From: Chiloscyllium plagiosum
Taxonomy: Eukaryota
Direction: 5' to 3'
Length of the DNA stretch: 64,000 bases
NCBI RefSeq assembly: GCF_004010195.1
Contig: NC_057719.1
Coordinates: forward strand, 6,966,740 to 7,030,739
Notes under the pieces: model-generated
The model's input: the letters and a program-made list of their open reading frames with translations, nothing else
The model's database searches: none
Told to the model about the DNA's origin: nothing
Position numbers and translations under genes: made by a program
In this document: positions 1 to 64,000 of the stretch, in pieces
How positions within the stretch are numbered: the stretch's first letter is position 1
Layout: every line of letters starts with the position of its first letter

Positions 1-242
1 GACCTGAGGGGCAACCTTTTCATGCAGAGGGTGGTACGTGTATGGACTGAGCTGCCAGAGGTGGAGGCTAGTAGGATTGCAACATTTAAAAGGCATCTGG
101 GTGGGAATATGAATAGGAAGTGTTTGGAGGGATATGGGCTGGGTGCTGGCAGGTGGGACTAGATTGGGTTGGGATATCTGGTCGACATGGATGAATTGGA
201 CTAAAGGTTCTGTTTCAGTGCTGTACATCTCTATTACTCTAT
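1..242 (+). mobile_element. CR1/HER1-like LINE 3' end
   Basis: End of ORF2 plus a 3' UTR ending ...gctgtacatctctattactctat; the same tail occurs at 26806, 36458 and (minus) 6284, 39779. Confidence 0.9.
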
Positions 243-456
243 TGGAGATTAATTCAGCAATACAAGTTGATGAATGCTTATTAATTTTTATCTATCTTAG
301 TTGGAAATAGTGAGGATTCTCCCATGCTGCTCTGGCACAGGCATTTGAATTAGAAGTAAGAAGGTAAATGAAGCCTTGAGTGTTGGAAGTGTACCATTAA
401 GCCTCTTTTAGAGCCTGTTTATGATCATAGAGCTATTTCTAGAAGAGGTTTCTTGT

Positions 457-674
457 CAAGGCGGTTCTGCTATAAAGTGTTTATTCAAAACGAATTGGCT
501 TTAACGCGATTGAAGAACTTAGGCCATTATTGGTAGAATGCAAACTTTCCTTACCTCTATTGGCTATAACACGATTCCGGCCCCATTAGCTTAAATGGGG
601 CAGCCAATACACCATTTTCTTAACGCGTGATTGTCCGAGAATGGAACTATCGTGTTATATCAGAACCCACTGTA
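457..674. mobile_element. Tc1/mariner (pogo/Tigger-like) MITE remnant
   Basis: Right end reads TA-CAGTGGGTTCTGATATAACACG on minus; left end ggttctgctataa (463-475) is a degenerate inverted copy; CpG-rich interior. Confidence 0.55.
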
Positions 675-982
675 CTGGCTCATGCCCAGCTACTGTGAAA
701 AGCTGCTACTCTGATATTGCAAGACTTTCTCTTCAACAGCCCGAACAATTTTAAGACTAACATTCATGCATCTGCATATGTTTTAGTATTGACATTTGCA
801 ATTGCAATACATCTCCTTTAGCAAATATTTGAGTAAATAGTTCACTCAAATGATCAAGATATCACAACATAAATTCTGTTGCTTTTCCATGAATTCTAGG
901 TCTGTGAAACAAATTGAATTGTCTAGACCTGTGATTTTCAAACTTTGTGCTGAGTCTGCCATTCTCCAACTTGGAATGTTTT

Positions 983-1282
983 TAGATTAGATTACCTACA
1001 GTATGGAAACAGGCCCTTTGGCCCAACAAGTCCACATCGACCCGTCGAAGAGTAACCCACCCAGATCCATTCCTCTACATTTACCCCTGACTAATGCACC
1101 TAACAACATGATGGGCAATTTAACATGGCCAGTTCACCTGTTCTGCACATCTTTTGGTTTGAGGAAATCCACACAGGCAAGGGGAGAACATGCAAACTCC
1201 ACACAGTCACCCAAGGTGGGAATCGAACTCAGGTCCCTGGTGCTGTGAGGCAGTAGTGCTAACCACTGAGCCACTGTGCAGC
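983..1282 (-). mobile_element. HE1-like tRNA-derived V-SINE
   Basis: tRNA-like A/B-box head (gtggctcagtggttag...gagttcgattcc), central tgtggagtttgcatgttctcc domain, CR1-like tail and (aatct)n. Confidence 0.9.
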
Positions 1283-1635
1283 TGTTTTGTAGCATGTATT
1301 TTTAATATCAGAGAAAATATATGCAGCACAGAAATCTGTGGTTATCGTAATTATGCTCATTTCTTTGTGGAGAAATGCCTTGATCTCTCAGATCCCAATT
1401 TGAAACTCATAGTATAAACGTGGAAACTTCTGGGATCCCGATTCTCTGAATTTGTTAATCCCAATCTTATTGTAATGCTTTCTATCCATTCCCCCAGTCT
1501 GTAGCCTGAGAACTCTTTTACTGCTGTACTATTTCATTTTGTACCGTATGCTGTAGTGATTTCATTTCAGCTACTAGATTTCACCATTCCCTTAAGACAG
1601 ACCTTGCTTACGAAGTCTTGGTATTCAACAGACTT

Positions 1636-1922
1636 AATAGAATCCCTACAGTGTGGAAACAGGCCCTTCGGCCTAACAAAGTAAAAACAATGACTGCAGA
1701 TGCTGGAAACCAGATTATGGATTAGTGGTGCTGGAAGAGCAATTTCCCCTTCAGGCACCTCACCCTAGTTCCAAACTTCCGGCTCAGCACTGTCCCATGA
1801 CTTGTCCGGACTTGTCCTACCTGCCTATCTCCTTTTCCACCTATCCACTCCACCCTCTCCTCCCTGACCTATCACCTTCATCCCCTCCCCCACTCACCCA
1901 TTGTACTCTATGCTACTCTCTC
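1636..1922. mobile_element. SINE tail fragment followed by oppositely oriented PLE 3'-end fragments
   Basis: ctgcagatgctgg...gtgctggaa PLE end motif, then a pyrimidine-rich 3' UTR resembling 27660-27840. Confidence 0.6.
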
Positions 1923-1924
1923 TC

Positions 1925-2688
1925 AATGGCTAATGTCAATGCCAAGCACAAGACGCTAAGTGAAGGAGACCATTTACTTCAGGGGGCAAATTGTGGATAG
2001 CAACTACAGGAATGGCTCTGCATGGGTCAGAGGCATGGTTGTCGCAAAGTTAGGTCCAGTAAGGTATAAGGTTTTGATTGGTGTGATGGTCCTGAACAAG
2101 CACGTGGACCATAAGAAAGCTGCAAACTTGTAACTGGTGTGGTAGCAAAACATGCCAGGCTCCTCTCAAGCCTGTCCAATTGTCTCAGAATCTGTGGGAT
2201 CTCCCCCTCAATCAGGCATTGGAAATACCTCAATCTGAGATGGACGGCATGGATGTCACAGCTTCGACATCTGTGCAGCCTGAAGAAGAAAATTAATTTC
2301 TTCCAAGACACTCCGGGTGCGAGAAATGAGCTATTGTGCATTACCTGCTGGCTGTACCAGAGGCAGAGTGGGAGGAGCCTGACCCCAGGAGGAGCTCCAA
2401 AACAAAACCGCCCATGTCCTCTGACTTGGAGGTGGAAGGATATAGTGATTGTAATGAGGCCAACACGTGGATCTCAAAGATTGAGTTCCTTGATTGGGGC
2501 TGTTAATCTGGTCCAAGCAGGAAGCCTTGGCTGTCAGATAAGAACAGGAGGGCATCCCCTTCACTTTGACATAAGCAAAGCCCAATAAGGGAAATGCTTG
2601 TTGATGTTTCACTAGCCATGTGGATATTTTTGTGGAGGTGCAAAATCTAGAATAAAGTTTTTGCACAATGGTGTCTTTTTAATGTGTC

Positions 2689-2732
<44 letters not shown>

Positions 2733-2870
2733 CTATGGGTGATTTAGGAAAAAAAGGATCAAAAACAACAAAAAGTGCCAGACATCCTGTCCTCTCTGGG
2801 AGCTGGATCAGTGTCAAGAACTCTGCACATGTAAATAAAGGGTGACTTGGTGACAGGATATTTTATTTCA
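1925..2870 (+). mobile_element. Ty3/Gypsy retrotransposon 3' end: integrase C-terminus, PPT and 3' LTR
   Basis: 1990-2133 reads IVDSNYRNGSAWVRGMVVAKLGPVRYKVLIGVMVLNKHVDHKKA (GPF/Y-type integrase tail); purine tract ~2428-2440; LTR ~2441-2870 with AATAAA at 2834, ending ...tttca; same LTR at 20155-20373. Confidence 0.75.
2691..2726. repeat. (TG)n microsatellite
   Basis: About 18 uninterrupted TG units. Confidence 0.95.
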
Positions 2871-2994
2871 GTAAAATTATAGTCATTGCAACTATAACTT
2901 AGTCATATAGCATAGAAACAGGCCATTTGTTCCACAATGTGCTGACCAGCAATCAGCAAATTAGGCTATATAGGGACTTGATAAAATCTTAAAA

Positions 2995-4334
2995 GTTGGT
3001 TGAGCTTTGGGTGAGTTACTTGAAAGTTTTGTGAGATAAAATATACATGCATTTGGAAAGACAGGGTTTGATTTCAGGAGTAGTCACCATGACTTTGTGA
3101 GTGGGAGATCATGCCTCTCAAATTTGTTAGAATCTTTGAAGTGACCAGGATGATTGAGGGCAAGGTGGTAGATGTAGTCGATATGGATTTCAGTAAGGCA
3201 TTTGATAAAGTTCCACATGGTAGGCTGCTCTGGAAGGTTAGATCACATGGAATCCAGAAGGAGTGGCCAAATTGGATACAAAATTGGCTCAATGATAGGA
3301 AGCAGTGGGCAATAGTGGAAGGATGCTTGTCAGACTGGAGGCCTGTGCCTAGTGGAGTGCCTCAGGTTGGTGATGGGCCCATTGCAGTTTATCTGTATCA
3401 ATGCTTTGGATGAGGATGTAGAAGGCATAATTAGTAAGTTTGCAGATGACACTAAAATAGACAGTATCGTGGACAGTGAGGAAGGTTGTCAGAAATTGCA
3501 AAGCACCTTGATCAGCTGGGGAAGTGGGCTGAGAAATGGCAGATGGAATTCAGTATAGATACGTGTGAGATCTTGTATTTTGGAAAGTCAAATCAAAGTA
3601 GGAGTTTCATGATGAATGGTAAGGTCTTGAGTGTAGTCGAATCTAGGGATCCTGAAGTAGAGCTTCCCAGTTCTCTGACAGTGGAGTCACAGGTAGACAG
3701 TACAGTGAAGAAGGCTTTTGGCACTCTGGCCTTCATCGGTCCAAGCGCTGAGTATTGAAGTTGAGAAATTATGTTGCAGCCGTACAGGACATTGGTGAGG
3801 CCGCATGTGGAGTATTGTGTTCAGTTTTCATCACCTTGTTTTAGAAAGGATGTTATTAAACTGGAAAGAGTGCAGAAAAAATTGAGGATATTGCCAGGAC
3901 TCGAGGGTTGGAGTAACAGGGAGAGGTAAGATAAGCTAGGACTTTGAGTCTAGGAGACTGAGGAGGGAACCTTTAAAAGTGTACAAGATCATGAGAGGCA
4001 TGGATATGGTGAATGCACTCTCTTTTTTTCCAGGATCGGGGAATCGAGGACTTGAGGGCATCAGCTCAAGGTGAGAGAGGAGAAAAATAAAAGGGACCGG
4101 AGGGGCAACTTTTTTAGAGATTGGTATGCACATAGAATGAGCTGCCAATGGAAGTGCTCGAAGTGAGTACGTTAATAACATTTAGAAGGCATTTTTACAA
4201 ATGTATGATAGGAAAGGATTAGAAGGATATGGGTTAAGTGCAGGGAAATGGGGTTAGCATGGATGGATGTTTTGGATGGCATGGACCATTTCGGGCCAAA
4301 GGGCCTGTCTTCATGCTATAGGACTGTATGACTT
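2995..4334 (+). mobile_element. 5'-truncated CR1-clade LINE (degraded RT and 3' UTR)
   Basis: RT motifs [24 protein letters not shown] broken by frameshifts. Confidence 0.92.
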
Positions 4335-4885
4335 TGTTAGTGTTTGCCAAGAGCTGACTGTTATTGATTGTTTTATCATTAAAATTGTCGCTGATATTTG
4401 GATTCTGTTAATTAGGGTTTTGAGGATGTGTATTGAATAATGTGTGCAGTGCTATCTCTATATTCTGTTCCCTTGAGTTCTTTTGCTGGTGCAAAATTAT
4501 CTTAATGTTTTCTGAGTATTCTTTGAGTGTGTACCACTTTTTATTAGATGAGCAGTTTCTTCAAGAGGGTATTGTTTCCCTTTTCATGCATATCATCTCT
4601 GTGCCCACTCATTACGTTTACCCCTCCAAACACTGCTTGCAGCATATTTCGTTATGTTAACTGGCCTTTTACTCTTATTCAATACTTTGTATTGAAAAAT
4701 GGAACAAGGCTGATATCAATATTTCTTTTCCACAGCGCCTCTTCAAAGGAATCTCTTGCATTCCATTTCACACCTTGTTCTGGATGAAATTCCTGAACTG
4801 CAGATAAGAAGAAATTTAATCAGCAACTGGGTGCCAACCCATTTTCAAGTGTAATGGTTTAAACTCCTGATACCCAGTTTGAAGT

Positions 4886-5016
4886 AGAGGAGAAAGTGAG
4901 GTCTGCAGACGCTGGAGATCAAAGCTGAAACTTTATTGCTGGAACAGCACAGCAGGTCAGGCAGCATCCAGGGAACAGAAGATTCGACGTTTCGGGCACA
5001 TGCCCTTCTTCAGGAA
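4886..5016 (-). mobile_element. PLE 'family A' 3' pseudo-LTR fragment
   Basis: Matches the recurring gagaaagtgagg.ctgcagatgctggag...tttcgggca..gcccttc.tcagg unit. Confidence 0.8.
4983..5016 (-). ncRNA. minimal type I hammerhead ribozyme motif
   Basis: Minus strand: uuc CUGAAGA a GGGCA-ug-UGCCC GAAA cg UC gaa; intact core, helix II, 3-bp helix I. Confidence 0.75.
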
Positions 5017-5044
5017 GTAGAGACCATCAACCTTTGTTATATTT

Positions 5045-6283
5045 GTTGTGGGTATGTTCGCCTAACAGGGAAGTTAGTTTGCAGATGTTTTGTCCCCTTT
5101 CCAGGTGACATCCTCAGTACTATGCATCCTCCTGTGAGGCTCTGTTGCACTGTCAGCTGGAATTTATTTGGTTTGTTTTGCCTGCTTCCAGTTGTTAGTT
5201 GCAGTGATCGGTATATTGGGTCTAGGTCAATGTTTTTATTGATTGAGTCAGTGGATGAATGGCATGCTTCTCAAAATTCTCTGGCTGTGTTCTGGTTTGT
5301 CCTTTTGTGTTGTCCAGCTGATTTGTGGTTCTTATCGGTGTGTATAACCACTAGGGACAGCTGGTCATGGCGCTTAATTGCAAATTGATCTTCATGAAAG
5401 TAGATGGCTAGTTGTCTGCATGTCTGTCCTTCGTAGTGTTTGGAGCAGACCCTGCATATAATCTTGTACACCATATTTGTCCTGCACACGATGGCTATAG
5501 GATCTTTTTGTTCTGGTGAGTTGTTATCTGAGCATGGCTGTTGGTTTGTGCTGTCATGAATCTGAGAGATCTGGCTGTCGGTTCTGAGATTTTTTTTATG
5601 TAAGGTAGAGTGGTTAGTGTGTTGGCTTGTGGCATGTCCTGGCTATGTTGTATGTCTGCAGGGCATCTCCGGATGAAGTTGTGGGGATATCTGTTCTTGG
5701 CAAAGACTTGGAGTGTTCTTTTTTTCTTCTCAGATTGGTAGTGCTGTAGTGTGTTGTAGCCCTTTTGAACAGGGTCCTAATGCAGATTCTCTTGTGTGTG
5801 TTTGGGTGGTGGTGGTTACAGTTCAGGATCTTGGCCGTGTTGTGGCTTTTCTGTACACATATTTGTGCGTCTCCTGTTCTTTCTACCATCACATCTAGGA
5901 ATGGGAGTTGGTTGTTAGTTTCCTCTTCTCTCTTTGATCCTTGTGAGCATGATGATAATTCAGTGTGTGCTCATGATATGTTAATAATTTCAAAACTGTC
6001 ATCCACTTATCCAAAGTTTGGGTCTGATTTGTGGGAGGGCTTTTTGTTCTATACGAGCCCAAAGATTTGTTCATATATCTGGCTGCTGAAAATGAAGTGC
6101 ATCATCAAGCACAGGTCCAGTAGCTTGAGTACGCAGTCCTTGTTGATTTGGTTCTCCATCATGTCATCTATTCTGTTTGTCCAGCAGGTTGGCTTTTGTC
6201 TCTTTTAAGGTTTTGGCAATCAAGGTAAACAGCACCATTACATTGAATGAGACCATTGCTTCGTCCTGGTCTACGTTAATGTT
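5045..6283 (-). mobile_element. Penelope-like element (RT C-terminal part and GIY-YIG endonuclease)
   Basis: VYKIICRVCSKHYEGQTCRQL (GIY-YIG); HPNTHKRICIRTLFKRA; MVSFNV.VLFT RT motif; continues at 7946-8025 beyond the inserted LINE. Confidence 0.88.
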
Positions 6284-7945
6284 ATAGAGTCATAGAAATG
6301 TACAGCATGGAAACAGACCCTTCGGTCCAACCCATCCACATTAACAAAAAACCCCACCAAATCTAGTGCCACCTACCAGCACCCTCCAAACCCATATCCC
6401 TCCAAACCCTTCCTATTCATATATCCATCCAAATGCCTCTTAAATGTTGCAATTGTACCAGACTCCACCACTTCCTCTGGCAGCTCATTCCATACGCTTA
6501 TCACCCTCTGTGGAAAAAGTTGCCCCTTAGGTCTCTTTTGTATCTTTCCCCTCTCACCCTAAACCGATGCCCTCTAGTTCTGGACTCCCCCACCCCAGGG
6601 AAAAGACTTTGTCTACTTATCCTATCCATGACTCATAATTTTATAAACCTCTATAAGGTCATCCCTTAGTCTCCAGTTCTCCAGGGAAAGCAGCCCCAGT
6701 CTGTTCAGCCTCTCCCCATAGCTCAAATTCTCCAACCCTGGCCAACATCCTTGTAAACCTTTTCTGAACCCTTTCAAGTTTCACGACGTCTTTCCGATAG
6801 GAATGAGACCAGAATTGCACGCAATATTCCAACAGTGGTCTCACCGATGTCCTGTACAGCCGCAGCATGACCTCCCAACTCCTGTACTCGATACTCTGAC
6901 TGATAAAGGAAAGTATACCAGACACCACCTTCATTATCCTATCTACCTGCGACTCCACTTTCAAGGAGCTATGAACCTGCACTCCAAGGTCTCTTTGTTT
7001 AGCAAAACTCCCTCTGACCTTACCATTAAGTGCATAAGTCCTGCTAAGATTTGCTTTCCCAAAATGCAGCACCTCGCATTTATCTGAATTAAGCTCCATT
7101 TGCCACTTCTCAGCCCACTGGCCCATCTGGTTAAGATCCCGTTGTAATCTGAGGTAACCTCCTTCGTTGACCACGACACCTCCAATTTTGGTATCATCTG
7201 TAAACTTATTAACTATACCCATTATGCTCACATCCAAATCATTTATATGAATGACAAAAAGTAGAGGGCCCAGCACCGATCTTTGTGGCACTCCACTGGT
7301 CACAGGCCTCCAGTCTGAAAAACAACCCTCCACCACCACCCTCTGTCTTCTACCTTTTGAGTCAGTTCTGTATCCAAATGGCTGTATTCCGTGTGACCTA
7401 ACCTTGCTAACCAGTCTCCCATGGGGGACCTTGTCGAATGCCTTACTGAAGTCCATATAGATCACATCTACTGCTCTGCCCTCCTCAATTCTCTTTGTTA
7501 CTACTTCAGAAAAACTCCAATCAAGTTTGTGAGACATGATTTCCCACGCACAAAGCCATGTTGACTATCCCTAATCAGTCCTTGCCTTTCCAAATACATG
7601 TACATCCTGTCCCTCAGGCTTTCCTCCAACAACTTATCCACCCCTGATGTCAGGCTCACTGGTCTATAGGCCATGATCCCTAATCAGTCCTTGCCTTTCC
7701 AAATACATGTACATCCTGTCCCTCAGGATTCCCTCCAACAACTTATCCACCCCTGATGTCAGGCTCACTGGTCTATAGTTCCCTGGCTTGTCCTTACCAC
7801 CCTTCTTAAACCGTGGCACCACGTTAGCCAACCTCCAATCTTCCGGTACCTCACCTGTGACTATTGATCCAAATATCTCTGCAAGAGGCCCAGCAATCAC
7901 TTCCCTAGCTTCCCGCAGAGTTCTAGGATACACCTGATCAGGTCC
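6284..7945 (-). mobile_element. CR1/HER1 LINE inserted into the PLE RT
   Basis: 292-aa ORF with DFSKAFDKVPH, SGVPQRSVLGP, KFTDDTK; upstream PGNYRPVSLTS; tgtt at both junctions (6280-6283, 7946-7949). Confidence 0.95.
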
Positions 7946-8025
7946 TGTTCTTGATATTTTCTCGGAATTCCTGTGGTGATTGCATGGAGTGTTTGGATCC
8001 GCCGATTAAATGTTTGAGTTTTTGT
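7946..8025 (-). mobile_element. upstream continuation of the split PLE RT
   Basis: Reads QKLKHLIGGSKHSMQSPQEFRENIKN and joins NVDQDEAMVSF at 6280. Confidence 0.75.
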
Positions 8026-8276
8026 CATATGTACTCAAGCTGTCATCCAAACACAGATACATATGTTTTTAATCGATCAGTTCAGGGATACTAATACACA
8101 TATTGAGAGTAGATAAGACTTGAAGCTGGACCTTCTGCCTCAAAATTATGGACCCTACCACTGTTCCATAAGAATCCTCAAAACTTTAATAGAGAGGAAG
8201 CAGTGGCGACATCTATGAGAAGTCTTGAATCACCAACCTTCTTGGTTAGTAGCTGAATATGCTGACCAAATATGCC

Positions 8277-9178
8277 TGTGTGTAAAGCGGAGGTTGACCC
8301 CATTCAGAACTAAAACCAAAACACCCAAGGAGGAACATCTCACTCTATAATCGGTTAAAAAGAGTGCCAGAAGGGGTGTAACCAGTTTTTCAGCAACCTG
8401 TAGTGGTTAAAAGAAATGCTTGACACACACTTTAGTCAACACTTAACAATTTATTTATCTAACTCTCATAATGTGAACAAATTAGCTAAACTATTGAACA
8501 AACTGAACAAATCCCTTCTAACGACTAAGTATTAACTAGTAACCATTCTTGAATAATGCAAGATTGTAATGATAGGCTGTTCCAACAAATAGGAGTCCCA
8601 CTCAACAAAAAACGTCTCTTAAAAATTACGGCCAGATTGCACGTCTTCTGGAGTGTCCTGTGCCGCCTCTGTTGTTCTGTTATTATTTGCTTTCTTAGTT
8701 GTTCTTCTGTCAGGAACATCTTCCCATCACTGGTACTGTTATTATCTAGATGGTCCTTTCTCTAATAGATGGTTGTGAGATTCTCTCTGGAGCTGAGGGC
8801 TTTTAGCTCTGGCAAATAACAATTAGTTATGGTGTCTTTGTCCAACTGCCCCCCTTATTTTATACCTTGAAGTTGTATTAATTTCTTACAATAAGTTTGG
8901 TCTCGTTGTCAAATTCATCAGATTTAAATTTAATAGGTTTTTGGAAAGTAAGGGCCTGGTTTAAATTGGCTATATTCATATCCTGTCGTCTTGTTAAAAA
9001 CTGCAGCTTGATCTACATTTTGATACAAATGTTACAGTTCGAGTGCTGTCTATGCACCTGCAAACTTTAAAATTGCTGTTCACAAACATTCATTTTTAAA
9101 TCTAAGCACAGAAAAAGCACCATCTTTTAAAGGAACGGCTCAATGCTTTCCCTATTTTAAAATTTTGCGCACATCACC
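8277..9178 (-). mobile_element. probable solo LTR related to 42401-43084
   Basis: Colinear patchy similarity to the 42401 LTR at the start and over the distal third; tttatt (AATAAA on minus); ends uncertain. Confidence 0.5.
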
Positions 9179-9548
9179 AAATTCTAACTTCCTGCCTTCC
9201 AAATCTACAATTACTCTACCCACTTTTGCAACAATATTTTATCTATCTTTTCAAAGATAACTACACAACTCTAGAGCAGATGATACTTGAATCCGGGTCT
9301 CCTGGCTCAGAAATGGGGACACTACTGCTGTGCCACAAGAGTTCTTCCTCTCTTTCTGTGTGCTTAAGGTGAATTTATACTATTAGCATATTGAACAGAT
9401 GCATCTAAAATGCTGTTCCATTGAATTGGTGGAAGGGTTGATCATAAGTGATCTTGTAATTGGATGTCACAGATGTCTATTTATTTGTAATTGAGGCTGC
9501 ATACTGTGTCTCATCAGTTCTGCCTCATTTCTGCCTTTAAGATTATAG

Positions 9549-9733
9549 TCAGGAGTTGCACAACACCAGGTTATAGTCCAGCAGGTTTACTTAAAATCAC
9601 AAGTTTTTGGAGCACTTTACCTGACAAAGGAGCAGCACTCCAAAAGCTTGTGATTTCAAATAAACTTGTTGGATGCTAACCTAGTGACTTCACTTTGTCC
9701 ACACCAGTCCGACACCAGCACCTCCACATCATC
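9549..9733 (+). mobile_element. PLE 'family B' fold-back mini-insertion
   Basis: Inverted arms plus ~35-nt tail, homologous to 45130-45332; 11-bp TSD taagattatag at 9538-9548 and 9734-9744; hammerhead core decayed. Confidence 0.8.
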
Positions 9734-9955
9734 TAAGATTATAGATAACTGTTGCATTTGCAATTTGATTTTAAAGAAAAGTTTGCCATGTAAATATGTA
9801 TAAAAATAAAACACACACAATGCTGGAAATCAAAATAAAATCGGACAGTGCTGGAACCAGTCACTCTGGTCAATTGGCATTAGGTGGAAAGAGAGTTGAT
9901 GGTGCCATGATCTTCCATCAGAACATGTGCATTCTGCTTATATTAAGAATGATTC

Positions 9956-10074
9956 AAAGTTTGTGCGAAGAAGCGCTTCGCAGGAGGCTCCCAAGCACTG
10001 ATGATGTCGCCTAGCCAGGGGACGAAACGTTTGCAACAAAAACTTCCAGCTCGGCGAACAGAACCACATCAAGA
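9956..10074 (+). mobile_element. PLE pseudo-LTR mini-insertion (family of 5045/15712)
   Basis: Homologous to the PLE 3' end at 15712-15815; TSD aatgattc at 9948-9955 and 10075-10082. Confidence 0.75.
9995..10034 (+). ncRNA. minimal type I hammerhead ribozyme motif
   Basis: gca CUGAUGA u GUCgCCU-agcc-AGGgGAC GAAA cg UU ugc; helix I gca/ugc. Confidence 0.75.
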
Positions 10075-10122
10075 AATGATTCTGTGGGATTTAGAAGAAA
10101 TGGAGAGCCTGACGTATGTTGA

Positions 10123-10249
10123 CAGAAAGTGAGGACCGCAGATGCTAGAGATTAGAGTCCAGAGTGTAGTGCTGGAAAAGCACAGCAGGTCAGGCAGAAT
10201 CTGAGGTGTACGAGAATCGACATTTTGGGCAAAAGCCCTCCATTAAGAA
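10123..10249 (-). mobile_element. PLE family A pseudo-LTR fragment (decayed hammerhead)
   Basis: Similarity to 4886-5016. Confidence 0.8.
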
Positions 10250-10881
10250 GCCATAGCAGTCATGTACCTGATGGTGTGAGCCTGTGACTTAATGAGGTTC
10301 TGGACTGGAGCACAACAACTATTTTCTTAAAAGTTGAATTGAGTATAACAGCAGGAGCCAGCACATTGTTAATGCAGCATGAGGCTGTCACATTGAGGTT
10401 CTATTGACAAGTGATTAGAGGGGCTATTTTTCATGAGTGGAATACCTTGACTTTAGATTCAAAAGTGAATTTCTTAATAGTGAATTAACTGTTGTACTTA
10501 ACAGAAATGTTTCTCTTTGTGCCATTCCCAAAAAGACTAGTCTGTAAACTGGTGTATAGGGTCAGGCCCCACACACGCATGCATGCTGACACGTGTGCTT
10601 CCTCTGTGTGGAGCAGTAAGCCTACCTTAAAGCACAAAGCTAGCAGTCCTTAAATTTGTGTGGGGGGTTTGGAATTCATTGCCATCTGTTGCTTGGCATT
10701 GGAGAAGAATTCCTTTCTTGCCTGTGTATCGCCATAGCAATACAGTTGAGATAAAAAGCAAGCAGTTGCCATAGTGATGATCTGACAGCCTATCTCCTCT
10801 CAGTAGAGGAGATGGCCATTGGAGCTGGTTAATTCACATTCCTTGAGGCCTAGTCGGCATGCTTTGTTGGATTTCGAGTTA

Positions 10882-11091
10882 TGAACGTAGAAAGTACAAT
10901 ATTATAGTGTAGTACAGGCCCTTCGGCCCTCTGTTCTGCCGACCTGTGAAACCAGTTTGAAACCCATCTAACCAACACTATTCCATTTTCGTCCATATGT
11001 CTATCCAATGCTCATTTAAATGCTCTTAAAGTTGGTGAGTCTACTACTGTTGCAGGCAGGCCGTTCCACGCCCTTACTACTTTCTGACTAA
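10882..11091 (-). mobile_element. CR1-clade LINE 3' end
   Basis: caggcccttcggccc tail motif; gagtta repeated at 10876-10881 and 11092-11097 (possible TSD). Confidence 0.7.
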
Positions 11092-11844
11092 GAGTTAGTG
11101 GTGCTTTGCTTGTCTTACATGCTGTATTTCCAATGCAAGTGTGTAATTAAAGGAATACACTTTAAAGAAAATTATGGTGGCATTCGAGGCTTTTTGATGG
11201 CTTTGCCTTTTTGCTTGTTTGTTTTTCACTCTTTTCAAGGGAGGCATTGTTGCAAACTCCATCCAGATGGGCAAGTATGATTGACTTGTATGTTTTTTGC
11301 ATGGTGACTGCAATAGATGACTTAACGAGTGACATAATGTTACATTTGATGACCTGGTCAAAAGTCTTTCAATTCATTTTATAGCTGCAATACCTGGTGG
11401 CCCATACTCTTGAACTACTCGATTATCCTGTGTTCTCCTTGACCTCACAGCCAGTGGTATCCATTTCAGCCATTGTGCCCTGCTCTCTGCTGTCAACTGT
11501 TTGTTCTTAAAAGCCACCTAAAGAAAAATCTATCTTACTGAATGTTCACTTTGACTATCTCTTCAACCAATTATTTCCTTTTCCATTCCTGTCCTTGTTC
11601 ATTTTACCAAAATGCAATACCTGACAATTATCTAAATTCGTAGCAGAATGTGTTTGCACTGTTTGCTAACAAAGTGGAAATTGTTACCCATTGCTCTACA
11701 CTTTTACATGTTGCTGTTCCTTGTATGTGGTGGTTTATAGAAATTTAAGTTTTCACTGACTTTCTCTGTGATTGTTCTAATCTTAGGAATTGAGTATTGT
11801 ATATCTTGTTTATTTCTCTCTACTTTCTATCATGTGAAAAAATT

Positions 11845-12610
11845 GATGTCAGAGTCATACAGCACAGAAACAGACCCTTCAATCCAACTTGTTCATTCCA
11901 ACCAAATTTCTCAAGCTAAACTATTCCCATTTCCCTGCATTTGGCCCAAATCCATCTAAACCTTTCCTATTCATGGACCTGTCCAAATGTGTTTTGTATG
12001 TTGTAACTGTACCTGCATCTATTGCTTTCTTTGGCAATTCATTCCACTAATGTGTGAAAAAGTTGCCTCTCAGGTACCTTTTTAAATCTTTCTCCTCTCC
12101 CCTTAATTATATGTCCCCTAGATTTTAACTCCCCCCACACTGGGGAAAAGATCTTTGCTATTCACCTAACATAAGCCGCCTCATGATTTTATTAATCTCT
12201 ATAAGGTTACCTCTCCACTTCCTCCACTCCAGTCGGGGGAAAAAAGTCCGAGCCTCTCCTTATAACTCAAATCTTGGTATACCTTTTCTGGACCCCTTCC
12301 AATTTAATAATAATCTTCCGAAAGCAGAGCAACCAGAACTATACACAGTATTCCAAAAGTGACCTCACCCATGTCATATACAACCTCAACATGACATCCC
12401 AACTCTATACTCAGATGTTTGAGCCATGAAGGCAAATGTGTTAATTCCTTAACCACCCTGACTACCTGTGATGCAACTTTCAAAGAGCTATGTACCTGAA
12501 GCCCTAATTCTCTCTGTTCAACAACGCTATCCAAGGCCCTACCATTAATTATATAAATCCTGTCCTTTTTCCGTTTTACTAAAATGCAATACCTGACAAC
12601 TATCTAAATT
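11845..12610 (-). mobile_element. 5'-truncated CR1 LINE
   Basis: EQRELGLQVHSSLKVASQV segment and CR1 tail. Confidence 0.88.
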
Positions 12611-14954
12611 CGTAGCAGAATGTATTTGCACTGTTTGCTAACAAAGTTGAAATTATTGAGCCTGGGCACTACGGGAAAAGTATATCTGTTATGTAAATTT
12701 AGTTTCTATGGTTGAATTTTTTAATATGAACAGTGAGATGTTCCACAGAACTATAACCTTTGATAGATCTTTGATAGAACTGGGGAGGACTGTAATTCCT
12801 ATGTGATTTTCACAGCTGTTTTCTAATCACAACAGTCATTGAACACCTTTAGAAAATTGCAAGAATATTTTTATTTGAAGGAATCTTTAAAAATGGAAAA
12901 GAAAAGGTTACATTGCACTAAATCAGTAAATTGCAGTTTATAAGAACAGGAAGCAGATGTGTGGTTGTGATTTTTCCCATCTTGATCAGTTTATCTGCGG
13001 GGTGGTGGTAGAATCGCAAGCTACAAACTTCCTGAGGAGTAGTCAGAGGCTGGGAGTTGTCCTTGTGCTATGACGAGAATCTGTTGTCTAAGCCTGAAGG
13101 GAAGAGAGCACCAAAAACAGAATAAGAAGCTAGCATACCCTCCTTTTACTTTGGGACAGGGTGAAAAGATTTCAGATCTTCTGAATTATTCTTTGAAATA
13201 AAGGTATTACACGTGACAATTCTTTTCCTGTTTACTTATATTTTCCAACCTGATTTCTAATGTGGCCTGAAATACAACTTTATTCATACCCTGTCATTCT
13301 GTGAGCTATGTTGATTTAAGATTGGTATTTAAAAAAGAATAACCAATCTTCCAGATGAGACACTTGCTTTGCAATCTCTTTTGAACCATGAGACATTAGT
13401 TTTAATAGCAACCTTGCACACTGGGGAAAAGCATTTTCCCCTCTACTCTTTCTAACCTCATGAAAGGAAAAGCATCTCATTAGTTGCTATTTAAATGAAG
13501 CTTCCGTCCCGTTGTTGTATGATCTTCCTTTCCTAATTGCATGCCTTCTGTGGAATGGCATAAGCTAAAGAAACTATTTACTAAAACAATGAAGTAAAGC
13601 ATAATTAGAACCACTGCAGGGATTCCGTGGATGAGGTATAAATCAAAATGGGTGATGTTACATAATGTGAGTCTACTAAGTGGTGGATTCTGTTTATCCT
13701 GAAATGCATCATCCATTCAGAACTGCCATAAAGCATAATTTGATTGCATGTAAATGTTTACTCATTAAATCAGATATTAGTTTTGAATTTTACAGGACCT
13801 GTATTTTCACTGCACTCTGGAACCCCAAAATAGTGAACATGGGTATCTCTATTCATAGTGGGTGGAAAAAATCCAGTGTACCAATTCATTTACCTAGTGG
13901 AATAACGATATAATTAAAAATCTGCCCTGTACAAAATTTAAGTCACTAATCTTTAGCCTATAAAGAGCCTGGAATATGCCTCCAAGTCATAAACCACTTA
14001 ATGTCTGCTCATAATCTGAGTTACCTAATTACTCTTTAAAAGCATTAACTCCTGTTCAGCTGCAGTAAGTGGTTAATCTTCGGATTACATTCTTTTTGAT
14101 AAAGTACCTAGTCAGTTTTGCATCTCAGTCTTGACTTGAACTCAACATGTACTTCTTCATCCATTTCACGTTAACTGAAGTTTTAATATGTTTAGTGTTT
14201 TATTAGATTCTGTAGCATGCAGCCAAATATTATGGCAGAAAATCAGATTTCTCTTTATAAGAGTTTTGCTGCAAACGCTGCAGTGAGGTGACTCTTGAAT
14301 AAAGCAAAAGAGCTAAGAAATATCTAATGACATGGGGATATAATTTTTGAGCAGTCATGTCAGTGTTATGTTTTGCAGTGGGAAGAAATCTATTTGAGGT
14401 ACAGTATTAGTCAAACCTTATTGTTAACATGGAAATGTGACTTCATGTGATGGCATTTTCAGATGAATAAAATTTTAAAATAATAACGGTAGAAGGGTTA
14501 TATACTTTTGCTTATGTTTTAAAATCCAGATCTGACTTCGTGTATTTTGCAACTGTGTAGGTTCAAACTCCAGATTACTATCCCCTACTGACCCAACTTT
14601 GTAATGTTGATTTTAGCCAGGTTATATATAGAATACTTGATCATATCTAAACTTGTCATCTTGTAAGTAACTACTGAAATTTTTGTGTGTGGCAAATAAA
14701 ATTGTACTTGCAGTTACAGTAATCATTGGTGGCATGACCTTTTATATGAGGCATCCATTATCTTTTAGTACTGTGCAGTTACCAACTACAGTAGTGAGTT
14801 TTAGAAAGGGAGTGCTGCAGTTAGACCAGTCAGTAGCTGTATGTATTCATTGGTCCTTCTGTAGTCATGCTTGCTTCATGGAATTATACAACTCTGATAG
14901 GTGCCTAATTTTTCAGGGCAGCAGCTAAGAGTAGAATGAGTTACCATTTCTTGA

Positions 14955-15620
14955 AATCATAGAATGGCACTGCATGGAAGGAAGCCATTCAGCCTAGCAT
15001 TTCTGTGCTGGCTGTCTGGTAAAAACTCTCTAATTTCCTACTCTTTTGCATACTACTTTGAATAATTTCTTAAGTAGTTACTCAATTTCTTTTTGAAAGT
15101 TAGAATTGAAACCGCTTCCACCCCCACTTTAAGGTGTCAACTTGCTGAGTTCACCCATTGCCAATGGGAGCTATTTCATGTACTTTACCAAAACCTTGCA
15201 TGATTTAGAAAAGTTCTGTCAAATTTTCTTAACCTTTTCTGCTGTAAATATGACAGTTCCAGTCTCTCTGTAAAACTGAAACTTGTTATTCTTGCTATCA
15301 TTCTTGTAAATGTTTCCTACATTTTTCTCTAATTCCTTTGCATGCTTTCTAAAGTGCAGTGGCCAGATTTGAACATCATTCTCCAGTTGAGGCCTAATTT
15401 GTCCTTTAAGCTTTAGCATAACATCCTTGCTTTTGCCTCTGTTAATCAAGCCCAGAATTGTCTTTTTTTGAAATATCATTTTCAGCTTGTCCTACCACCT
15501 TCAAGGTTTGGCATACATAATCCTGGAGGTGTGCTTGTTTTACATCTTCCCATTAAAATGTAACCCTCATATATTTCTGTATTAAATTTCATCTGCTGTG
15601 CATTTGTTGCATTTCCAGCC
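14955..15620 (-). mobile_element. old CR1/L2-clade LINE fragment
   Basis: ILGLINRG..IRPQLENDVQIWPLHFRK resembles the RT C-terminus. Confidence 0.7.
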
Positions 15621-15711
15621 TAATGTGGTAGTGCAGTGTTAATATCATTGTATTAGTAATCTAGAGACCCAAACTAATGTTCTGGGTGCAGGTGAAAATC
15701 CCCATAAAACT

Positions 15712-16262
15712 TGGGGTGTAGGTTTGCTCGCTGAGCTGTAGGTTTGATATCCAGACGTTTCATTACCTGGCTAGGTAACATCATCAGTAGCGACCTCCAA
15801 GTGAAGCGAAGCTGTTGTCTCCTTTCTATTTATATGTTCGTCCTGGATGGGGTTCCTGGGGTTTGTGGTGATGTCATTTCCTGTTTGTTTTCTGAGGGGT
15901 TGATAGATAGTATCTAAATCTGTGTGTTTGTTTATGGCGTTGTGGTTGGAGTGCCAGGCCTCTAGGAATTCTCTGGCATTTCTTTGCTTAGCCTATCCCA
16001 GGGTAGATGTGTTGTCCAAGTCGAAATGGTGGGTTTTTTTCATCCAGTGTAGGGCTACGAGGGAGAGAGGGTCATGTTTTTTTGTGGCTGGCTGGTGTTT
16101 GTGTATCCTGGTGGCTAACTTTCTTCCTGTTTGTCCTACGTAGTGTTTGTGGCAGTCCTTGCATGGAATTTTGTAGATGACGTTGGTTTTGTCCATGGGT
16201 TGTACTGGGTCTTTTAAGTTTGTTAGTTTTTGTTTGAGAGTGTTGGTGGGTTTGTGTGCTAC
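15712..16262 (-). mobile_element. Penelope-like element 3' end (GIY-YIG and pseudo-LTR)
   Basis: NVIYKIPCKDCHKHYVGQTGRKLATRIHKH. Confidence 0.9.
15751..15790 (-). ncRNA. minimal type I hammerhead ribozyme motif
   Basis: Minus strand: cua CUGAUGA u GUUACCU-agcc-AGGUAAU GAAA cg UC ugg; 7-bp helix II. Confidence 0.8.
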
Positions 16263-16437
16263 ATTTAGTGGAATACAAATTCACACAGAAAATTTCAATA
16301 AAATCTGGTTTTGAATGCTCATCTGTCATGGTGGCCACGGAACCTCTCATTTATTATTGTAAAACCCAACATTTTGTTTAGGTAATCTATCTACCATTCA
16401 TATTTGGTCTGGCCAGACAAATGTGTAACTCCTGGAT

Positions 16438-17116
16438 TGTGAAGACGAGGGGGAGGGGGTGGGGGGTGGTGTCTCTGTTCCGCGATCAGTCAATAAACAC
16501 TAGCAATCCAGTCTGGTTCTGTAAGATTTCAGACTTTATTCAATTTCGGCTGGGCACAGATTGTCCAGTAACACGGAGGTTAAACACTTGTGCGCGGTTT
16601 CTCAGAGGAACACATGGCTAAAGACAAAGACATTTTAATACTTTTTTTGAGGTCATAATCACCGAGCACATTGAAACAATTACCAATCAATTTTATTTGA
16701 TAGCAACTTTATTGACAGCAACTTAACACAGTGATATTTCCTGGGAACCAACCTTGTTTTCCAACATCCAAGTACTCCTATCTCGCGACCTAGTCTCTAC
16801 ACCTGCACTTGCAAGGTCAGTTAGGATGGCTAGTAATGTCTTATCTAGTCTAGTGATTTCTATACTGTAAAGGAAGCATTGTCTGCTAATCTTTGTTGAG
16901 ACAGACGATCATTAGTTTAACTTTTAGCAGGGTTAAAAACCATTTTATGCAGCTTTAAGCAGAATTGTCAATTTACAGTCGAGAAGCCATTTTGTCGTGT
17001 TATTGGCATTAAGAAGCCATTTTAATGCTGCCTATGTTAGTAAAAGCATGTATTAAATGGTTATTCCTGTTACTTCAACTAGTTATTTCAGCCTGCATTC
17101 AGATTTCAGATCCTGA
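16438..17116 (-). mobile_element. LTR related to the env-linked LTR at 44741-45520 (probably solo)
   Basis: Colinear similarity (gttccgcgatc, gggcacagatt.gtccag, tagtaatgtc, aagaagccat, taaaagcatg); tttatt at 16535. Confidence 0.75.
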
Positions 17117-17134
17117 ATATGAACAGTCCTTGAC

Positions 17135-17593
17135 TTGGGTGTTTTCAACAGCCTGAATGGGTGTGACCAGCTCTCTCAGATCCAGATTTCTGGATTTTGC
17201 TTTCTTAGTTACAACGTAAGATATTGGGGCCTCAAAAGAGTTGAAAGCTTCAGTGAACGTCTCTTGGCTGCTACTCTGTCAATCATCTTGTGTTTTTTTT
17301 CACCACCTAGGTTGCTAAACTGCACGTGCAAATCTCTGTTTGAATTTTCCTTTTTTGCCAAGGAGTGTGTTTATGGGATGTTACTATATTGGAACAGTTA
17401 ATTAGTAATAGCTACAGTTTCTATTCTGTTAAATTTCCAACAGAGTTGTTGTTTTAAATTCCTTTGCTCAACAGAGTAGTTTGGCCAGTCATGTTGTATC
17501 TAAGACACTTGTCATTAAAATCAGAAAAAGTTAGAGGGTCTAGTCTACCTTCATTAAATATTTTGTGAGGGGATCTGTTTTGGTCCATAAACA
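17135..17593 (+). mobile_element. LTR fragment (family shared with 55208-55668)
   Basis: Shared block ttttgccaagg...gggatgttactatattggaacagttaat; ends ...cataaaca. Confidence 0.6.
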
Positions 17594-18199
17594 GCCTTAA
17601 TCAAGGAGCTCATTCTGACCTCTCAGTTGACCTTGTTACAATGACTACAGCCACATTAATGTAGATATTTGAAGGATTTTTTTAAAAAGCTTCAGCTATA
17701 ACTGACAAAAACTTGGACAATTCTGAAGACGTGGACTTAATTGTGGTAGATGGGAATGTGGATGTCTTTAACAGCACCAATCTGGGAACTCATTGTGGTG
17801 CAGCTGGTTGACCTTGTTACAAAGTCTACTTCTGCAGAATTTTTTTCTTTTCTTCTCTGTTGGCAAAGATATTGAGGCAGCTAAATCCATCATGTCCATC
17901 TTAGTTTCCGAGTTCTCAAAAACACTGAGGGTGAACCTACGGTTTCCGGCAGCATTTCTAACTGCTCAGCAGGGTATGGCATGTTTTGCTCCTGCACATT
18001 CTTGTTCATGACCATTGCATCTACCTGATCTTTGTGTTACTGGTCCTGACCATGCCTCTTACCCATGTGGGGTCATTTCTGTGATTCTGACACCAAACCT
18101 CGTCCCTGTATCAAACTGTCTTTTTCACTTGGCAGGTGACCCCACTAGACTATATATAATGTGTGTGTATTTTATGTATATATGTTTATATGTAGATCT

Positions 18200-18460
18200 C
18201 TCACCCACACATACAACCACGCACGCACAGCCACACACACACACACACACACACTCTCTCTCTCATGCAGAACCTCTCATACACATGTGCTCTCTCTCTG
18301 ACACACGCGCACACAGCTATGCGCACCCTACACTGAGGCATATACTCTTTCACACCTGCATGCGCAGCCCGCCCTTGCGCGCCCACTCTCTCAAGTCTGT
18401 GGGGTAAATTTACATCTGTAGATTTGTATTTGCAGATACATTCTATTTTGTTCAAAAAAG
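18200..18460 (+). repeat. (CA)/(CT)-rich low-complexity tract, probably PLE-derived
   Basis: Interrupted CA/CT runs. Confidence 0.55.
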
Positions 18461-18669
18461 TAAAGCATGGTCATGTCTGGTTTTGTGAAGGGAAACCTGC
18501 CTACCAGCTTTACGTATAAATCCTTTATCCAAAGGATTGAGTATTTATCCAACCACTAAAAGCGGTTCAATGTTTAAAATACTCACAAAAGGCAAACCTA
18601 CCCATTGGGTTTCAAAATTTGGAATAGCTGTTGCTGCCCATTCCACAAACTAGTCTGGTTTGATGATTC

Positions 18670-19208
18670 AAGAGTGTGGTGCTGGAGAAGCATACCAGGT
18701 CAGGCAGCATCCAAGGAGCAGGAGAATTGAAATTTCGGGCATAAGCTTTTCATCAGGAATGAGCTTCATTCCTGCTGAAGGGCACATGCCTGAAACATCG
18801 ATTCTGCTGCTTCTCAGATGCTGCCTGACCTTACATTAGATTAGATTACATTAGATTACATTACAGTGTGGAAAGAGGCCCTTCGGCCCAACAAGTCCAC
18901 ACCGACCCGCCGAAGCGAAACCCACCCATACGCCTACATTTACCCTTTACCTAACACTACGGGCAATTTAGTATGGCCAATTCACCTGACCCTGCACATC
19001 TTTGGACTGTGGGAGGAAACCGGAGCACCCGGAGGAAACCCACGCAGACACGGGGAGAATGTGCAAACTCCACACAGTCAGTCGCCTGAGGCGGGAATTG
19101 AACCCGGGTCTCTAGCGCTGTGAGGCAGCAGTGCTAACCACTGTGCCACCGTGCCAGCAAAACACTCTCTACTTGGATCTCCAGCATTTGCAGCTCTCAC
19201 TTTCTCTA
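18670..19208. mobile_element. PLE family A fold-back insertion interrupted by a SINE
   Basis: Inverted arms around 18765; TSD ggttt(g/t)atgattc at 18657-18669 and 19209-19221. Confidence 0.8.
18832..19155 (-). mobile_element. young full-length HE1-like SINE
   Basis: CpG-rich and nearly identical to 54083-54401; (taatg/taatc)n tail. Confidence 0.95.
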
Positions 19209-20154
19209 GGTTTTATGATTCCTTCACTTTCCAACCTCCTGATCTCTGCCTCTAATTTTTGCCCGTAAGACAAATGGCACTGAGTGGGCCTTGTAGAATC
19301 ATGGAACTACTTCCTGGTCAATATGCAAGGTGGCCGTGACTCCTCAGATGGTCCCGAGATATTCTTGGAAGACTTCTGGAAGTTTAATTAGAACTTCACT
19401 GAGGTGGCAATTTTTCTAATTGAAAAATGTTGAGCCAATTTAGATGAACTCTTGCAACCATCAAGCTTGTACCTGGGCATTTTACCTGGGATTTATGTAT
19501 GTGGACACAGATCTCTCAGGTCACCTACACTAACAAGAATCAATCTGCCTGATGAGGGTGTTCACTTCTATTGGAATAGCCTGCACCTCATATGCTCTAC
19601 TTGCCACATTTTCTCATGAAAAAGCCAGTTGTTGCATCTGTTTGAAGTCCAGTTGTGTTTTAGCTAGTAGATGATTTTGCATAGTTGCTTTGCTAATTCC
19701 ATATATCAGATGGTCTCTAAGCATCTCATTAAGGGTTAAATCAAAGTCGCACGCTTCTGCTGGTTGTTGTCACCTAGTCGAAAATCCAGAAACTGATTCC
19801 CATGGTTCCCAAATTCCCAAGTTAAAAATGATAGTGTTTCAGAATTGGTTCCAGAGCATGTTCCTTAACAATGCCAATCAATTCTTGACAGGTTTTTGTA
19901 TCTGGTGCCTTAGGGAATATTAGGCTCTGAGTAACAGGAAAAAAAACTGAAGCTCCACAGGCTGTCAGGAGAATTACTCATTGTTTTTTGTTTACCCGAC
20001 AAAATGTTCTTTCCATGTACAGGGCACAGTCCTCAATGGCAGGGTTGAACAAGTCGAGCTTCCCAAACAAAGTGATGTAAGAAATGCTTACCCTAACTCA
20101 ACACTGTTGTTGTGAGAGAATTTCTTCACGATCGTACTTTACTCTTTTCACCTC

Positions 20155-20373
20155 TGAAGTAATTCCATATGGGATGTTATCCCATCACCAAGTCACCCTT
20201 TATTTACACATGAACAATCTTTTGACTTTAGTATTGCCTCTTCAGAGTCAACTCTGACACTCCCCTTTTTAGGTGTCAGCAAGGGCTCTCTGATAGTGGC
20301 TATTAATCTGGTCCAATCTGAGAACTCATTTATTCTGAAGTTCAAATGGCTGCCCTCATTATAAATCACTGCA
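20155..20373 (-). mobile_element. solo Gypsy-type LTR (family of 2441-2870)
   Basis: Reverse complement carries tgtaaataaagggtgacttggtga; TG...CA termini. Confidence 0.75.
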
Positions 20374-20579
20374 CCCACATGAGAAGTTTTAGCATATAGC
20401 TATTTGAAGGATGTTTTTTGAAAGCTCCAGTTATAACTGGTCGAGACTTGAGAAGACCTCTTCAGAATTATCTATTTTATGGTAGATGGGAATGTGAAGG
20501 GCAAACAGATCACACATGATCTTATTGAATGACTCAGCAGGCTTGAGGGACCAAATGGCATACTTGTGCTCCCATTTTG

Positions 20580-20676
20580 TGATTCTCCTGCTCCTTGAAT
20601 GCTGTCTGACCTGCTGTGCTTTTTCAGCACCAAACTCTCGACTCTGATCTCCAGCATCTGCATTCCTCACTTTCTC
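20580..20676 (+). mobile_element. PLE family A 3'-end mini-insertion
   Basis: 11-bp TSD ctcccattttg at 20569-20579 and 20677-20687. Confidence 0.8.
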
Positions 20677-23600
20677 CTCCCATTTTGCATGTCTGTCATA
20701 ATGAAGCATGTAGGTTTTGTTTCTGATATAAATGTAAGAATATTACAGGACTATATTCATCTTTTGAATACTGGCGCATGCACAAACACCCATGCACACT
20801 TTCAGAAATGCCTTTTTGCTTGCTGTACGATTTGTTAATCCTTTTATAAACTGAGCAAGAAAACATCTGAGATCAAAACATAAAGTGTAACTGTTTAGAT
20901 TCTAATGTTTGGTTGTGAGATATATTTTAAAATTCCATTTGGTCAAATCCTGATGTTTTTGGCATACAGTTGTCCTGTGCACTGAAACAGAAAAGTAACC
21001 ATTAATGAGAGAAATCGCTCAGATCAGTGGGTTCTTACCTGGAGTATTCAAAGACAAATGCTGAAACTTTAGTTCTGGTTTTTTTTGGTCTACTCTTAAC
21101 GGGTTGCAATTCTCCTCACTGCATCTTTGAAATAAAATGTATTTTAGCACGAGTGAAAGATTTTGACAAATAAATGATTGCTTTTTCTTCTATTGCACTG
21201 GAAAATTGCTATAAACATTTCAATTGCGAGAGACTTGACTCTCAATGTAAAATGAAATAGTTTAACTTTGCATTTCTTTGCAAACACGGGAAATTAGAGA
21301 AAGCTGCACGCAGTTTATTTAATTGCAGCGGAACAGTCATTCCTTCCATTAGAAATACAAGTGCATGCTAACTATGCAAAAATTTCTCTTGTAGTCATGT
21401 TAATTATACAGTCTGTGTATTGAGAGCTTTTGCACCAGCTTTCTGACCAGTCTTTTACATCCTACATTCTCCACCATACATGAAGTAGCTTGGAGAGCAA
21501 TTCTTTATATTTGCAAGTGAGAGGAGATTTCTAATAGGAGTTTAGGAAATGTATACAATTAAGTTTCTTAAACCTCCTTGTAAAGCTCCTAAGAAGGTCT
21601 TTGACTGATAGTTATGCTAAATTAGAACACTGATTTGGTAATTGACAAATGTGAAAGAAAAATTTGCGTTTTTATAACACGTTTTCTTGATTGGACATTT
21701 CAAATCACTTTATGACTAATGAAGTGCTTTTAAATCAGTGGGTTTGATATCTGAAATCTGACAGTCTCTAGAATCATTGCTTCCTCAATGGAAGAGGAGG
21801 GCAACAACTTTATTTTTGTTTTCTCCTTTCAACTCATCCGTCCTAACTCATGTCATGCAAATTATTGATGCAGGAAATTGAGAGACTTTCATTCCCACTC
21901 CCATTTTCACTCTTCCAATCTGATATGCTCTGTGATTGTCTAGCTGTGTGCTCTCTAATGTGAACTAAAAGAAGGATTATTTAAGATGGTACATTGAACT
22001 GCAATTTTTTTAAAGATAAATATTACATCAGAAACTGATTATAAATAATGGAGCCAACTATCCAACTCAACTGTGGCCTTTCTGTTTACGCCAACAGCAG
22101 CATGCCTGTAGCTTTTCATTTCTCCTTCATTAACAAAACCTGATGGTTGTTCTTTTTCAGTGCGGTGGTGCCTAATGGGAATAGGATACATGAAGGCATG
22201 GCAACAGGCATATACACATAAATCATTCGTGAAATATAGGGAGCTAATAAATTTGTTGGCAAATGCAGTACTTCATAAACAATGTCTGTCTGGTGAGTAG
22301 TCACTGCAATCAATGAAGACAACAAACTAATGTGATATTCTGACTGCCTATCAGCAGGAGTTCATTGGAAGTGATAATTTTGTTCTGCTTTATTGCCAAA
22401 ATTTTGAATAGTATTTCTAACTTGGCTAAAGGTGATTTATTTCCTGGTTTGGCACTTAAACTTCACAGCAGGCGGTAATGGTTTCCTATTAATTTAATGG
22501 GCTGTTTTTACTCCTTTTCCAGGCTGTGGGTGTCACTGGCTAGGCTGACTCTTATTGTTTTCCCTAGTTGATCTTATTTAATACAACTGATTGACTAGCT
22601 AAACTATTTCAGAGGTGTTGGGCTAGAATCACATTTTGACTGGATTGGATAAGCACGCTGTCTTTCTAAAAGTCATCAATGAATCAGTTGGAGTTTTTAT
22701 GATTTGGCCACGTCATGCTCATGGCTGATGTCTGCTTGTACATTTCAAGATTTCTTTTTCCGTCTGTTATTGCCTTCATACTTCAAATTATCATTTTGAA
22801 AAACACACAGACTGAAGGGTTTCCTTTTATACCACTCAACTCTGTCATGTTATGTTTTCATAGTCTTCATGCTATTATGGTGCCATTTGAACGTTCATTG
22901 TTTGAGTAATAATCCAAGTATTTTGATTACTCATGGAGTAACATAACCTCCATCTCACCATATATAATCGGTGTAAATTCTGTGGTGAGTTGCCATATCT
23001 TCAGCCCGCTAACACCCCACTATCTGCTTTAGCATATAGGAATACTACACTCACCTGGATGGATGCAGCCCCAAATGTATTGCTGAGGCTCAACAATGTG
23101 TAGGACAAAGTTGTCCATTTGATTAGCACCAAAGCATAACTATAAGTTGACATTGTAGGTACATAATGGCTCCTTTGGAAATTCCCCTCAAACTGATGAC
23201 AGTAAATTCACGTAAACGATACCCTTCACTTTCCTGCCAAGTCATGCACCTTTTCTGACTTGGATGTATATCACTGCGTTATGATCCTGAAATTCCACAT
23301 CTGCCAGTATTGAGAAAACATCTTCCTCACTTGGACAGCATGGTTCGAGTGGAAGGCTTAGTGCCATGTCCTCAAGGGTGATGAAGAATTAATAATAAAT
23401 TTCAGCTTTTGCACATCATGAGGTTAAATTGTAAAAATATACTCCATGATTCTTTCAATGTCTGGACTACATTCCAAGTGGGTGGGTTCATTTTGAGAAC
23501 AAATTTAACACCCGTGGTCTCATTGTAGTAAAGGTTGGTTCTCAAGCGTCTGGTAAATTTTAATGCAGTAACTGAGTTGTTTGTAACTTATTCCTGTACT

Positions 23601-24049
23601 TGAAAACTGTGGACTGACCAAATCTCTCAGGTGTTCTCCTCTTGCCTTTGTACATTTGATTCTAGGATTTGAACAATGCTGTTAAAATTACATCAAAATA
23701 TTAAGTCTCTTTTCCTTCTGAATGTAGTATTGGACTTTTGCATTGAATATCTGCAATCCTTGTGACAGTGCTGCATCATTATATTGGATTGGGAATTCTA
23801 GATTCTGGCCACCTTTAAAGGAATAAGCATGTATTTGGTTCTGTTTCCTATTTTGGTTTCATATTCATTTCCAACATGCACAATTCAGTATAGAATTCTA
23901 ATGAGACAAGTCTTTGTGGAAACTACACATTTGAAAATGCAGAACAATTGGTTCATGATACCTTGCTGTTAATCATTTAATTTCATTGAACTGTGATGCA
24001 GAGTACTGATTCTCATGCTATTTTAATTTTGAAAAAGAAAGATTCCTGA

Positions 24050-25160
24050 AGTTGTTGGTTGGTTCATTGACCTGGTTGATTTTCCCTCCTGGGTGACATC
24101 TTCAGTGCTGTGTAGCCTCTGGATGAAGTGCTGTTGTTGTGATTTGCTCAGAATTTATATGGTTCTACTTCCAGTTTTGTGCTGTAGTGGTCTGTAGATG
24201 GGCTCTATTTCAACGTGTTTTTTAATCGAACAACTGGATGAATACCAAGGCCTCCAGGAATTCCTGAACATCTTTGTTCAGTGTGTTTCAGTATCATCAT
24301 GTTGTTCCAGTTGAATTGATGTCCTACATTTTCAGTGTGTATTGATTTGAGGGAGGACTAGTTGTGTCGTTTGACAGCTGATGCTAGTGTATTCTGGTGG
24401 CACGTTTCCTGCCTGTTTGTCCTATGTAATGTTTCTCACAGTTGCTGCATGGTTCTTTTGAATATTTCATTTGTCCTACATGTGGGTATGGGGTCTCTTG
24501 ACCTGGATAGTAGCTGGCGAAGTGTGACTGTTGGTTTGTGTGTAGTCATTATTCCTAGGGGATGTAGAAGTCTTATTGTTAGTTCTGAGATGTTTCTAAT
24601 GTAGGGTAGACTGATCAGTGTGTTGGGGGTATAGTGTTTTTGTGGTGTTTTGTATGCCAGGCATTGGCAGATGAACCTAATAGGGTGTCCATTATTGGCC
24701 AAGACTTTGTATAGGTGTTTCTCTTTTTTGGTGGAGTTCTGGGGTTGCAGTGTGTTATGGCTTATTTAAGCAGGATGTTTACACAGATCTGTTTAAGGAT
24801 GTTGAGATGGCCACTTTTGCAGCTGAGGATCTGGTCTGCATGTGTAGCCTTTGTTCATTCAACCAGTACGTCCAAGAATGGGAGTTGGTTGTTTTCATCC
24901 CAGTTAATATGCTATACTTGGACCATTAAACGGTAACAAAGGTACCGTCAGTGGAATTACTGGAGGTCGGGTATTCATCCACTGGTTCCATAAACAAACA
25001 CCCCACCTACAGATCACTAAAGTACAAAACCAAAAATAGAACCACCCACCACAGCAAACAGAACCATATAAATTTGGGGCAGATCACAATGGCAACACTT
25101 TTTATTCAGAGGCTACACAGCATTCAAGATGTCACCCGGGAGGGAGATGAAACATATACC
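24050..25160 (-). mobile_element. Penelope-like element with inverted 3'-end copy
   Basis: Minus body (ISLPYIRNISELTIRLLHPLGI) 24050-24930, then a plus-strand copy of its own 3' end at ~24940-25160; decayed hammerheads at both ends. Confidence 0.8.
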
Positions 25161-25881
25161 TCACAACCAAACATTAGAATCTAAACAGTTACACTTTGTT
25201 TTGATTTCAAAAGTTTGCTTACTCAGCTCATAAAAGGATTAACAAATCATACAGCAAGTAAAAAGGTATTTCTGAAGGTGTGTATATGTGTGCGCGCGCG
25301 TGCCAGTATTTAAAAGATGAATATAGTCCTGCAATATTCTTCATTTCTATTACATGCTTCATTATGACAGGCACACAAAATGGGAGGAGAGAGAGAGGAC
25401 TGCAAATGCTGGAGATCAGAGTCACGTTAGCCAGTATTATGTGCTGAACTGAATTTAAGTGAAATGGTAAGAGTAATTCTAAGTCCTTAAGAGCATACAC
25501 TTAGAATGGAATCCTCTTGGGTTGCTAAATAATAATTTTCAGGTGAGAAAGAGAGCATTGAACTGTTTAATTTGGACCGTAATTCTAGAAATACCCAAAT
25601 TGATATTGCCTGAAATTCAGTAAGTGTTATGAAAACTTTGTTTTCACATGGTAGCAAATACCCAAACTCTGAGCCAAAACTGTCCTTTCAAAAGGAACTG
25701 ATTGAACTTGGATTGAAGTTAGTTGGGGAGGTGCAAGGCAACTTTATCAAATATTGCTAGTTTCAGTCCTGAATCAGAGAGCTTTAACCTAAATAATTGA
25801 TATTGTGGATGGTTGCTTCATTTTAAGGGTTAGCATAATTGAGTGGGATCGTGTACAAAATGAACTGTTTAAAAGGATTAC

Positions 25882-26806
25882 TGCTGGGTCCACTTCTTTT
25901 CATCATTTATATAAATGATTTGGATGTGAACATTAGAGGTGTAGTGGACCGTGAAGAAGGTTACCTCTGAGTACAACAGAATCTTGATCAGATGGGCCAA
26001 TGGGCTAAAGAGTGGCAGATGGAGTTTAATTTATAGACATGTAAGGTGCTGCATTTTGGGAAAGCAAATCTTAGCAGGACTTGTATACTTAATGGTAAGA
26101 TCCTAGGGAGTGTTGCTGAACAGAGACCTTGGAGTGCAGTTTCATAGTTTCTTGAAAGTAGAGTCGCAGGTAGATAGGATAGTGAAGGAGGTGTTTGGTA
26201 TGCTTTCCTTTATTGGTCAGAGTATTGAATATAGGAGTTGGGAGGTCATACTGCAGCTGTACAGAACGTTTGGAATATTGTGTGCAGTTCTGGTCTCCCT
26301 CCTGTAGTAAGGATGTTGTGAAACTTGAATGGGTTCAGAAAAGATTTAGAAGGATGTTGTCAGGGTTGGAGTATTTGAGTTATAGGGAGAGGTTGAAAAG
26401 GCTGGGGCTGTTTTCCCTGGAGCATCAGAGGCTGAGGAGTGTCCTTAGAGAGGCTTATAAATAGATAGGATAAATAGACAAGGGTCTTTTCCCTGGGACT
26501 GGGGGGGGTTCGGTTCCAGAACTAGAGGGCATATGTTGAGGGTGAGGGGGGAAAAATATAAAAGAGATGTAAGGGTTAACTTTTTCATACAGAAGGTGGC
26601 GCGTATATGGAATAATCTGCCAGAGGAAATGGTGGAGGCTGGTACAATTACTGCATTTAAACGGCATCTGGGTATGTGAATAGAAAGGGTTTAGAGGGAT
26701 GTAGGCCAAGTGCTGGCAAATGGAACTACATTCGGTGAGGATACCTGGTCGGCATGGACAAGTTGGACCGAAGGATCTGTTTCTGTGCTGTACATCTCTA
26801 TGACTT
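25882..26806 (+). mobile_element. 5'-truncated CR1 LINE
   Basis: RDLGVQFHSFLKVESQVD; LEYCVQFWSP; CR1 tail. Confidence 0.92.
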
Positions 26807-26844
26807 TATTACTCGAAAGGCAACTGTGCAAATCGTGACTTTGA

Positions 26845-27984
26845 GTAATTCAACAATTTCTTTTTTGAATCGTCTTACTTTGTCCAGACCAAAGGGGTAG
26901 CCATGGGCCCCAGCTATGCTTCTTCAGTTTCCTGAAGAAGGGCTTATGCCTGAAACGTCGATTCTCCTGTTCCTTGGATGCTGCCTGACCTGCTGCGCTT
27001 TTCCAGCAACACATTTTCATCCCAGCTATGCTTCCCTCTTTGGGTACGTGGAATCGTCTGTCTTCGCAGCTACTCTGGCACCTCGCCCTACCTCTCTCTC
27101 ACCCCACCCCCTGCTGTATCGGCGAGTTTGCTAACACATTCCACCCCGACCTTAAGTTCACCTGGACCATCTCTGACACCTTCCTCTCCTTCCCGGCCCC
27201 CTCCATTCTCATTTCCAGTGACCTACTCAACACTGTTATCTACTACAAACCCACCGACTCCCACAGCGACTTGGATTACACCCACTGTCTCCCATAAAAT
27301 CGCTATCCCATATTCCTAATTCCTCAGCCTCTGTTGCTTCTGTTCCCAGGAAGACCAATTCCATGACAAAACATCCCAGATGGCTTCCTCCTCCTTATTC
27401 TATCTCCTACTCCCACCAATGCCAACTCGCAGAACATTTCAGAGAACATCTCTGGGGCACATGCACCAAACAACCCCACTGCCCTGTAGCTGAACACTTT
27501 AACTCCCCCCTCCATTCCACCAAGGACATGCAAGTCCTGGGCTGTCTCCACCACCAAACCCTTACCACCCAATGCCTGGAGGGCGAATATCTCATCTTTT
27601 GCCTTGGGACCCCCCAGCCTCATGGGATCAATGTGGATTTCACCAGTTTCCTCATTTAGCTCCCCCTACCCCTCCCCCACCTTATCCCAGATCCAACTTT
27701 CCAACTCTACACCTGTCCCACCTGTCCATCTTCCTTCTCACCTATCCACTCTGCCCTCCTTTCTCACCTATCACCTTCACCCACCTATCGCTTTCTCAGC
27801 CACCCCCCCCTCCCCCTCCCATTTATTTCTTAGCCCCTTTCGGCCATAAGCCTCATTCTTGATGAAGAGCTTATGCTCAATGTCAACTCTCCTCTCCTCG
27901 GATGTTGCCTGAACAGCTGTGCTTTTATAGCACCATGCTCCTTGATTCTAATCTCCAGCATCTGCAATCCTCACTTTCTCCTGA
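26845..27984 (+). mobile_element. internally deleted PLE (family A parent): RT and GIY-YIG remnants plus pseudo-LTR
   Basis: QTKGVAMG.PSYA, FHPDLKFTWTIS, YYKPTDSHS.LDY, HCPVAEHFNSP.HS. Confidence 0.85.
26923..27020 (+). mobile_element. 98-bp hammerhead-bearing family A insertion inside the PLE RT
   Basis: 14-bp TSD cccagctatgcttc at 26909-26922 and 27021-27034; CUGAAGA a GGGC-uuau-GCCU GAAA cg UC. Confidence 0.85.
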
Positions 27985-28450
27985 TTTTTAATTTTGCCCA
28001 CCCAAGTCCAACATGGGCTCTTCCACATAATAAGAAAAATTAGGGAAGGGCTTCCAACTTGTGGCCACAGCAGTCGAAGACATGGCCACTGGTGAAGTGA
28101 TTTAAAATGTCATTGTGCAAGGTACCAGAATTAGAGAGCATTAGAAATCTTGGAGGGTTGCTAGGCTGGTGAAGATGAGATTGAGGGGTGATAGTATAGA
28201 TGGTTTAAAGCAGGATTAGAATTTCAAATTCAAGGCTTTGTCTGACCTGGCCAGTGCAAGTCAATTAGCTGAAAGGTGATAGGTGATTGAAACTTCGTGT
28301 GACTTGGGAATTAGTAGCAAAGATTGTGATAAGAAATTGTCAGATTATCTGAAGTCTTTTTAAATATATACCAACAAACATTCTGCAGAAAGGGCTGTGG
28401 GATCATGTTCAAATAACGACCACAATCAGTGAGTGGCGAAAATAGCCTTT

Positions 28451-28620
28451 TACAGGGGAACCTCGATTATCAGAACGAGATGGGCGGGCACAATTTCGTT
28501 AGGATAATTGATTATTCGGTTAATTGATTCAGTGCCTTTCCTCTGGGGCTCACTTTTCTATTAAGTCTGCTCTCTGCAGCACAGCGTGCGCAAGCCCTCG
28601 TCTGCCCCCCCCCCATTATT
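28451..28620 (+). mobile_element. Tc1/mariner (Tigger-like) DNA transposon end
   Basis: TA-CAGGGGAACCTCGATTATC terminal motif; no clear partner TIR. Confidence 0.45.
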
Positions 28621-29882
28621 ATGGTGTGACATTTTTTTATCTATAGTACACAAAGGTTTGAAGAACTTCTGTCCTGGGACACAGGAGATGGGTTAAAGTA
28701 TATGCTCAGTGCTGGCTGTTAGATCTGGCGGATTAAGGATGTCTGTCTGATTTGCTTGCATAATCGAGATGTTCGTTCTTTTGTCTTTTAAATTAGTAAA
28801 TGTTAGTGAAATTCTAGGCCTATATGCTCGAAATAAGAAAGGATATTAAACTTATTACTGCAGTTGGGTTGTGAGATTTATTTACTATTTGTCTGTATGA
28901 GTTTCTTTCTTTCATTCATTCATTCGTGCAATTTTGTGGAAGCATGGGTTTTGTCAGTTTCTTAAAGGGATAATGGCCCAGTTAAAAGTTATTTAACAGC
29001 TACTTAATCTATTCAGGTCCAGGAGACCATGGGCTGATTAATATTATAATATTTTGTGGAGACTTGATGGGGATGGCATTGTTCTGTATGCTAAACTTTT
29101 TCAGAGGTAAACAAGGGCTGATGACATGTGAAAATGCATTAAAATATAGCAAGCTGGTGAGTGAGTTAATAAGGATAACCAATAATACAATATCTCAAAA
29201 CAAAAGATCTCTCAGGGCAGTGCAGAATTCAGATAGTTACTGATTTTATATACAATCTCAGAAGATGACTATTAGTCTGGTTCATCTTTGTCTATCGTAG
29301 GACTATCTAATTTGTTTCACCACTTTGCTCTTAGCCCCATAGCCCTAAATTATTTTTTTCCAAGTACATGCAATTGCTTTTGGATATTGAATCTGCTTCC
29401 ACCACCCTTTCAAATGAATCAAAATTATCTCTCCCAAGGATCTTTGCTTGTCATCTTGGTTCATTGTTCTTTACTCAAGTGGAAACAGTTTTTCTCACTT
29501 CTATCAAAATCCAAAAAGGTTTGAAAGGAGTTAAATCTCCCCTCCTTATACTCTGCTCTAACAAGAAGAAATCCTGCCTTCTTTGTGGGTTCACTTATGT
29601 GTAGAAAGTATTCATTCTTGGCATCATTCTTGGTATCAAACTAGTAAATCTCTTTTGCCCGTCTTACAAATCATCATATAGTGTGATTTCTAGCATTGGA
29701 CTGTATTCCACCTGAGAGATAAACAATGATTTATTAAGATTAACCTTTATTCAGCTGCCAATGTGTATTGAAACAGTTGAATGCTCACTTTCAGTTGAGC
29801 AAATGCATTGCTGAAGAATTACGTTGCATGTTCTGATTTGGAGTCAGTGATTTTAAATTTTAAGGAAATCTTCCACCTAATT

Positions 29883-30202
29883 TGGGCAGCATGCTGGCTC
29901 AGTGGTTAGCACTGCTGCCTCTCAGCACCAGAGACCCGCGTTTGACTCCCACCTTGGGCAGCTGTCTGTGTGGAGTTTGCACGTTCTTCCCGTGTCTGGG
30001 TGGGTTTCCTCCGGATGCTCCAGTTTCCTCCCAAAATCCAAAGACGTGCAGGTCGGGCGCATTGACCATGCTAAATTGCCCATAGTGTCAGGGGTAAATA
30101 TAGGGTGGAGGAATGGGTATGGGTGGGTTACTCTTCGGAGTGTCAGTGTGGACTTGTTGGACCGAAAGGCCTGTTTCCGTACTATAGGGAAATCTAATCT
30201 AT
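29883..30202 (+). mobile_element. HE1-like SINE
   Basis: tRNA head, V-domain, aatct tail. Confidence 0.92.
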
Positions 30203-30512
30203 TTTCTGAATGGTCAGTTGTACATTTAAATAAAAAATCTCTAAAACCACTGATATTCCAACTTGCCAACTTCATTTAGTTTAACCATTGGATGACATAA
30301 GACTAACACCCAGCCACATTGTAATATTAGTTATAAACTGGGTTTGATACTTTTTGCACAGTCTTATCTATATGGTTTAATGCAGCTCATTCAATGTTCT
30401 GTTACTGATTTTGGGAGTTGAGAATTTGGGATATATAGTTTAATATGTTTGAAAAATTGATTGCGATGATTACTTCACCCAGAAAGCATCTATCAGGTTA
30501 ATTTTCTCATGT

Positions 30513-30824
30513 GGGTGGCACGGTGGCTCAGTGGTTAGAACTGCTGCCTCCTCTGACCAGGGTCCCAGGTTTGATTCCAGCCTTGGGGGATTGTTTGTGT
30601 GGAGTTTGCACGTTCTTCCCGGGTCTGCGTGGGTTTCCTCCGGGTGCTCCGGTTTCCTCCCACAGTCCAAAGATGTGCAGGTCAGGTGAATTTGCTAAAT
30701 TGCCTATAGTGTTAGGTGTATTAGTCAGAGGGAATTGGGTCAGGGTGGGTTACTCTTCGGAGATTTGGTGTGGACTTGTTGGGCCAAAGGGCCTGTTTCC
30801 ACACTGTAGGGAATCTAATCTTAA
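30513..30824 (+). mobile_element. HE1-like SINE
   Basis: tRNA head, V-domain, aatct tail. Confidence 0.92.
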
Positions 30825-31037
30825 TTTGTTGAGAAATTCCCTCTTTCCAAGTCATGAGGACCTTCAGATGTTTTATTTTTCATGTTTAGTGCTGCTCACT
30901 TGGTGTTGGTTATGATGTTTGACAGACTTATTTGTGCCTGGGCACTTGGACAGCCCATGTGCCAGAATTGTACTTCAGTTTCCAAATTGATTATTTCATA
31001 TAGCAAAGTTTTTGATTAGACTGTAAGATTTAGAACA

Positions 31038-31255
31038 AGGAGAAAGTGAGGACTGCAGATGCTGGAGAACAGAATCGAAGAGAGTGGTGTTGGAAAGGTG
31101 CAGCTGGTCAGGCAGCATCTGAGGAGCAGGAGAATTGACCTTTCAGGCATAAGTACTTAAGGAATCCTGATGAAGGGCTTATACCTGAAATGTCGATTCT
31201 CCTCCTCTGATGCTGCTTGTCTGGCTGATCTTTTTCAGCACCACATTCTTCAATA
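31038..31255. mobile_element. PLE family A fold-back insertion
   Basis: Inverted arms; TSD taagat(t/a)tagaa at 31024-31035 and 31256-31267; ggaauc-CUGAUGA...GAAAugUC-gauucu hammerhead-like motif at 31161-31200. Confidence 0.8.
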
Positions 31256-31765
31256 TAAGATATAGAAACAGAATTAGGCTGTTAGGTCCATCAAGTCTTC
31301 ATTGAGTGGACCTCCTCTGATCTGCTACCTATGCAACAATATCTTACCTCAAGAGGACCAAAACTGTGCCCAGTACTCCAGGTGCCATCTCACTAAAACC
31401 TTGTAAAGTTGCAGCAACACTTCCCAATTTCATACTGTATTTGATTAGCAATAAATGCCAAAATTCCATTTGCCTTCCTTATTAGCTGCTGTAATCTGCA
31501 TGCAGTTTTCTGTAATGTATACATGAGGACACCCAGTACCCTCTGCATCAAAGCACTTTGAAAGTTCTCCCCATTCAGGTAATATTTTGCCATTTTATCC
31601 TTCTGACCAAAATGGATAACCTGAAACTTATCCACGTTAAATTTCATGTGTTTAATTTTGGCCCATTCACCTAATCTATCAATATCCACTTGTAATTTTT
31701 CTTTATTGCAACTTACTTTCCCACCTATTTTAGTACTCTCAGCAGATTTGGCAGTTGTACCAAAT

Positions 31766-33345
31766 TTAGTCTCACCAGGGACTTGTGGAGCTGTAGCAAA
31801 ACCTCTCTGCTCTTAAACTCAATCCCCCTGTTAATGAAAGCCAAAACACTATAGGCTTTCTTAACAACCCTATCCACTTGGGTGACAACTTTGAGGGATC
31901 TGTGTACTTGCATATCCAGATCCCTCTGTTCCTCCACACTGCCAAGAATCCTGCCTTTAATTCTATATTCAGCATTCGAGTTAGACTAAAACGTCTGTGG
32001 TCAGCAAAATTTTGGGAAAAATTTTGAGGGATAGGATTTATGACTATTTGGCAAAGCATAGTGTGATTAAAGGCAGTTAGCATGGCTCTGTGAGGGACAG
32101 GTCATGCCTCACAAATCTTATTGAGTTCTTTGAGGAGGTGACAAGACAGATTGACAACAGTTGAGCAGTGGATGTGGTGTATATGGACTTCAGCAAGGCA
32201 TTTGATAAGGTTCCCCATGGTAGGCTCATTCATAAAGTCAGGAAGTATGGGATACTGGGAGATTTGGCTATCTGGATTCAGAATTGGCTGGCTGACAGAA
32301 GGCAGAGAATGGTTGCAGATGGAAAGTATTCTGCCTGGAGGTCTGCCTGCAGGACTCTTTTCTTGGGCCTCTGCTCTTTGTAACTCTTATAAATGACTTG
32401 GCTGAGGAGGTTGAGGGTGGGTTAGTAAATTTGCCGATAATACTCAAAGGTTGGAGGTGTCGTCAATAGTACAGAGGGCTACTGCAGGCTGCAGCGCGAC
32501 ATAGACAGGATGCAGAGCTGGGCTGAGAATTTGCAGATGGAGTTCAACCTGGATAAATGCAAAGTGATGCATTTTGGAAGGTCGAACTCAAATGCTGAAT
32601 ATAGGATTAAAGACCGATTCTTCGAAATGTGGAGGAACAGAGGGATCTGGGTGTGCAAGTACATAGGTCCCTCAAAGTTGCCACCTAAGTGGATAGGGTT
32701 GTTTAGAAAACATATGATGTTTTGGCTTTCATTAACAAGGGGATTGAATTTAAGGGCTGTGAGGTTTTGCTGTAGCTCTACAAGTCCCTGGTGAGACCAC
32801 ACTTGGAATATTGTGTCCAGTTCTGGTCGTCTTACTAGAGGAAAGATATAGTGGCTTTGGAGAGGGTGCAAAGAATGTTTACCAGGATGCTGTCTGGACT
32901 GGAGGGCTTATCTTATGAAGAAAAGTTGAATAAGCTCAGACTTTTCTCTCTGGAGAGGAGGAGGAAGAGAGGAGACCTGATCGAGGTATACAAGATAATG
33001 AGAGGGATAGATAGAGTCAGTAGCCAGAGACCTTTCCCCAGGGTAGGATTGACTGATACAAGGAGTTACAGTTTGAAGATATTAGGAGGAAGGTATAAAG
33101 GAGATGTCAGAGGTGGGTTCTTTACGCAGAGAGTTTGTGAATGCATGGAATGCATTGCCAGCGGTGGTGGTGGAAGTAGAGTCATTGGGGACATTTAAGC
33201 GACTGCTGGCCATGCACAAGGATAGCAGTGAGTTGAGGGGTGCGTAGGTTAAGTTAGTATATTTTACATTAGGATTAACCTCGGTGCAACACCGTGAGCC
33301 AAATGGCCTGTTCCGTGCTGTACTTTTCTATGTTCTCTGTTCTAC
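31766..33345 (+). mobile_element. CR1 LINE preceded by an inverted internal segment
   Basis: Plus body 31983-33345 (DFSKAFDKVPH...tail); 31766-31982 is an antisense copy of 32585-32797. Confidence 0.88.
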
Positions 33346-33378
33346 CTCTATCCTAGCATCCAAATCATTAATGTAGAA

Positions 33379-33720
33379 TGGGATCTCATAGAAACTTATA
33401 AAACTCTAACAGGACTAGACAGGAGAAACACAAGAAGGACATTCCTAATTACCATTGAATCCAGAACGAGAAGTCATTGTCTAAAAAGATGGGGTAGGTC
33501 ATTTAGGACTGAAAGAACAAGCGATTTCTTCATCCAGAGAGTGGTGAGCCAAAATGTGTGAATGTTTTCAGGAAGGAATTTTGTATCGATATTTAGGCTA
33601 AAAGGGTCAAAAGGTATGGGGAGAAAGCAGGAAGAGGGTATGGAGTTGAATGATCAGCCATGATCATTTTAAATGATGGTGCAGGCCCATTAGTTTATTC
33701 CTGCTCCTATTTTCTACATT
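33379..33720 (+). mobile_element. LINE 3' end (CR1/L2-clade)
   Basis: GDLIETYK-like segment and ...cctgctcctatttt tail. Confidence 0.7.
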
Positions 33721-35363
33721 TTATCTAAACTGCTTGCGGCCACCTCAAATAACACTAAATTGTCAGACATGATTTCAACTTCATGAAGGTATGTTGACTC
33801 CATTTGATCATGTCATTCGAAGTGCATTGCCATGACGTCCTTTTTCTGTTGCCTGTCCCCTTTTCGAATATGGATATTACATTGGCAGTTTCTCAAGCCA
33901 CTGGGACATTTACAGAATCTAATGATTTTTAGGAGAAACCAGCGCATCCATTTTCTTTGTAGCTGCTTCCTTTAAAATTTTAAGATGCAACCCATTTGAT
34001 TCAGGAAAATTATTAGCCGTTAGCCTCATCATTTTTCCTAATACATATTCTTCAGTGGCAGTTATTGGGTTTGTTCCCCTACACATGCATACCCTTAACC
34101 ATTTAACAGTTTTGGAATGCTCCTAATGTCCACGACAGTGAAGGTTGCTGCAAAGTATATGTTCACCTCCTCTGCCATTTCCTGGTCCCCCATTATCATT
34201 TTTCCTACCCGTTTCTCTTATTAACAAAGCTATTCTGCTACACTTACCTTTTTTGCCTGTTCTTTCACATGTCATATTTCCTTAAATGGTAAATTTGCTC
34301 TCCCTGTCTCTCTTGCCCCACCTTCCCACCCCAACTCCTGGTTATGCGCGTGCGTCATGAATCATTGACTCTGGTAATTACACATGCACACATCACTTCA
34401 CACAGCTTTTGGAGAGAAGAGTATCTTGTTAACGGCAAGAGATTTGATATGATGGAGAATTGCCCTGTACCATATGGGATGCTCTACATATGGATTGAAA
34501 TGAGGGGCTGTAAGATCATTTTACTTAGAAAATTCTGACCAATTTGGGGATACTTAGAATGCACTCTGCTTTTATGTATGCAATTTTTTCAAGCTTACTG
34601 AAAGACAAAAAACACAGAGTATAGCGTTACTGAGATACAAATGGTAGAAATATTGTAAATTTTGTCCTGCCAATCCTGCTAAATGTCAGTTATCTTTCCA
34701 CCTGCTCAAGATAGTGGTGAAATAGTAATGGTACTGTTGTTAGTACCTACTATACTAACTGTTACCTTAATTTTTTAAAAATTCGTTTATGTAGTGTAAT
34801 GCTCACATTATCCCCATCTCCTCAGACCTGGATCAGACAGTACAAGTACTATCCTCTTCTGAAACTGAAAATTTACCATAAATGCAGTTGGTAGAAGCTG
34901 GCTGGCAAGAGTTAATATGTCATAACTACATTTGTGTAATGGAAATAAGTTGAGTGATGACTTGACATCAAATGGCTTGGGCTAATTTGCCTTTCTCATG
35001 CTGGGTTTAGAAATTCTTGAGCTGGAATATTTTAAGAGTGCATTTTAAAAGTTCAAATAAACAGAAAAAAGAAAATGTTGGTCTTGATTCTGAGGAACTT
35101 TACAGATTTGTTTTCGAAAGGTCAAATGGTGAAACTTATCTTTAATTGTTTATTCGGTGTGTTGCATAATAATGGATTAACGTTGCATTGAGTCCTTTCC
35201 TCGTTCGGATTTTGGTTTTCAAAGAATTACATTTCAATTACCCCACCAAATCTTTGACCAATGCTGTATTGTTCATTGCATTGCATTAAAGAGTCAGTGC
35301 TCTTGAGTACCCAGAAATTTAAATGACTGCAACAATTGTTTGCACAGCTCTGCATTGATTTCC

Positions 35364-35622
35364 ATAATGTGGCAGTATCTGTGTTGGAATGGGGTAGACA
35401 AGGTCAGAAGTCAGGAGAAAGTGAGGTCTGCGGATGTTGGAGATCAGAGTTGAGTGTGTGTTGCTGGAAAAGCACAGCAGGTCAGGCAGCATCTGAGGAG
35501 CAGGAAAATAGACATTTCGGGCATAAGGCCTTCATCAGGAATGAGGGTCAGAAGTCATATGACACTAGGTTACAATCCAACAAATTTTAAAATTGCAAGC
35601 TTTCTGAGCACTGCACCTTCAG
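35364..35622 (-). mobile_element. PLE family B 3' end interrupted by a family A insertion (35414-35545)
   Basis: 12-bp TSD ggtcagaagtca at 35402-35413 and 35546-35557. Confidence 0.8.
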
Positions 35623-35636
35623 TCGAGCAAAGAGAA

Positions 35637-36458
35637 GCAGATGGGCCAATGGGCTGAGAAGTAGCAGATGGAGTTTAATTCAGATAAATGTGAGGTTGTG
35701 CATTTTGGGAAATCAAATCTGAGCAGGACTTATACACTTAATTGTAAGGTCCTCGGAAGTGTTGCTGAACAAAGAGACCTTAAAGTGCAGGTTCGTAGTT
35801 CCTTAAGTGGAGTTGCAGGTAGATAGGATAGTGAAGGCGGCATTTGGTATGCTTTCCTTTATTGGTTAGAGTATTGAGTACAGGAGTTGGGAGGTCATGA
35901 TGCAGCTGTGCAAGATATCGGTTAGACCACTTTTGGAATATTGCGTGCAATTCTGGTCTCCTTTCTATCGGAAAGATGTTGTGAAACTTGAAAGGGTTCA
36001 GAAAAGATTTACAAGAATGTAGCCAAGGTTGGAGGATTTGAGCTATAGGGAGAGGCTGAATAAGTAGGAGCATTGGAGGCTGAGAGGTGACGTTTATAGA
36101 GGTTTATAAAATCATGAGCACAAATAGGATAAATATACAAAGTCTCTTCCTTGGGGTGAGGGAGTCCAGAACTAGAGGGCATAGGTTTAGGGTGACAGGG
36201 GAAAGATATGAAAGAGACCTGAGGGACAACTTTTTCACACACAGGGTGGTACGTGTATGGAATGAGCTGCCAGAGGAAATGGTGGAGGCTGGTACAATTA
36301 CAACATTTAAAAGGCATCTGGATGGGCATATGAATAGGAAGGGTTTGGAGGGATATGGGCCGGGTGCTGGCAGGTGGGACTAGATTGGGTTGGGATATCT
36401 GGTCGGCATGGTCGGGTTGGACCGAAGGGTCTGTTTCCATGCTGTACATCTCTATGAC
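35637..36458 (+). mobile_element. 5'-truncated CR1 LINE
   Basis: FIEVYKIM...RTRGH...FFTHRVVRVWNELP; CR1 tail. Confidence 0.92.
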
Positions 36459-36753
36459 ATACTGTAAAGGCACAGAGATTAAAAGATTGTACAAATGGTG
36501 TGAATGGAGTGTCAACAGGCTGAATAATAAGTCTCTCCAGGTGATAAAAAGTGTCAGAGGGTGAATAAAGTGTCAATAACTGAATAACAAATGAAAGGAT
36601 GACCAATGATCTGATTAATTGAGGCAGAGAGATTAAAAATATTAAAAATAACGTGGTATAGGAAACAAACTAAATGGCTGGAGTAACATGATAGGTGCTG
36701 AAAATGTGTTGCTGGAAAAGCGCAGCAGGTCAGGCAGCATCCAAGGAACAGGA

Positions 36754-36791
36754 GAATCGACGTTTCGGGCATGAGCCCTTCTTCAGGAATG
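36754..36791 (-). ncRNA. minimal type I hammerhead ribozyme motif
   Basis: Minus strand: cauuc CUGAAGA a GGGC-ucau-GCCC GAAA cg UC gauuc. Confidence 0.75.
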
Positions 36792-37270
36792 AGGAACGTG
36801 TGCCAAGCAGGCTAAGATAAAAGGTAGGGAGGAGGGACTTGGGGAAGGGGCATTGGAAATGCGATAGGTGGAAGGAGGTTAAGGTGATGGTGATAAGCCG
36901 GAGTTGGAGGTGGGGGCGGAGAGCTCAGGAAGAAGATTGCAGGTTAGGAAGGTGGTGCTGAGTTCGAGGGTTGGGACTGAGACAAGGTGGGGGGAGGGGA
37001 AATGAGGAAACTGGAGAAATCTGATTTCATCCCTTGTGGTTGGAGGGTTCCTAGGCAGAAGATGAGGCGCTCTTCCTCAATCCGTCATGTTGCTATGGTC
37101 TGGTGATGGAGGAGTCCAAGGACCTGCATGTCCTTGGTGGAGTGGGAGGGGGAATTGAAGTGTTGAGCCATGGGGTGGTTGGGTTGGTAGGTCCGGGTGT
37201 CCCAGAGGTGTTCTCTGAAACGTTCAGCTCCCCCCTACCTTTTATCTCAGCCCGCTTGGCACACCAGCCT

Positions 37271-37308
37271 CATTCCTGAAGAAGGGCTTATGTCCGAAAC
37301 GTCGATTC
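37271..37308 (+). ncRNA. minimal type I hammerhead ribozyme motif
   Basis: cauuc CUGAAGA a GGGC-uuau-GUCC GAAA cg UC gauuc. Confidence 0.7.
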
Positions 37309-38476
37309 TCCTGCTCCTCGGATGCTGCCTGGCCTGCTGTGTTTTTTCAGCACCACATTTTTCAACTCTGGTCTCCAGCATCTGCAGTCCTCACTTTTTC
37401 CAACTTGATCCCTGTGCCAACTCTTTTTCAAATTTTTGGAGGTGGGTATGAAGAAGAGATGTTTAACTGTTGTATATTTTTGATTTGGCACCTGTAAAAC
37501 ACATATATTTCAGTAGAATGAAAGTGCACTGTAGCATGTCCTGAAGGCAAGTGACTTAAGTGCCATGTAGCCCATGCTTATGCTGTATCTGCCTCTTCAT
37601 TTCAGAAACTGTAAAGATGATGTATGTTGTGCACACAGTGAAATACTTTTAACCTCTATGAAATATTTATTTTGATAAAATTACCATCATTTATAGTCAA
37701 AACTCTTCTCTTCATTCAAATCTCTAATGATGGCTGTCCCTAATAGAAACAACTAATCCAAAGCAATTTAGAGCTGTTGAAGTACCTTTTAAGTGTAGTC
37801 ATTATGTCCTGCTGCGAAATGCAGCAGTTAAGTTTATGGTTGCTGTGATGTGCAGTATTTGAGACCATGGTGGATGGATGCAAATTCAGTTGTAACTTTC
37901 AAAAGGGACTTGGATAAGCACTTGGAGGAAGAATGGCTACTGGGAGTGTGTTAGGGAGTGAAACTAGCTTAATTACTCTCTCAAAGAACTGGCACAGACT
38001 TTGGCTCAGTGGTCTTTTGTGCTACAACCACAACTGGAGTGTTGGACTTGAAACTGTTTTGGCATCAGCAATAACTTTGGCCTTTTCAGTGAAGTCCCTT
38101 TTCTATTAACAGATTAAAAAGCAAGGCACGCAGTAGAAGCTTACCAGGAGTTGTTACTAGCACCACTGATTTTCTTGATAAATGTTAATCATTTAGGTCA
38201 AGAAATGCTGGCTGTAATTTCAAAGCTGCAGATGATAAAGAAGATGGAGGTATAGTAAACCATTAGGAATATAAGCAATGGTCACCAAAGCATGTAGTTT
38301 AGTCAGACATATAGCAAATGAAATTGACTGACTGCAGAGAAATATGAATTGTTACCTTTTGGTGGGAGTGAGAGAATAAGCAAGGTAAAATGAGGAAAAT
38401 GATTGTAAGAAGGCTGCACAAGCAAAGAAACCTGTTGGGAAATGTACACATTTGCCTGTGGTTAGTTGAGAAATAG

Positions 38477-38800
38477 GGGCAGCATGGTGAAACAGTGGTT
38501 AACGCTGCTGCCTCACAGTGCCAGGGCCTCGGCTTCGATTCCGGCCTCGGGTGACTGGAATTTGCACATTCTCTGTGTCTGATGGGTTTCTGCTGCATGC
38601 TCCAGTTCCATTCTGCAGTCCAGAAACGTTCAGGATAGGTAGATTGGCCATGCTATATTGTTCATAGTGTCCAGAGATGTGGAGGTTAGGTGGATTAGCT
38701 GTGGTCCGTGCAGAGTTACAGGGATAGGGTGGGGAAGTGATTCTAGGTAAGATGCTGTTCGGAGGGCCTCTGTTTGCGCACTAGGAATTCTATGATTTTA
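38477..38800 (+). mobile_element. older HE1-like SINE inside an old LINE fragment
   Basis: tRNA head ggggcagcatggtg...cagtggtt and V-domain. Confidence 0.85.
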
Positions 38801-39099
38801 GATATGTCTGAAAAAGATGCTAAGATTACAAAAATGAGAAAATTGAAGAATCAGCTTCACTGATTTGGCCATCAGTGAGATATTCTGAGCAAATGTATCT
38901 CGGGAAGGATGCAAATGCTTTTGGGAGGTATCAGAAAAGATTTATGAAAATAGTTCTAGAAATGTGCAGTCAGTTACCCTCCTGTGTTCTGGGCTTTCTC
39001 ATGATGGCTCATGAAATCCTAGCTGTCCAGCAGTGCTGGAAATATATTGCAGCACCTTTGAATTCTGTCCAACTCTCTGCTATCCTGTGGGATAATAAA

Positions 39100-39510
39100 A
39101 GAAATTTGCATTTATATGGTGCATTTCACAATCTTAGGACTTCATAAAGTACTTTACAGCTGTTAAAATCCTTTTGAAGCATGGTCAGTTTTGTAATCGT
39201 GTGAATGCAACCGGCCTTATACAAACAGTAAATTCCCAAAAACATTCGTTTGGTAATAACAAGCTAATCTCGCTTTGTATGTTGATTGAGCATTGATTAT
39301 GGGAAAGGAAACTGGAAAACCACTTCCCTGTTGTTGAAAATGACATTGTGGGATCTTTTGCATCCATCGAACCAAGCAGATTTGGCTTGTCAGAAAATTC
39401 TAAATCCTGCATTGCAAAGTCAGCCTTGATTTTTGTGCTCAAGCCCAAGAAAGGGACTTGAACCTGGAACCTTATGGCTTATAGTTGAAATTGGTGACAA
39501 CTTCACCAAG
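39100..39510 (-). mobile_element. ancient SINE with L2-like tail (AmnSINE/DeuSINE-like)
   Basis: ttgcatttatat...ctttacagc...ttttgaag tail motif (also near 21660, 37760, 62410) and a B-box-like ggttcaagtcc on minus. Confidence 0.45.
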
Positions 39511-39778
39511 ATTGACAATAACATTCATTTAGATTCTCAAGGTGTCGCTGATTCTTTGAACACTGATTTATGGATTAAATAATATTAGGGTGACACACCC
39601 TGGTTAGCACTGATGCCTCACAGGTTCAGGGACCTGGATTCAATTCCAGCCTTGGGAGACTGCAAACTTCACGCAGGCACACACACTCTCTTTGTCTGGT
39701 GTAAGTTTCCTCAGGGTGATTCTGTTTTGTCCTGCAGTCCACAGGTGAGCAGATCAGGTGGATTGGCCGTGCTAAGTT

Positions 39779-41294
39779 GAGTCATTGAGATGTACAGCAT
39801 GGAAACAGACCCTTTGGTCCAACCTGTCCAGGCCAACCAGATATCCCAACTCAATCTAGTCCCACCTGCCAGCACCCTGCCCATGTCCCTCCAAACCCTT
39901 TCTATTCTTATTCCCATCTAAATGCCTCTTAAATGTTGCAATTGTACCAGCCTCCACCACTTCCTCTGGCAGCTCATTCAATACGCATACCACCCTCTGT
40001 GTGGAAAAAGTTGCCCCGTAGGTCTCTCTTAAATCTTTCCCCTCACCCTAAACCTATGCCCTCTAGTTCTGGACTCCCTCACCCCAGGGAAGAGAATTTG
40101 TCTATTTACCCTATCAATGCCCCTCATAATTTTGTAAACCTCTATTAGGTCATCCCTCAGCCTCCGACACTCCAGGGAAAACAGCCCCAGCCTGTTCAGC
40201 CCCTCCCTAGAGCTCAAATCCTCCAACCCTGGCAACATCCTTGTAAATCTTCTCTGAACCCTTTCAAGTTTCACACCATCTTTCCGATAGGAAGGAGACC
40301 AGAATTGCACGCAATATTCCAACAGTGGCCTAACCAATGTCCTGTACAGCCACAACATGACCTCCCAACTCCTGTACTCAAGACTCTGACCAGTAAAGGA
40401 AAGTATAGCAAACGCCACCTTCACTATCCTATCTACCTGCGACTCCACTTTCAAGGAGCTATGAACCTGCACTCCAAGGTCTCTTTGTTCAGCAACACTC
40501 CCTAGGACCTTACCATTACTGGGCAGCATGGTGGCACAGTGGTTAGCACTTCTGTCTCACAGCGCCAGAGACCTGAGTTCAATTCCCACCTTGGGCGACT
40601 GTCCGTGTGGGTTTCTCCCCATGTCTGCGTGGGTTTCCTCCGGGTGCTCTGGTTTCCTCCCACAATCCAAAAGATGTGCAGGTTGGCTATGCTAAATTGC
40701 CCATAGTGTTAGGTGTAGGGGAGCGGGTCTAGGTGGGTTGCTGTTCAGAGGGTTGGTGTGGACTTGTTGGGCCGAAGGGCCTGTTCCCACACTGTAAATA
40801 ATCTCATCTAATCTAATCTAATCATTAAGTCCTGTTAAGATTTGCTTTCCCAAAATGTAGCACCTTGCATTTATCTGAATTAAACTCCATCTGCCACTTC
40901 TCAGCCCATTGGCCCATCTGGTCAAGATTCTGTCCACTACACCTCCAATTTTGGTGTCATCTGCAAACTTACTAACTGTAACTCTTTTATGCTCACATAC
41001 AAATCATTTATGTAAATGACAAAAAGTAGAGGACCCATCACTGATCCTTGTGGCACTCCACTGGTCACAGGCCTCCAGTCTGAAAAACAACCCTCTACCA
41101 CCACCCTCTGTCTTCTACCTTTGAGCCAGTTCTGTATCCAAATGGCTGTATTCCATGAGATCTAACCTTGCTAATCAGTCTCCCATGGGGAACCTTGTCA
41201 AACACCTTACTGAAGTCATCATATCTACTGCTCTGGCCTCATCAATCCTCTGATACTTCCTCAAAAAAACTCAATCAAGTTTGTGAGACATGAT
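39779..41294 (-). mobile_element. CR1/HER1 LINE
   Basis: 166-aa RT C-terminal ORF 40029-40529; closely similar to 6284-7945. Confidence 0.95.
40520..40822 (+). mobile_element. HE1-like SINE nested in CR1
   Basis: Full SINE; catta repeated at 40514-40518 and 40823-40827. Confidence 0.9.
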
Positions 41295-41750
41295 GGGTCT
41301 TGGGATGAGCAGGTAGGTCGGTTGGCCATGGGAAATGCTGTCTTCCAGGGGTAAGGGTGGAGGGTGGGTGTGGGACGGATGCTGTTCGGAGGGTCAGTGT
41401 GGAATCAATGGGCCCGATGACCTGCTTTCACACTGTAGGGATTCTAATATTTTGTTTCTTAAAAATAAGCTATGCACTAATAGATATCCATTGGTTTACT
41501 AATTTCCACTTCTGAAGAAAGTGTCAACCAACTGGGTGATATATTGGAGTTTGTCTGAACTGGCTGAACAAGTATTGTTTTGAATACACTAACATACCAA
41601 ATAGACACACTGCCTTCGTTTTCTTGTGAGAATACACAACATGTTGTCATCCATCCATTCTCGATATATATCACTAATGTTGAGGTTAGGACCAAATATA
41701 ATATTTCCAAATTTTTAGAGGATATCAAGCTAAGTAGGAGTGTATATTGA

Positions 41751-41928
41751 ACTGGAAATAGATTTGCTCGCTGAGCTGGAAGTTCATTTCCAGACATTTT
41801 GTCACCCTACTCGCAACATCTTCAGTGGGTCTCCAGGCAAAACGTCTGAAAATGAACCTTCCAGCTCAGCGACGAAACCTGCATCCAGAACCTCAACCTG
41901 AACTGCAAATCTTCTTAAAAATCACTAA
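41751..41928. mobile_element. PLE fold-back mini-insertion (family of 15712)
   Basis: Inverted gctgagctggaag/cttccagctcagc arms; 10-bp TSD tgtatattga at 41741-41750 and 41929-41938. Confidence 0.8.
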
Positions 41929-41938
41929 TGTATATTGA

Positions 41939-43420
41939 GGAAGATGTCAAGAGACATCAATAAGATTCGGGCAGGCTTATTGAATGGCCAAGTGCATCGT
42001 AGATGGAATGTAAGTGGAAAAATTAGTTTATCCACTTAGGAGAAACAGATGTGCAAAGTAATTCTTAAATGGTTAGTAATTGGAAAGTGTAAATGTAGAA
42101 AGGAATCCAGGTGTCCTTGTCAATAAATCACTGAAGACTAATGTACAAGTGCAACAAGCTATTAGGAAAGCAAATTGAGTGCTAGGTTTTCGTGCAAGAG
42201 GATTTGGCTACGAAAGTGGTGAAGTTTTGCTTCAGTTGTGTAAGAGCTTGATCAGACGCACCTGTATGACTGCAATTTTGGTCTCTTTACCTCAGGAAAG
42301 ATATTATTGTCATTGAGGGAGTGCAACAAAGGATCACTAGATTTGTGTGTAGGAAACAGAACTGTCCCTTGAGGAGAGGTTGAATAAACGGAATCTGTAT
42401 TGTTACGACTTGGTGTAAACCCCTCTGCTAATTTAAACCTGATACTCTGAGAAGCTCACCTCGTGCTGTAATCTGTTAAATTTCGAGAGCCAGAGAACTA
42501 TCCCAGAGGTCACTATTTAAGGGATTTATTCTTTAAGTTCAACAGAGAATGTTAAAACAACTGTTTACAACTCCTTTCTCTTAAACCTATCTTTTACCTC
42601 CTACTCCACAATGCTGGTTCGATAAATACCCTCTTAAATGTCTGGCAAAATAAATTTCAAACCCAGGTATAGTCTTCAGATGTCGAACTTTCTCTGTAGA
42701 TTCCTCTAGATTGACTTTGGTGTTCTGCGGCACAAATTTCTTATAGACCGTTACCTTTCAGTGAGCTACTTGGCTAGCAGTCTGTTTTTTGGCACTCATT
42801 GCTGTCTCTAACTGTTCAAAATGTCAGGTTTGATAACCCTAAAACATTGGATCATTTCATTGGTTTGATGTTATTCCAAACAGTAAAATTTAAATTAGAT
42901 TTGAATTTTGATATCTGGGGTATAATTTAAACTGGCCGAATTTCAATTTGGTTTTGGTGCATGGCAACACAGCATTTGTGTCAACCAAATGTTACATTTT
43001 TAAATCTTTTACACTATGTGCTTCTAAGTTCCTGCCAGCTCCCCCTCTCCTAAAGGCACAGTACACACCTAGACCTTCATAACAGTATTCTCTCAAATTT
43101 CAAAGAATGAGATGATCTTATTGAAACCTACAAAATACTTAAAGGTACAGATAGGGTAGATGCAGATATCCAGGGGAACAATTTTATAGTCAGGGATAGC
43201 CACTTAAGTCAGAGTTGAAACTATTTTATTCAAAGGTTTGTGAACCTTTAGAATTCTCTTCCCTAATTATATTTAGGGGAGAGATAGATAGATAGATAGA
43301 ATTTGGATTACCAGTGGTGTGTAGGGTTAAGGGGATGGGTGATTTAAAATGTTCAATCAGGCATGACTATAGAGAATGGCAGAGCAAGCTCGATGGGTTG
43401 AGTGGCCTTCCATTCTGATT
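41939..43420 (+). mobile_element. old CR1/L2-clade LINE split by a solo LTR
   Basis: RT C-terminal sequence resumes after 43088 (gatcttattgaaacctacaaaat). Confidence 0.7.
42401..43084 (-). mobile_element. solo LTR
   Basis: TGTTACGA...TCATAACA inverted termini; perfect 4-bp TSD GTAT at 42397-42400 and 43085-43088. Confidence 0.88.
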
Positions 43421-44367
43421 TTTTACCAGTTAAACTTTGCTGATATCAAAATGATCTTGGAGAGGTAAAGAGAGTTTTGGGTTTAGTGCTGATTTGCTGT
43501 CCTTTCAATATATTAGCATGTTTCCTTCTGTTACATGGAGAAACCATGATAAGCAAGCTGTTAAATATTTAAGCCAAAATATCTCTCAACTCCCATATAC
43601 CTAGCATGTTTAATATGTTTAACAGTTGCTTTATTTTAGTCTGTAGTAATAATGGCCTTTTGTATGATTTGACCTTGCAGGTGACCGATTAATCACTTTG
43701 GTTTTGTTGTAGCTTCTTTTGAATCTAGTATCAGACATATTGCTTTGCTATAGTTTTTTTTTGTTAAATAGGTATTTGATATTCGGTATTTGTAATGTTC
43801 CTATTTTGGCTAACCAGTGGACCCACTTCATGTTTTGTCATCTTTGGAAAAAGTATCTATCTGATGCGGAAATAATATTAAATCCTTTGTGACATTGGTT
43901 TGCCTGATCAAGTTGAATCCGGTTGTATTCTAATCATTATTACTGTGATGTTTTCCTGCATGGAGGTATGATTTTGAGATTACAACAAAAGTAGTATCAA
44001 ATGTTTGACTACTGATTTGTTTTCTTACTAGAATAGAAATTGGTAGTCAAATAAAGACGGAAGGTCCAGATGGTTTGCCACCTATAATCTGGTAGCCACA
44101 AGATACAATGATGATTAAGCTATTGACTGATCGTAGCAGTTAATTATCAATGATCATTTAACAGTGCAAGTGGTAAAGAGCTTTGGATTCTAAAAGCCTA
44201 AGGTCGCATGTTTCACTCCAGCATGCCACGCTCACTACCTTTTGCATTTTAAGTGTTACTTTCATCACAGTTATTTTCAGAAAGTACTTTATATAATTTA
44301 CTTTTAAATGAATTAATACTAACTACTTTCCCCCGTTTCCCTGGGAAGACTGTGTTTCACAGAACAG

Positions 44368-44531
44368 AGTTGAGTATGTGTTGCTGGAAAAGCACAACCG
44401 GTCAGGCATCATCTGAGGAGCAGGACTATTTTCGATTTTCCTACTCCTCTGATGCTGCCTGACCTGCTGTGCTCTTCCAGCAGTACACTCTCAACTCTGA
44501 TTTGCAGCATCTGCAGACCTCGCTGTCGCCC
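44368..44531. mobile_element. PLE family A fold-back insertion (hammerhead region absent)
   Basis: TSD tgtttca(c/t)agaacag at 44353-44367 and 44532-44546. Confidence 0.8.
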
Positions 44532-45129
44532 TGTTTCATAGAACAGTCAGTTTGCCTGCAAATATTATTTATGCTGATTCATCTTGGATTTGGCCCTGCC
44601 CATCGTGAGCAGTGGTCTCTAGATTTACAAGTTGGATTGATTTGTCACATCTGCATTATCTTAAAAAATCAAGTATCAACTTTTTCACGCAGGGGGTGGT
44701 GCATATATATGGAATAAGCTGCCAGAGGAAATGGTGGAGTTGTAGATCTCGATCCCTGGGAGGGGTGTCTCAGTTCCGCGATCGATCAAATAAGCAACAG
44801 GAATGTGGTCTGCTTCAGCAAGTTTCACAGTTTATTTTGATACCGGGCACAGATTTGTCCAGCAACATAGAGCTTAACAGCTTCTGTGTTCCTTTGAAAA
44901 ACTGAGTGATTTCACTTGGAACAAAGGCAATTTTTTATGTTTCTTAAGAAATAGTACAGCCTTAATTACAGAATAAAGCCAATAAAATGTAATAAATTAC
45001 ATAATGGGCAACGAGTTAACCCAATGATATTTTCTGGAAAACAAAGTTGTTTACACATTTATCTCTTCCCACCTGCATTTCAAGGTTAACTAAAATAGTA
45101 ATGTCCTATCTAACTTAGTTAATTCCATG

Positions 45130-45332
45130 ATTTGGAGATGCCGGTGTTGGACTGGGGTGTACAAAGTTAAAAATCACACAACACCAGGTTATAGTCCAAC
45201 AGGTTTAATTGGAAACACACTAGCTTTCGGAGCGATGCTCCTTCACAATCACCTGGTGAAGGAGCGTCGCTCCGAAAGCTAGTGTGCTTCCAATTAAACC
45301 TGTTGCACTATAACCTGGTGTTGTGTGATTTT
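45130..45332. mobile_element. PLE family B fold-back insertion in the LTR
   Basis: 83-bp arms 45164-45246 and 45256-45338 with 3 mismatches; 19-bp TSD taacttagttaattccatg at 45111-45129 and 45333-45351; empty site in the paralogous LTR near 16845-16865. Confidence 0.9.
45250..45284 (+). ncRNA. hammerhead-like motif with A6G core change (probably inactive)
   Basis: cac CUGgUGA a GGAGC-guc-GCUCC GAAA gc UA gug. Confidence 0.65.
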
Positions 45333-45520
45333 TAACTTAGTTAATTCCATGCTGTGAAGGGTCATTGTTCTGCTTGATCTTTAATTCAGTTAGCTCAGGA
45401 ATGCAGCCTGAAGCCATTTTGTTAAGTTACTTTGTATTAAGAAGCCATATTGTGGTTCATAAAAGCATGCATTAAATGGTTGCACCTGACAACAGCCTAA
45501 ATCCAGATTTTAGATTGTCA

Positions 45521-45533
45521 TCTCCCTGCTTTG
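45521..45533 (-). other. polypurine tract
   Basis: Minus strand aaagcagggaga directly abutting the LTR TG. Confidence 0.65.
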
Positions 45534-45688
45534 GTCATTCCATGACCACACCATAGGCGGTGAGGGCATAACATAGATCAATCCAATTGAATGGATGCCA
45601 GAGACTGTCATACTTCCTCTTCCACCAGGGAGGAAGTACGGGTAGGCAATGATGCCTCCTCATCTTCACCTGAATGGAGAAGGAGCAT

Positions 45689-46190
45689 TTATTGGGTTGA
45701 ACCGATGTTGTCAATATTAGTTCGTATTTTAGCAATAATACACTTAACAATAGCAATGGCAGCAAAAAGACCAATTAAAACAATAGCAGCATACATAGCC
45801 ATATTTATCAGCCAGTTTATCATGAGCCGAAATCCCAATCTCCCCATGCTGCACCTCGATGAGGGCAGTGACCCCCATGATACATTTGCTTTTAACTATG
45901 GTGCAAACTCCACCTTCCTTTGCAAGTATGTAGTCAAAGGCGTATTGGTTTTATTGGGAAAATAGGCACAATTCTGAAAGGATGTCCCTAACTCCTGCCA
46001 GGGCAGCAGCCATCTCATTACCTAAGAGGGTGAGACTGCAAGTGAGATAATTTTGATTCTGATGGCTGATGACTGCTGCTGAACCTCCCAAAGTAAAGGT
46101 ACTAAGGAATGCGTACCCGAGAGAGTCAGCTTTTGTGGGACTCAATGTCTTAGTATTTCTCCAATGTGTGCAAAACTTAGGTGAGACATG
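45689..46190 (-). pseudogene. env: decayed class I fusion glycoprotein TM subunit (env; filovirus GP2/ASLV-like architecture)
   Basis: SPKFCTHW...SLGYAFLSTFTLGGSAAV..NQNYLTCSLTLLGNEMAAAL...ELCLFSQ*NQYAFDYILAKEGGVCTIVKSKC; after a deletion and frameshifts WGDWDFGS and the TM helix INWLINMAMYAAIVLIGLFAAIAIVKCII (45820 down to the stop at 45689-45691). Confidence 0.88.
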
Positions 46191-46464
46191 GGGGGGGGGT
46201 GCAAGTGGGTAGCGTACTGTCGGAATAGAATGGTGCTCGTTTCAGTATGAGGTGTTTTCTTCTTTTAATATTGCAGTGAACATTTTGTATTTTGGAACTT
46301 TTCAGTAATGTGATTTTCAGCTATGACTCTTGTGACTCCTGGAAGCTGCTGATGAAATTGAGGATTTACAGGATGAAAGTGCCATCTTGATTACTTTCCC
46401 TTCGAAGTAGACTGAAGGCTAAGTTTTGTACAAATGAGTAAGAATATTTTGTTACAGGAAAACA

Positions 46465-46620
46465 AAATACGGAATGCTGAAAGTATTTAGCTCTGCCAGT
46501 ATTTACGGAGAGAAATAGTTTTTGAGAACTGAAAAAGAGTCATACTCAACTCAAAACCATCTGTGTTTCTCTCTGCAGATGCTGTTAGACTTGCTGAATA
46601 TTCCCAACAGTTTGTTCTGT
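46465..46620. mobile_element. old PLE-type fold-back remnant
   Basis: Degenerate inverted arms with a cagatgctg...cttgctgaatatt motif. Confidence 0.45.
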
Positions 46621-46648
46621 ATGAAAAATAATTATTTTTTAAAAATTC

Positions 46649-49600
46649 ATGAACGATAAAGAACAATACAGCACAGGAACAAGTCCTTCGGCCCTCCAAG
46701 CCTGCGCTGACACATTTTGCCCTTCCATACTAAAACTATCTTCGCTTACAGGATCCATACCCCTCTATTTCCTTCCTATTAAAATATTTGTCCAGGTGCT
46801 GCTGCTGTTTGTTTCCACCACCATCTCTGGTAGTAGGTTCCAGGCACACTACATCTTTTTTGTGAAAAACTTGCCTCACAAACCTCTTTTTAAGCCTGCC
46901 CTTTCCTGCCCACAAACTCCACACCTTGAAGTTATGTCCCCTAGTAACTGACTCCTCCACCCTGGGAAAAAGCCTTATACTTTCCACTCTGTTCATCTTG
47001 TAAACTTCTATGAGGTCACCCCTCAACTTCCTGCATTCCAGTGAAATCAAACTCCGTTCAACCTTTCTTCATAGCTAAAATCCCCCATACCAGGTAACAT
47101 CCTGGTAAACCTTTTCTGTATCCTCTCCAAAGCATCCGTGTGTGACCAGAATTGTACACAATATTCCAAGCGTGGCCTAACTAAAGTTCAATAAAGCTGC
47201 AACATAATATGCTTATTCGTACACTCAGTGCCCGTTTCAATGAAGGCAAGCATGCTGTGTTGGCCTTTTTTGCTACCTTATCTCCCATCTTCCATGATCT
47301 GTGGACCTGCACACCCAGATCCCTCTGCGTATCAATACCACTACGGGTTCTGCCATTCACTGTATAATTTCCACCTGTTCTTGACCTTCCAAAATGCATC
47401 ACCTCACGTTTGTCCAGATTAAACTTCACCTGCCATTTTTCTGCCTCCAACTGATCTTTATCCTGCTCTATCCTCTGACAATCCTCCTCACCATCTGCAA
47501 GTCCACAAATTTTTGTGTTGTCTGCAAACTTAGTTATGGCGATGTATAGCACGGAGTGATTAGACCAGCCATATTTTCCTCCAAATCACTTACGTAGACC
47601 GCAAACAGCAGAGGTCCAGCACTGGTCCTTGTGTAACACCACTCGACAGAACCGTCCTTTCCAAAATGCATTCTTCCACCACTACCTTCTGTCTCCTATG
47701 ACTAAGTCAGTTCTGTAGCCATCTTGCTAGCTCACCCATTGACACCATGTGACTTCACTTTTTGTACCTATCTGCCATGAGAGCCTTTGTCAAAGGCTTT
47801 ACTGAAGTGCATGAAGACAACAACAACCACATTTCCTTCATCAATCATCATCTTCATCACCACAAAAAATTCAATCAAATTAGTGAGGCATGACTTTCCC
47901 CACGCAAAACCATGCTATCTATCACTAATAAGTTAATTTACTTCTTGATCAAATATAGATCTTGTCCCTGAGAATTTTTTCCAATAATTTCCCTACCACT
48001 GACAGGGGCCTCGCAGGCCTGTAATTTCCTGGATTGTTCCTGCTACTCTTTTTAAACAATGGGTCCACATTGGTTGTTTTCCAGTCCTCTGGGACCTCAC
48101 TTGTGGCCAAAAAGGATACCAAGATGTCTGTCAATGCTCCAGCAATTTGTTCTCTTGCTTCCCTGCATATTTTGGGATAGATCCCATCAGGACTTGGAGA
48201 CTTATCTACTTTAATATTTTTAAAGACACATAGCACCTCTTACTTTTTAATAGCAACTTGGCTTAGAAATTCAACACTCCCTTCCCTGAGATCATTGTCC
48301 ACCAATTCATTCTCTTCGATGAAAACTGACACACAGTATTAGTTTAGGACCTCATCTACCTCTTCTGGCTCCACACAGATTCCTTCTGTTGTCCTTGAGT
48401 GGGCCAATCCTTTCCCTGACTACCGTCTTGCTTTTTGCATATGCATAAAGAGCCTTGGTATTCTCCTTAATCCTGTTTGCTATTGACTCTTCATGACCCC
48501 TTTTTGCCCTTCTAATTTCTTGTATAAGTTCTTTTCTACTTTCTTTATATGTTTCAAGGGCTTAATCCATTCCCATCCTCCTAGATCTTGAGTATGCTTC
48601 CTTTTCCTTTTTGACCAAAGTCATAACATCTCTAGTCATCCAAGGCTAACATTCCTATCCATCTTGCAAGAACATAGCACTCTGAATTCTTTTCAACTGC
48701 CGTTTGAAATATTCCATATGTCAGATGTGGATTTACCCCCAAACAGGTGCCTCCGATCAGTCTTCTCCAGTTCCTGCCTAATATTGTTGTAGTTAGCCTT
48801 CTCCCAATTTAAGGCCTTCATCTGAGGACTGCTGCTATCCCTATCAATGAGTTATCTTAAAAATCTCAGTATTATGGTCACTACTCCCAGTGCTTGCCCA
48901 CTGAAAGTTCACTCACCTGGCCGGGTTCATTTCCCAAAATCAGGTCCAGTATAGCCCCTTCCTAGGGTTGGACTAATTACATAATGTCAAGAAAACCTCC
49001 TGAATAGTCCTTGCAAATTCTGCCCCATCCAAGCTCCTGGCATGAAGTGATTCTGTCAATATGGGGGAAGTTAAAATCATCCGTCACAACAACCATGCCG
49101 TTTTTACATCTTTCCAAAATCTGTCGACATATTCTCTCCTCTATTTTCTGCTGGCTGTTGGGAGGCCTGTAGTATACCCCGAGTAGCCAAGCAGGAGGCT
49201 GGAAGAACACAGCAACCAGGCAGCATCAGGTGGTGGAGAAGTTGACGTTTCAGGTGGAACCTTCCTTCGGGACTAGGGGTGGGTGTTAGGGGAGCTGCAG
49301 ATCACTGAATGCACATCTAAGAGAGGCAGAGAACTTCCTCAAAGTGGGTATCCTTTGAAGAGACTTCGCAGTGGTACAAACTTGGTTAGAGACAAAAAAA
49401 CTGCAGATGCTGGAATCCAAGGTAGATAAACAGGAGGTCGGAAGAACTCAGCATCAGGAGGTGGAGAAGTCTGTTTTGGGTGTAACCCTCCTTCAAGACT
49501 GGGGGTAGGTGTAAGGGGAGCTGCGATCACTGAGTGCATGTCTGAGGGAGGCAGAGAACCCAGCATTGTGGTTTCACCTTTCCTGTTCCTGAGTTCTACC

Positions 49601-49700
49601 TAATATTGTCTCATTGCATGAGTCCTTTGTTATCCTCCCTCAGTATAGCTAAGAGATACTCCTTTACCAGGAATGCAACTCCCCATCCCTTTTCCACAAC
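46649..49700 (-). mobile_element. long CR1-clade LINE ORF2 remnant (APE endonuclease and RT)
   Basis: LLGVYYRPPNSQ..VVVTDDFNFPHID (APE); KSPSPDGIYP, PGNYRP, KFADNTK (RT); 3' tail at 46649. Confidence 0.92.
49185..49560 (-). mobile_element. two tandem PLE 3'-end fragments inserted in the CR1 endonuclease region
   Basis: Repeated caggagg...gcatcagg.ggtggagaag...ggggagctgc block. Confidence 0.65.
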
Positions 49701-50029
49701 AATGATGACTGTTGTTAGATCCTGTATTTTCAAAGTGTCACTCATTTGAATAGAATTCAATACTACAAGATTTCATTATTGTTAACTTATTTGATGTGAA
49801 GGATTCAAAAATTTTCTTTCCTCGTAGACCAGATCTGTTGTTTGTTTTGATGCACCCAGTATACAGTGACTTGCTATCCTTTTAACCAGCTTTAATTTCA
49901 AAGTAGGTTTAATCACAGTATTATTTGCAGTGTGGTGAACATATCAAAAGGGGCAGTGGGGACAATGGTTTAAAAGCATTATCAGCAATTTTCATTGGTG
50001 GTCCCTGGCAGACAAGGAGAACTCTTTCA

Positions 50030-50860
50030 CACTGAGTGAGAATATAGGTGATTGTTCAGACTGATCTGGCTTCCGCAGGTTATGTTACACTTGGGGCAGA
50101 AGGTGGTTGTGGGAAGGGATGGGTGGGGCTTTGATGTGGCAGTGTGCTCCTTACGCTGTTTTTGTCTGGCTGCCGCTTTTTTCCAATCTCAAGGTGCTTA
50201 ATGCCTTCCCGGATGGCTCCTCCTCCACTTTGGACGGTCTTGAGTCAATGGTTCCCAGGTGTCTGTGAGAATACTGCACTTCATCAGTGAAGTCTTGAGG
50301 GTACGCCTGAAGTGCTTCCTCTGGTCTCCTGGGGCTTGCCTGCTGTTTCAGAGCTGGAAGTAGAGCACCTGCTTAGGGAGTCTTGTGTTGGTCACATGGG
50401 TGACATGCCTGACCCAATGCAGCCAATCAAGAGTGGTCAGTGCCTCAATGCTGGGGATGTCAGCCTGGTCGAGAATGCTGGTGTTACTTTGACTTTGTTG
50501 CCAGCGCATTTTGTAGGATCTTGCGTTGGCAGCATTAGTGGTACTGCTCCAGCGCCTTGAGATATCTGCTGTAGAATGTCCATGTTTCAAAGCCATATAA
50601 GATGGGAAGGAACCACAACAGCGTTTGTAAATCATTAGGTTCATGTCTGATCTGATCTGTTTGCTTTTGAACACCCTACACTAGCACACTGGAGGCAGTG
50701 CTGGAGCAGGAGCATCCAATAGCCACTGACATTGTCCCAGAAGACACTTATTGTGGTGATTTGGACAGTGATATGCTCGTGGTAGGAAGGAATGTGGTAA
50801 TGCATGAAAGCAGACTTCGCAATCTCAAAGGAGGTGGTCAGTTGGTGGCCATACTGAACA
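50030..50860 (-). mobile_element. RTE-clade LINE 3' fragment
   Basis: NTSILDQADIPSIEAL...LHWVRHV...RLPKQVLY, typical of the RTE ORF C-terminus. Confidence 0.8.
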
Positions 50861-51063
50861 CTGACAGTTTTTTTAAAAACAGGGGACATAGCTGCAGAAT
50901 ATCACTGTAACCATTTCTGCTGGGACAGCAACTGTTTACAATAATATATTAGTGACTCGGAGGAAGGAAGTGAAAGTACTGCAGCCAAATTTGAACATAA
51001 CACAAAAATAGGTGGAAAGGCAAATTGCAGGAGAGATACAAATAGTTTATCGAGACAGTCTCG

Positions 51064-51490
51064 AGGCAGTCTGGTGGCTCAGCGGTTGACACTGCTGTCT
51101 CATAGCACCAGGGACCTGGATTCAGTTTCACTCCTCTGGGTGCTCTGGTTTCCTCCCATAGTCCATATACATGCAGGTTAGGTGGATTGGCTATGCTAAG
51201 TTGCCCATAGTGGAGACAGTGAGGTCTGCATATGCTGGAGTGTGTTGCTGGAAAAGCATAGCCGAAGCCCTCCTTCAGGAAACATCAATTTTCCTGCTCC
51301 ACTAATGCTGCCTGACCTACTGTGCTTTTCTAGCAATACACTCTCAACACTAAATTGCCCATAGTGTCCATGGATGTGCAGGCTTGGTGGATTGTGCAGG
51401 CTTGTGCAGGGGGTGAGTCTGGGTGGGATGTTGTTCGGAGAACCAGTGTGGAATTGGCTGAATAGCAAGTTTGCGCACTAGGGATTCTGT
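51064..51490 (+). mobile_element. HE1-like SINE interrupted by a PLE fold-back (51213-51349)
   Basis: 17-bp TSD ctaa(g/a)ttgcccatagtg at 51196-51212 and 51350-51366. Confidence 0.82.
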
Positions 51491-52160
51491 ATTGATAGGT
51501 TAAAGTAAGTGGGCAAAACGTTTGCAAATGGAGTAAAGGTGGGGAAAAAAATAGTTATTCATTTTGGAAGGGAGAGAAAAAAACAGAATATTATTTAAAT
51601 TGAAAAAAACTGTAGAAAGTTTGGGGTATTTGTGTACGAAACATAGAAAGCTAACACACAGATACAGCAGATAACCAGAAGGCTAATGGAGTGTTGGCCC
51701 TTATTTCAAGGAGGTTGGAGTATGAGTAGGGAAATCTTGCTGCAACTCTGCAGGTGCTCGTGAGACCATATCTGGAGTACTGTGAGCAGTTTAATTCCTT
51801 TATTTTAGGAAATATATTATTTCATTAGGATAGCTCAGAGGAAATTCACTAGGATGTTCCATGGTATGGAGGAATTGTCTTATGAGCAAAAGCTCAACAG
51901 GTTGGGACTCTGCTCACTGAAGTTAAGAAGAATGAGTTGGTCTCTTTGAACTCATAGAATTCTCAAGGGGCTTGACTGGGTTAGTGCTGAGAAGGTTTTT
52001 CCCCTCAGAACCAGAGGGCATTGCCTTAGAATAAAGGGGCGTCAGTTTAAGACTGAGGTGAGGAGGAATTTCTACTCTGGGTCAAATGTATGAACTGTGG
52101 GCGCAGAGGGTTTGTGTTTATTTAAGGCTGCGATTGATTCATGATAAGGGGAATAAAGGG

Positions 52161-52760
52161 TGTCGCAAAGCTAGTCCTTTTTTTTAAAAATGCTGTTCCT
52201 TGGCTCAAGGAGACTTTGTCCTTGATCCTTCTCAGAGGGGCAATAAACCGGGCGGGGCTCTGATCAGTCTGGTTTGGCACACAGATGAAAGGAATTTTGA
52301 GAGGCCTTTTGTTTATATGTAAACAGGTGAGATTTCAGGCCAAAGTGGTCCTGTTCTAGAAGTGACTTATACAATGAAAGGAGAGTGGTCAGCTCTCTAG
52401 TTGAGATGAGCAATTTTAATTCAGTCTTGAACTGGGAAGTGTGTAAACTCTCTCTTTTCTGACCTTCAACTTCAACCTGTAAGCATGTGTTCCATTTATA
52501 CTGGTTTTTAAAGGGAGTTTGCTTATTGTTTATATTTGCAACAGCATAATTAAGTCTAGTTGGATAGGTTGAGTTCTGTAGGGGTTCTTTATGCTGTTCT
52601 TTGTTTCATTGTGCGTAATTTTGTAAATTTTTTTCTGTTTTCAAATCTAGTAGTCAACCTCGCTATCTTGGTAATTTTCACTGTATGTTTACCGAAACAA
52701 ATATGGTCTGGGGCTGCCTGCTTAAGAATGTTTTGAGTGGTTCTGGCCTAGTTCATAACA
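52161..52760 (+). mobile_element. solo LTR (600 bp)
   Basis: TGTCGC...CATAACA termini; aggg/agag flanks; interrupts a LINE 3' region. Confidence 0.75.
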
Positions 52761-53431
52761 AGAGTTATGGGGATAAGGTAAGAAAATAGACATGAGCAAT
52801 GTCAGATCAGCCATGATCTACTGAATGGTGGAGCAGGCTCAAGGGGCTGAACAGCTGACTGTTCCTTTTTTTTTTATGGTGTTAGGGACTTAATACAAAG
52901 CAAATAACATATTTTGCAAATGGCCATAAACACACTAATCTACGGCATGATAAAATCACAGAGGAAAGCTGAACAAATTTACTTGCCTTTGTCTTGTTCA
53001 GTAAATGGAACACTGCCCAGGGAAGCATGTGGTATTAGCAAATTCAGGAGAGTGTTATTTTTGGTTTTAAAAAAATGCTGTTTAAAGGGGTGCAAGGGAA
53101 GGTAAGGTATAAAAACTCATTTCGACATGTTCTTGCATTACTATGTCTGCCTTTGTCAGCTACAAGAACATACAATGTAGTTTCATATGCAAACACACTT
53201 CCATAAATGAAAACCTGGTTTTCATAGTGACTTCTAGGAATGTGTTGGCATTTTCCTGCCTTCTCTATCATCGAACATATCTGACTCTTGTGAGCATCCT
53301 GAGGGCTCTCCTCTGCCAGTCATTGGAAATCCTATTGATGGAGGAACCCATTCCTGAGCAGTAGCTTCCTGATGACAGCCAGAATTCCCCCAGGAAGAGG
53401 TATCTATGCTGTGCTGTCTAAGTGAGGATGA

Positions 53432-53775
53432 TAGCCAAGTGGTATTGTCACTAGACTATCACTCTAGAGACTTGGGTAAAGTTTGGGATCTGGATTTGAA
53501 ACCCAGCAAAACTAATGTAATAAAAGATATTTTTAAAATTAAAAGTCTAATGATGACCATGGAGCCATTAAAAGCAAACCTGGTTCACAGATGTCATTTA
53601 GGGGGGTAAAACGGCCTTTTTAAATCTGGTCAACATGTGACTCCAAATCCACACAAATGTGCTCTCTGCAATGGCCGACAAGCACTCAGTTATATCCAAG
53701 GGTAATTAGAGATGGACAATAAATGCTGATCAGTCAGTGTTGTCCATATCCTGTGAGCGAATTTAAGAAAAAAAT
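53432..53775 (+). mobile_element. old DeuSINE/SacSINE-like SINE
   Basis: Head, ctggttcac...gtcatttagg core and gggtaattagagatggacaataaatgctg tail. Confidence 0.55.
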
Positions 53776-54082
53776 TCAATTGTAAACTACAAGGCTTTAC
53801 GTTGAACATCTGGTTTAGAGCAGAGGAATTATGCAATGGAAAGTGTATGGATGTAAGAATAAAATACTCGAACAGTATGTAAAAGTGGCTGATCAACTGA
53901 AGTACTAGCCATGGAGCCATTTTTAAATAAGACGGGGGAACTTCATTGTTGTATATGATTGAGAGGGGTCACAGTTATTTATAGTATATATTAATGATTT
54001 GAATGATGAAGGTGAATGTGTGAAAGCCAAATTTGGATGACACAAAAATATGTGTGAAGGCACATGATGAGGATCGGAGTCT

Positions 54083-54401
54083 GCGGCACGGTGGCACAGA
54101 GGTTAGCACTGCTGCCTCACAGCGCCAGAGACCCGGGTTCAATTCCCGCCTCAGGCGACTGACTGTGTGGAGTTTGCACGTTCTCCCTGTGTCTGCGTGG
54201 GTTTCCTCCGGGTGCTCCAATTTCTTCCCACAGTCCAAAGATGTGCAGGTTAGGTGAATTGGCCATGCTAAAATTGCCCGTAGTGTTAGGTAAGGGGTAA
54301 ATGTAGGGGTATGGGTGGGTTGCGCTTCGGCGGGTCGGTGTGGACTTGCTGGGCCGAAGGGCCTGTTTCCACACTGTAATGTAATGTAATCTAATCTAAT
54401 C
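54083..54401 (+). mobile_element. young full-length HE1-like SINE within an old LINE (~53800-54745)
   Basis: Near-identical to 18832-19155 in the opposite orientation. Confidence 0.95.
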
Positions 54402-54769
54402 AAATTGTAATCTGCAGAGGAATACTGTATAGAGTGGACAGATTAAGAGAATGAGCCAAATCTTGGCAGATGGAACATAAAATGAAAAAAGGTGATGTTA
54501 TGCACTTTGACAAGAATAATAGATGAGCTGAATATTATTTAAATTGGGGAAATAGTACAGAAAGCTACAGAACTGAGGAATTTGGGTGTTCTTAACAATG
54601 AATCATAAAAAGTTAATGTCTAACTTCATTGGATAATAGGAAAAGCAAATGGAATGTTGGCCTTTATTTCAATGAAAATGGAATATAAAAGTAAGGAGGT
54701 TTTGCTAGAAATATACAATGCACTAGTCAGACCGCAGCTGGAATGCACCAGCTATCTTTTTTGTTAATT

Positions 54770-55205
54770 GCCCTTCGGCCTTTTTTAATCTTTCTCCATC
54801 AATCTTAAAAATATTTAAATTTTGAACTCTCCACCTTATGCAAATACCTTTGCTATTCATCTTTTCTGTACCCCTCATGATTTTATAAACCTCCATAACC
54901 TCTCAACTTCCTACCCTCCACTAAGAGAAGTCTCAGCCTGTACAGTCTATTTTTATAACTCAAACTCGCCATTCCCAGCAGCATTCTGGTAATTCTTTTC
55001 AGAACCCCCTCCAGTTTAGTAATATCCTCTGTATAACAGGGCAACCAGAACTAGACGCAGTACTCCAAAAGAGGCCTCACCAATATCCTGTACAATCTCA
55101 GCATGATGTCTGCTCCAACCACAATATAGGAGTTCAATGAATGTAAGTGTGCAAAATGTCGTCTTAACCACAGTGTCCACCTGTGAACCAAATTTCGAAG
55201 AATTA
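54770..55205 (-). mobile_element. CR1 LINE fragment
   Basis: SQVDTVVK.. and other RT C-terminal remnants. Confidence 0.7.
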
Positions 55206-55207
55206 TT

Positions 55208-55668
55208 GTGACAGTGCTGTGGCATTAAGAGGTATGTTTTGTTGTGTTTTCCTTGAGAGAGAGATTGGAGGACAGGCGTTGTGCATTCTGAGAAGATAAA
55301 TAACTTGAGACCTTGGGATTATTTTAAAAAAGGAACAATAGAAGCAGCATGAGTGGGTGTGGGTCAAGCTCTCACAAATCAAAGATTTTTAGTTAGCTTT
55401 CAGCAGTTGCTGTTGGAGTCGTGAAGAACTGAAAGCTGTTTCTCCCTTTCTCAATTACAGCCAAATGTTGTGGGTTCTCTTCCTAGTCAGTTTTCCTGAA
55501 TTTACCCTTTTGCCAAGGGTGGGATTATTGGGATGTTACTATATTGGAACAGTTAATCAGTAATAGTTACTGTATCAGTTATTCTGTTAAGCTTTCCAAT
55601 AGTTAAGTTTCCAAATTCCTCTCTCTTTTGTTGTGTTTTATCTGTCGTGTTTGAATAAATCAAATTTT
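55208..55668 (+). mobile_element. LTR fragment (family of 17135-17593)
   Basis: Starts TGTGAC; shared internal block; AATAAA near 55655. Confidence 0.6.
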
Positions 55669-55669
55669 T

Positions 55670-55997
55670 ACCATTCGACCCATCAAGTCCACACCAACCC
55701 TCTGAAAAGCATCCTATCCAGACTCCATCTCTCTCCGCCCACCCCTGTAACCCTGCATTTCCCATTGCTAAGCAACGTATCCTGCACATCCCTCGACACT
55801 ATGGGCAATTTAGCATGGCCAGTCCACCTAACCTGCACATCTTTGGACTATGGGAAGAAACAGGAGCACCCAGAGGAAATGCATACATTAACAGGGAGAA
55901 TGTACGTGTAGAGTTTGCGCAGTCGTCTGAGGGTAGAATTGAACCCAGGTCTCGTGCTGAGAGACAGTAGTGCTAACCATTGAGCCACTCTGCTGCT
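55670..55997 (-). mobile_element. older HE1-like SINE
   Basis: Head and V-domain on minus. Confidence 0.85.
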
Positions 55998-57994
55998 GAC
56001 AATTGGTATTGCTCAATTTAAGTTTCGGACTTGATGAATTGAGTTTCAACTTGTCATTGTGATTTACTGAGGATTATATTGCCAGTGCAGTATCATAACT
56101 AGTAGGCTACTGAAATGTAAGTTGGTCATTGAGTTATACAGACCTGCAGACCTAATTACTACCTAGATTGACACCAGAGAGCATTAATTTTTTTTATCGA
56201 ATAAAGATGCATCTTAACAGGCATTACTTGTTAATTTTTCAGTAGCCATGTGGTGGAAAAAAATATAATAAAGTCTTTCCACTGTGTCACCCTGTATAAC
56301 ACACTCAAAAATACAACACCATGGATGATTTGGGGCAAATGTAAACGTTACTCTTGAGTCTCTTGTGTGCAGTGGTGGTATGGAGGAGGTAGAATCTTAA
56401 GCACTTTTGAGGTCCTCTTAGTCGTAGAATCTCTACCTCTGGACTGGGAGGCCTGTATTCAAGTACCATCTGCTCCAGAGGTGTGTAATAACATCCCCGA
56501 ACTGATTGGTTAGAAAAATAGGCATGTGCAGTGGGTGAGGGCTCTTGAGCTGCTCCAGAGATGTGTCATAACAATTCCGAACAGCTTCTTTGTAAAAATA
56601 GGTTAATGAACAAAAACACTGCTAATTGCAACCATGAAGTATGTTGCCCTGTGCTTTTTATAGGGATTGTCAAATGTACGCGTCACACTTGTGCTCGTCT
56701 TGCGTTTGGATCTATTTTATTAAACAAACTATTGGCAACAGCCCCACAATATCATCCGATTAGATCCTCCTTGTCTGAATGTGGTATTTGAAGACTGCAG
56801 CTTCCACACACTGGCAAAAATCTGCTCACAGAACAGGAAATCTCAAGTTTCTTTCACCATGGATTTGTCAGATTATAAATATGCTTCCCCTTGAGCTTTG
56901 TTCTGTTTTAACCATACAAACCTGTTTATGAATAGGAAACAAACTGCAGTTTTTGCATTCCAGTCTCTATGGGGTGATTGGTTCATTTCTTTTGATTCTT
57001 GCTCCCGTCAGGTTGGATTGAACATAACTTTTTCTTCTTTCATTCATGAGATGTTGCCCTTGATGGCTCGGCCTGCATTTATTGCTACATCTCATTGCCC
57101 TAAAGAAAGTGGTGATGAGTTGTTGTCTTGTACCACTGCAGTGTTGGTAGTTTAGGATGCCCATAGTGCGGCTTGAAGGGAGTTTGAGGATTTTGACCCA
57201 GTGACACTGAAAGAGTGGCAATTATAGTTCCAAAGTCAGGATGGTGAGAGGCTTGGAGGGGAGCTTGCAGGTGGTTGTCCACTCATGTACCTTCTGTCCT
57301 TGTCCTAGGTTGTGAAGGTTGCAGTGTTGGAAAGTGCTATTAGAGGACCCTTGGTGAATTGTTACAATGAACTTTGTAAACCTTGCACACATTGCTGTGG
57401 TGGTGGTGAAGAGAGAGAATGTTGAAGGTATTGGATGTGATACCATACAAGCTAGCTGTTTTGTCCTGGAGCATAGAATTATAGAATCCCTATAGGGCAG
57501 AAACAGACCATTCAGCCTGTCACGTTTCTTTGGACTTTGGGAGGAAACTGGATCACCTGGAGGAAATGCAGACATAGGGAGAATATACAAACTGCACACA
57601 GATCACCATCTGAGGCTGGAATTGAACCTGGGTCCCTGGCTCCGTGAGGCAACAGTCCTAACCTGGAGTCAAGCTTGAGTGTTATTGGTACTTCACTCTT
57701 TCAGGCAAATGGAGAATATTCCATTACACTCCTGACTTGAGTCTTGTAGTTGATGGGCAGGCTTTAAGAGTTGGGAGATGAGTTATTTGCTGCAAGATTT
57801 CTACTTTCTGACTTGTTCTTGTAGCCACAGTATTTTGATGTATTTAGTTCAGTTTCTGGTCATTGGTAAACCCCAGGATGTTTGTGGAGGAGTTCAGCAA
57901 TGGTAATGCCATTGAATGTCAAGGGATGTTGTTTATATATTTGTTTGGAAATTGTCTTTGTTAGAACTTGTGTGTGGTGCAAATATTACTTGGC

Positions 57995-58495
57995 AATATT
58001 GGAATCCTGCTTGCAATTCTGGTCTCCCTGCTACAGAAAAGATCTTGTAAGGCTTGATAGGGTTCAGAAAAGAATAATAAGGATGTTCACAGGATTGGAG
58101 AGGCTGAATAGGCTGGGCTATTTCCCTGGAATGTTGGTGGGTGAGGGGTGACTTTAGAGGATTTTAAAATCATGAGCATGGAAGGGTGAGAGAAAAGATC
58201 TTTTCCTGGGGAGTCCAAAACTAGAGGGCATAGGTTTAAGTTGAGAGGGGAAAGATTTAAAAGGGACCTAAGGGGCACTTTATACACGCACCACTGCATG
58301 AAAGGAATGAGCTGCCAGAGGAAGCGGTGGAGGCTGGTATGATTATAACATATAGAAGGCATTTGGATTGGTATACGAATAGGAAGGATTTGGGTCAGAT
58401 GCTGGCAAACGGGACTATATTTATTTCGGGTATCTGGTCAGCATGAATGAGATGGACTGAAAGGTCTGTTTCCATGCTGTATATCTCTGTATGAC
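57995..58495 (+). mobile_element. 5'-truncated CR1 LINE
   Basis: LESCLQFWSPCYRKD..LDRVQKR and CR1 tail. Confidence 0.85.
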
Positions 58496-59537
58496 TGACA
58501 ATTATCGGCCTAAGTCTGGATGTTGTCCATGTCTTACTGCATGTGGACATCAACTGCTTCAGTAATTGAGTGGTTGTGATAGGTGTTGAAAATTGTGCCA
58601 TCATCAGCTGATTGAGGGAATATTAAGCTTGTTGGATGTTTCAGTTGTGAGCTGTATATTTTGGTAGTTAGGATAAATGTTTCCATCAATGTTTTTTATG
58701 GAAGTATAAAGGTTAGTGAACCAAGTTACTTATAACACAAGTTATTCACTCACATTGCAGTGCAACACCACTGTTGATTTTATGGTGTGATGACTGATTT
58801 GTGGATACTGACAGGTTGCATTGGACAAACAGGTAGATATGTTTTCTGAAAAACAGATTTGTTGAATTTGTAAAAGTAAATACATACACTTTAAGTTTGA
58901 CTTTGCAATATTGATAGACTAATAATATGATGTGAATCTTGAAAATCCCCAAATGTTTATGCATTTTGTTTTATTCTCAGTTCAGTTGCTACCAGTAATT
59001 AATCTGGGTTTTTAAGTTATTCTGTGTGGTTGCTATGGGGCAAAGTTTCTACTGGCTGTACAGTCATTATATGAGTATAATTCGGAGTTGCGCAATGGGG
59101 ACTCTACAATCTCCATTGTAGCATTCTCTGAAGGAATTGTCCCGAAATTGAATTTTCTGTATGGCAGTTTCACTGCACCGAAATCTGATGAAAGACTCCA
59201 TAACAATCAGACTTCAGATAGTTCCAACAAAATTAAGTAATGTAGTTACTCAGAAAAAGTTAGACTATTACATATGTTCGCTCCACACAAATGCTGGGCA
59301 ATGATACATCTCCAATAAGAGACAATCTAGCTACTGCCCAATGACATTTAGTGGCATCACCATTTCTGAAATACCAGTTTTTGCATCCAGAGCTTTACTA
59401 TTGACCAGAAACTTAACGGAACCTGAACAATAAATATATAATGCCAACAAAAGCAGATTAGAAGCGAGGAATACTATAGCAAGTAACTCTCCTCCTGACT
59501 CCCCACAGCCTGTCCACCATTTAGAAGACATCGATTA

Positions 59538-59860
59538 AGATTAGATTAGATTAGATTACTTAGTGTGGAAACAGGTCCTTCGGCCCAACAAGTCCACACT
59601 GACCTGCCGAAGCGCAGCCCACCCAGACCCATTCCCGTACATTTACCCCTTCGCCTAACACTATGGCCAATTTAGTGTGGCCAATTCCCCCAACCTGCAC
59701 ACTTTTTTTGGACTGTGGAAGGAAACCGGAGCACCCGGAGGAAACCCATGCAGGCATGGGGAGAATTTGCAAACTCCACACAGTCAATTGCCTGAGGGGG
59801 GAATTGAACCCAGGTCTCTGGCTCTGTGAGGTAGCAGTGCTAGCCACTTTGCCGCCCACG
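59538..59860 (-). mobile_element. HE1-like SINE
   Basis: (agatt)n tail, V-domain and head. Confidence 0.92.
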
Positions 59861-62800
59861 GTGATGGAATGTTTCTCGTTTGCCTGATGCATGCTTCTCC
59901 AAGAAGCTTGACACCATTCAGGACAAAGCTGCCCACTTGATTGACACCATTATCTGCTCCCTCCATCATTGACGCTCAGTAGCAGGCGTGTGTGCTACTT
60001 ACAAGATGCAATGCAGAAATTCACCACAGAAACTTAGACAGTACCTTCCAAATCCACGACCATTTATGTCTAGAAGTAAAAGGTCAGCAGATACATGGGA
60101 ACGCCACCATATGCAAGTTCCCTTCCAAGCCACTCCTCATCCTTTTTTGGAAATATATTAACTTGCTGACAACCCTTCTGTGATTCCCTTCTGAAGCTGC
60201 CATCTCTGTCCAGATCATCTTCCGCCATCAGACCTGACCCTCTGGGAACCCCACCCAATTGGACTCAATCCAATTTCCCTCCTCCTCCTGTAGTTCAATT
60301 TTCACCTGTTTAAAGTGGATGGATGGATACAGCCAAGCAAATAATGACTTTCAGAATTCCAGACCATGGACCTATGCAACCTTCGGTATAATAATGAAAA
60401 AAATTTGGTTTGTACAAGAAAGTTGAATGAGGAACTTCCTAAGCTTATCAATTTGGCTCAGGTCATTTGAGATGTAAGCAATAGAGAGACTATTTAAACA
60501 CTCCACCGATGGTGACTGAAATTTCCTGATCGGATACTTGCACGTGCCAGCAAAAGGGCCCTGCCACCTCATCCAGTCATTGTGCTTACTAAGCATTTTG
60601 CATAATGTTGATGTCATGTGGTGCCTCCTTTCTGGCATCACTTTTGAAGAAGGACTGAGGCCAGTGACCAATATGTGACAAAGACTGAGCAAGTTGGCTG
60701 ATTTTAGAGTCATGGAGTCATTGAGATGTACAGCATGGAAACAGACTCTTCGGTGCAACTCGTCCATGCTGACCAGATATCTTGTTTTGCTATTTTATCT
60801 GCAAGTGTATCAGTAGAAATGATTCATTAAATTTAAATTTTGCTGTATTTGAGTAAATTAGCATGTATTAAATAGTATCGTAAGAAATTGTTAATGGCAA
60901 GGTGAATCTCTAACGTAAAGCAAAAGTTAAGTTTGCAGTCGTTTGTATTTTGTTTATTGAAGTAATTCTGAAGCTGATGCAACAATGTCACAATGTTCAT
61001 ACATAGGTTTGCATAACCATCTGCTCTATAAATTTGAAGTTTTTTTACAAGGGAACAGCGACTTCAAAAATCTGTTTTACAAACAGCTCCTTTGGTGCAA
61101 ATTCCTCCTTCCTCTTGTCTGACCTAATGTGTGTGTATTGTTGATTTATTTAGACTTAAATAACGAGAGTTGCAAGTCACGAATGCTACCTGCACAACTA
61201 TATTATATTGACTGCAAAATCTTTTAAATACACTATTTGTGACATGTCCAATTCCAATAAATCTGGTTTTGAGATCTGGAGTGCACTTAGGATTTATATT
61301 TATGATTTTGAAGTGTATTTGCTAACATTGCTATGCCATGGTAGTGTGTGATGTGGGCATGGTCAGTTTTGAGTTTAAATTAATTGACTTAATGAAAGAG
61401 AATATCTGTAGACACAAGGTTTTGTTTTTGCAGATATCCTTGGACTGATGTTTCGAATAGATGTTCTTTGGCTTCGAGCTGTAACCGAAAGGCTTAAACA
61501 TAACAGTGACTGCTTTAAAGCAGTTCATTGCATACCTAGCTCTGCATGACATTGAGGAGATGTGATGAGGCAAGTTTGCCTTTCTGTTCCTTTTTCTCCA
61601 TTTTTGCTTTATTTTCTTGTTTCTTTCCTTTTGTTTTTCCTTTTCTCCCCATTTCTCACTTATTTTCCATTTGCACACTTGTCTACCCATTTGCCTTCCA
61701 TCCCTCCTTTTGTCTAACAATCTTTCTGGCTCATCTTTAAATTCAGAATTGCATGCATTCCATAGTTTCTTTTCTTTGCGTGTAATATTGTAATAATTTT
61801 TATTTCCTTAGACTTTACATTTGATTGAAATTATTGGGTTTTTGGACCTTGTTTCTTAGTCATGCTGATAAAGCACTTTTTCTCTTGCTTGGGTTTTCAA
61901 AAACCGTAAATATTTAAAGACCTTTTTATAAACAGTTTAACGATAAGACATAATTACTGAGATTTTGTATATTTTTTGTAACTGCAAGAATTCAGGTAGA
62001 AGAATGTAGAGTATGTTGTTTGTGAATTTATTAAGGTGTAAGAAGGACTAAATGGTTCACTTCATCCAAGAAAAGAAGTTATAGATTTAAGCTTCATATC
62101 ACTGCATCACTTGTAGTGGAAGTTAAACATCAGTAATCCATTGATTGGGCCAACAAATTAGGTAACACAAGAGTGAGCAGTGTTTGGATATTATGTGTAC
62201 ACACTGTCTCAATAAATACTAAAGATTGCATGGTATCAAAACAAAGGCCAGATTATTTACAAGCACCCAGATGCACCTATTGTTATTTCAGTCAGATTAT
62301 AGTGGTAACACAGCTAATTTCAAGCTAAATAAAGAGGAACATTACCTGAGTGTGCTGACTTCAGCCAAAAGCAGTGTAAAAGGCTATTGAACAAGTTCCA
62401 AAAGAGAGACAGACTTGCGTCCGCATTGGGCCCTTCATGGGTACAGGAATTTTCAAGTGCTTTATAGTTATTGAAGTGTAGCCATTGTTTTAATGCAGGA
62501 AACATTAAACAGACTCCCACGTGCAGCAATTTCATATTGAACAGGCAGCTGGTTTTTGTAATCTGACTGAGTTATCATCATTGGGCAAACTGAGGACTGA
62601 TCCCCTGTGCTACTTAGTCTATGGTGGTGGGATCATTTATATCAACTTGAGAGGGAACATGGAGCCTCTGTCCAGGATGTACAGGCCTCCTGGATTTTTC
62701 AGGACAGCTCTGTATTGTATGGCTGTGACCTAGATTGGATCCTGGATGATGTTTGTCCTGTAATTTGTTCTTTATGCATATTCAATACAACTTTGATCAT

Positions 62801-63882
62801 GCACACTACTTGCTTCCCTCTCCTCAATACTCATTTAATGAAAAGTGTTACTTAATTTCTTGCCCAAGAATATGTCATCCTACCTTGATTTAACATCTCA
62901 TTTGAAAGTTGGAACCGCATGTTTTATGCTTCACTCCCTCATGATGGCCGTAGTCAATCCCCCTTGATTTTTATCTTCAAGTCCTGCTGTGGACCTTAAA
63001 CTCCATTTTCTGACTTCAAGGTGAGATTAGTACCAACTGAGTTGCTTCCATGTGTGTAAAAGATTTACCAATGAAAGATGTTTGATTTCTAACTATTCTT
63101 GAAACTATAAATCCTTTTGTCTTGATCCAGTATGTCATAAACCTTAAATGCTTCTACAATGAACACCTGAAAGACCTAAATCTCAACTAATTAAATATGG
63201 ACATTACCTTTGTTCCAGGGAACACTCTCATCACTTTGTGTGTTAGCTTATCAATAACAGTTGTCTCTCTGTTCCACCGTGGACAAACCAAATATGATTA
63301 ACGTGATCAGAATGTTCATTATCTTTCCTCCATTATCTTGGTTTCCCTTAGCCAAACTAGGCTGTTGAATCTTGATTCCAAACAATGATACAAAATGCAT
63401 CACTAACAAACTATCCTTCATTTGAAAGAAGCATTTTGGAAGTCACCTGATAAGTCATTTTGTTATCTACTTTTAAACCCAGCAGAAGTCGCTTGCGAAG
63501 AGACAGAATGTCACCAAAAGCCATCAAACAATCTACAAGTCATCTGAGCAGCAAAGGTCATAATACCTTGTGGGAGCTATTACCAGAGAGAATGAACCCC
63601 ATTCCATGTTTTCCAATGTCAAATTCACCTGAGAACTCACCTTCTGGAAATTTGTGTTAAAGAAAGTTTGCAGCTTATTGATAATCCTTTTTCTTTACAA
63701 GACTTTAACTTCTCGTTTAAAGTGTTACTTTCATCTAGTCTCAAATTTCAAAAAATAAATTGAGGAGACTGCCTCAAAAACAACCATAAAGGGGTTTATA
63801 AGTTGCAGCTATATTTTACTCATCTGAACCTAACAATTGTGTAAAATCAGTGAGATATTGCATTAAAATCTGCGTCTGGTGT

Positions 63883-64000
63883 GCCTGATGAAGAGTTTAC
63901 GCCCGAAAAATCAACTTTCCTGCTCCTCAGATGCTGCCTGACCTGCTGTGCTTTTCCAGCATGACATTCTTGACTCTGATCGCCAGCATCTGCGGTCCTC
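63883..64000 (+). mobile_element. PLE family A pseudo-LTR fragment (runs off the window)
   Basis: cctgatgaag...cccgaaa decayed hammerhead followed by the family A body. Confidence 0.8.

Follow-up and report, generated by a model that had tools for sequence, protein, structure and literature searches.

A window of 64,000 nucleotides (the whole stretch of Chiloscyllium plagiosum DNA analysed here) contains short motifs that an earlier note had described as minimal hammerhead ribozymes of three PLE families. This raises the question of what the motifs are, where they lie in the RNA from which the inserted copies were made, and whether that RNA is cut.

Identity of the motifs

All eight hammerhead sites were found as placed, the earlier coordinates being the low ends of the motifs. 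The C3 positions are 5013(-), 9998(+), 15787(-), 26932(+), 36786(-), 37276(+), 31167(+) and 45253(+). A descriptor consisting of CUGANGA, 0-1 extra nucleotide, helix II of at least 3 bp, GAAA, 2 nt and UH matched the window seven times, compared with a mean of 0.1 and a maximum of 1 in 200 dinucleotide shuffles (0.02-0.1 for the strict core). When a 2-bp helix I and a palindromic 2-nt insert were also demanded, six sites were matched against 0.005 in shuffles. The seven strict sites have the type I core order CUGANGA...GAAA...UH, from which 45253 departs at A6. It is virtually certain that these motifs are minimal type I hammerheads in the pseudo-LTRs (end repeats) of three PLE families (here A, B and C), as the earlier note had proposed. 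The features of the window are as follows.

4983..5016, minus strand: family A hammerhead (C3 5013, cut after 4986) in a short end-repeat stub, at its 5' edge; the copy starts 3 nt before C3
9995..10034, plus strand: family B hammerhead (C3 9998, cut after 10031)
15751..15790, minus strand: family B hammerhead of a second subfamily (C3 15787, cut after 15754)
15791..16250, minus strand: 3' part of a 5'-truncated PLE (outer limit approximate), with a broken GIY-YIG endonuclease frame (motifs identified by eye) and an upstream end repeat with TATAAA at 15827-15834
26909..27033, plus strand: stub with target-site duplication (26909-26921 and 27021-27033), within an older PLE reverse-transcriptase remnant
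26929..26962, plus strand: family A hammerhead (C3 26932) in the solo stub 26929-27019
31079..31252, both strands: decayed head-to-head family A pair (plus-arm core 31167; hairpin -102.7 kcal/mol)
36756..36789, minus strand: family A hammerhead (C3 36786), terminal in a truncated PLE
36830..37230, minus strand: broken GIY-YIG C-terminal frame and 3' UTR (by eye, limits approximate), flanked by two inverted end repeats
37273..37306, plus strand: family A hammerhead (C3 37276) of the inverted arm
45115..45348, both strands: whole head-to-head family C insertion (duplication 45115-45126 and 45337-45348), with the tail confined to the left arm
45245, plus strand: probable family C transcription start, judged from genome-wide copies; first base of the plus arm, 8 nt before C3
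45250..45284, plus strand: family C hammerhead variant (C3 45253, A6 to G, AGCU palindrome), its core inside a near-perfect hairpin of -95.6 kcal/mol
45293..45298, plus strand: polyadenylation signal ATTAAA in the end repeat of family C

Each of the eight sites has the extra nucleotide, which is A in families A and C and U in family B. The G10.1-C11.1 pair is G-C in families A and C, and in family B G-C in 11 and G-U in 10 of 21 rows. The helix I pairing uuc/gaa claimed earlier is present only at 5013; at 26932, 36786 and 37276 it is UC/GA followed by a U.U mismatch. A U-G pair occurs in helix I at 15787 and a G.G mismatch in helix II at 9998. The claimed palindrome, ACGU or AGCU, holds as a feature, with AGCU in the window only at 45253, and was lost at 31167 (AUGU). 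Among 255 descriptor matches, a set enriched by the search patterns chosen in the analysis, positions 15.2-16.2 read CG in 129, GC in 82, CA in 20, TG in 16 and otherwise in 8. The CA and TG forms were read as CpG decay.

This motif class is already published, with its extra nucleotide, palindrome and short helix I (PMC4209133). The minimal hammerheads of metazoan PLE pseudo-LTRs described there have the same type I core with an extra nucleotide between 9 and 10.1, the same palindromic 15.2-16.2, a short helix I and no helix III loop, and likewise occur as several families per genome, mostly as single or opposite-strand copies. Helix I is shorter here (2-4 bp), and no shark is among the hosts in the available text and one supplement file of that paper. 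The window motifs do not match the canonical type I hammerhead of Rfam, which has a helix III and a helix I of 6 bp: an Rfam scan at E up to 10 gave 18 matches, none of them a hammerhead. These were rejected as hairpin-driven microRNA models far below threshold. Monomer folds of the eight sites gave z-scores of -2.4 to +1.0, with no discrimination.

An RVT_1 match (5e-08) was found upstream of a family A core, and inspection by eye showed GIY-YIG-type motifs upstream of cores of all three families; Pfam gave no GIY-YIG match on the short PLE fragments. A full-length element with both end repeats was sought, in a search in which N runs made open frames appear too long, and none was recovered, all copies examined being 5'-truncated. 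Neither the junction between tail and ORF nor a natural cis dimer was therefore seen. A cysteine linker was seen in family A fragments and is absent from family B fragments, which have partial ORFs only and an ATG at helix II; family C fragments stop short of the region. In family B this ATG (at 10004 in the window) is formed by A9, the extra U and G10.1, and in all 8 related loci read it starts a frame that runs through the tail. A cysteine linker between the reverse transcriptase and the endonuclease we take to be the mark of the Neptune clade, and its lack, together with an ORF starting from helix II as in the Anolis element PAc, presumably that of Penelope/Poseidon. The clade labels applied here were in part taken from PMC8557442. 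In PAc, a Poseidon PLE, the ATG coincides with the beginning of helix II, as in family B (PMC11167929).

Abundance and covariation

The very large genome-wide count predicted by the earlier note was borne out: three patterns gave 69,589, 18,671 and 17,087 exact matches (105,347 in all), and reversed controls gave 0. Within the window itself, 25 end-repeat copies belong to these families, the majority truncated or decayed, and extrapolation from 0.6 Mb gives about 260,000 copies. For comparison, about 4,000 copies in coelacanth and 9,000 in Xenopus were reported from a different search (PMC4209133), against at least 105,347 exact ones here. With over 100,000 insertions, the genome is a fossil record of PLE integration.

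Stem covariation, also claimed earlier, was found in helices I and II within the alignment of family B, the one family run through the covariation tool. In 21 distinct family B rows 91.4% of cells were paired, compared with 34-47% in slid controls. The outer helix I pair was GC in 12, CG in 6 and UA in 3 rows, and a helix II pair was CG in 14 and UA in 4. Two pairs had changed on both sides, and the covariation score, which relatedness of the rows can inflate, was reached by 0 of 500 shuffles. The helix I covariation spans the cut site even where a codon is altered. All 11 core bases were retained in 43 of 66 copies in family A and in 17 of 25 in family C. Variation per position was 3.6% in the core against 7.0% in the tail, and 2.0% against 7.1%; since the core varies half as much as the tail, neutral decay of dead relics is not demonstrated either.

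5' ends of the copies

Short copies begin 4 nt (family A) or 8 nt (family C) before the core, and are preceded by an extra G. In an unbiased sample of family A (n=117), 44 of the 5' ends fell within -11..0 and 28 upstream of that interval; of the others, 29 were at +1..+27, 12 lay past the cut site and 4 coincided with it, a small bump over about 1 per position. In family C 26 of 48 unbiased ends lay at -17..0 and 0 of 48 at the cut site. There was thus no pile-up of 5' ends at the cut site, whose exact pattern gave 54 matches compared with 63 and 143 at adjacent positions. Family B showed no start-site pile-up among 17 unbiased copies, and no G excess in 101 matches at -19, the sole position examined.

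The base before the start was G in 67, T in 23 and A in 10 of the first 100 of 3,293 matches listed for family C, and G in 76 and A in 24 of the first 100 of 6,490 listed for family A. At a control position it was G in 31 and A in 69 of the first 100 of 253 listed. The excess is significant in the two families (Fisher p 2e-14 and 2e-10), against a control that mixes in point mutations of long copies and is not a pure junction control. All 22 family C loci with G end there, while 6 of 7 with T continue upstream. The extra G is on both arms in three head-to-head pairs among those listed. Among nine G loci with a called duplication, the target also bears G in four, so microhomology could account for part of the excess; the other five targets lack it, and two of these loci have longer linkers. 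TATAAA was found 28-32 nt before the start base in 18 of 20 long family C copies.

Judged from these sequences, the ribozyme very probably lies just behind a capped transcription start in families A and C. The G at the probable start and the lack of a pile-up at the cut site also make it very probable that the inserted copies were made from capped, uncut RNA. TATA and Inr elements have been proposed in rotifer pseudo-LTRs (PMC3846280, PMC8557442), and in Drosophila virilis Penelope the start site is within the pseudo-LTR, as here (PMC2377424). The promoter of that element is internal and lacks a TATA box, and a 75-bp intron separates its start from the hammerhead; family C has an upstream TATA and only 8 nt from start to core.

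Transcript 3' ends

In reads from a related organism, poly(A) of family C begins 27-29 nt past the cut site and 12-14 nt behind a hexamer equivalent to ATTAAA. Loose poly(A) ends were present in 601 and 487 reads, and the site was confirmed on a second copy. Polyadenylated reads crossed the family C cut site at a depth of 1,668, although cut 3' pieces would be too short to align. No spot where many molecules begin was seen in these reads (one run), nor any poly(A) of family A. Together with the G excess and the TATA box, the poly(A) position suggests that the ribozyme is part of an LTR-like R segment, between the TATA box and a used poly(A) site, with the likely cap 4-8 nt ahead of it. In the available text of PMC11167929, no capped start or poly(A) site is mapped beside the PAc hammerhead and head-to-head pairs are not treated.

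Arrangement of the copies

In an unbiased sample of 664 kb (171 copies) there were 33 same-family head-to-head pairs less than 200 nt apart, compared with no same-family tandem pair within that distance and three within 600 nt; most copies are therefore without a same-strand partner. Many would be buried in a long hairpin. Of 66 pairs examined, 52 had a called duplication, and 51 of these consisted of one short and one tailed arm. Different families were joined in 3 of 111 tight pairs, and two cross-family joints fall at common core sequence. The loop II word was common to both arms of 10 out of 12 pairs in family A (2.9 expected); the 5 of 16 in C pairs (4.2 expected) were uninformative owing to CpG decay. 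An origin of the mirror pairs from two RNAs, which would favour a dimer in trans, was mostly unsupported.

Inverted pseudo-LTR insertions reported previously also have head-to-head arms, a target-site duplication and a one-sided tail, of 30-40 bp (PMC3846280, PMC8557442). Antisense-template self-priming is preferred in PMC3846280, but the sense strand carries the extra G at its 5' ends, a sign of capped sense RNA. In Anolis the dominant substrate is uncut RNA, with no reads ending at the cut site, as here, and reverse transcription starts at two internal sites, which fits the one-sided tail of the present pairs (PMC11167929). Mirror-image PLE insertions would thus reflect a sense capped template and two reverse transcription starts rather than antisense self-priming.

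Non-LTR retrozymes, reported in one cartilaginous fish, have type I hammerheads akin to PLE end repeats (bioRxiv 10.64898/2026.07.22.740005). They are tandem repeats, whereas the present copies are dispersed stubs and inverted pairs and do not form retrozyme-type tandem units with hammerheads.

Role of the hammerhead

The strongest alternative, though an unlikely one, is that the motif rarely if ever cuts and has been retained for something other than catalysis: as a folded leader at the 5' end, as an element close to the promoter, or as a site of protein binding (and, in family B, as the start codon). The position of the motif at the probable RNA start and the derivation of inserts from uncut RNA agree with this, as do the insertion in vitro that is unaffected by catalytic mutants (PMC11167929) and the spread of Naiad PLEs without canonical hammerheads (PMC8557442). 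However, the catalytic core, UH and palindromic insert are kept in three families while the stems differ, helix I covaries across the cut site despite codon change, and the Anolis PLE hammerhead does cut, but only with protein (PMC11167929).

The earlier note had argued that a 2-nt loop cannot close in a monomer and that the motifs would be obligate dimers. An unclosable loop implies an inactive monomer, but dimer formation does not follow. That the genomic copies are active obligate dimers, pairing through ACGU or AGCU in cis or trans and widely cutting RNAs of both host and element, is improbable: copies seldom have a neighbour on the same strand, head-to-head pairs are common, the cut site is crossed by many polyadenylated reads, and the dimer fold lies 5-22 kcal/mol above the cofold minimum and is weaker than two monomers in 5 of 5 subfamily models, which leave out core contacts. 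These points outweigh the palindrome kept in 211 of 255 matches, the many complete cores and the dimer activity, though low, of a Schistosoma minimal hammerhead (PMC4209133).

Stalling or template switching of the reverse transcriptase at the folded hammerhead edge, or microhomology to AT-rich targets with an incidental G, is still less probable, since the scatter of 5' ends over about 10 nt, the matching target G and the cross-family joints at core sequence are set against a G excess bound to one base per family, missing at control positions and present in head-to-head joints without target DNA, a TATA box 30 nt upstream of the family C start, and the expectation that a stall falls at the 3' side of a stem and not past it.

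Proposed mechanism

The extra G would be the reverse-transcribed cap, and the family C order of TATA, start site, hammerhead, poly(A) site and tail would resemble U3-R-U5. Reverse transcription probably starts at two tail sites, one per end of the cut target, and would continue up to the cap; the products would be short stubs, either solo or mirror-image. Cleavage would be rare, by a likely protein-assisted dimer in element transcripts rather than in scattered copies; the putative partner of one R would be the R copy at the opposite end of the same unit-length RNA. The reading that joins the identity of the motif, its position at a capped start, the insertion of uncut RNA and this rare cleavage is a likely one as a whole; for dimer cleavage in vivo, taken separately, the chances fall slightly short of even. 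The position of the ribozyme and the rare insertion of cut RNA narrow its role to uncapping or circularising full-length element RNA.

A more speculative and rather doubtful extension is that the end repeats of PLEs function as retroviral LTRs do, but with a ribozyme in R, and that the hammerheads of the 5' and 3' R pair end to end and the RNA is circularised. The tail-to-cap cDNA would be strong-stop-like and usually integrated as a stub. The tail lies past the poly(A) site, so long promoter-bearing copies would need a second route: the paired R hammerheads of one unit-length RNA would remove cap and poly(A), and the trimmed RNA would be ligated to a circle and copied through the junction. 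A crossover at the cut site, as a fossil of such circles, gave no signal in family C (20 long and 45 short copies, low power). Long copies may instead arise from read-through transcripts or R-to-R strand transfer. If true, the circle would supply the missing function of the PLE hammerhead, termed unclear in PMC8557442, and explain partial tandems. The copies themselves provide exact natural RNAs, about 65 nt long for family C.

Hammerhead cores in the window

All eight hammerhead sites claimed in the earlier note were found in the window, in the end repeats of three Penelope-like element (PLE) families (A, B and C). They are designated by the core cytosine C3, from which all offsets are counted; the cut site lies after H17.

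5013, minus strand: hammerhead core
9998, plus strand: hammerhead core
15787, minus strand: hammerhead core
26932, plus strand: hammerhead core of a stub
31167, plus strand: hammerhead core
36786, minus strand: hammerhead core
37276, plus strand: hammerhead core
45253, plus strand: hammerhead core, A6 changed to G

A structural descriptor detected seven cores in the window; 200 dinucleotide shuffles gave 0.1 on average (0.02 once the descriptor demanded helix I). Site 45253 is the eighth, outside these seven. Two points depart from the earlier description: 5013 alone forms helix I uuc/gaa, with two pairs and then a U.U mismatch in the remaining family A copies, and the palindrome of helix III is lost at 31167. 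The window holds 25 end-repeat copies of the three families, mostly truncated or decayed. An Rfam scan of the window gave 18 matches at E up to 10, with hammerhead among none; several decayed head-to-head end-repeat pairs were the source of spurious microRNA matches. The following were also observed:

4931-4938, minus strand: AATAAA some 50 nt past the cut site, a putative poly(A) signal of one family A subfamily, which has a perfect 4-bp helix I
5043-6100, minus strand: older element resembling family B; its degenerate core, at 5117, lies some 100 nt upstream of that at 5013, in the same orientation
6662-7564: RVT_1 match in what we take to be a CR1-type LINE fragment
27020-27950, plus strand: older family A element with RT and endonuclease remnants and a decayed core (27859); it is the insertion site of the 26932 stub
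9559-9686, 18675-18831, 41753-41887 and 44376-44480: decayed head-to-head end-repeat pairs
29883-30215, 30512-30837, 54080-54407 and others: what we take to be an abundant tRNA-like SINE family and CR1-type LINE fragments

Upstream of the cores, on the same strand, are remnants of reverse-transcriptase and GIY-YIG type. RVT_1 was matched at 5e-08 in one family A copy, and GIY-YIG-type endonuclease motifs were recognised by eye in all three families. Family A fragments have a cysteine linker like that described for Neptune elements; family B fragments lack it. In family B, A9, the extra U and G10.1 together make up an ATG, whose frame is open through the tail (the short end segment) in 8 of 8 loci examined; this placement is like that in the Anolis Poseidon element (PAc; PMC11167929). 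No full-length element was recovered among the copies. Family A tails (e.g. window 37375-37400) close with a pyrimidine tract, a branch-point-like word and AG, which may mark an intron, and family C tails stop at a possible ATG (putative start codon); loci L010 and L062 give further examples of tail ends in these families. At another locus (L272:1200-4120) a long minisatellite of about 43-nt units adjoins a truncated family A element.

Abundance, covariation and relation to known elements

The very large genome-wide count that had been expected was borne out: exact patterns matched 69,589 (A), 18,671 (B) and 17,087 (C) times in the 3.56-Gb genome, whose repeats resemble those of sharks or rays, and reversed controls gave 0. 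Sampling without bias (the window and 60 stretches of 10 kb, including 18,573 N; large contigs only) yielded 49 descriptor matches, which scale up to about 260,000-270,000 genome-wide.

Stem covariation was likewise evident within family B, where 91.4% of cells paired versus 34-47% for slid partners (24 sequences, 21 distinct, from which the structure itself was drawn). The outer helix I pair was GC 12, CG 6 and UA 3 times, and one helix II pair CG 14 and UA 4 times; the shuffle test of this covariation is inflated by relatedness of the sequences. Differences from the reference were half as frequent at core as at tail positions in family A (3.6% vs 7.0%, 66 copies) and family C (2.0% vs 7.1%, 25 copies). 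Selection on source elements, base composition and alignment bias are all possible reasons, and the contrast is no evidence that inserted copies are under selection.

The window motifs are real and of a known kind, in new, very abundant families. All their structural features are described in PMC4209133, and one of its two supplement files contains no shark term. The literature covered also included bioRxiv 2026.07.22.740005, PMC6155905, PMC8557442, PMC2377424, PMC6765202 and PMC10085705, in part. No report was found of shark PLE hammerheads, or of a cap-derived G or start site beside a hammerhead; subscription papers, Lunse et al. 2017 and supplements may contain one. What is added here is the anatomy of start site, cap and poly(A), through which the question of function becomes testable.

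Inferred capped start and uncut template

Family A 5' ends in the unbiased sample fell at -11 to 0 in 44 of 117 copies; 28 lay further upstream and 29 at +1 to +27, with a small bump of 4 at the cut site and 12 past it. For family C, 26 of 48 fell at -17 to 0, with 6 upstream, 16 at +1 to +25 and 0 at the cut site. No such wall was present in family B (17 copies).

A non-template base precedes the A at -8 in 3,293 family C copies genome-wide; by hand count, the first 100 had G 67, T 23 and A 10 times. Truncation was exact at that junction in 22 of 22 G loci, and 6 of 7 T loci run on upstream, as C-to-T changes. Before the A at -4 of one family A subtype, G occurred 76 and A 24 times (first 100 of 6,490). 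A downstream control position gave G 31 and A 69 (first 100 of 253) and another G in 22 of 63; the G excess over control had Fisher p = 2e-14 and 2e-10, the control positions including point mutations. Target duplications were called at nine G loci: at five the G was not in the target, and at four it was the same as in the target. Of 20 long family C copies, 18 carry TATAAA 28-32 nt upstream of the -8 base; of 35 long family A copies, 27 carry TTATCT 30-32 nt upstream of the -4 base. Extra G through cap copying is known in other retroelements, and we infer a capped polymerase II start directly before helix I.

The family C pattern for starts at the cut site gave 54 matches, versus 63 and 143 one base to each side; only about 6 of 20 inspected were true truncations, and most of the 143 were one point variant. 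Since the cut site left no 5'-end fossil, inserted copies probably came overwhelmingly from uncut RNA, in agreement with the in vitro result for PAc (PMC11167929).

Poly(A) site of family C

In one raw single-cell run from a related organism, 4,784 reads mapped to a locus with A and C copies. Poly(A) began 27 nt (487 reads) and 29 nt (601 reads) past the family C cut site, 12-14 nt after A(A/T)TAAA and ahead of a GU-rich tract, where the DNA is not A-rich, and the site was reproduced on a second copy. Host transcripts that terminate at any one of thousands of copies are a possible source of these reads. The reads showed no family A poly(A), and no pile-up at the start or cut site, which this library type is not suited to reveal. 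In family C the elements run in the order TATA, putative start, hammerhead, poly(A) site and tail, which would place the hammerhead in an R-like segment about 65 nt long. The copies in the genome end within the tail, past the poly(A) site, indicating that their templates included the 5' repeat or were read-through RNA.

Arrangement of copies and proposed mechanism

Among 171 unbiased copies there were 33 same-family head-to-head pairs closer than 200 nt, and no same-family tandem pair within that distance. Of 66 young pairs examined, 52 had a called duplication, and 51 of these joined one short and one tailed arm (the two copies of the mirror-image insertion), an assignment that interprets offsets. 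The loop II word was identical between arms in 10 of 12 family A pairs. One-sided tails and matching loop II words would fit RT starting twice on a single RNA, once per target end, by analogy with PMC11167929. The arrangement argues against antisense self-priming, the route favoured in PMC3846280.

In the proposed mechanism, source elements would be transcribed from a start 4-8 nt ahead of the core; the element protein would bind the tail, cut both target strands and reverse-transcribe the RNA as far as the cap, starting at two sites and giving solo or mirror stubs, with the hammerhead uncut along this route. The conserved core and covarying stems indicate that the hammerhead probably cleaves in some setting. 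The likeliest such setting, tentatively, would be a protein-assisted dimer of the two R copies of a unit-length RNA, removing cap and poly(A). The boldest reading, in which long copies derive from circularised RNA, is unlikely.

The obligate dimers proposed earlier are, as active species among these genomic copies, unproven. Transcribed pairs are predicted to form long hairpins, and in all 5 subfamilies modelled the dimer was less stable than two monomers, so that the scattered copies appear poor candidates for active dimers.

Across all DNA examined, tight pairs were same-family in 108 cases versus 3 cross-family. The latter, head-to-head joints with pair centres at loci L084, L102 and L121, joined A with C twice and B with C once; two lay at core sequence common to the hammerheads, suggesting template switching between RNAs.

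Follow-up and report, generated by a model that had tools for sequence, protein, structure and literature searches.

A dead env remnant in Chiloscyllium plagiosum, very probably derived from an abundant elasmobranch endogenous retrovirus with a filovirus GP2-like fusion subunit

The ectodomain of filovirus GP2 is considered, in the published view, to have been taken from retroviruses, and endogenous retroviruses (ERVs) of cartilaginous fishes are reported as its closest retroviral kin (PMC11521997). The same study gives a posterior of 0.83 for the node joining filoviruses and fish ERVs in a Bayesian tree, places Tapajos virus with lizard ERVs (lizard ERVs that the tree of the present study does not include) and names tarsiers as hosts of the ERVs nearest to reptarenavirus GP2 (PMC11521997). 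A sequence-only reading of the locus described here had cautioned that related endogenous viral elements (EVEs) might already have been reported, and rightly so: the relationship between cartilaginous-fish ERVs and filovirus GP2 is already known (Nat Microbiol 2024, PMC11521997). In the main text of that paper the terms fusion loop, cysteine and disulfide have zero occurrences each. Gamma-type envelope (Env) proteins, the wider frame for such comparisons, are described as defined by an ISD and a CX6CC motif in TM and a CXXC motif in SU (PMC9967133).

The env remnant and its long terminal repeat

The window examined here is a 64,000-nucleotide stretch of the Chiloscyllium plagiosum genome, in which translation of the minus strand at 46187-45689 gives the TM (fusion) half of a retroviral env. 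The locus is a dead, truncated remnant consisting of this TM half, a polypurine tract (PPT) and a 3' LTR. The peptide described in the earlier reading was reproduced exactly, with a minus-strand open reading frame at 45951..46241, a TAA at 45951-45953 and a continuation at 45744..45950; the in-frame position of the stop was likewise recovered by translation. The features of the locus are as follows.

45954..46187, minus strand: 5'-truncated start of the TM remnant, holding the last pre-TM residues, then the internal hydrophobic fusion loop between its two Cys, and HR1 as far as the stop (translation; homology to other copies starts at 46187; Cys-Cys distance 44)
45951..45953, minus strand: in-frame TAA within the ISD-like stretch (a residue occupies this column in 19 of 19 other copies)
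45857..45950, minus strand: ISD-like stretch, CX6C (next residue Ile, not Cys) and the first residues beyond it (translation and alignment; part aligned to filovirus GP2)
45856..45857, minus strand: site of a frameshifting 55-nt deletion (MAFFT DNA alignment with copies L011, L012, L015 and L019; matching gap between tblastn pieces)
45817..45852, minus strand: Trp-rich membrane-proximal remnant in the third frame, with two stops at 45822-45817 and a 1-nt deletion near 45817 (three-frame translation and DNA alignment)
45689..45816, minus strand: membrane-spanning helix and short cytoplasmic tail, stop at 45689-45691 (frame of peptide P0002; alignable with residues 532-598 of P0003, a complete family member)
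45533..45688, minus strand: stretch from the env stop to the PPT (DNA homology to other copies unbroken)
45521..45532, minus strand: polypurine tract AAAGCAGGGAGA directly before the LTR (read from the sequence)
44741..45520, minus strand: 3' LTR, from TG at 45520 to CA at 44741 (about 580 nt of LTR proper without the later insert)
45129..45332, no strand assigned: foreign palindromic (MITE-like) insert inside the LTR (approximately 45129-45332 is skipped by other LTR copies)

No other copy shows homology beyond 46187/46188 (blastn, tblastn and DNA comparison), so the env of the window is truncated at its 5' end. The 55-nt deletion removes the start of the HR2 region, including an N-glycan sequon present there in other copies, and together with the 1-nt deletion (both relative to four other copies) it spreads the env tail over three frames. 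The Trp-rich stretch, membrane helix, PPT and LTR that the sequence-only reading had placed after TM are thus all present, but the helix and the Trp-rich stretch are out of frame with the rest. The decay by CpG-type transitions that it proposed fits the codon counts among copies. Searches of the window with SU, RT, RNase H, integrase-region and gag-region frames (tblastn) and with seven other loci (blastn) recovered only two TM pieces; a 5' LTR was not found in the window, and no second LTR copy occurs among the 20 largest repeat families listed. Having neither a start nor an SU and being broken in at least five places, the window copy itself is non-functional. In some other copies the equivalent of 45533..45688 is still read as cytoplasmic tail, with longer tails in L012, L015 and L019.

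The TG and CA ends of the LTR agree with the limits of homology among copies. Homology ends at 44732-44743 in all seven copies fetched, and at 45515-45523 on the upstream side in the five copies that reach that end. A 380-nt piece of the LTR gave 834 first-look candidates in the genome, and the 39 non-self matches scored were 82-87% identical. The palindromic insert has inverted arms of 86 nt at 45161-45246 and 45256-45341 (95% complementary), and a direct repeat (45102-45137 and 45324-45359) flanks it.

A LINE-like remnant lies about 470 nt upstream of the env remnant and has a highly repeated tail at 46656-46740. Five reading frames of this region gave one weak Pfam match (Exo_endo_phos_2, E 0.0021, below the cut-off); the LINE label therefore rests mainly on the repeated tail.

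The elasmobranch family and its envelope protein

A protein search of the genome with the TM returned 1369 first-look candidates, of which 150 were scored, with matches 39-73% identical. The junction of TM, PPT and LTR was found again in other copies, and retroviral genes precede env in two of them: RVT_1 (E 1e-10), RT_RNaseH and RNase_H (Pfam) in copy L022, and MLVIN_C, the MLV-type integrase C-terminus, just before env in copy L024. Against the PDB, the family RT matched that of MLV/XMRV best (1.4e-29), followed by foamy virus (4e-14) and Ty3 (1e-12). One copy, C6, retains a 5' LTR fragment that is 92.5% identical to its own 3' LTR over 120 nt, giving an LTR-to-LTR span of about 6.7 kb. The earlier description of the locus as an LTR-linked retroviral env TM is thereby borne out, with PPT and LTR in the window and RT, RNase H and the MLV-type integrase C-terminus before env in other copies.

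The family is present in sharks and rays. Six of the ten clusters looked up could be named, and all were elasmobranchs (Pristiophorus, Heterodontus, Hemiscyllium, Mobula and Rhincodon); some members in other elasmobranchs carry the NCBI name "syncytin-1-like". Complete env reading frames are kept by some members of the lineage, and a complete 646-residue family open reading frame is present in public data. Taken with the phylogenetic placement given below, the family is very probably a highly abundant class I (gamma/epsilon-like) endogenous retrovirus of elasmobranchs, of which the window copy is one remnant and whose TM belongs to the filovirus GP2 clade.

The family alignment shows the architecture proposed from the window alone, in which an internal hydrophobic loop clamped by two Cys is followed by HR1, an ISD-like stretch and CX6C; most copies have an N-glycan sequon in HR1. 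Of 17 aligned rows, 15 keep the first loop Cys; the second is kept by 19 of 20. The loop cysteines are 44 residues apart in the window copy, as the sequence-only reading had counted, versus 45 in five of five filoviruses. The second loop Cys stands 45 residues from CX6C in the window copy, and so it does in all five filoviruses and 15 of 19 natural copies. Both cysteines of CX6C are invariant (20 of 20 aligned rows). That reading had written the motif as CX6C(C); CX6C is present but the third Cys is absent, and all 23 family sequences compared (the 20 rows plus P0003-P0005, window copy included) have Ile or Met in its place. Within SU, CXXC is missing from P0003 and P0004, whereas a single sub-lineage (P0005, P0199 and P0203) has CGQC or CGKC.

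Pfam searches with the SU frames of other copies and with P0003-P0005 matched no family. The Filo_glycop (GP1) domain was not matched in P0003, P0004 or P0005, while Mengla virus GP scored 6e-74 in the same search, and BLASTP of a complete family member against Marburg virus GP aligned the GP2 part only, with no match to filovirus GP1. Among 19 family copies, PF22307 (GP2-type HR1-HR2) was matched in 14 and TLV_coat in nine. The window copy scores 19.7 bits against PF22307, for which the gathering score is 27, and the complete member P0003 scores 30.9 bits; PF22307 does not define filoviruses, however, because the model also matches retroviral TMs. An AlphaFold2 model of the natural TM copy L012, made with the 19-copy alignment, had a mean pLDDT of 60.5 and a pTM of 0.29, values at which the helix layout alone is usable.

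Intact relatives very probably encode a class I fusion glycoprotein. Its signal peptide leads into an SU of roughly 400 residues without a Pfam match, and a basic cleavage site lies about six residues ahead of the first loop Cys. The order of its TM is clamped fusion loop, HR1 with its sequon, ISD-like stretch, CX6C chain-reversal loop, HR2, Trp-rich stretch, anchor and short tail. By analogy with solved filovirus and retroviral homologues, the clamped loop would insert into the target membrane after triggering, and a six-helix bundle would arise as HR2 folds back onto the HR1 trimer. The family lacks the third Cys of CX6CC, and its SU and TM are for that reason probably not linked by the disulfide usual in gamma-type Env and in filovirus GP. 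With CXXC also absent in part of the family, the two subunits may be held together differently from those of both gamma-type retroviruses and filoviruses.

Affinity to filovirus GP2 and alternative readings

The read-through TM peptide of the window (P0001, with X placed at the stop) aligned by BLASTP to the Zaire Ebola virus GP2 chain with 33/113 identities (E 4e-11); the 23/59 gap-free identities noted in the sequence-only reading were recovered within this alignment. In a phmmer search with P0001 against 177,635 PDB sequences, the top 42 matches were all filovirus GP2 chains, starting from E 9e-8, and the first retroviral TM followed at E 0.033. A profile of the 19 natural copies gave the same ranking, with filovirus GP2 at 2e-15 to 8e-13 (52-60 bits), reptarenavirus GP2 at 1.9e-8, and the retroviral TMs of syncytin-2, ASLV and MLV at 7e-5, 1.9e-3 and 3.9e-3, respectively. 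Both searches thus place the TM far nearer to filovirus GP2 than to the retroviral TMs of solved structure, a ranking biased in that the PDB holds no fish ERV envelopes. When the profile was run against the whole library, the best match outside the family was the Tapajos virus glycoprotein (75.8 bits), and ERV envelopes from Scyliorhinus (63.7 bits), Tachysurus (61.5 bits) and Anolis (59.8 bits) were level with the GPs of Mengla (59.2 bits) and Marburg (58.7 bits) viruses. Scores equal to those of filovirus GPs are thus reached by several ERV envelopes of fish and reptiles, and the filovirus match is less exceptional than the PDB ranking makes it look.

Alignment by HMM to filovirus GP2 begins just ahead of the second loop Cys, and homology of the fusion loop itself is suggested by its architecture and by a weak BLAST extension. 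Five ERV envelopes were tried for the Cys-clamped loop and its 45-residue spacing to CX6C; in the four named outside-clade envelopes with a locatable motif, such a Cys pair is absent and CX6CC is present.

Maximum-likelihood (ML) analysis of 75 rows and a short alignment of 111 columns (LG+C20 PMSF, unrooted; sampled outside reptarenavirus, tarsier, Mabuya, Varanus, ASLV and MLV-type sequences) recovered a 35-row clade with support of 99/98. It comprises the five filoviruses (100/100), Tapajos virus, the 22-row elasmobranch family, P0016, and ERV groups of Anolis and Pelodiscus, and other fish and lizard ERV envelopes fall outside it. The inner node joining filoviruses, Tapajos virus and the elasmobranch family has moderate support (90/50), and the grouping of Tapajos virus with the family is weak (83/28). 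The window copy lies inside an eight-row clade from its own genome (100/98). Deep nodes are unresolved in a FastTree overview of 159 rows (support 66), and the placements given here come from the smaller ML tree. That tree unites the family TM with filovirus GP2 in one clade and agrees with the published retroviral origin of the filovirus GP2 ectodomain. A position among ordinary gamma/epsilon ERV TMs without filovirus affinity was not obtained, nor does the family lack the two loop cysteines, and the suggestion of a cartilaginous-fish retroelement lineage carrying a GP2-like fusogen is supported by the LTR and pol context, the profile ranking and the ML clade.

The best-surviving alternative is that the TM is that of an ordinary fish gamma/epsilon ERV, and that its likeness to filoviruses is the generic ISD and CX6C common to gamma-type envelopes. 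TLV_coat is matched in nine of 19 family copies alongside PF22307 in 14, the Scyliorhinus, Tachysurus and Anolis envelopes score like Mengla and Marburg virus GPs, and the PDB searches carry the bias noted above. Against this, other fish and lizard envelopes lie outside the 99/98 clade uniting the family with filoviruses, the clamped loop and 45-residue spacing common to five of five filoviruses are absent in the four outside-clade envelopes, and the published Bayesian tree agrees with filovirus kinship (PMC11521997). We consider this explanation improbable. Still less credible is a non-retroviral EVE, in which a filovirus glycoprotein fragment integrated by LINE activity would adjoin an unrelated LTR by chance. 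Filovirus GPs are the top named database matches, and the LINE-like remnant lies about 470 nt upstream, yet other copies repeat the TM-PPT-LTR junction, some have RT, RNase H and integrase upstream of env, complete members lack Filo_glycop and match Marburg virus GP by BLASTP in GP2 only, and copies number in the hundreds to thousands. An endogenous filovirus fragment was accordingly rejected on the recurrent LTR junction, the pol of other copies, the missing GP1 domain and the high copy number. A host gene still live here, or co-opted, such as a syncytin-like fusogen, would agree with the "syncytin-1-like" NCBI names in other elasmobranchs and the complete 646-residue open reading frame in public data, but is practically discounted by the missing start and SU, the in-frame stop, the two frameshifting deletions and the two further stops.

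With an elasmobranch class I ERV as the preferred reading, the present analysis, starting from one random window, independently reproduces the published view of retroviral capture (PMC11521997). The window locus adds nothing functional, as it is a dead fragment; it is the family that bears on the source of the Ebola-type and Marburg-type fusion protein. We tentatively raise the possibility, which we regard as rather doubtful, that shared ancestry spans the whole GP2 module beyond the HR and ISD ectodomain, and that a lineage without an SU-TM disulfide is the nearest living model of the donor. The clamped loop, the CX6C spacing, the HR1 glycan, the post-CX6C glycan, the Trp-rich stretch and the anchor would then be common to filoviruses and an elasmobranch-wide lineage. 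If true, this would be relevant to two alternatives, a gain of the GP1-GP2 disulfide by filoviruses and its loss in sharks and rays. In the papers searched, we did not find stated the match between family and filoviruses in loop architecture and spacing, the missing third Cys together with the missing CXXC in at least part of the family, or the great abundance of the family in the Chiloscyllium plagiosum genome and its presence in sharks and rays. These are modest additions to the published relationship, as is the lack of a GP1-like SU in the family.

Comparison with known systems

Like the family, gamma-type Env proteins (MLV, syncytins, HTLV) combine an ISD-like stretch with CX6C, follow the class I fusion layout and are carried by class I ERVs; TLV_coat is matched in nine of 19 family copies. 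They differ in having an N-terminal fusion peptide in place of the clamped internal loop of the family. The third Cys is absent from the family, CXXC is missing from the SU of P0003 and P0004, and profile matches to gamma-type TMs are much weaker (E 7e-5 to 1.7e-2). The TM of ASLV, an "avian gamma-type" Env, shows weak affinity to the family (E 1.9e-3, 21 bits). ASLV is described as retaining CX6CC and a covalent SU-TM bond, and its pol is of class II, unlike the MLV-like pol of the family. Reptarenavirus GP2 (CAS virus, PDB 4n21) has a homologous ectodomain (profile E 1.9e-8, 37 bits) but is more distant from the family than filovirus GP2 (52-60 bits).

The glycoprotein of Tapajos virus, a snake filovirus, is 33% identical to the family over 121 residues that include the core of the hydrophobic loop, and it too lacks a Cys directly after the chain-reversal loop. 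In contrast to the family, it is the gene of an exogenous RNA virus, and it shows CX7C in the alignment where the family has CX6C. The GP2 subunits of Ebola, Sudan, Lloviu, Mengla and Marburg viruses resemble the family in their two-Cys internal loop (45 residues versus 44 in the window copy), the 45 residues to CX6C, the HR1 sequon, the ISD-like stretch, CX6C itself, another sequon shortly beyond that motif, the Trp-rich stretch and the anchor, with 29-30% identity over 113-141 residues. The differences are a Cys after CX6C in five of five filoviruses, where all 23 family sequences have Ile or Met, the lack of a GP1-like SU in the family, and its residence in an LTR retroelement with RT and integrase rather than in a negative-strand RNA genome.

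The fish ERVs of PMC11521997 are matched by kind, not locus by locus. As reported there, their hosts are cartilaginous fishes, their env genes sit in LTR elements spanning 5.8-6.4 kb (compared with about 6.7 kb for the C6 copy), and their best viral matches are the GPs of Tapajos, Zaire, Mengla and Marburg viruses. The supplement of that paper covers about a dozen fish loci, compared with 1369 first-look candidates in the one genome searched here, and the fish ERVs take a place in its tree beside the GP2 of ebola-, marburg-, cueva- and dianloviruses.

The decayed envelope copy

The TM peptide proposed from the sequence alone is present as it was written, in a minus-strand open frame and its continuation beyond a stop. 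The two loop cysteines of the read-through peptide (P0001) lie 44 residues apart, as had been counted, with a hydrophobic stretch between them, and the CX6C motif lies 45 residues beyond the second. A polypurine tract and an LTR follow as described, and the LTR ends agree with the limits of homology to other LTR copies.

Features of the window copy
45951..46241, minus, open TM frame, closed by TAA at 45951-45953
45744..45950, minus, onward reading of the same peptide
45822-45817, minus, two stops after the Trp-rich remnant, which lies in a third frame
45816-45689, minus, membrane helix and short tail, in yet another frame
45532-45521, minus, polypurine tract
45520-44741, minus, LTR, from TG to CA
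45129-45332, within the LTR, palindromic MITE-like insert of ~200 nt without counterpart in other LTR copies

The window copy is a wreck, a fragment without function. Homology to each of the other copies, in DNA as in protein, ends at 46187/46188, and the window contains neither SU, pol or gag nor a 5' LTR. The column of the TAA stop is occupied by an amino acid in each of the 19 other copies aligned. Compared with four other copies, 55 nt are deleted between 45857 and 45856 and 1 nt near 45817. The Trp-rich stretch and TM helix claimed for this copy both exist, but not in frame with the rest, as the deletions spread the tail over three frames and leave the Trp-rich remnant in the third. The inverted arms of the LTR insert (45161-45246 and 45256-45341; 86 nt, 95% complementary) are accompanied by an imperfect direct repeat flanking the insert (45102-45137 and 45324-45359).

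A family alignment of 20 rows, comprising the window copy and 19 natural copies, bears on the CpG transitions suggested for three mismatches with GP2. The codon counts fit decay of CpG-containing codons: 17 Thr codons (four ACG) and three ATG at the window Met position; eight Arg CGN, four Cys, three His and five others at the Cys position; and nine Arg CGN, one AGA, five Gln and five others at the Gln position. These positions are not breaks, and no repair of the peptide is proposed on this basis.

Upstream of the remnant, ~470 nt (46188-46655) were repeat-free among the 40 matches scored. A LINE-like remnant then occupies 46656-49700 on the minus strand; its last ~85 nt (46656-46740) drew 2945 first-look candidates in the genome, and of five reading frames in the remnant only one matched an endonuclease-RT Pfam model, and weakly (48977-49225, E 0.0021). 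Elsewhere in the window, 16451-17114 matches the LTR region of two family copies (L015 and L024) at 67-72% identity and is a candidate solo LTR from a related ERV family. The window also contains short interspersed repeats of several families, each present more than once (29883-29973, 30512-30602, 38476-38566, 40520-40610 and 54080-54170, among others); one has a tRNA-like head (repeat families D9, D15).

An elasmobranch ERV family

A 380-nt LTR probe returned 834 first-look candidates in the genome, and the 39 non-self matches scored were 82-87% identical; the TM protein returned 1369, of which 150 were scored, with matches 39-73% identical. One copy (C6) carries RVT_1 (E 1e-10), RT_RNaseH and RNase_H upstream of env, and its 5' LTR fragment is 92.5% identical to its own 3' LTR over 120 nt. 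Another (C28) has an MLV-type integrase C-terminus just ahead of env. The nearest relative of the family RT is that of MLV/XMRV (1.4e-29), followed by foamy virus (4e-14) and Ty3 (1e-12), with no class II RT among matches at E 0.001 or better. Judged from these comparisons, the family belongs to the class I (gamma/epsilon-like) ERVs. In a third copy (C26), a frame at L026:8751-9999 contains two zinc-knuckle-like Cys-His motifs, noted by eye and without a Pfam match, and passes with almost no interval into the beginning of the env TM, which suggests an internally deleted gag-env derivative.

Of ten family clusters checked, six have a named host, and all six are elasmobranchs, including a ray. 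Annotated relatives, some under the label 'syncytin-1-like', occur in sawshark, horn shark, epaulette shark, whale shark and manta ray, and public data include a complete 646-residue Env reading frame of the family (among P0003, P0005-P0014).

Affinity to filovirus GP2

The 59-residue stretch aligned in the sequence-only reading matches Zaire Ebola GP2 (P0176) gap-free with 23 identities, as claimed, inside a longer alignment with P0001 (33/113 identities, E 4e-11). This likeness is not due to chance. In a phmmer search of all PDB sequences with P0001, filovirus GP2 chains filled the top 42 places (best E 9e-8), the first retroviral TM being syncytin-2 at E 0.033. A profile built from the 19 natural copies was also searched against PDB.

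Family profile against PDB
Filovirus GP2, E 2e-15 to 8e-13, 52-60 bits
Reptarenavirus GP2, E 1.9e-8, 37 bits
Syncytin-2, E 7e-5, 25.7 bits
ASLV TM, E 1.9e-3, 21 bits
MLV, E 3.9e-3, 20.1 bits
HTLV, E 6.6e-3, 19.3 bits

Since fish ERV envelopes are missing from PDB, the profile search was extended to 1.84 billion representatives, giving 572 matches at E 0.001 or better, of which the 12 at 1e-30 or better are the family itself. The best match outside it was the Tapajos virus glycoprotein (P0019; 75.8 bits), below which various ERV envelopes of fish and reptiles, like the glycoproteins of Mengla and Marburg viruses, scored ~59-64 bits; by score alone, therefore, filoviruses are not uniquely close.

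An unrooted maximum-likelihood tree (75 rows, 111 columns, IQ-TREE LG+C20 PMSF), the check proposed in the sequence-only reading, settles the filovirus affinity as far as 111 columns can. In a 35-row clade (99/98) the elasmobranch family (22 rows) is united with five filoviruses (100/100), with Tapajos virus, with row P0016 and with ERV groups of Anolis and Pelodiscus; the other fish and lizard envelopes lie outside, including a second Scyliorhinus family. Within it, filoviruses, Tapajos virus and the family share a node at 90/50, and the window copy falls in an eight-row clade of its own genome (100/98). Tapajos virus joins the elasmobranch family weakly (83/28) and is placed with lizard ERVs in PMC11521997; the grouping is only a lead, because the set was without Mabuya or Varanus sequences. 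The architecture agrees with the tree. A distance of 45 separates the second loop Cys and CX6C in the window copy, 15 of 19 natural copies and all five filoviruses. Five named envelopes outside the clade were tried, and the four in which the motif was located have CX6CC and no loop Cys pair.

The likeness is confined to TM/GP2. BLASTP of the family against Marburg GP aligned the GP2 part only, although the alignment continued past the Trp-rich stretch and into the anchor, and complete family members gave no Filo_glycop (GP1) domain.

Envelope architecture and known systems

Both CX6C cysteines are invariant across the 20 rows, and the two loop cysteines are kept, the second in 19 of 20 rows and the first in 15 of the 17 reaching that point. 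All 23 family sequences have Ile or Met, never Cys, immediately following CX6C. No Pfam family matched the SU frames; CXXC is absent from the SU of two complete Env relatives (P0003, P0004), and CGQC/CGKC occurs in one sub-lineage of complete relatives. With the third cysteine missing, no SU-TM disulfide of gamma or filovirus type is predicted.

By analogy with solved homologues, intact relatives would encode a class I fusion protein, cleaved at a basic site that precedes the first loop Cys by ~six residues; the disulfide-clamped internal loop would insert into the target membrane, and HR2 would fold back on the HR1 trimer. An AlphaFold model was too poor to test this mechanism (pLDDT 60.5), although it does put helices at the expected positions of HR1, HR2 and the anchor.

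The proposal of a GP2-like fusogen in a cartilaginous-fish retroelement was correct in both sequence reading and interpretation; the relationship itself is already published, and the window copy is a fragment. Filovirus-like ectodomains were reported in retroelements of Chiloscyllium, Scyliorhinus, Amblyraja and Leucoraja and were placed as the sister group (posterior 0.83) of GP2 from ebola-, cueva-, marburg- and dianlovirus, the conclusion being that filoviruses and reptarenaviruses acquired the ectodomain from retroviruses on three occasions (PMC11521997); the main text of that paper makes no mention of fusion loop, cysteine or disulfide. ERVs with gamma-type env are described from six cartilaginous fish, with >500 copies in three, together with CXnC motif variants and new fusion peptides (bioRxiv 10.1101/2021.11.23.469661). 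Gamma-type Env hallmarks, and an HR1 glycan site common to gamma-type Env, filovirus GP2 and snake arenavirus GP2, are given in PMC9967133. Among the papers searched on filoviruses, fusion loops, retroviruses and elasmobranchs or cartilaginous fish, bioRxiv supplements apart, we found none describing for this family the loop spacing it shares with filoviruses or its lack of the third Cys.

It is a tentative and rather doubtful extension that filoviruses have the entire GP2 module, including the clamp, in common with an elasmobranch-wide retrovirus lineage that would lack the SU-TM disulfide and retain complete env frames in some species.
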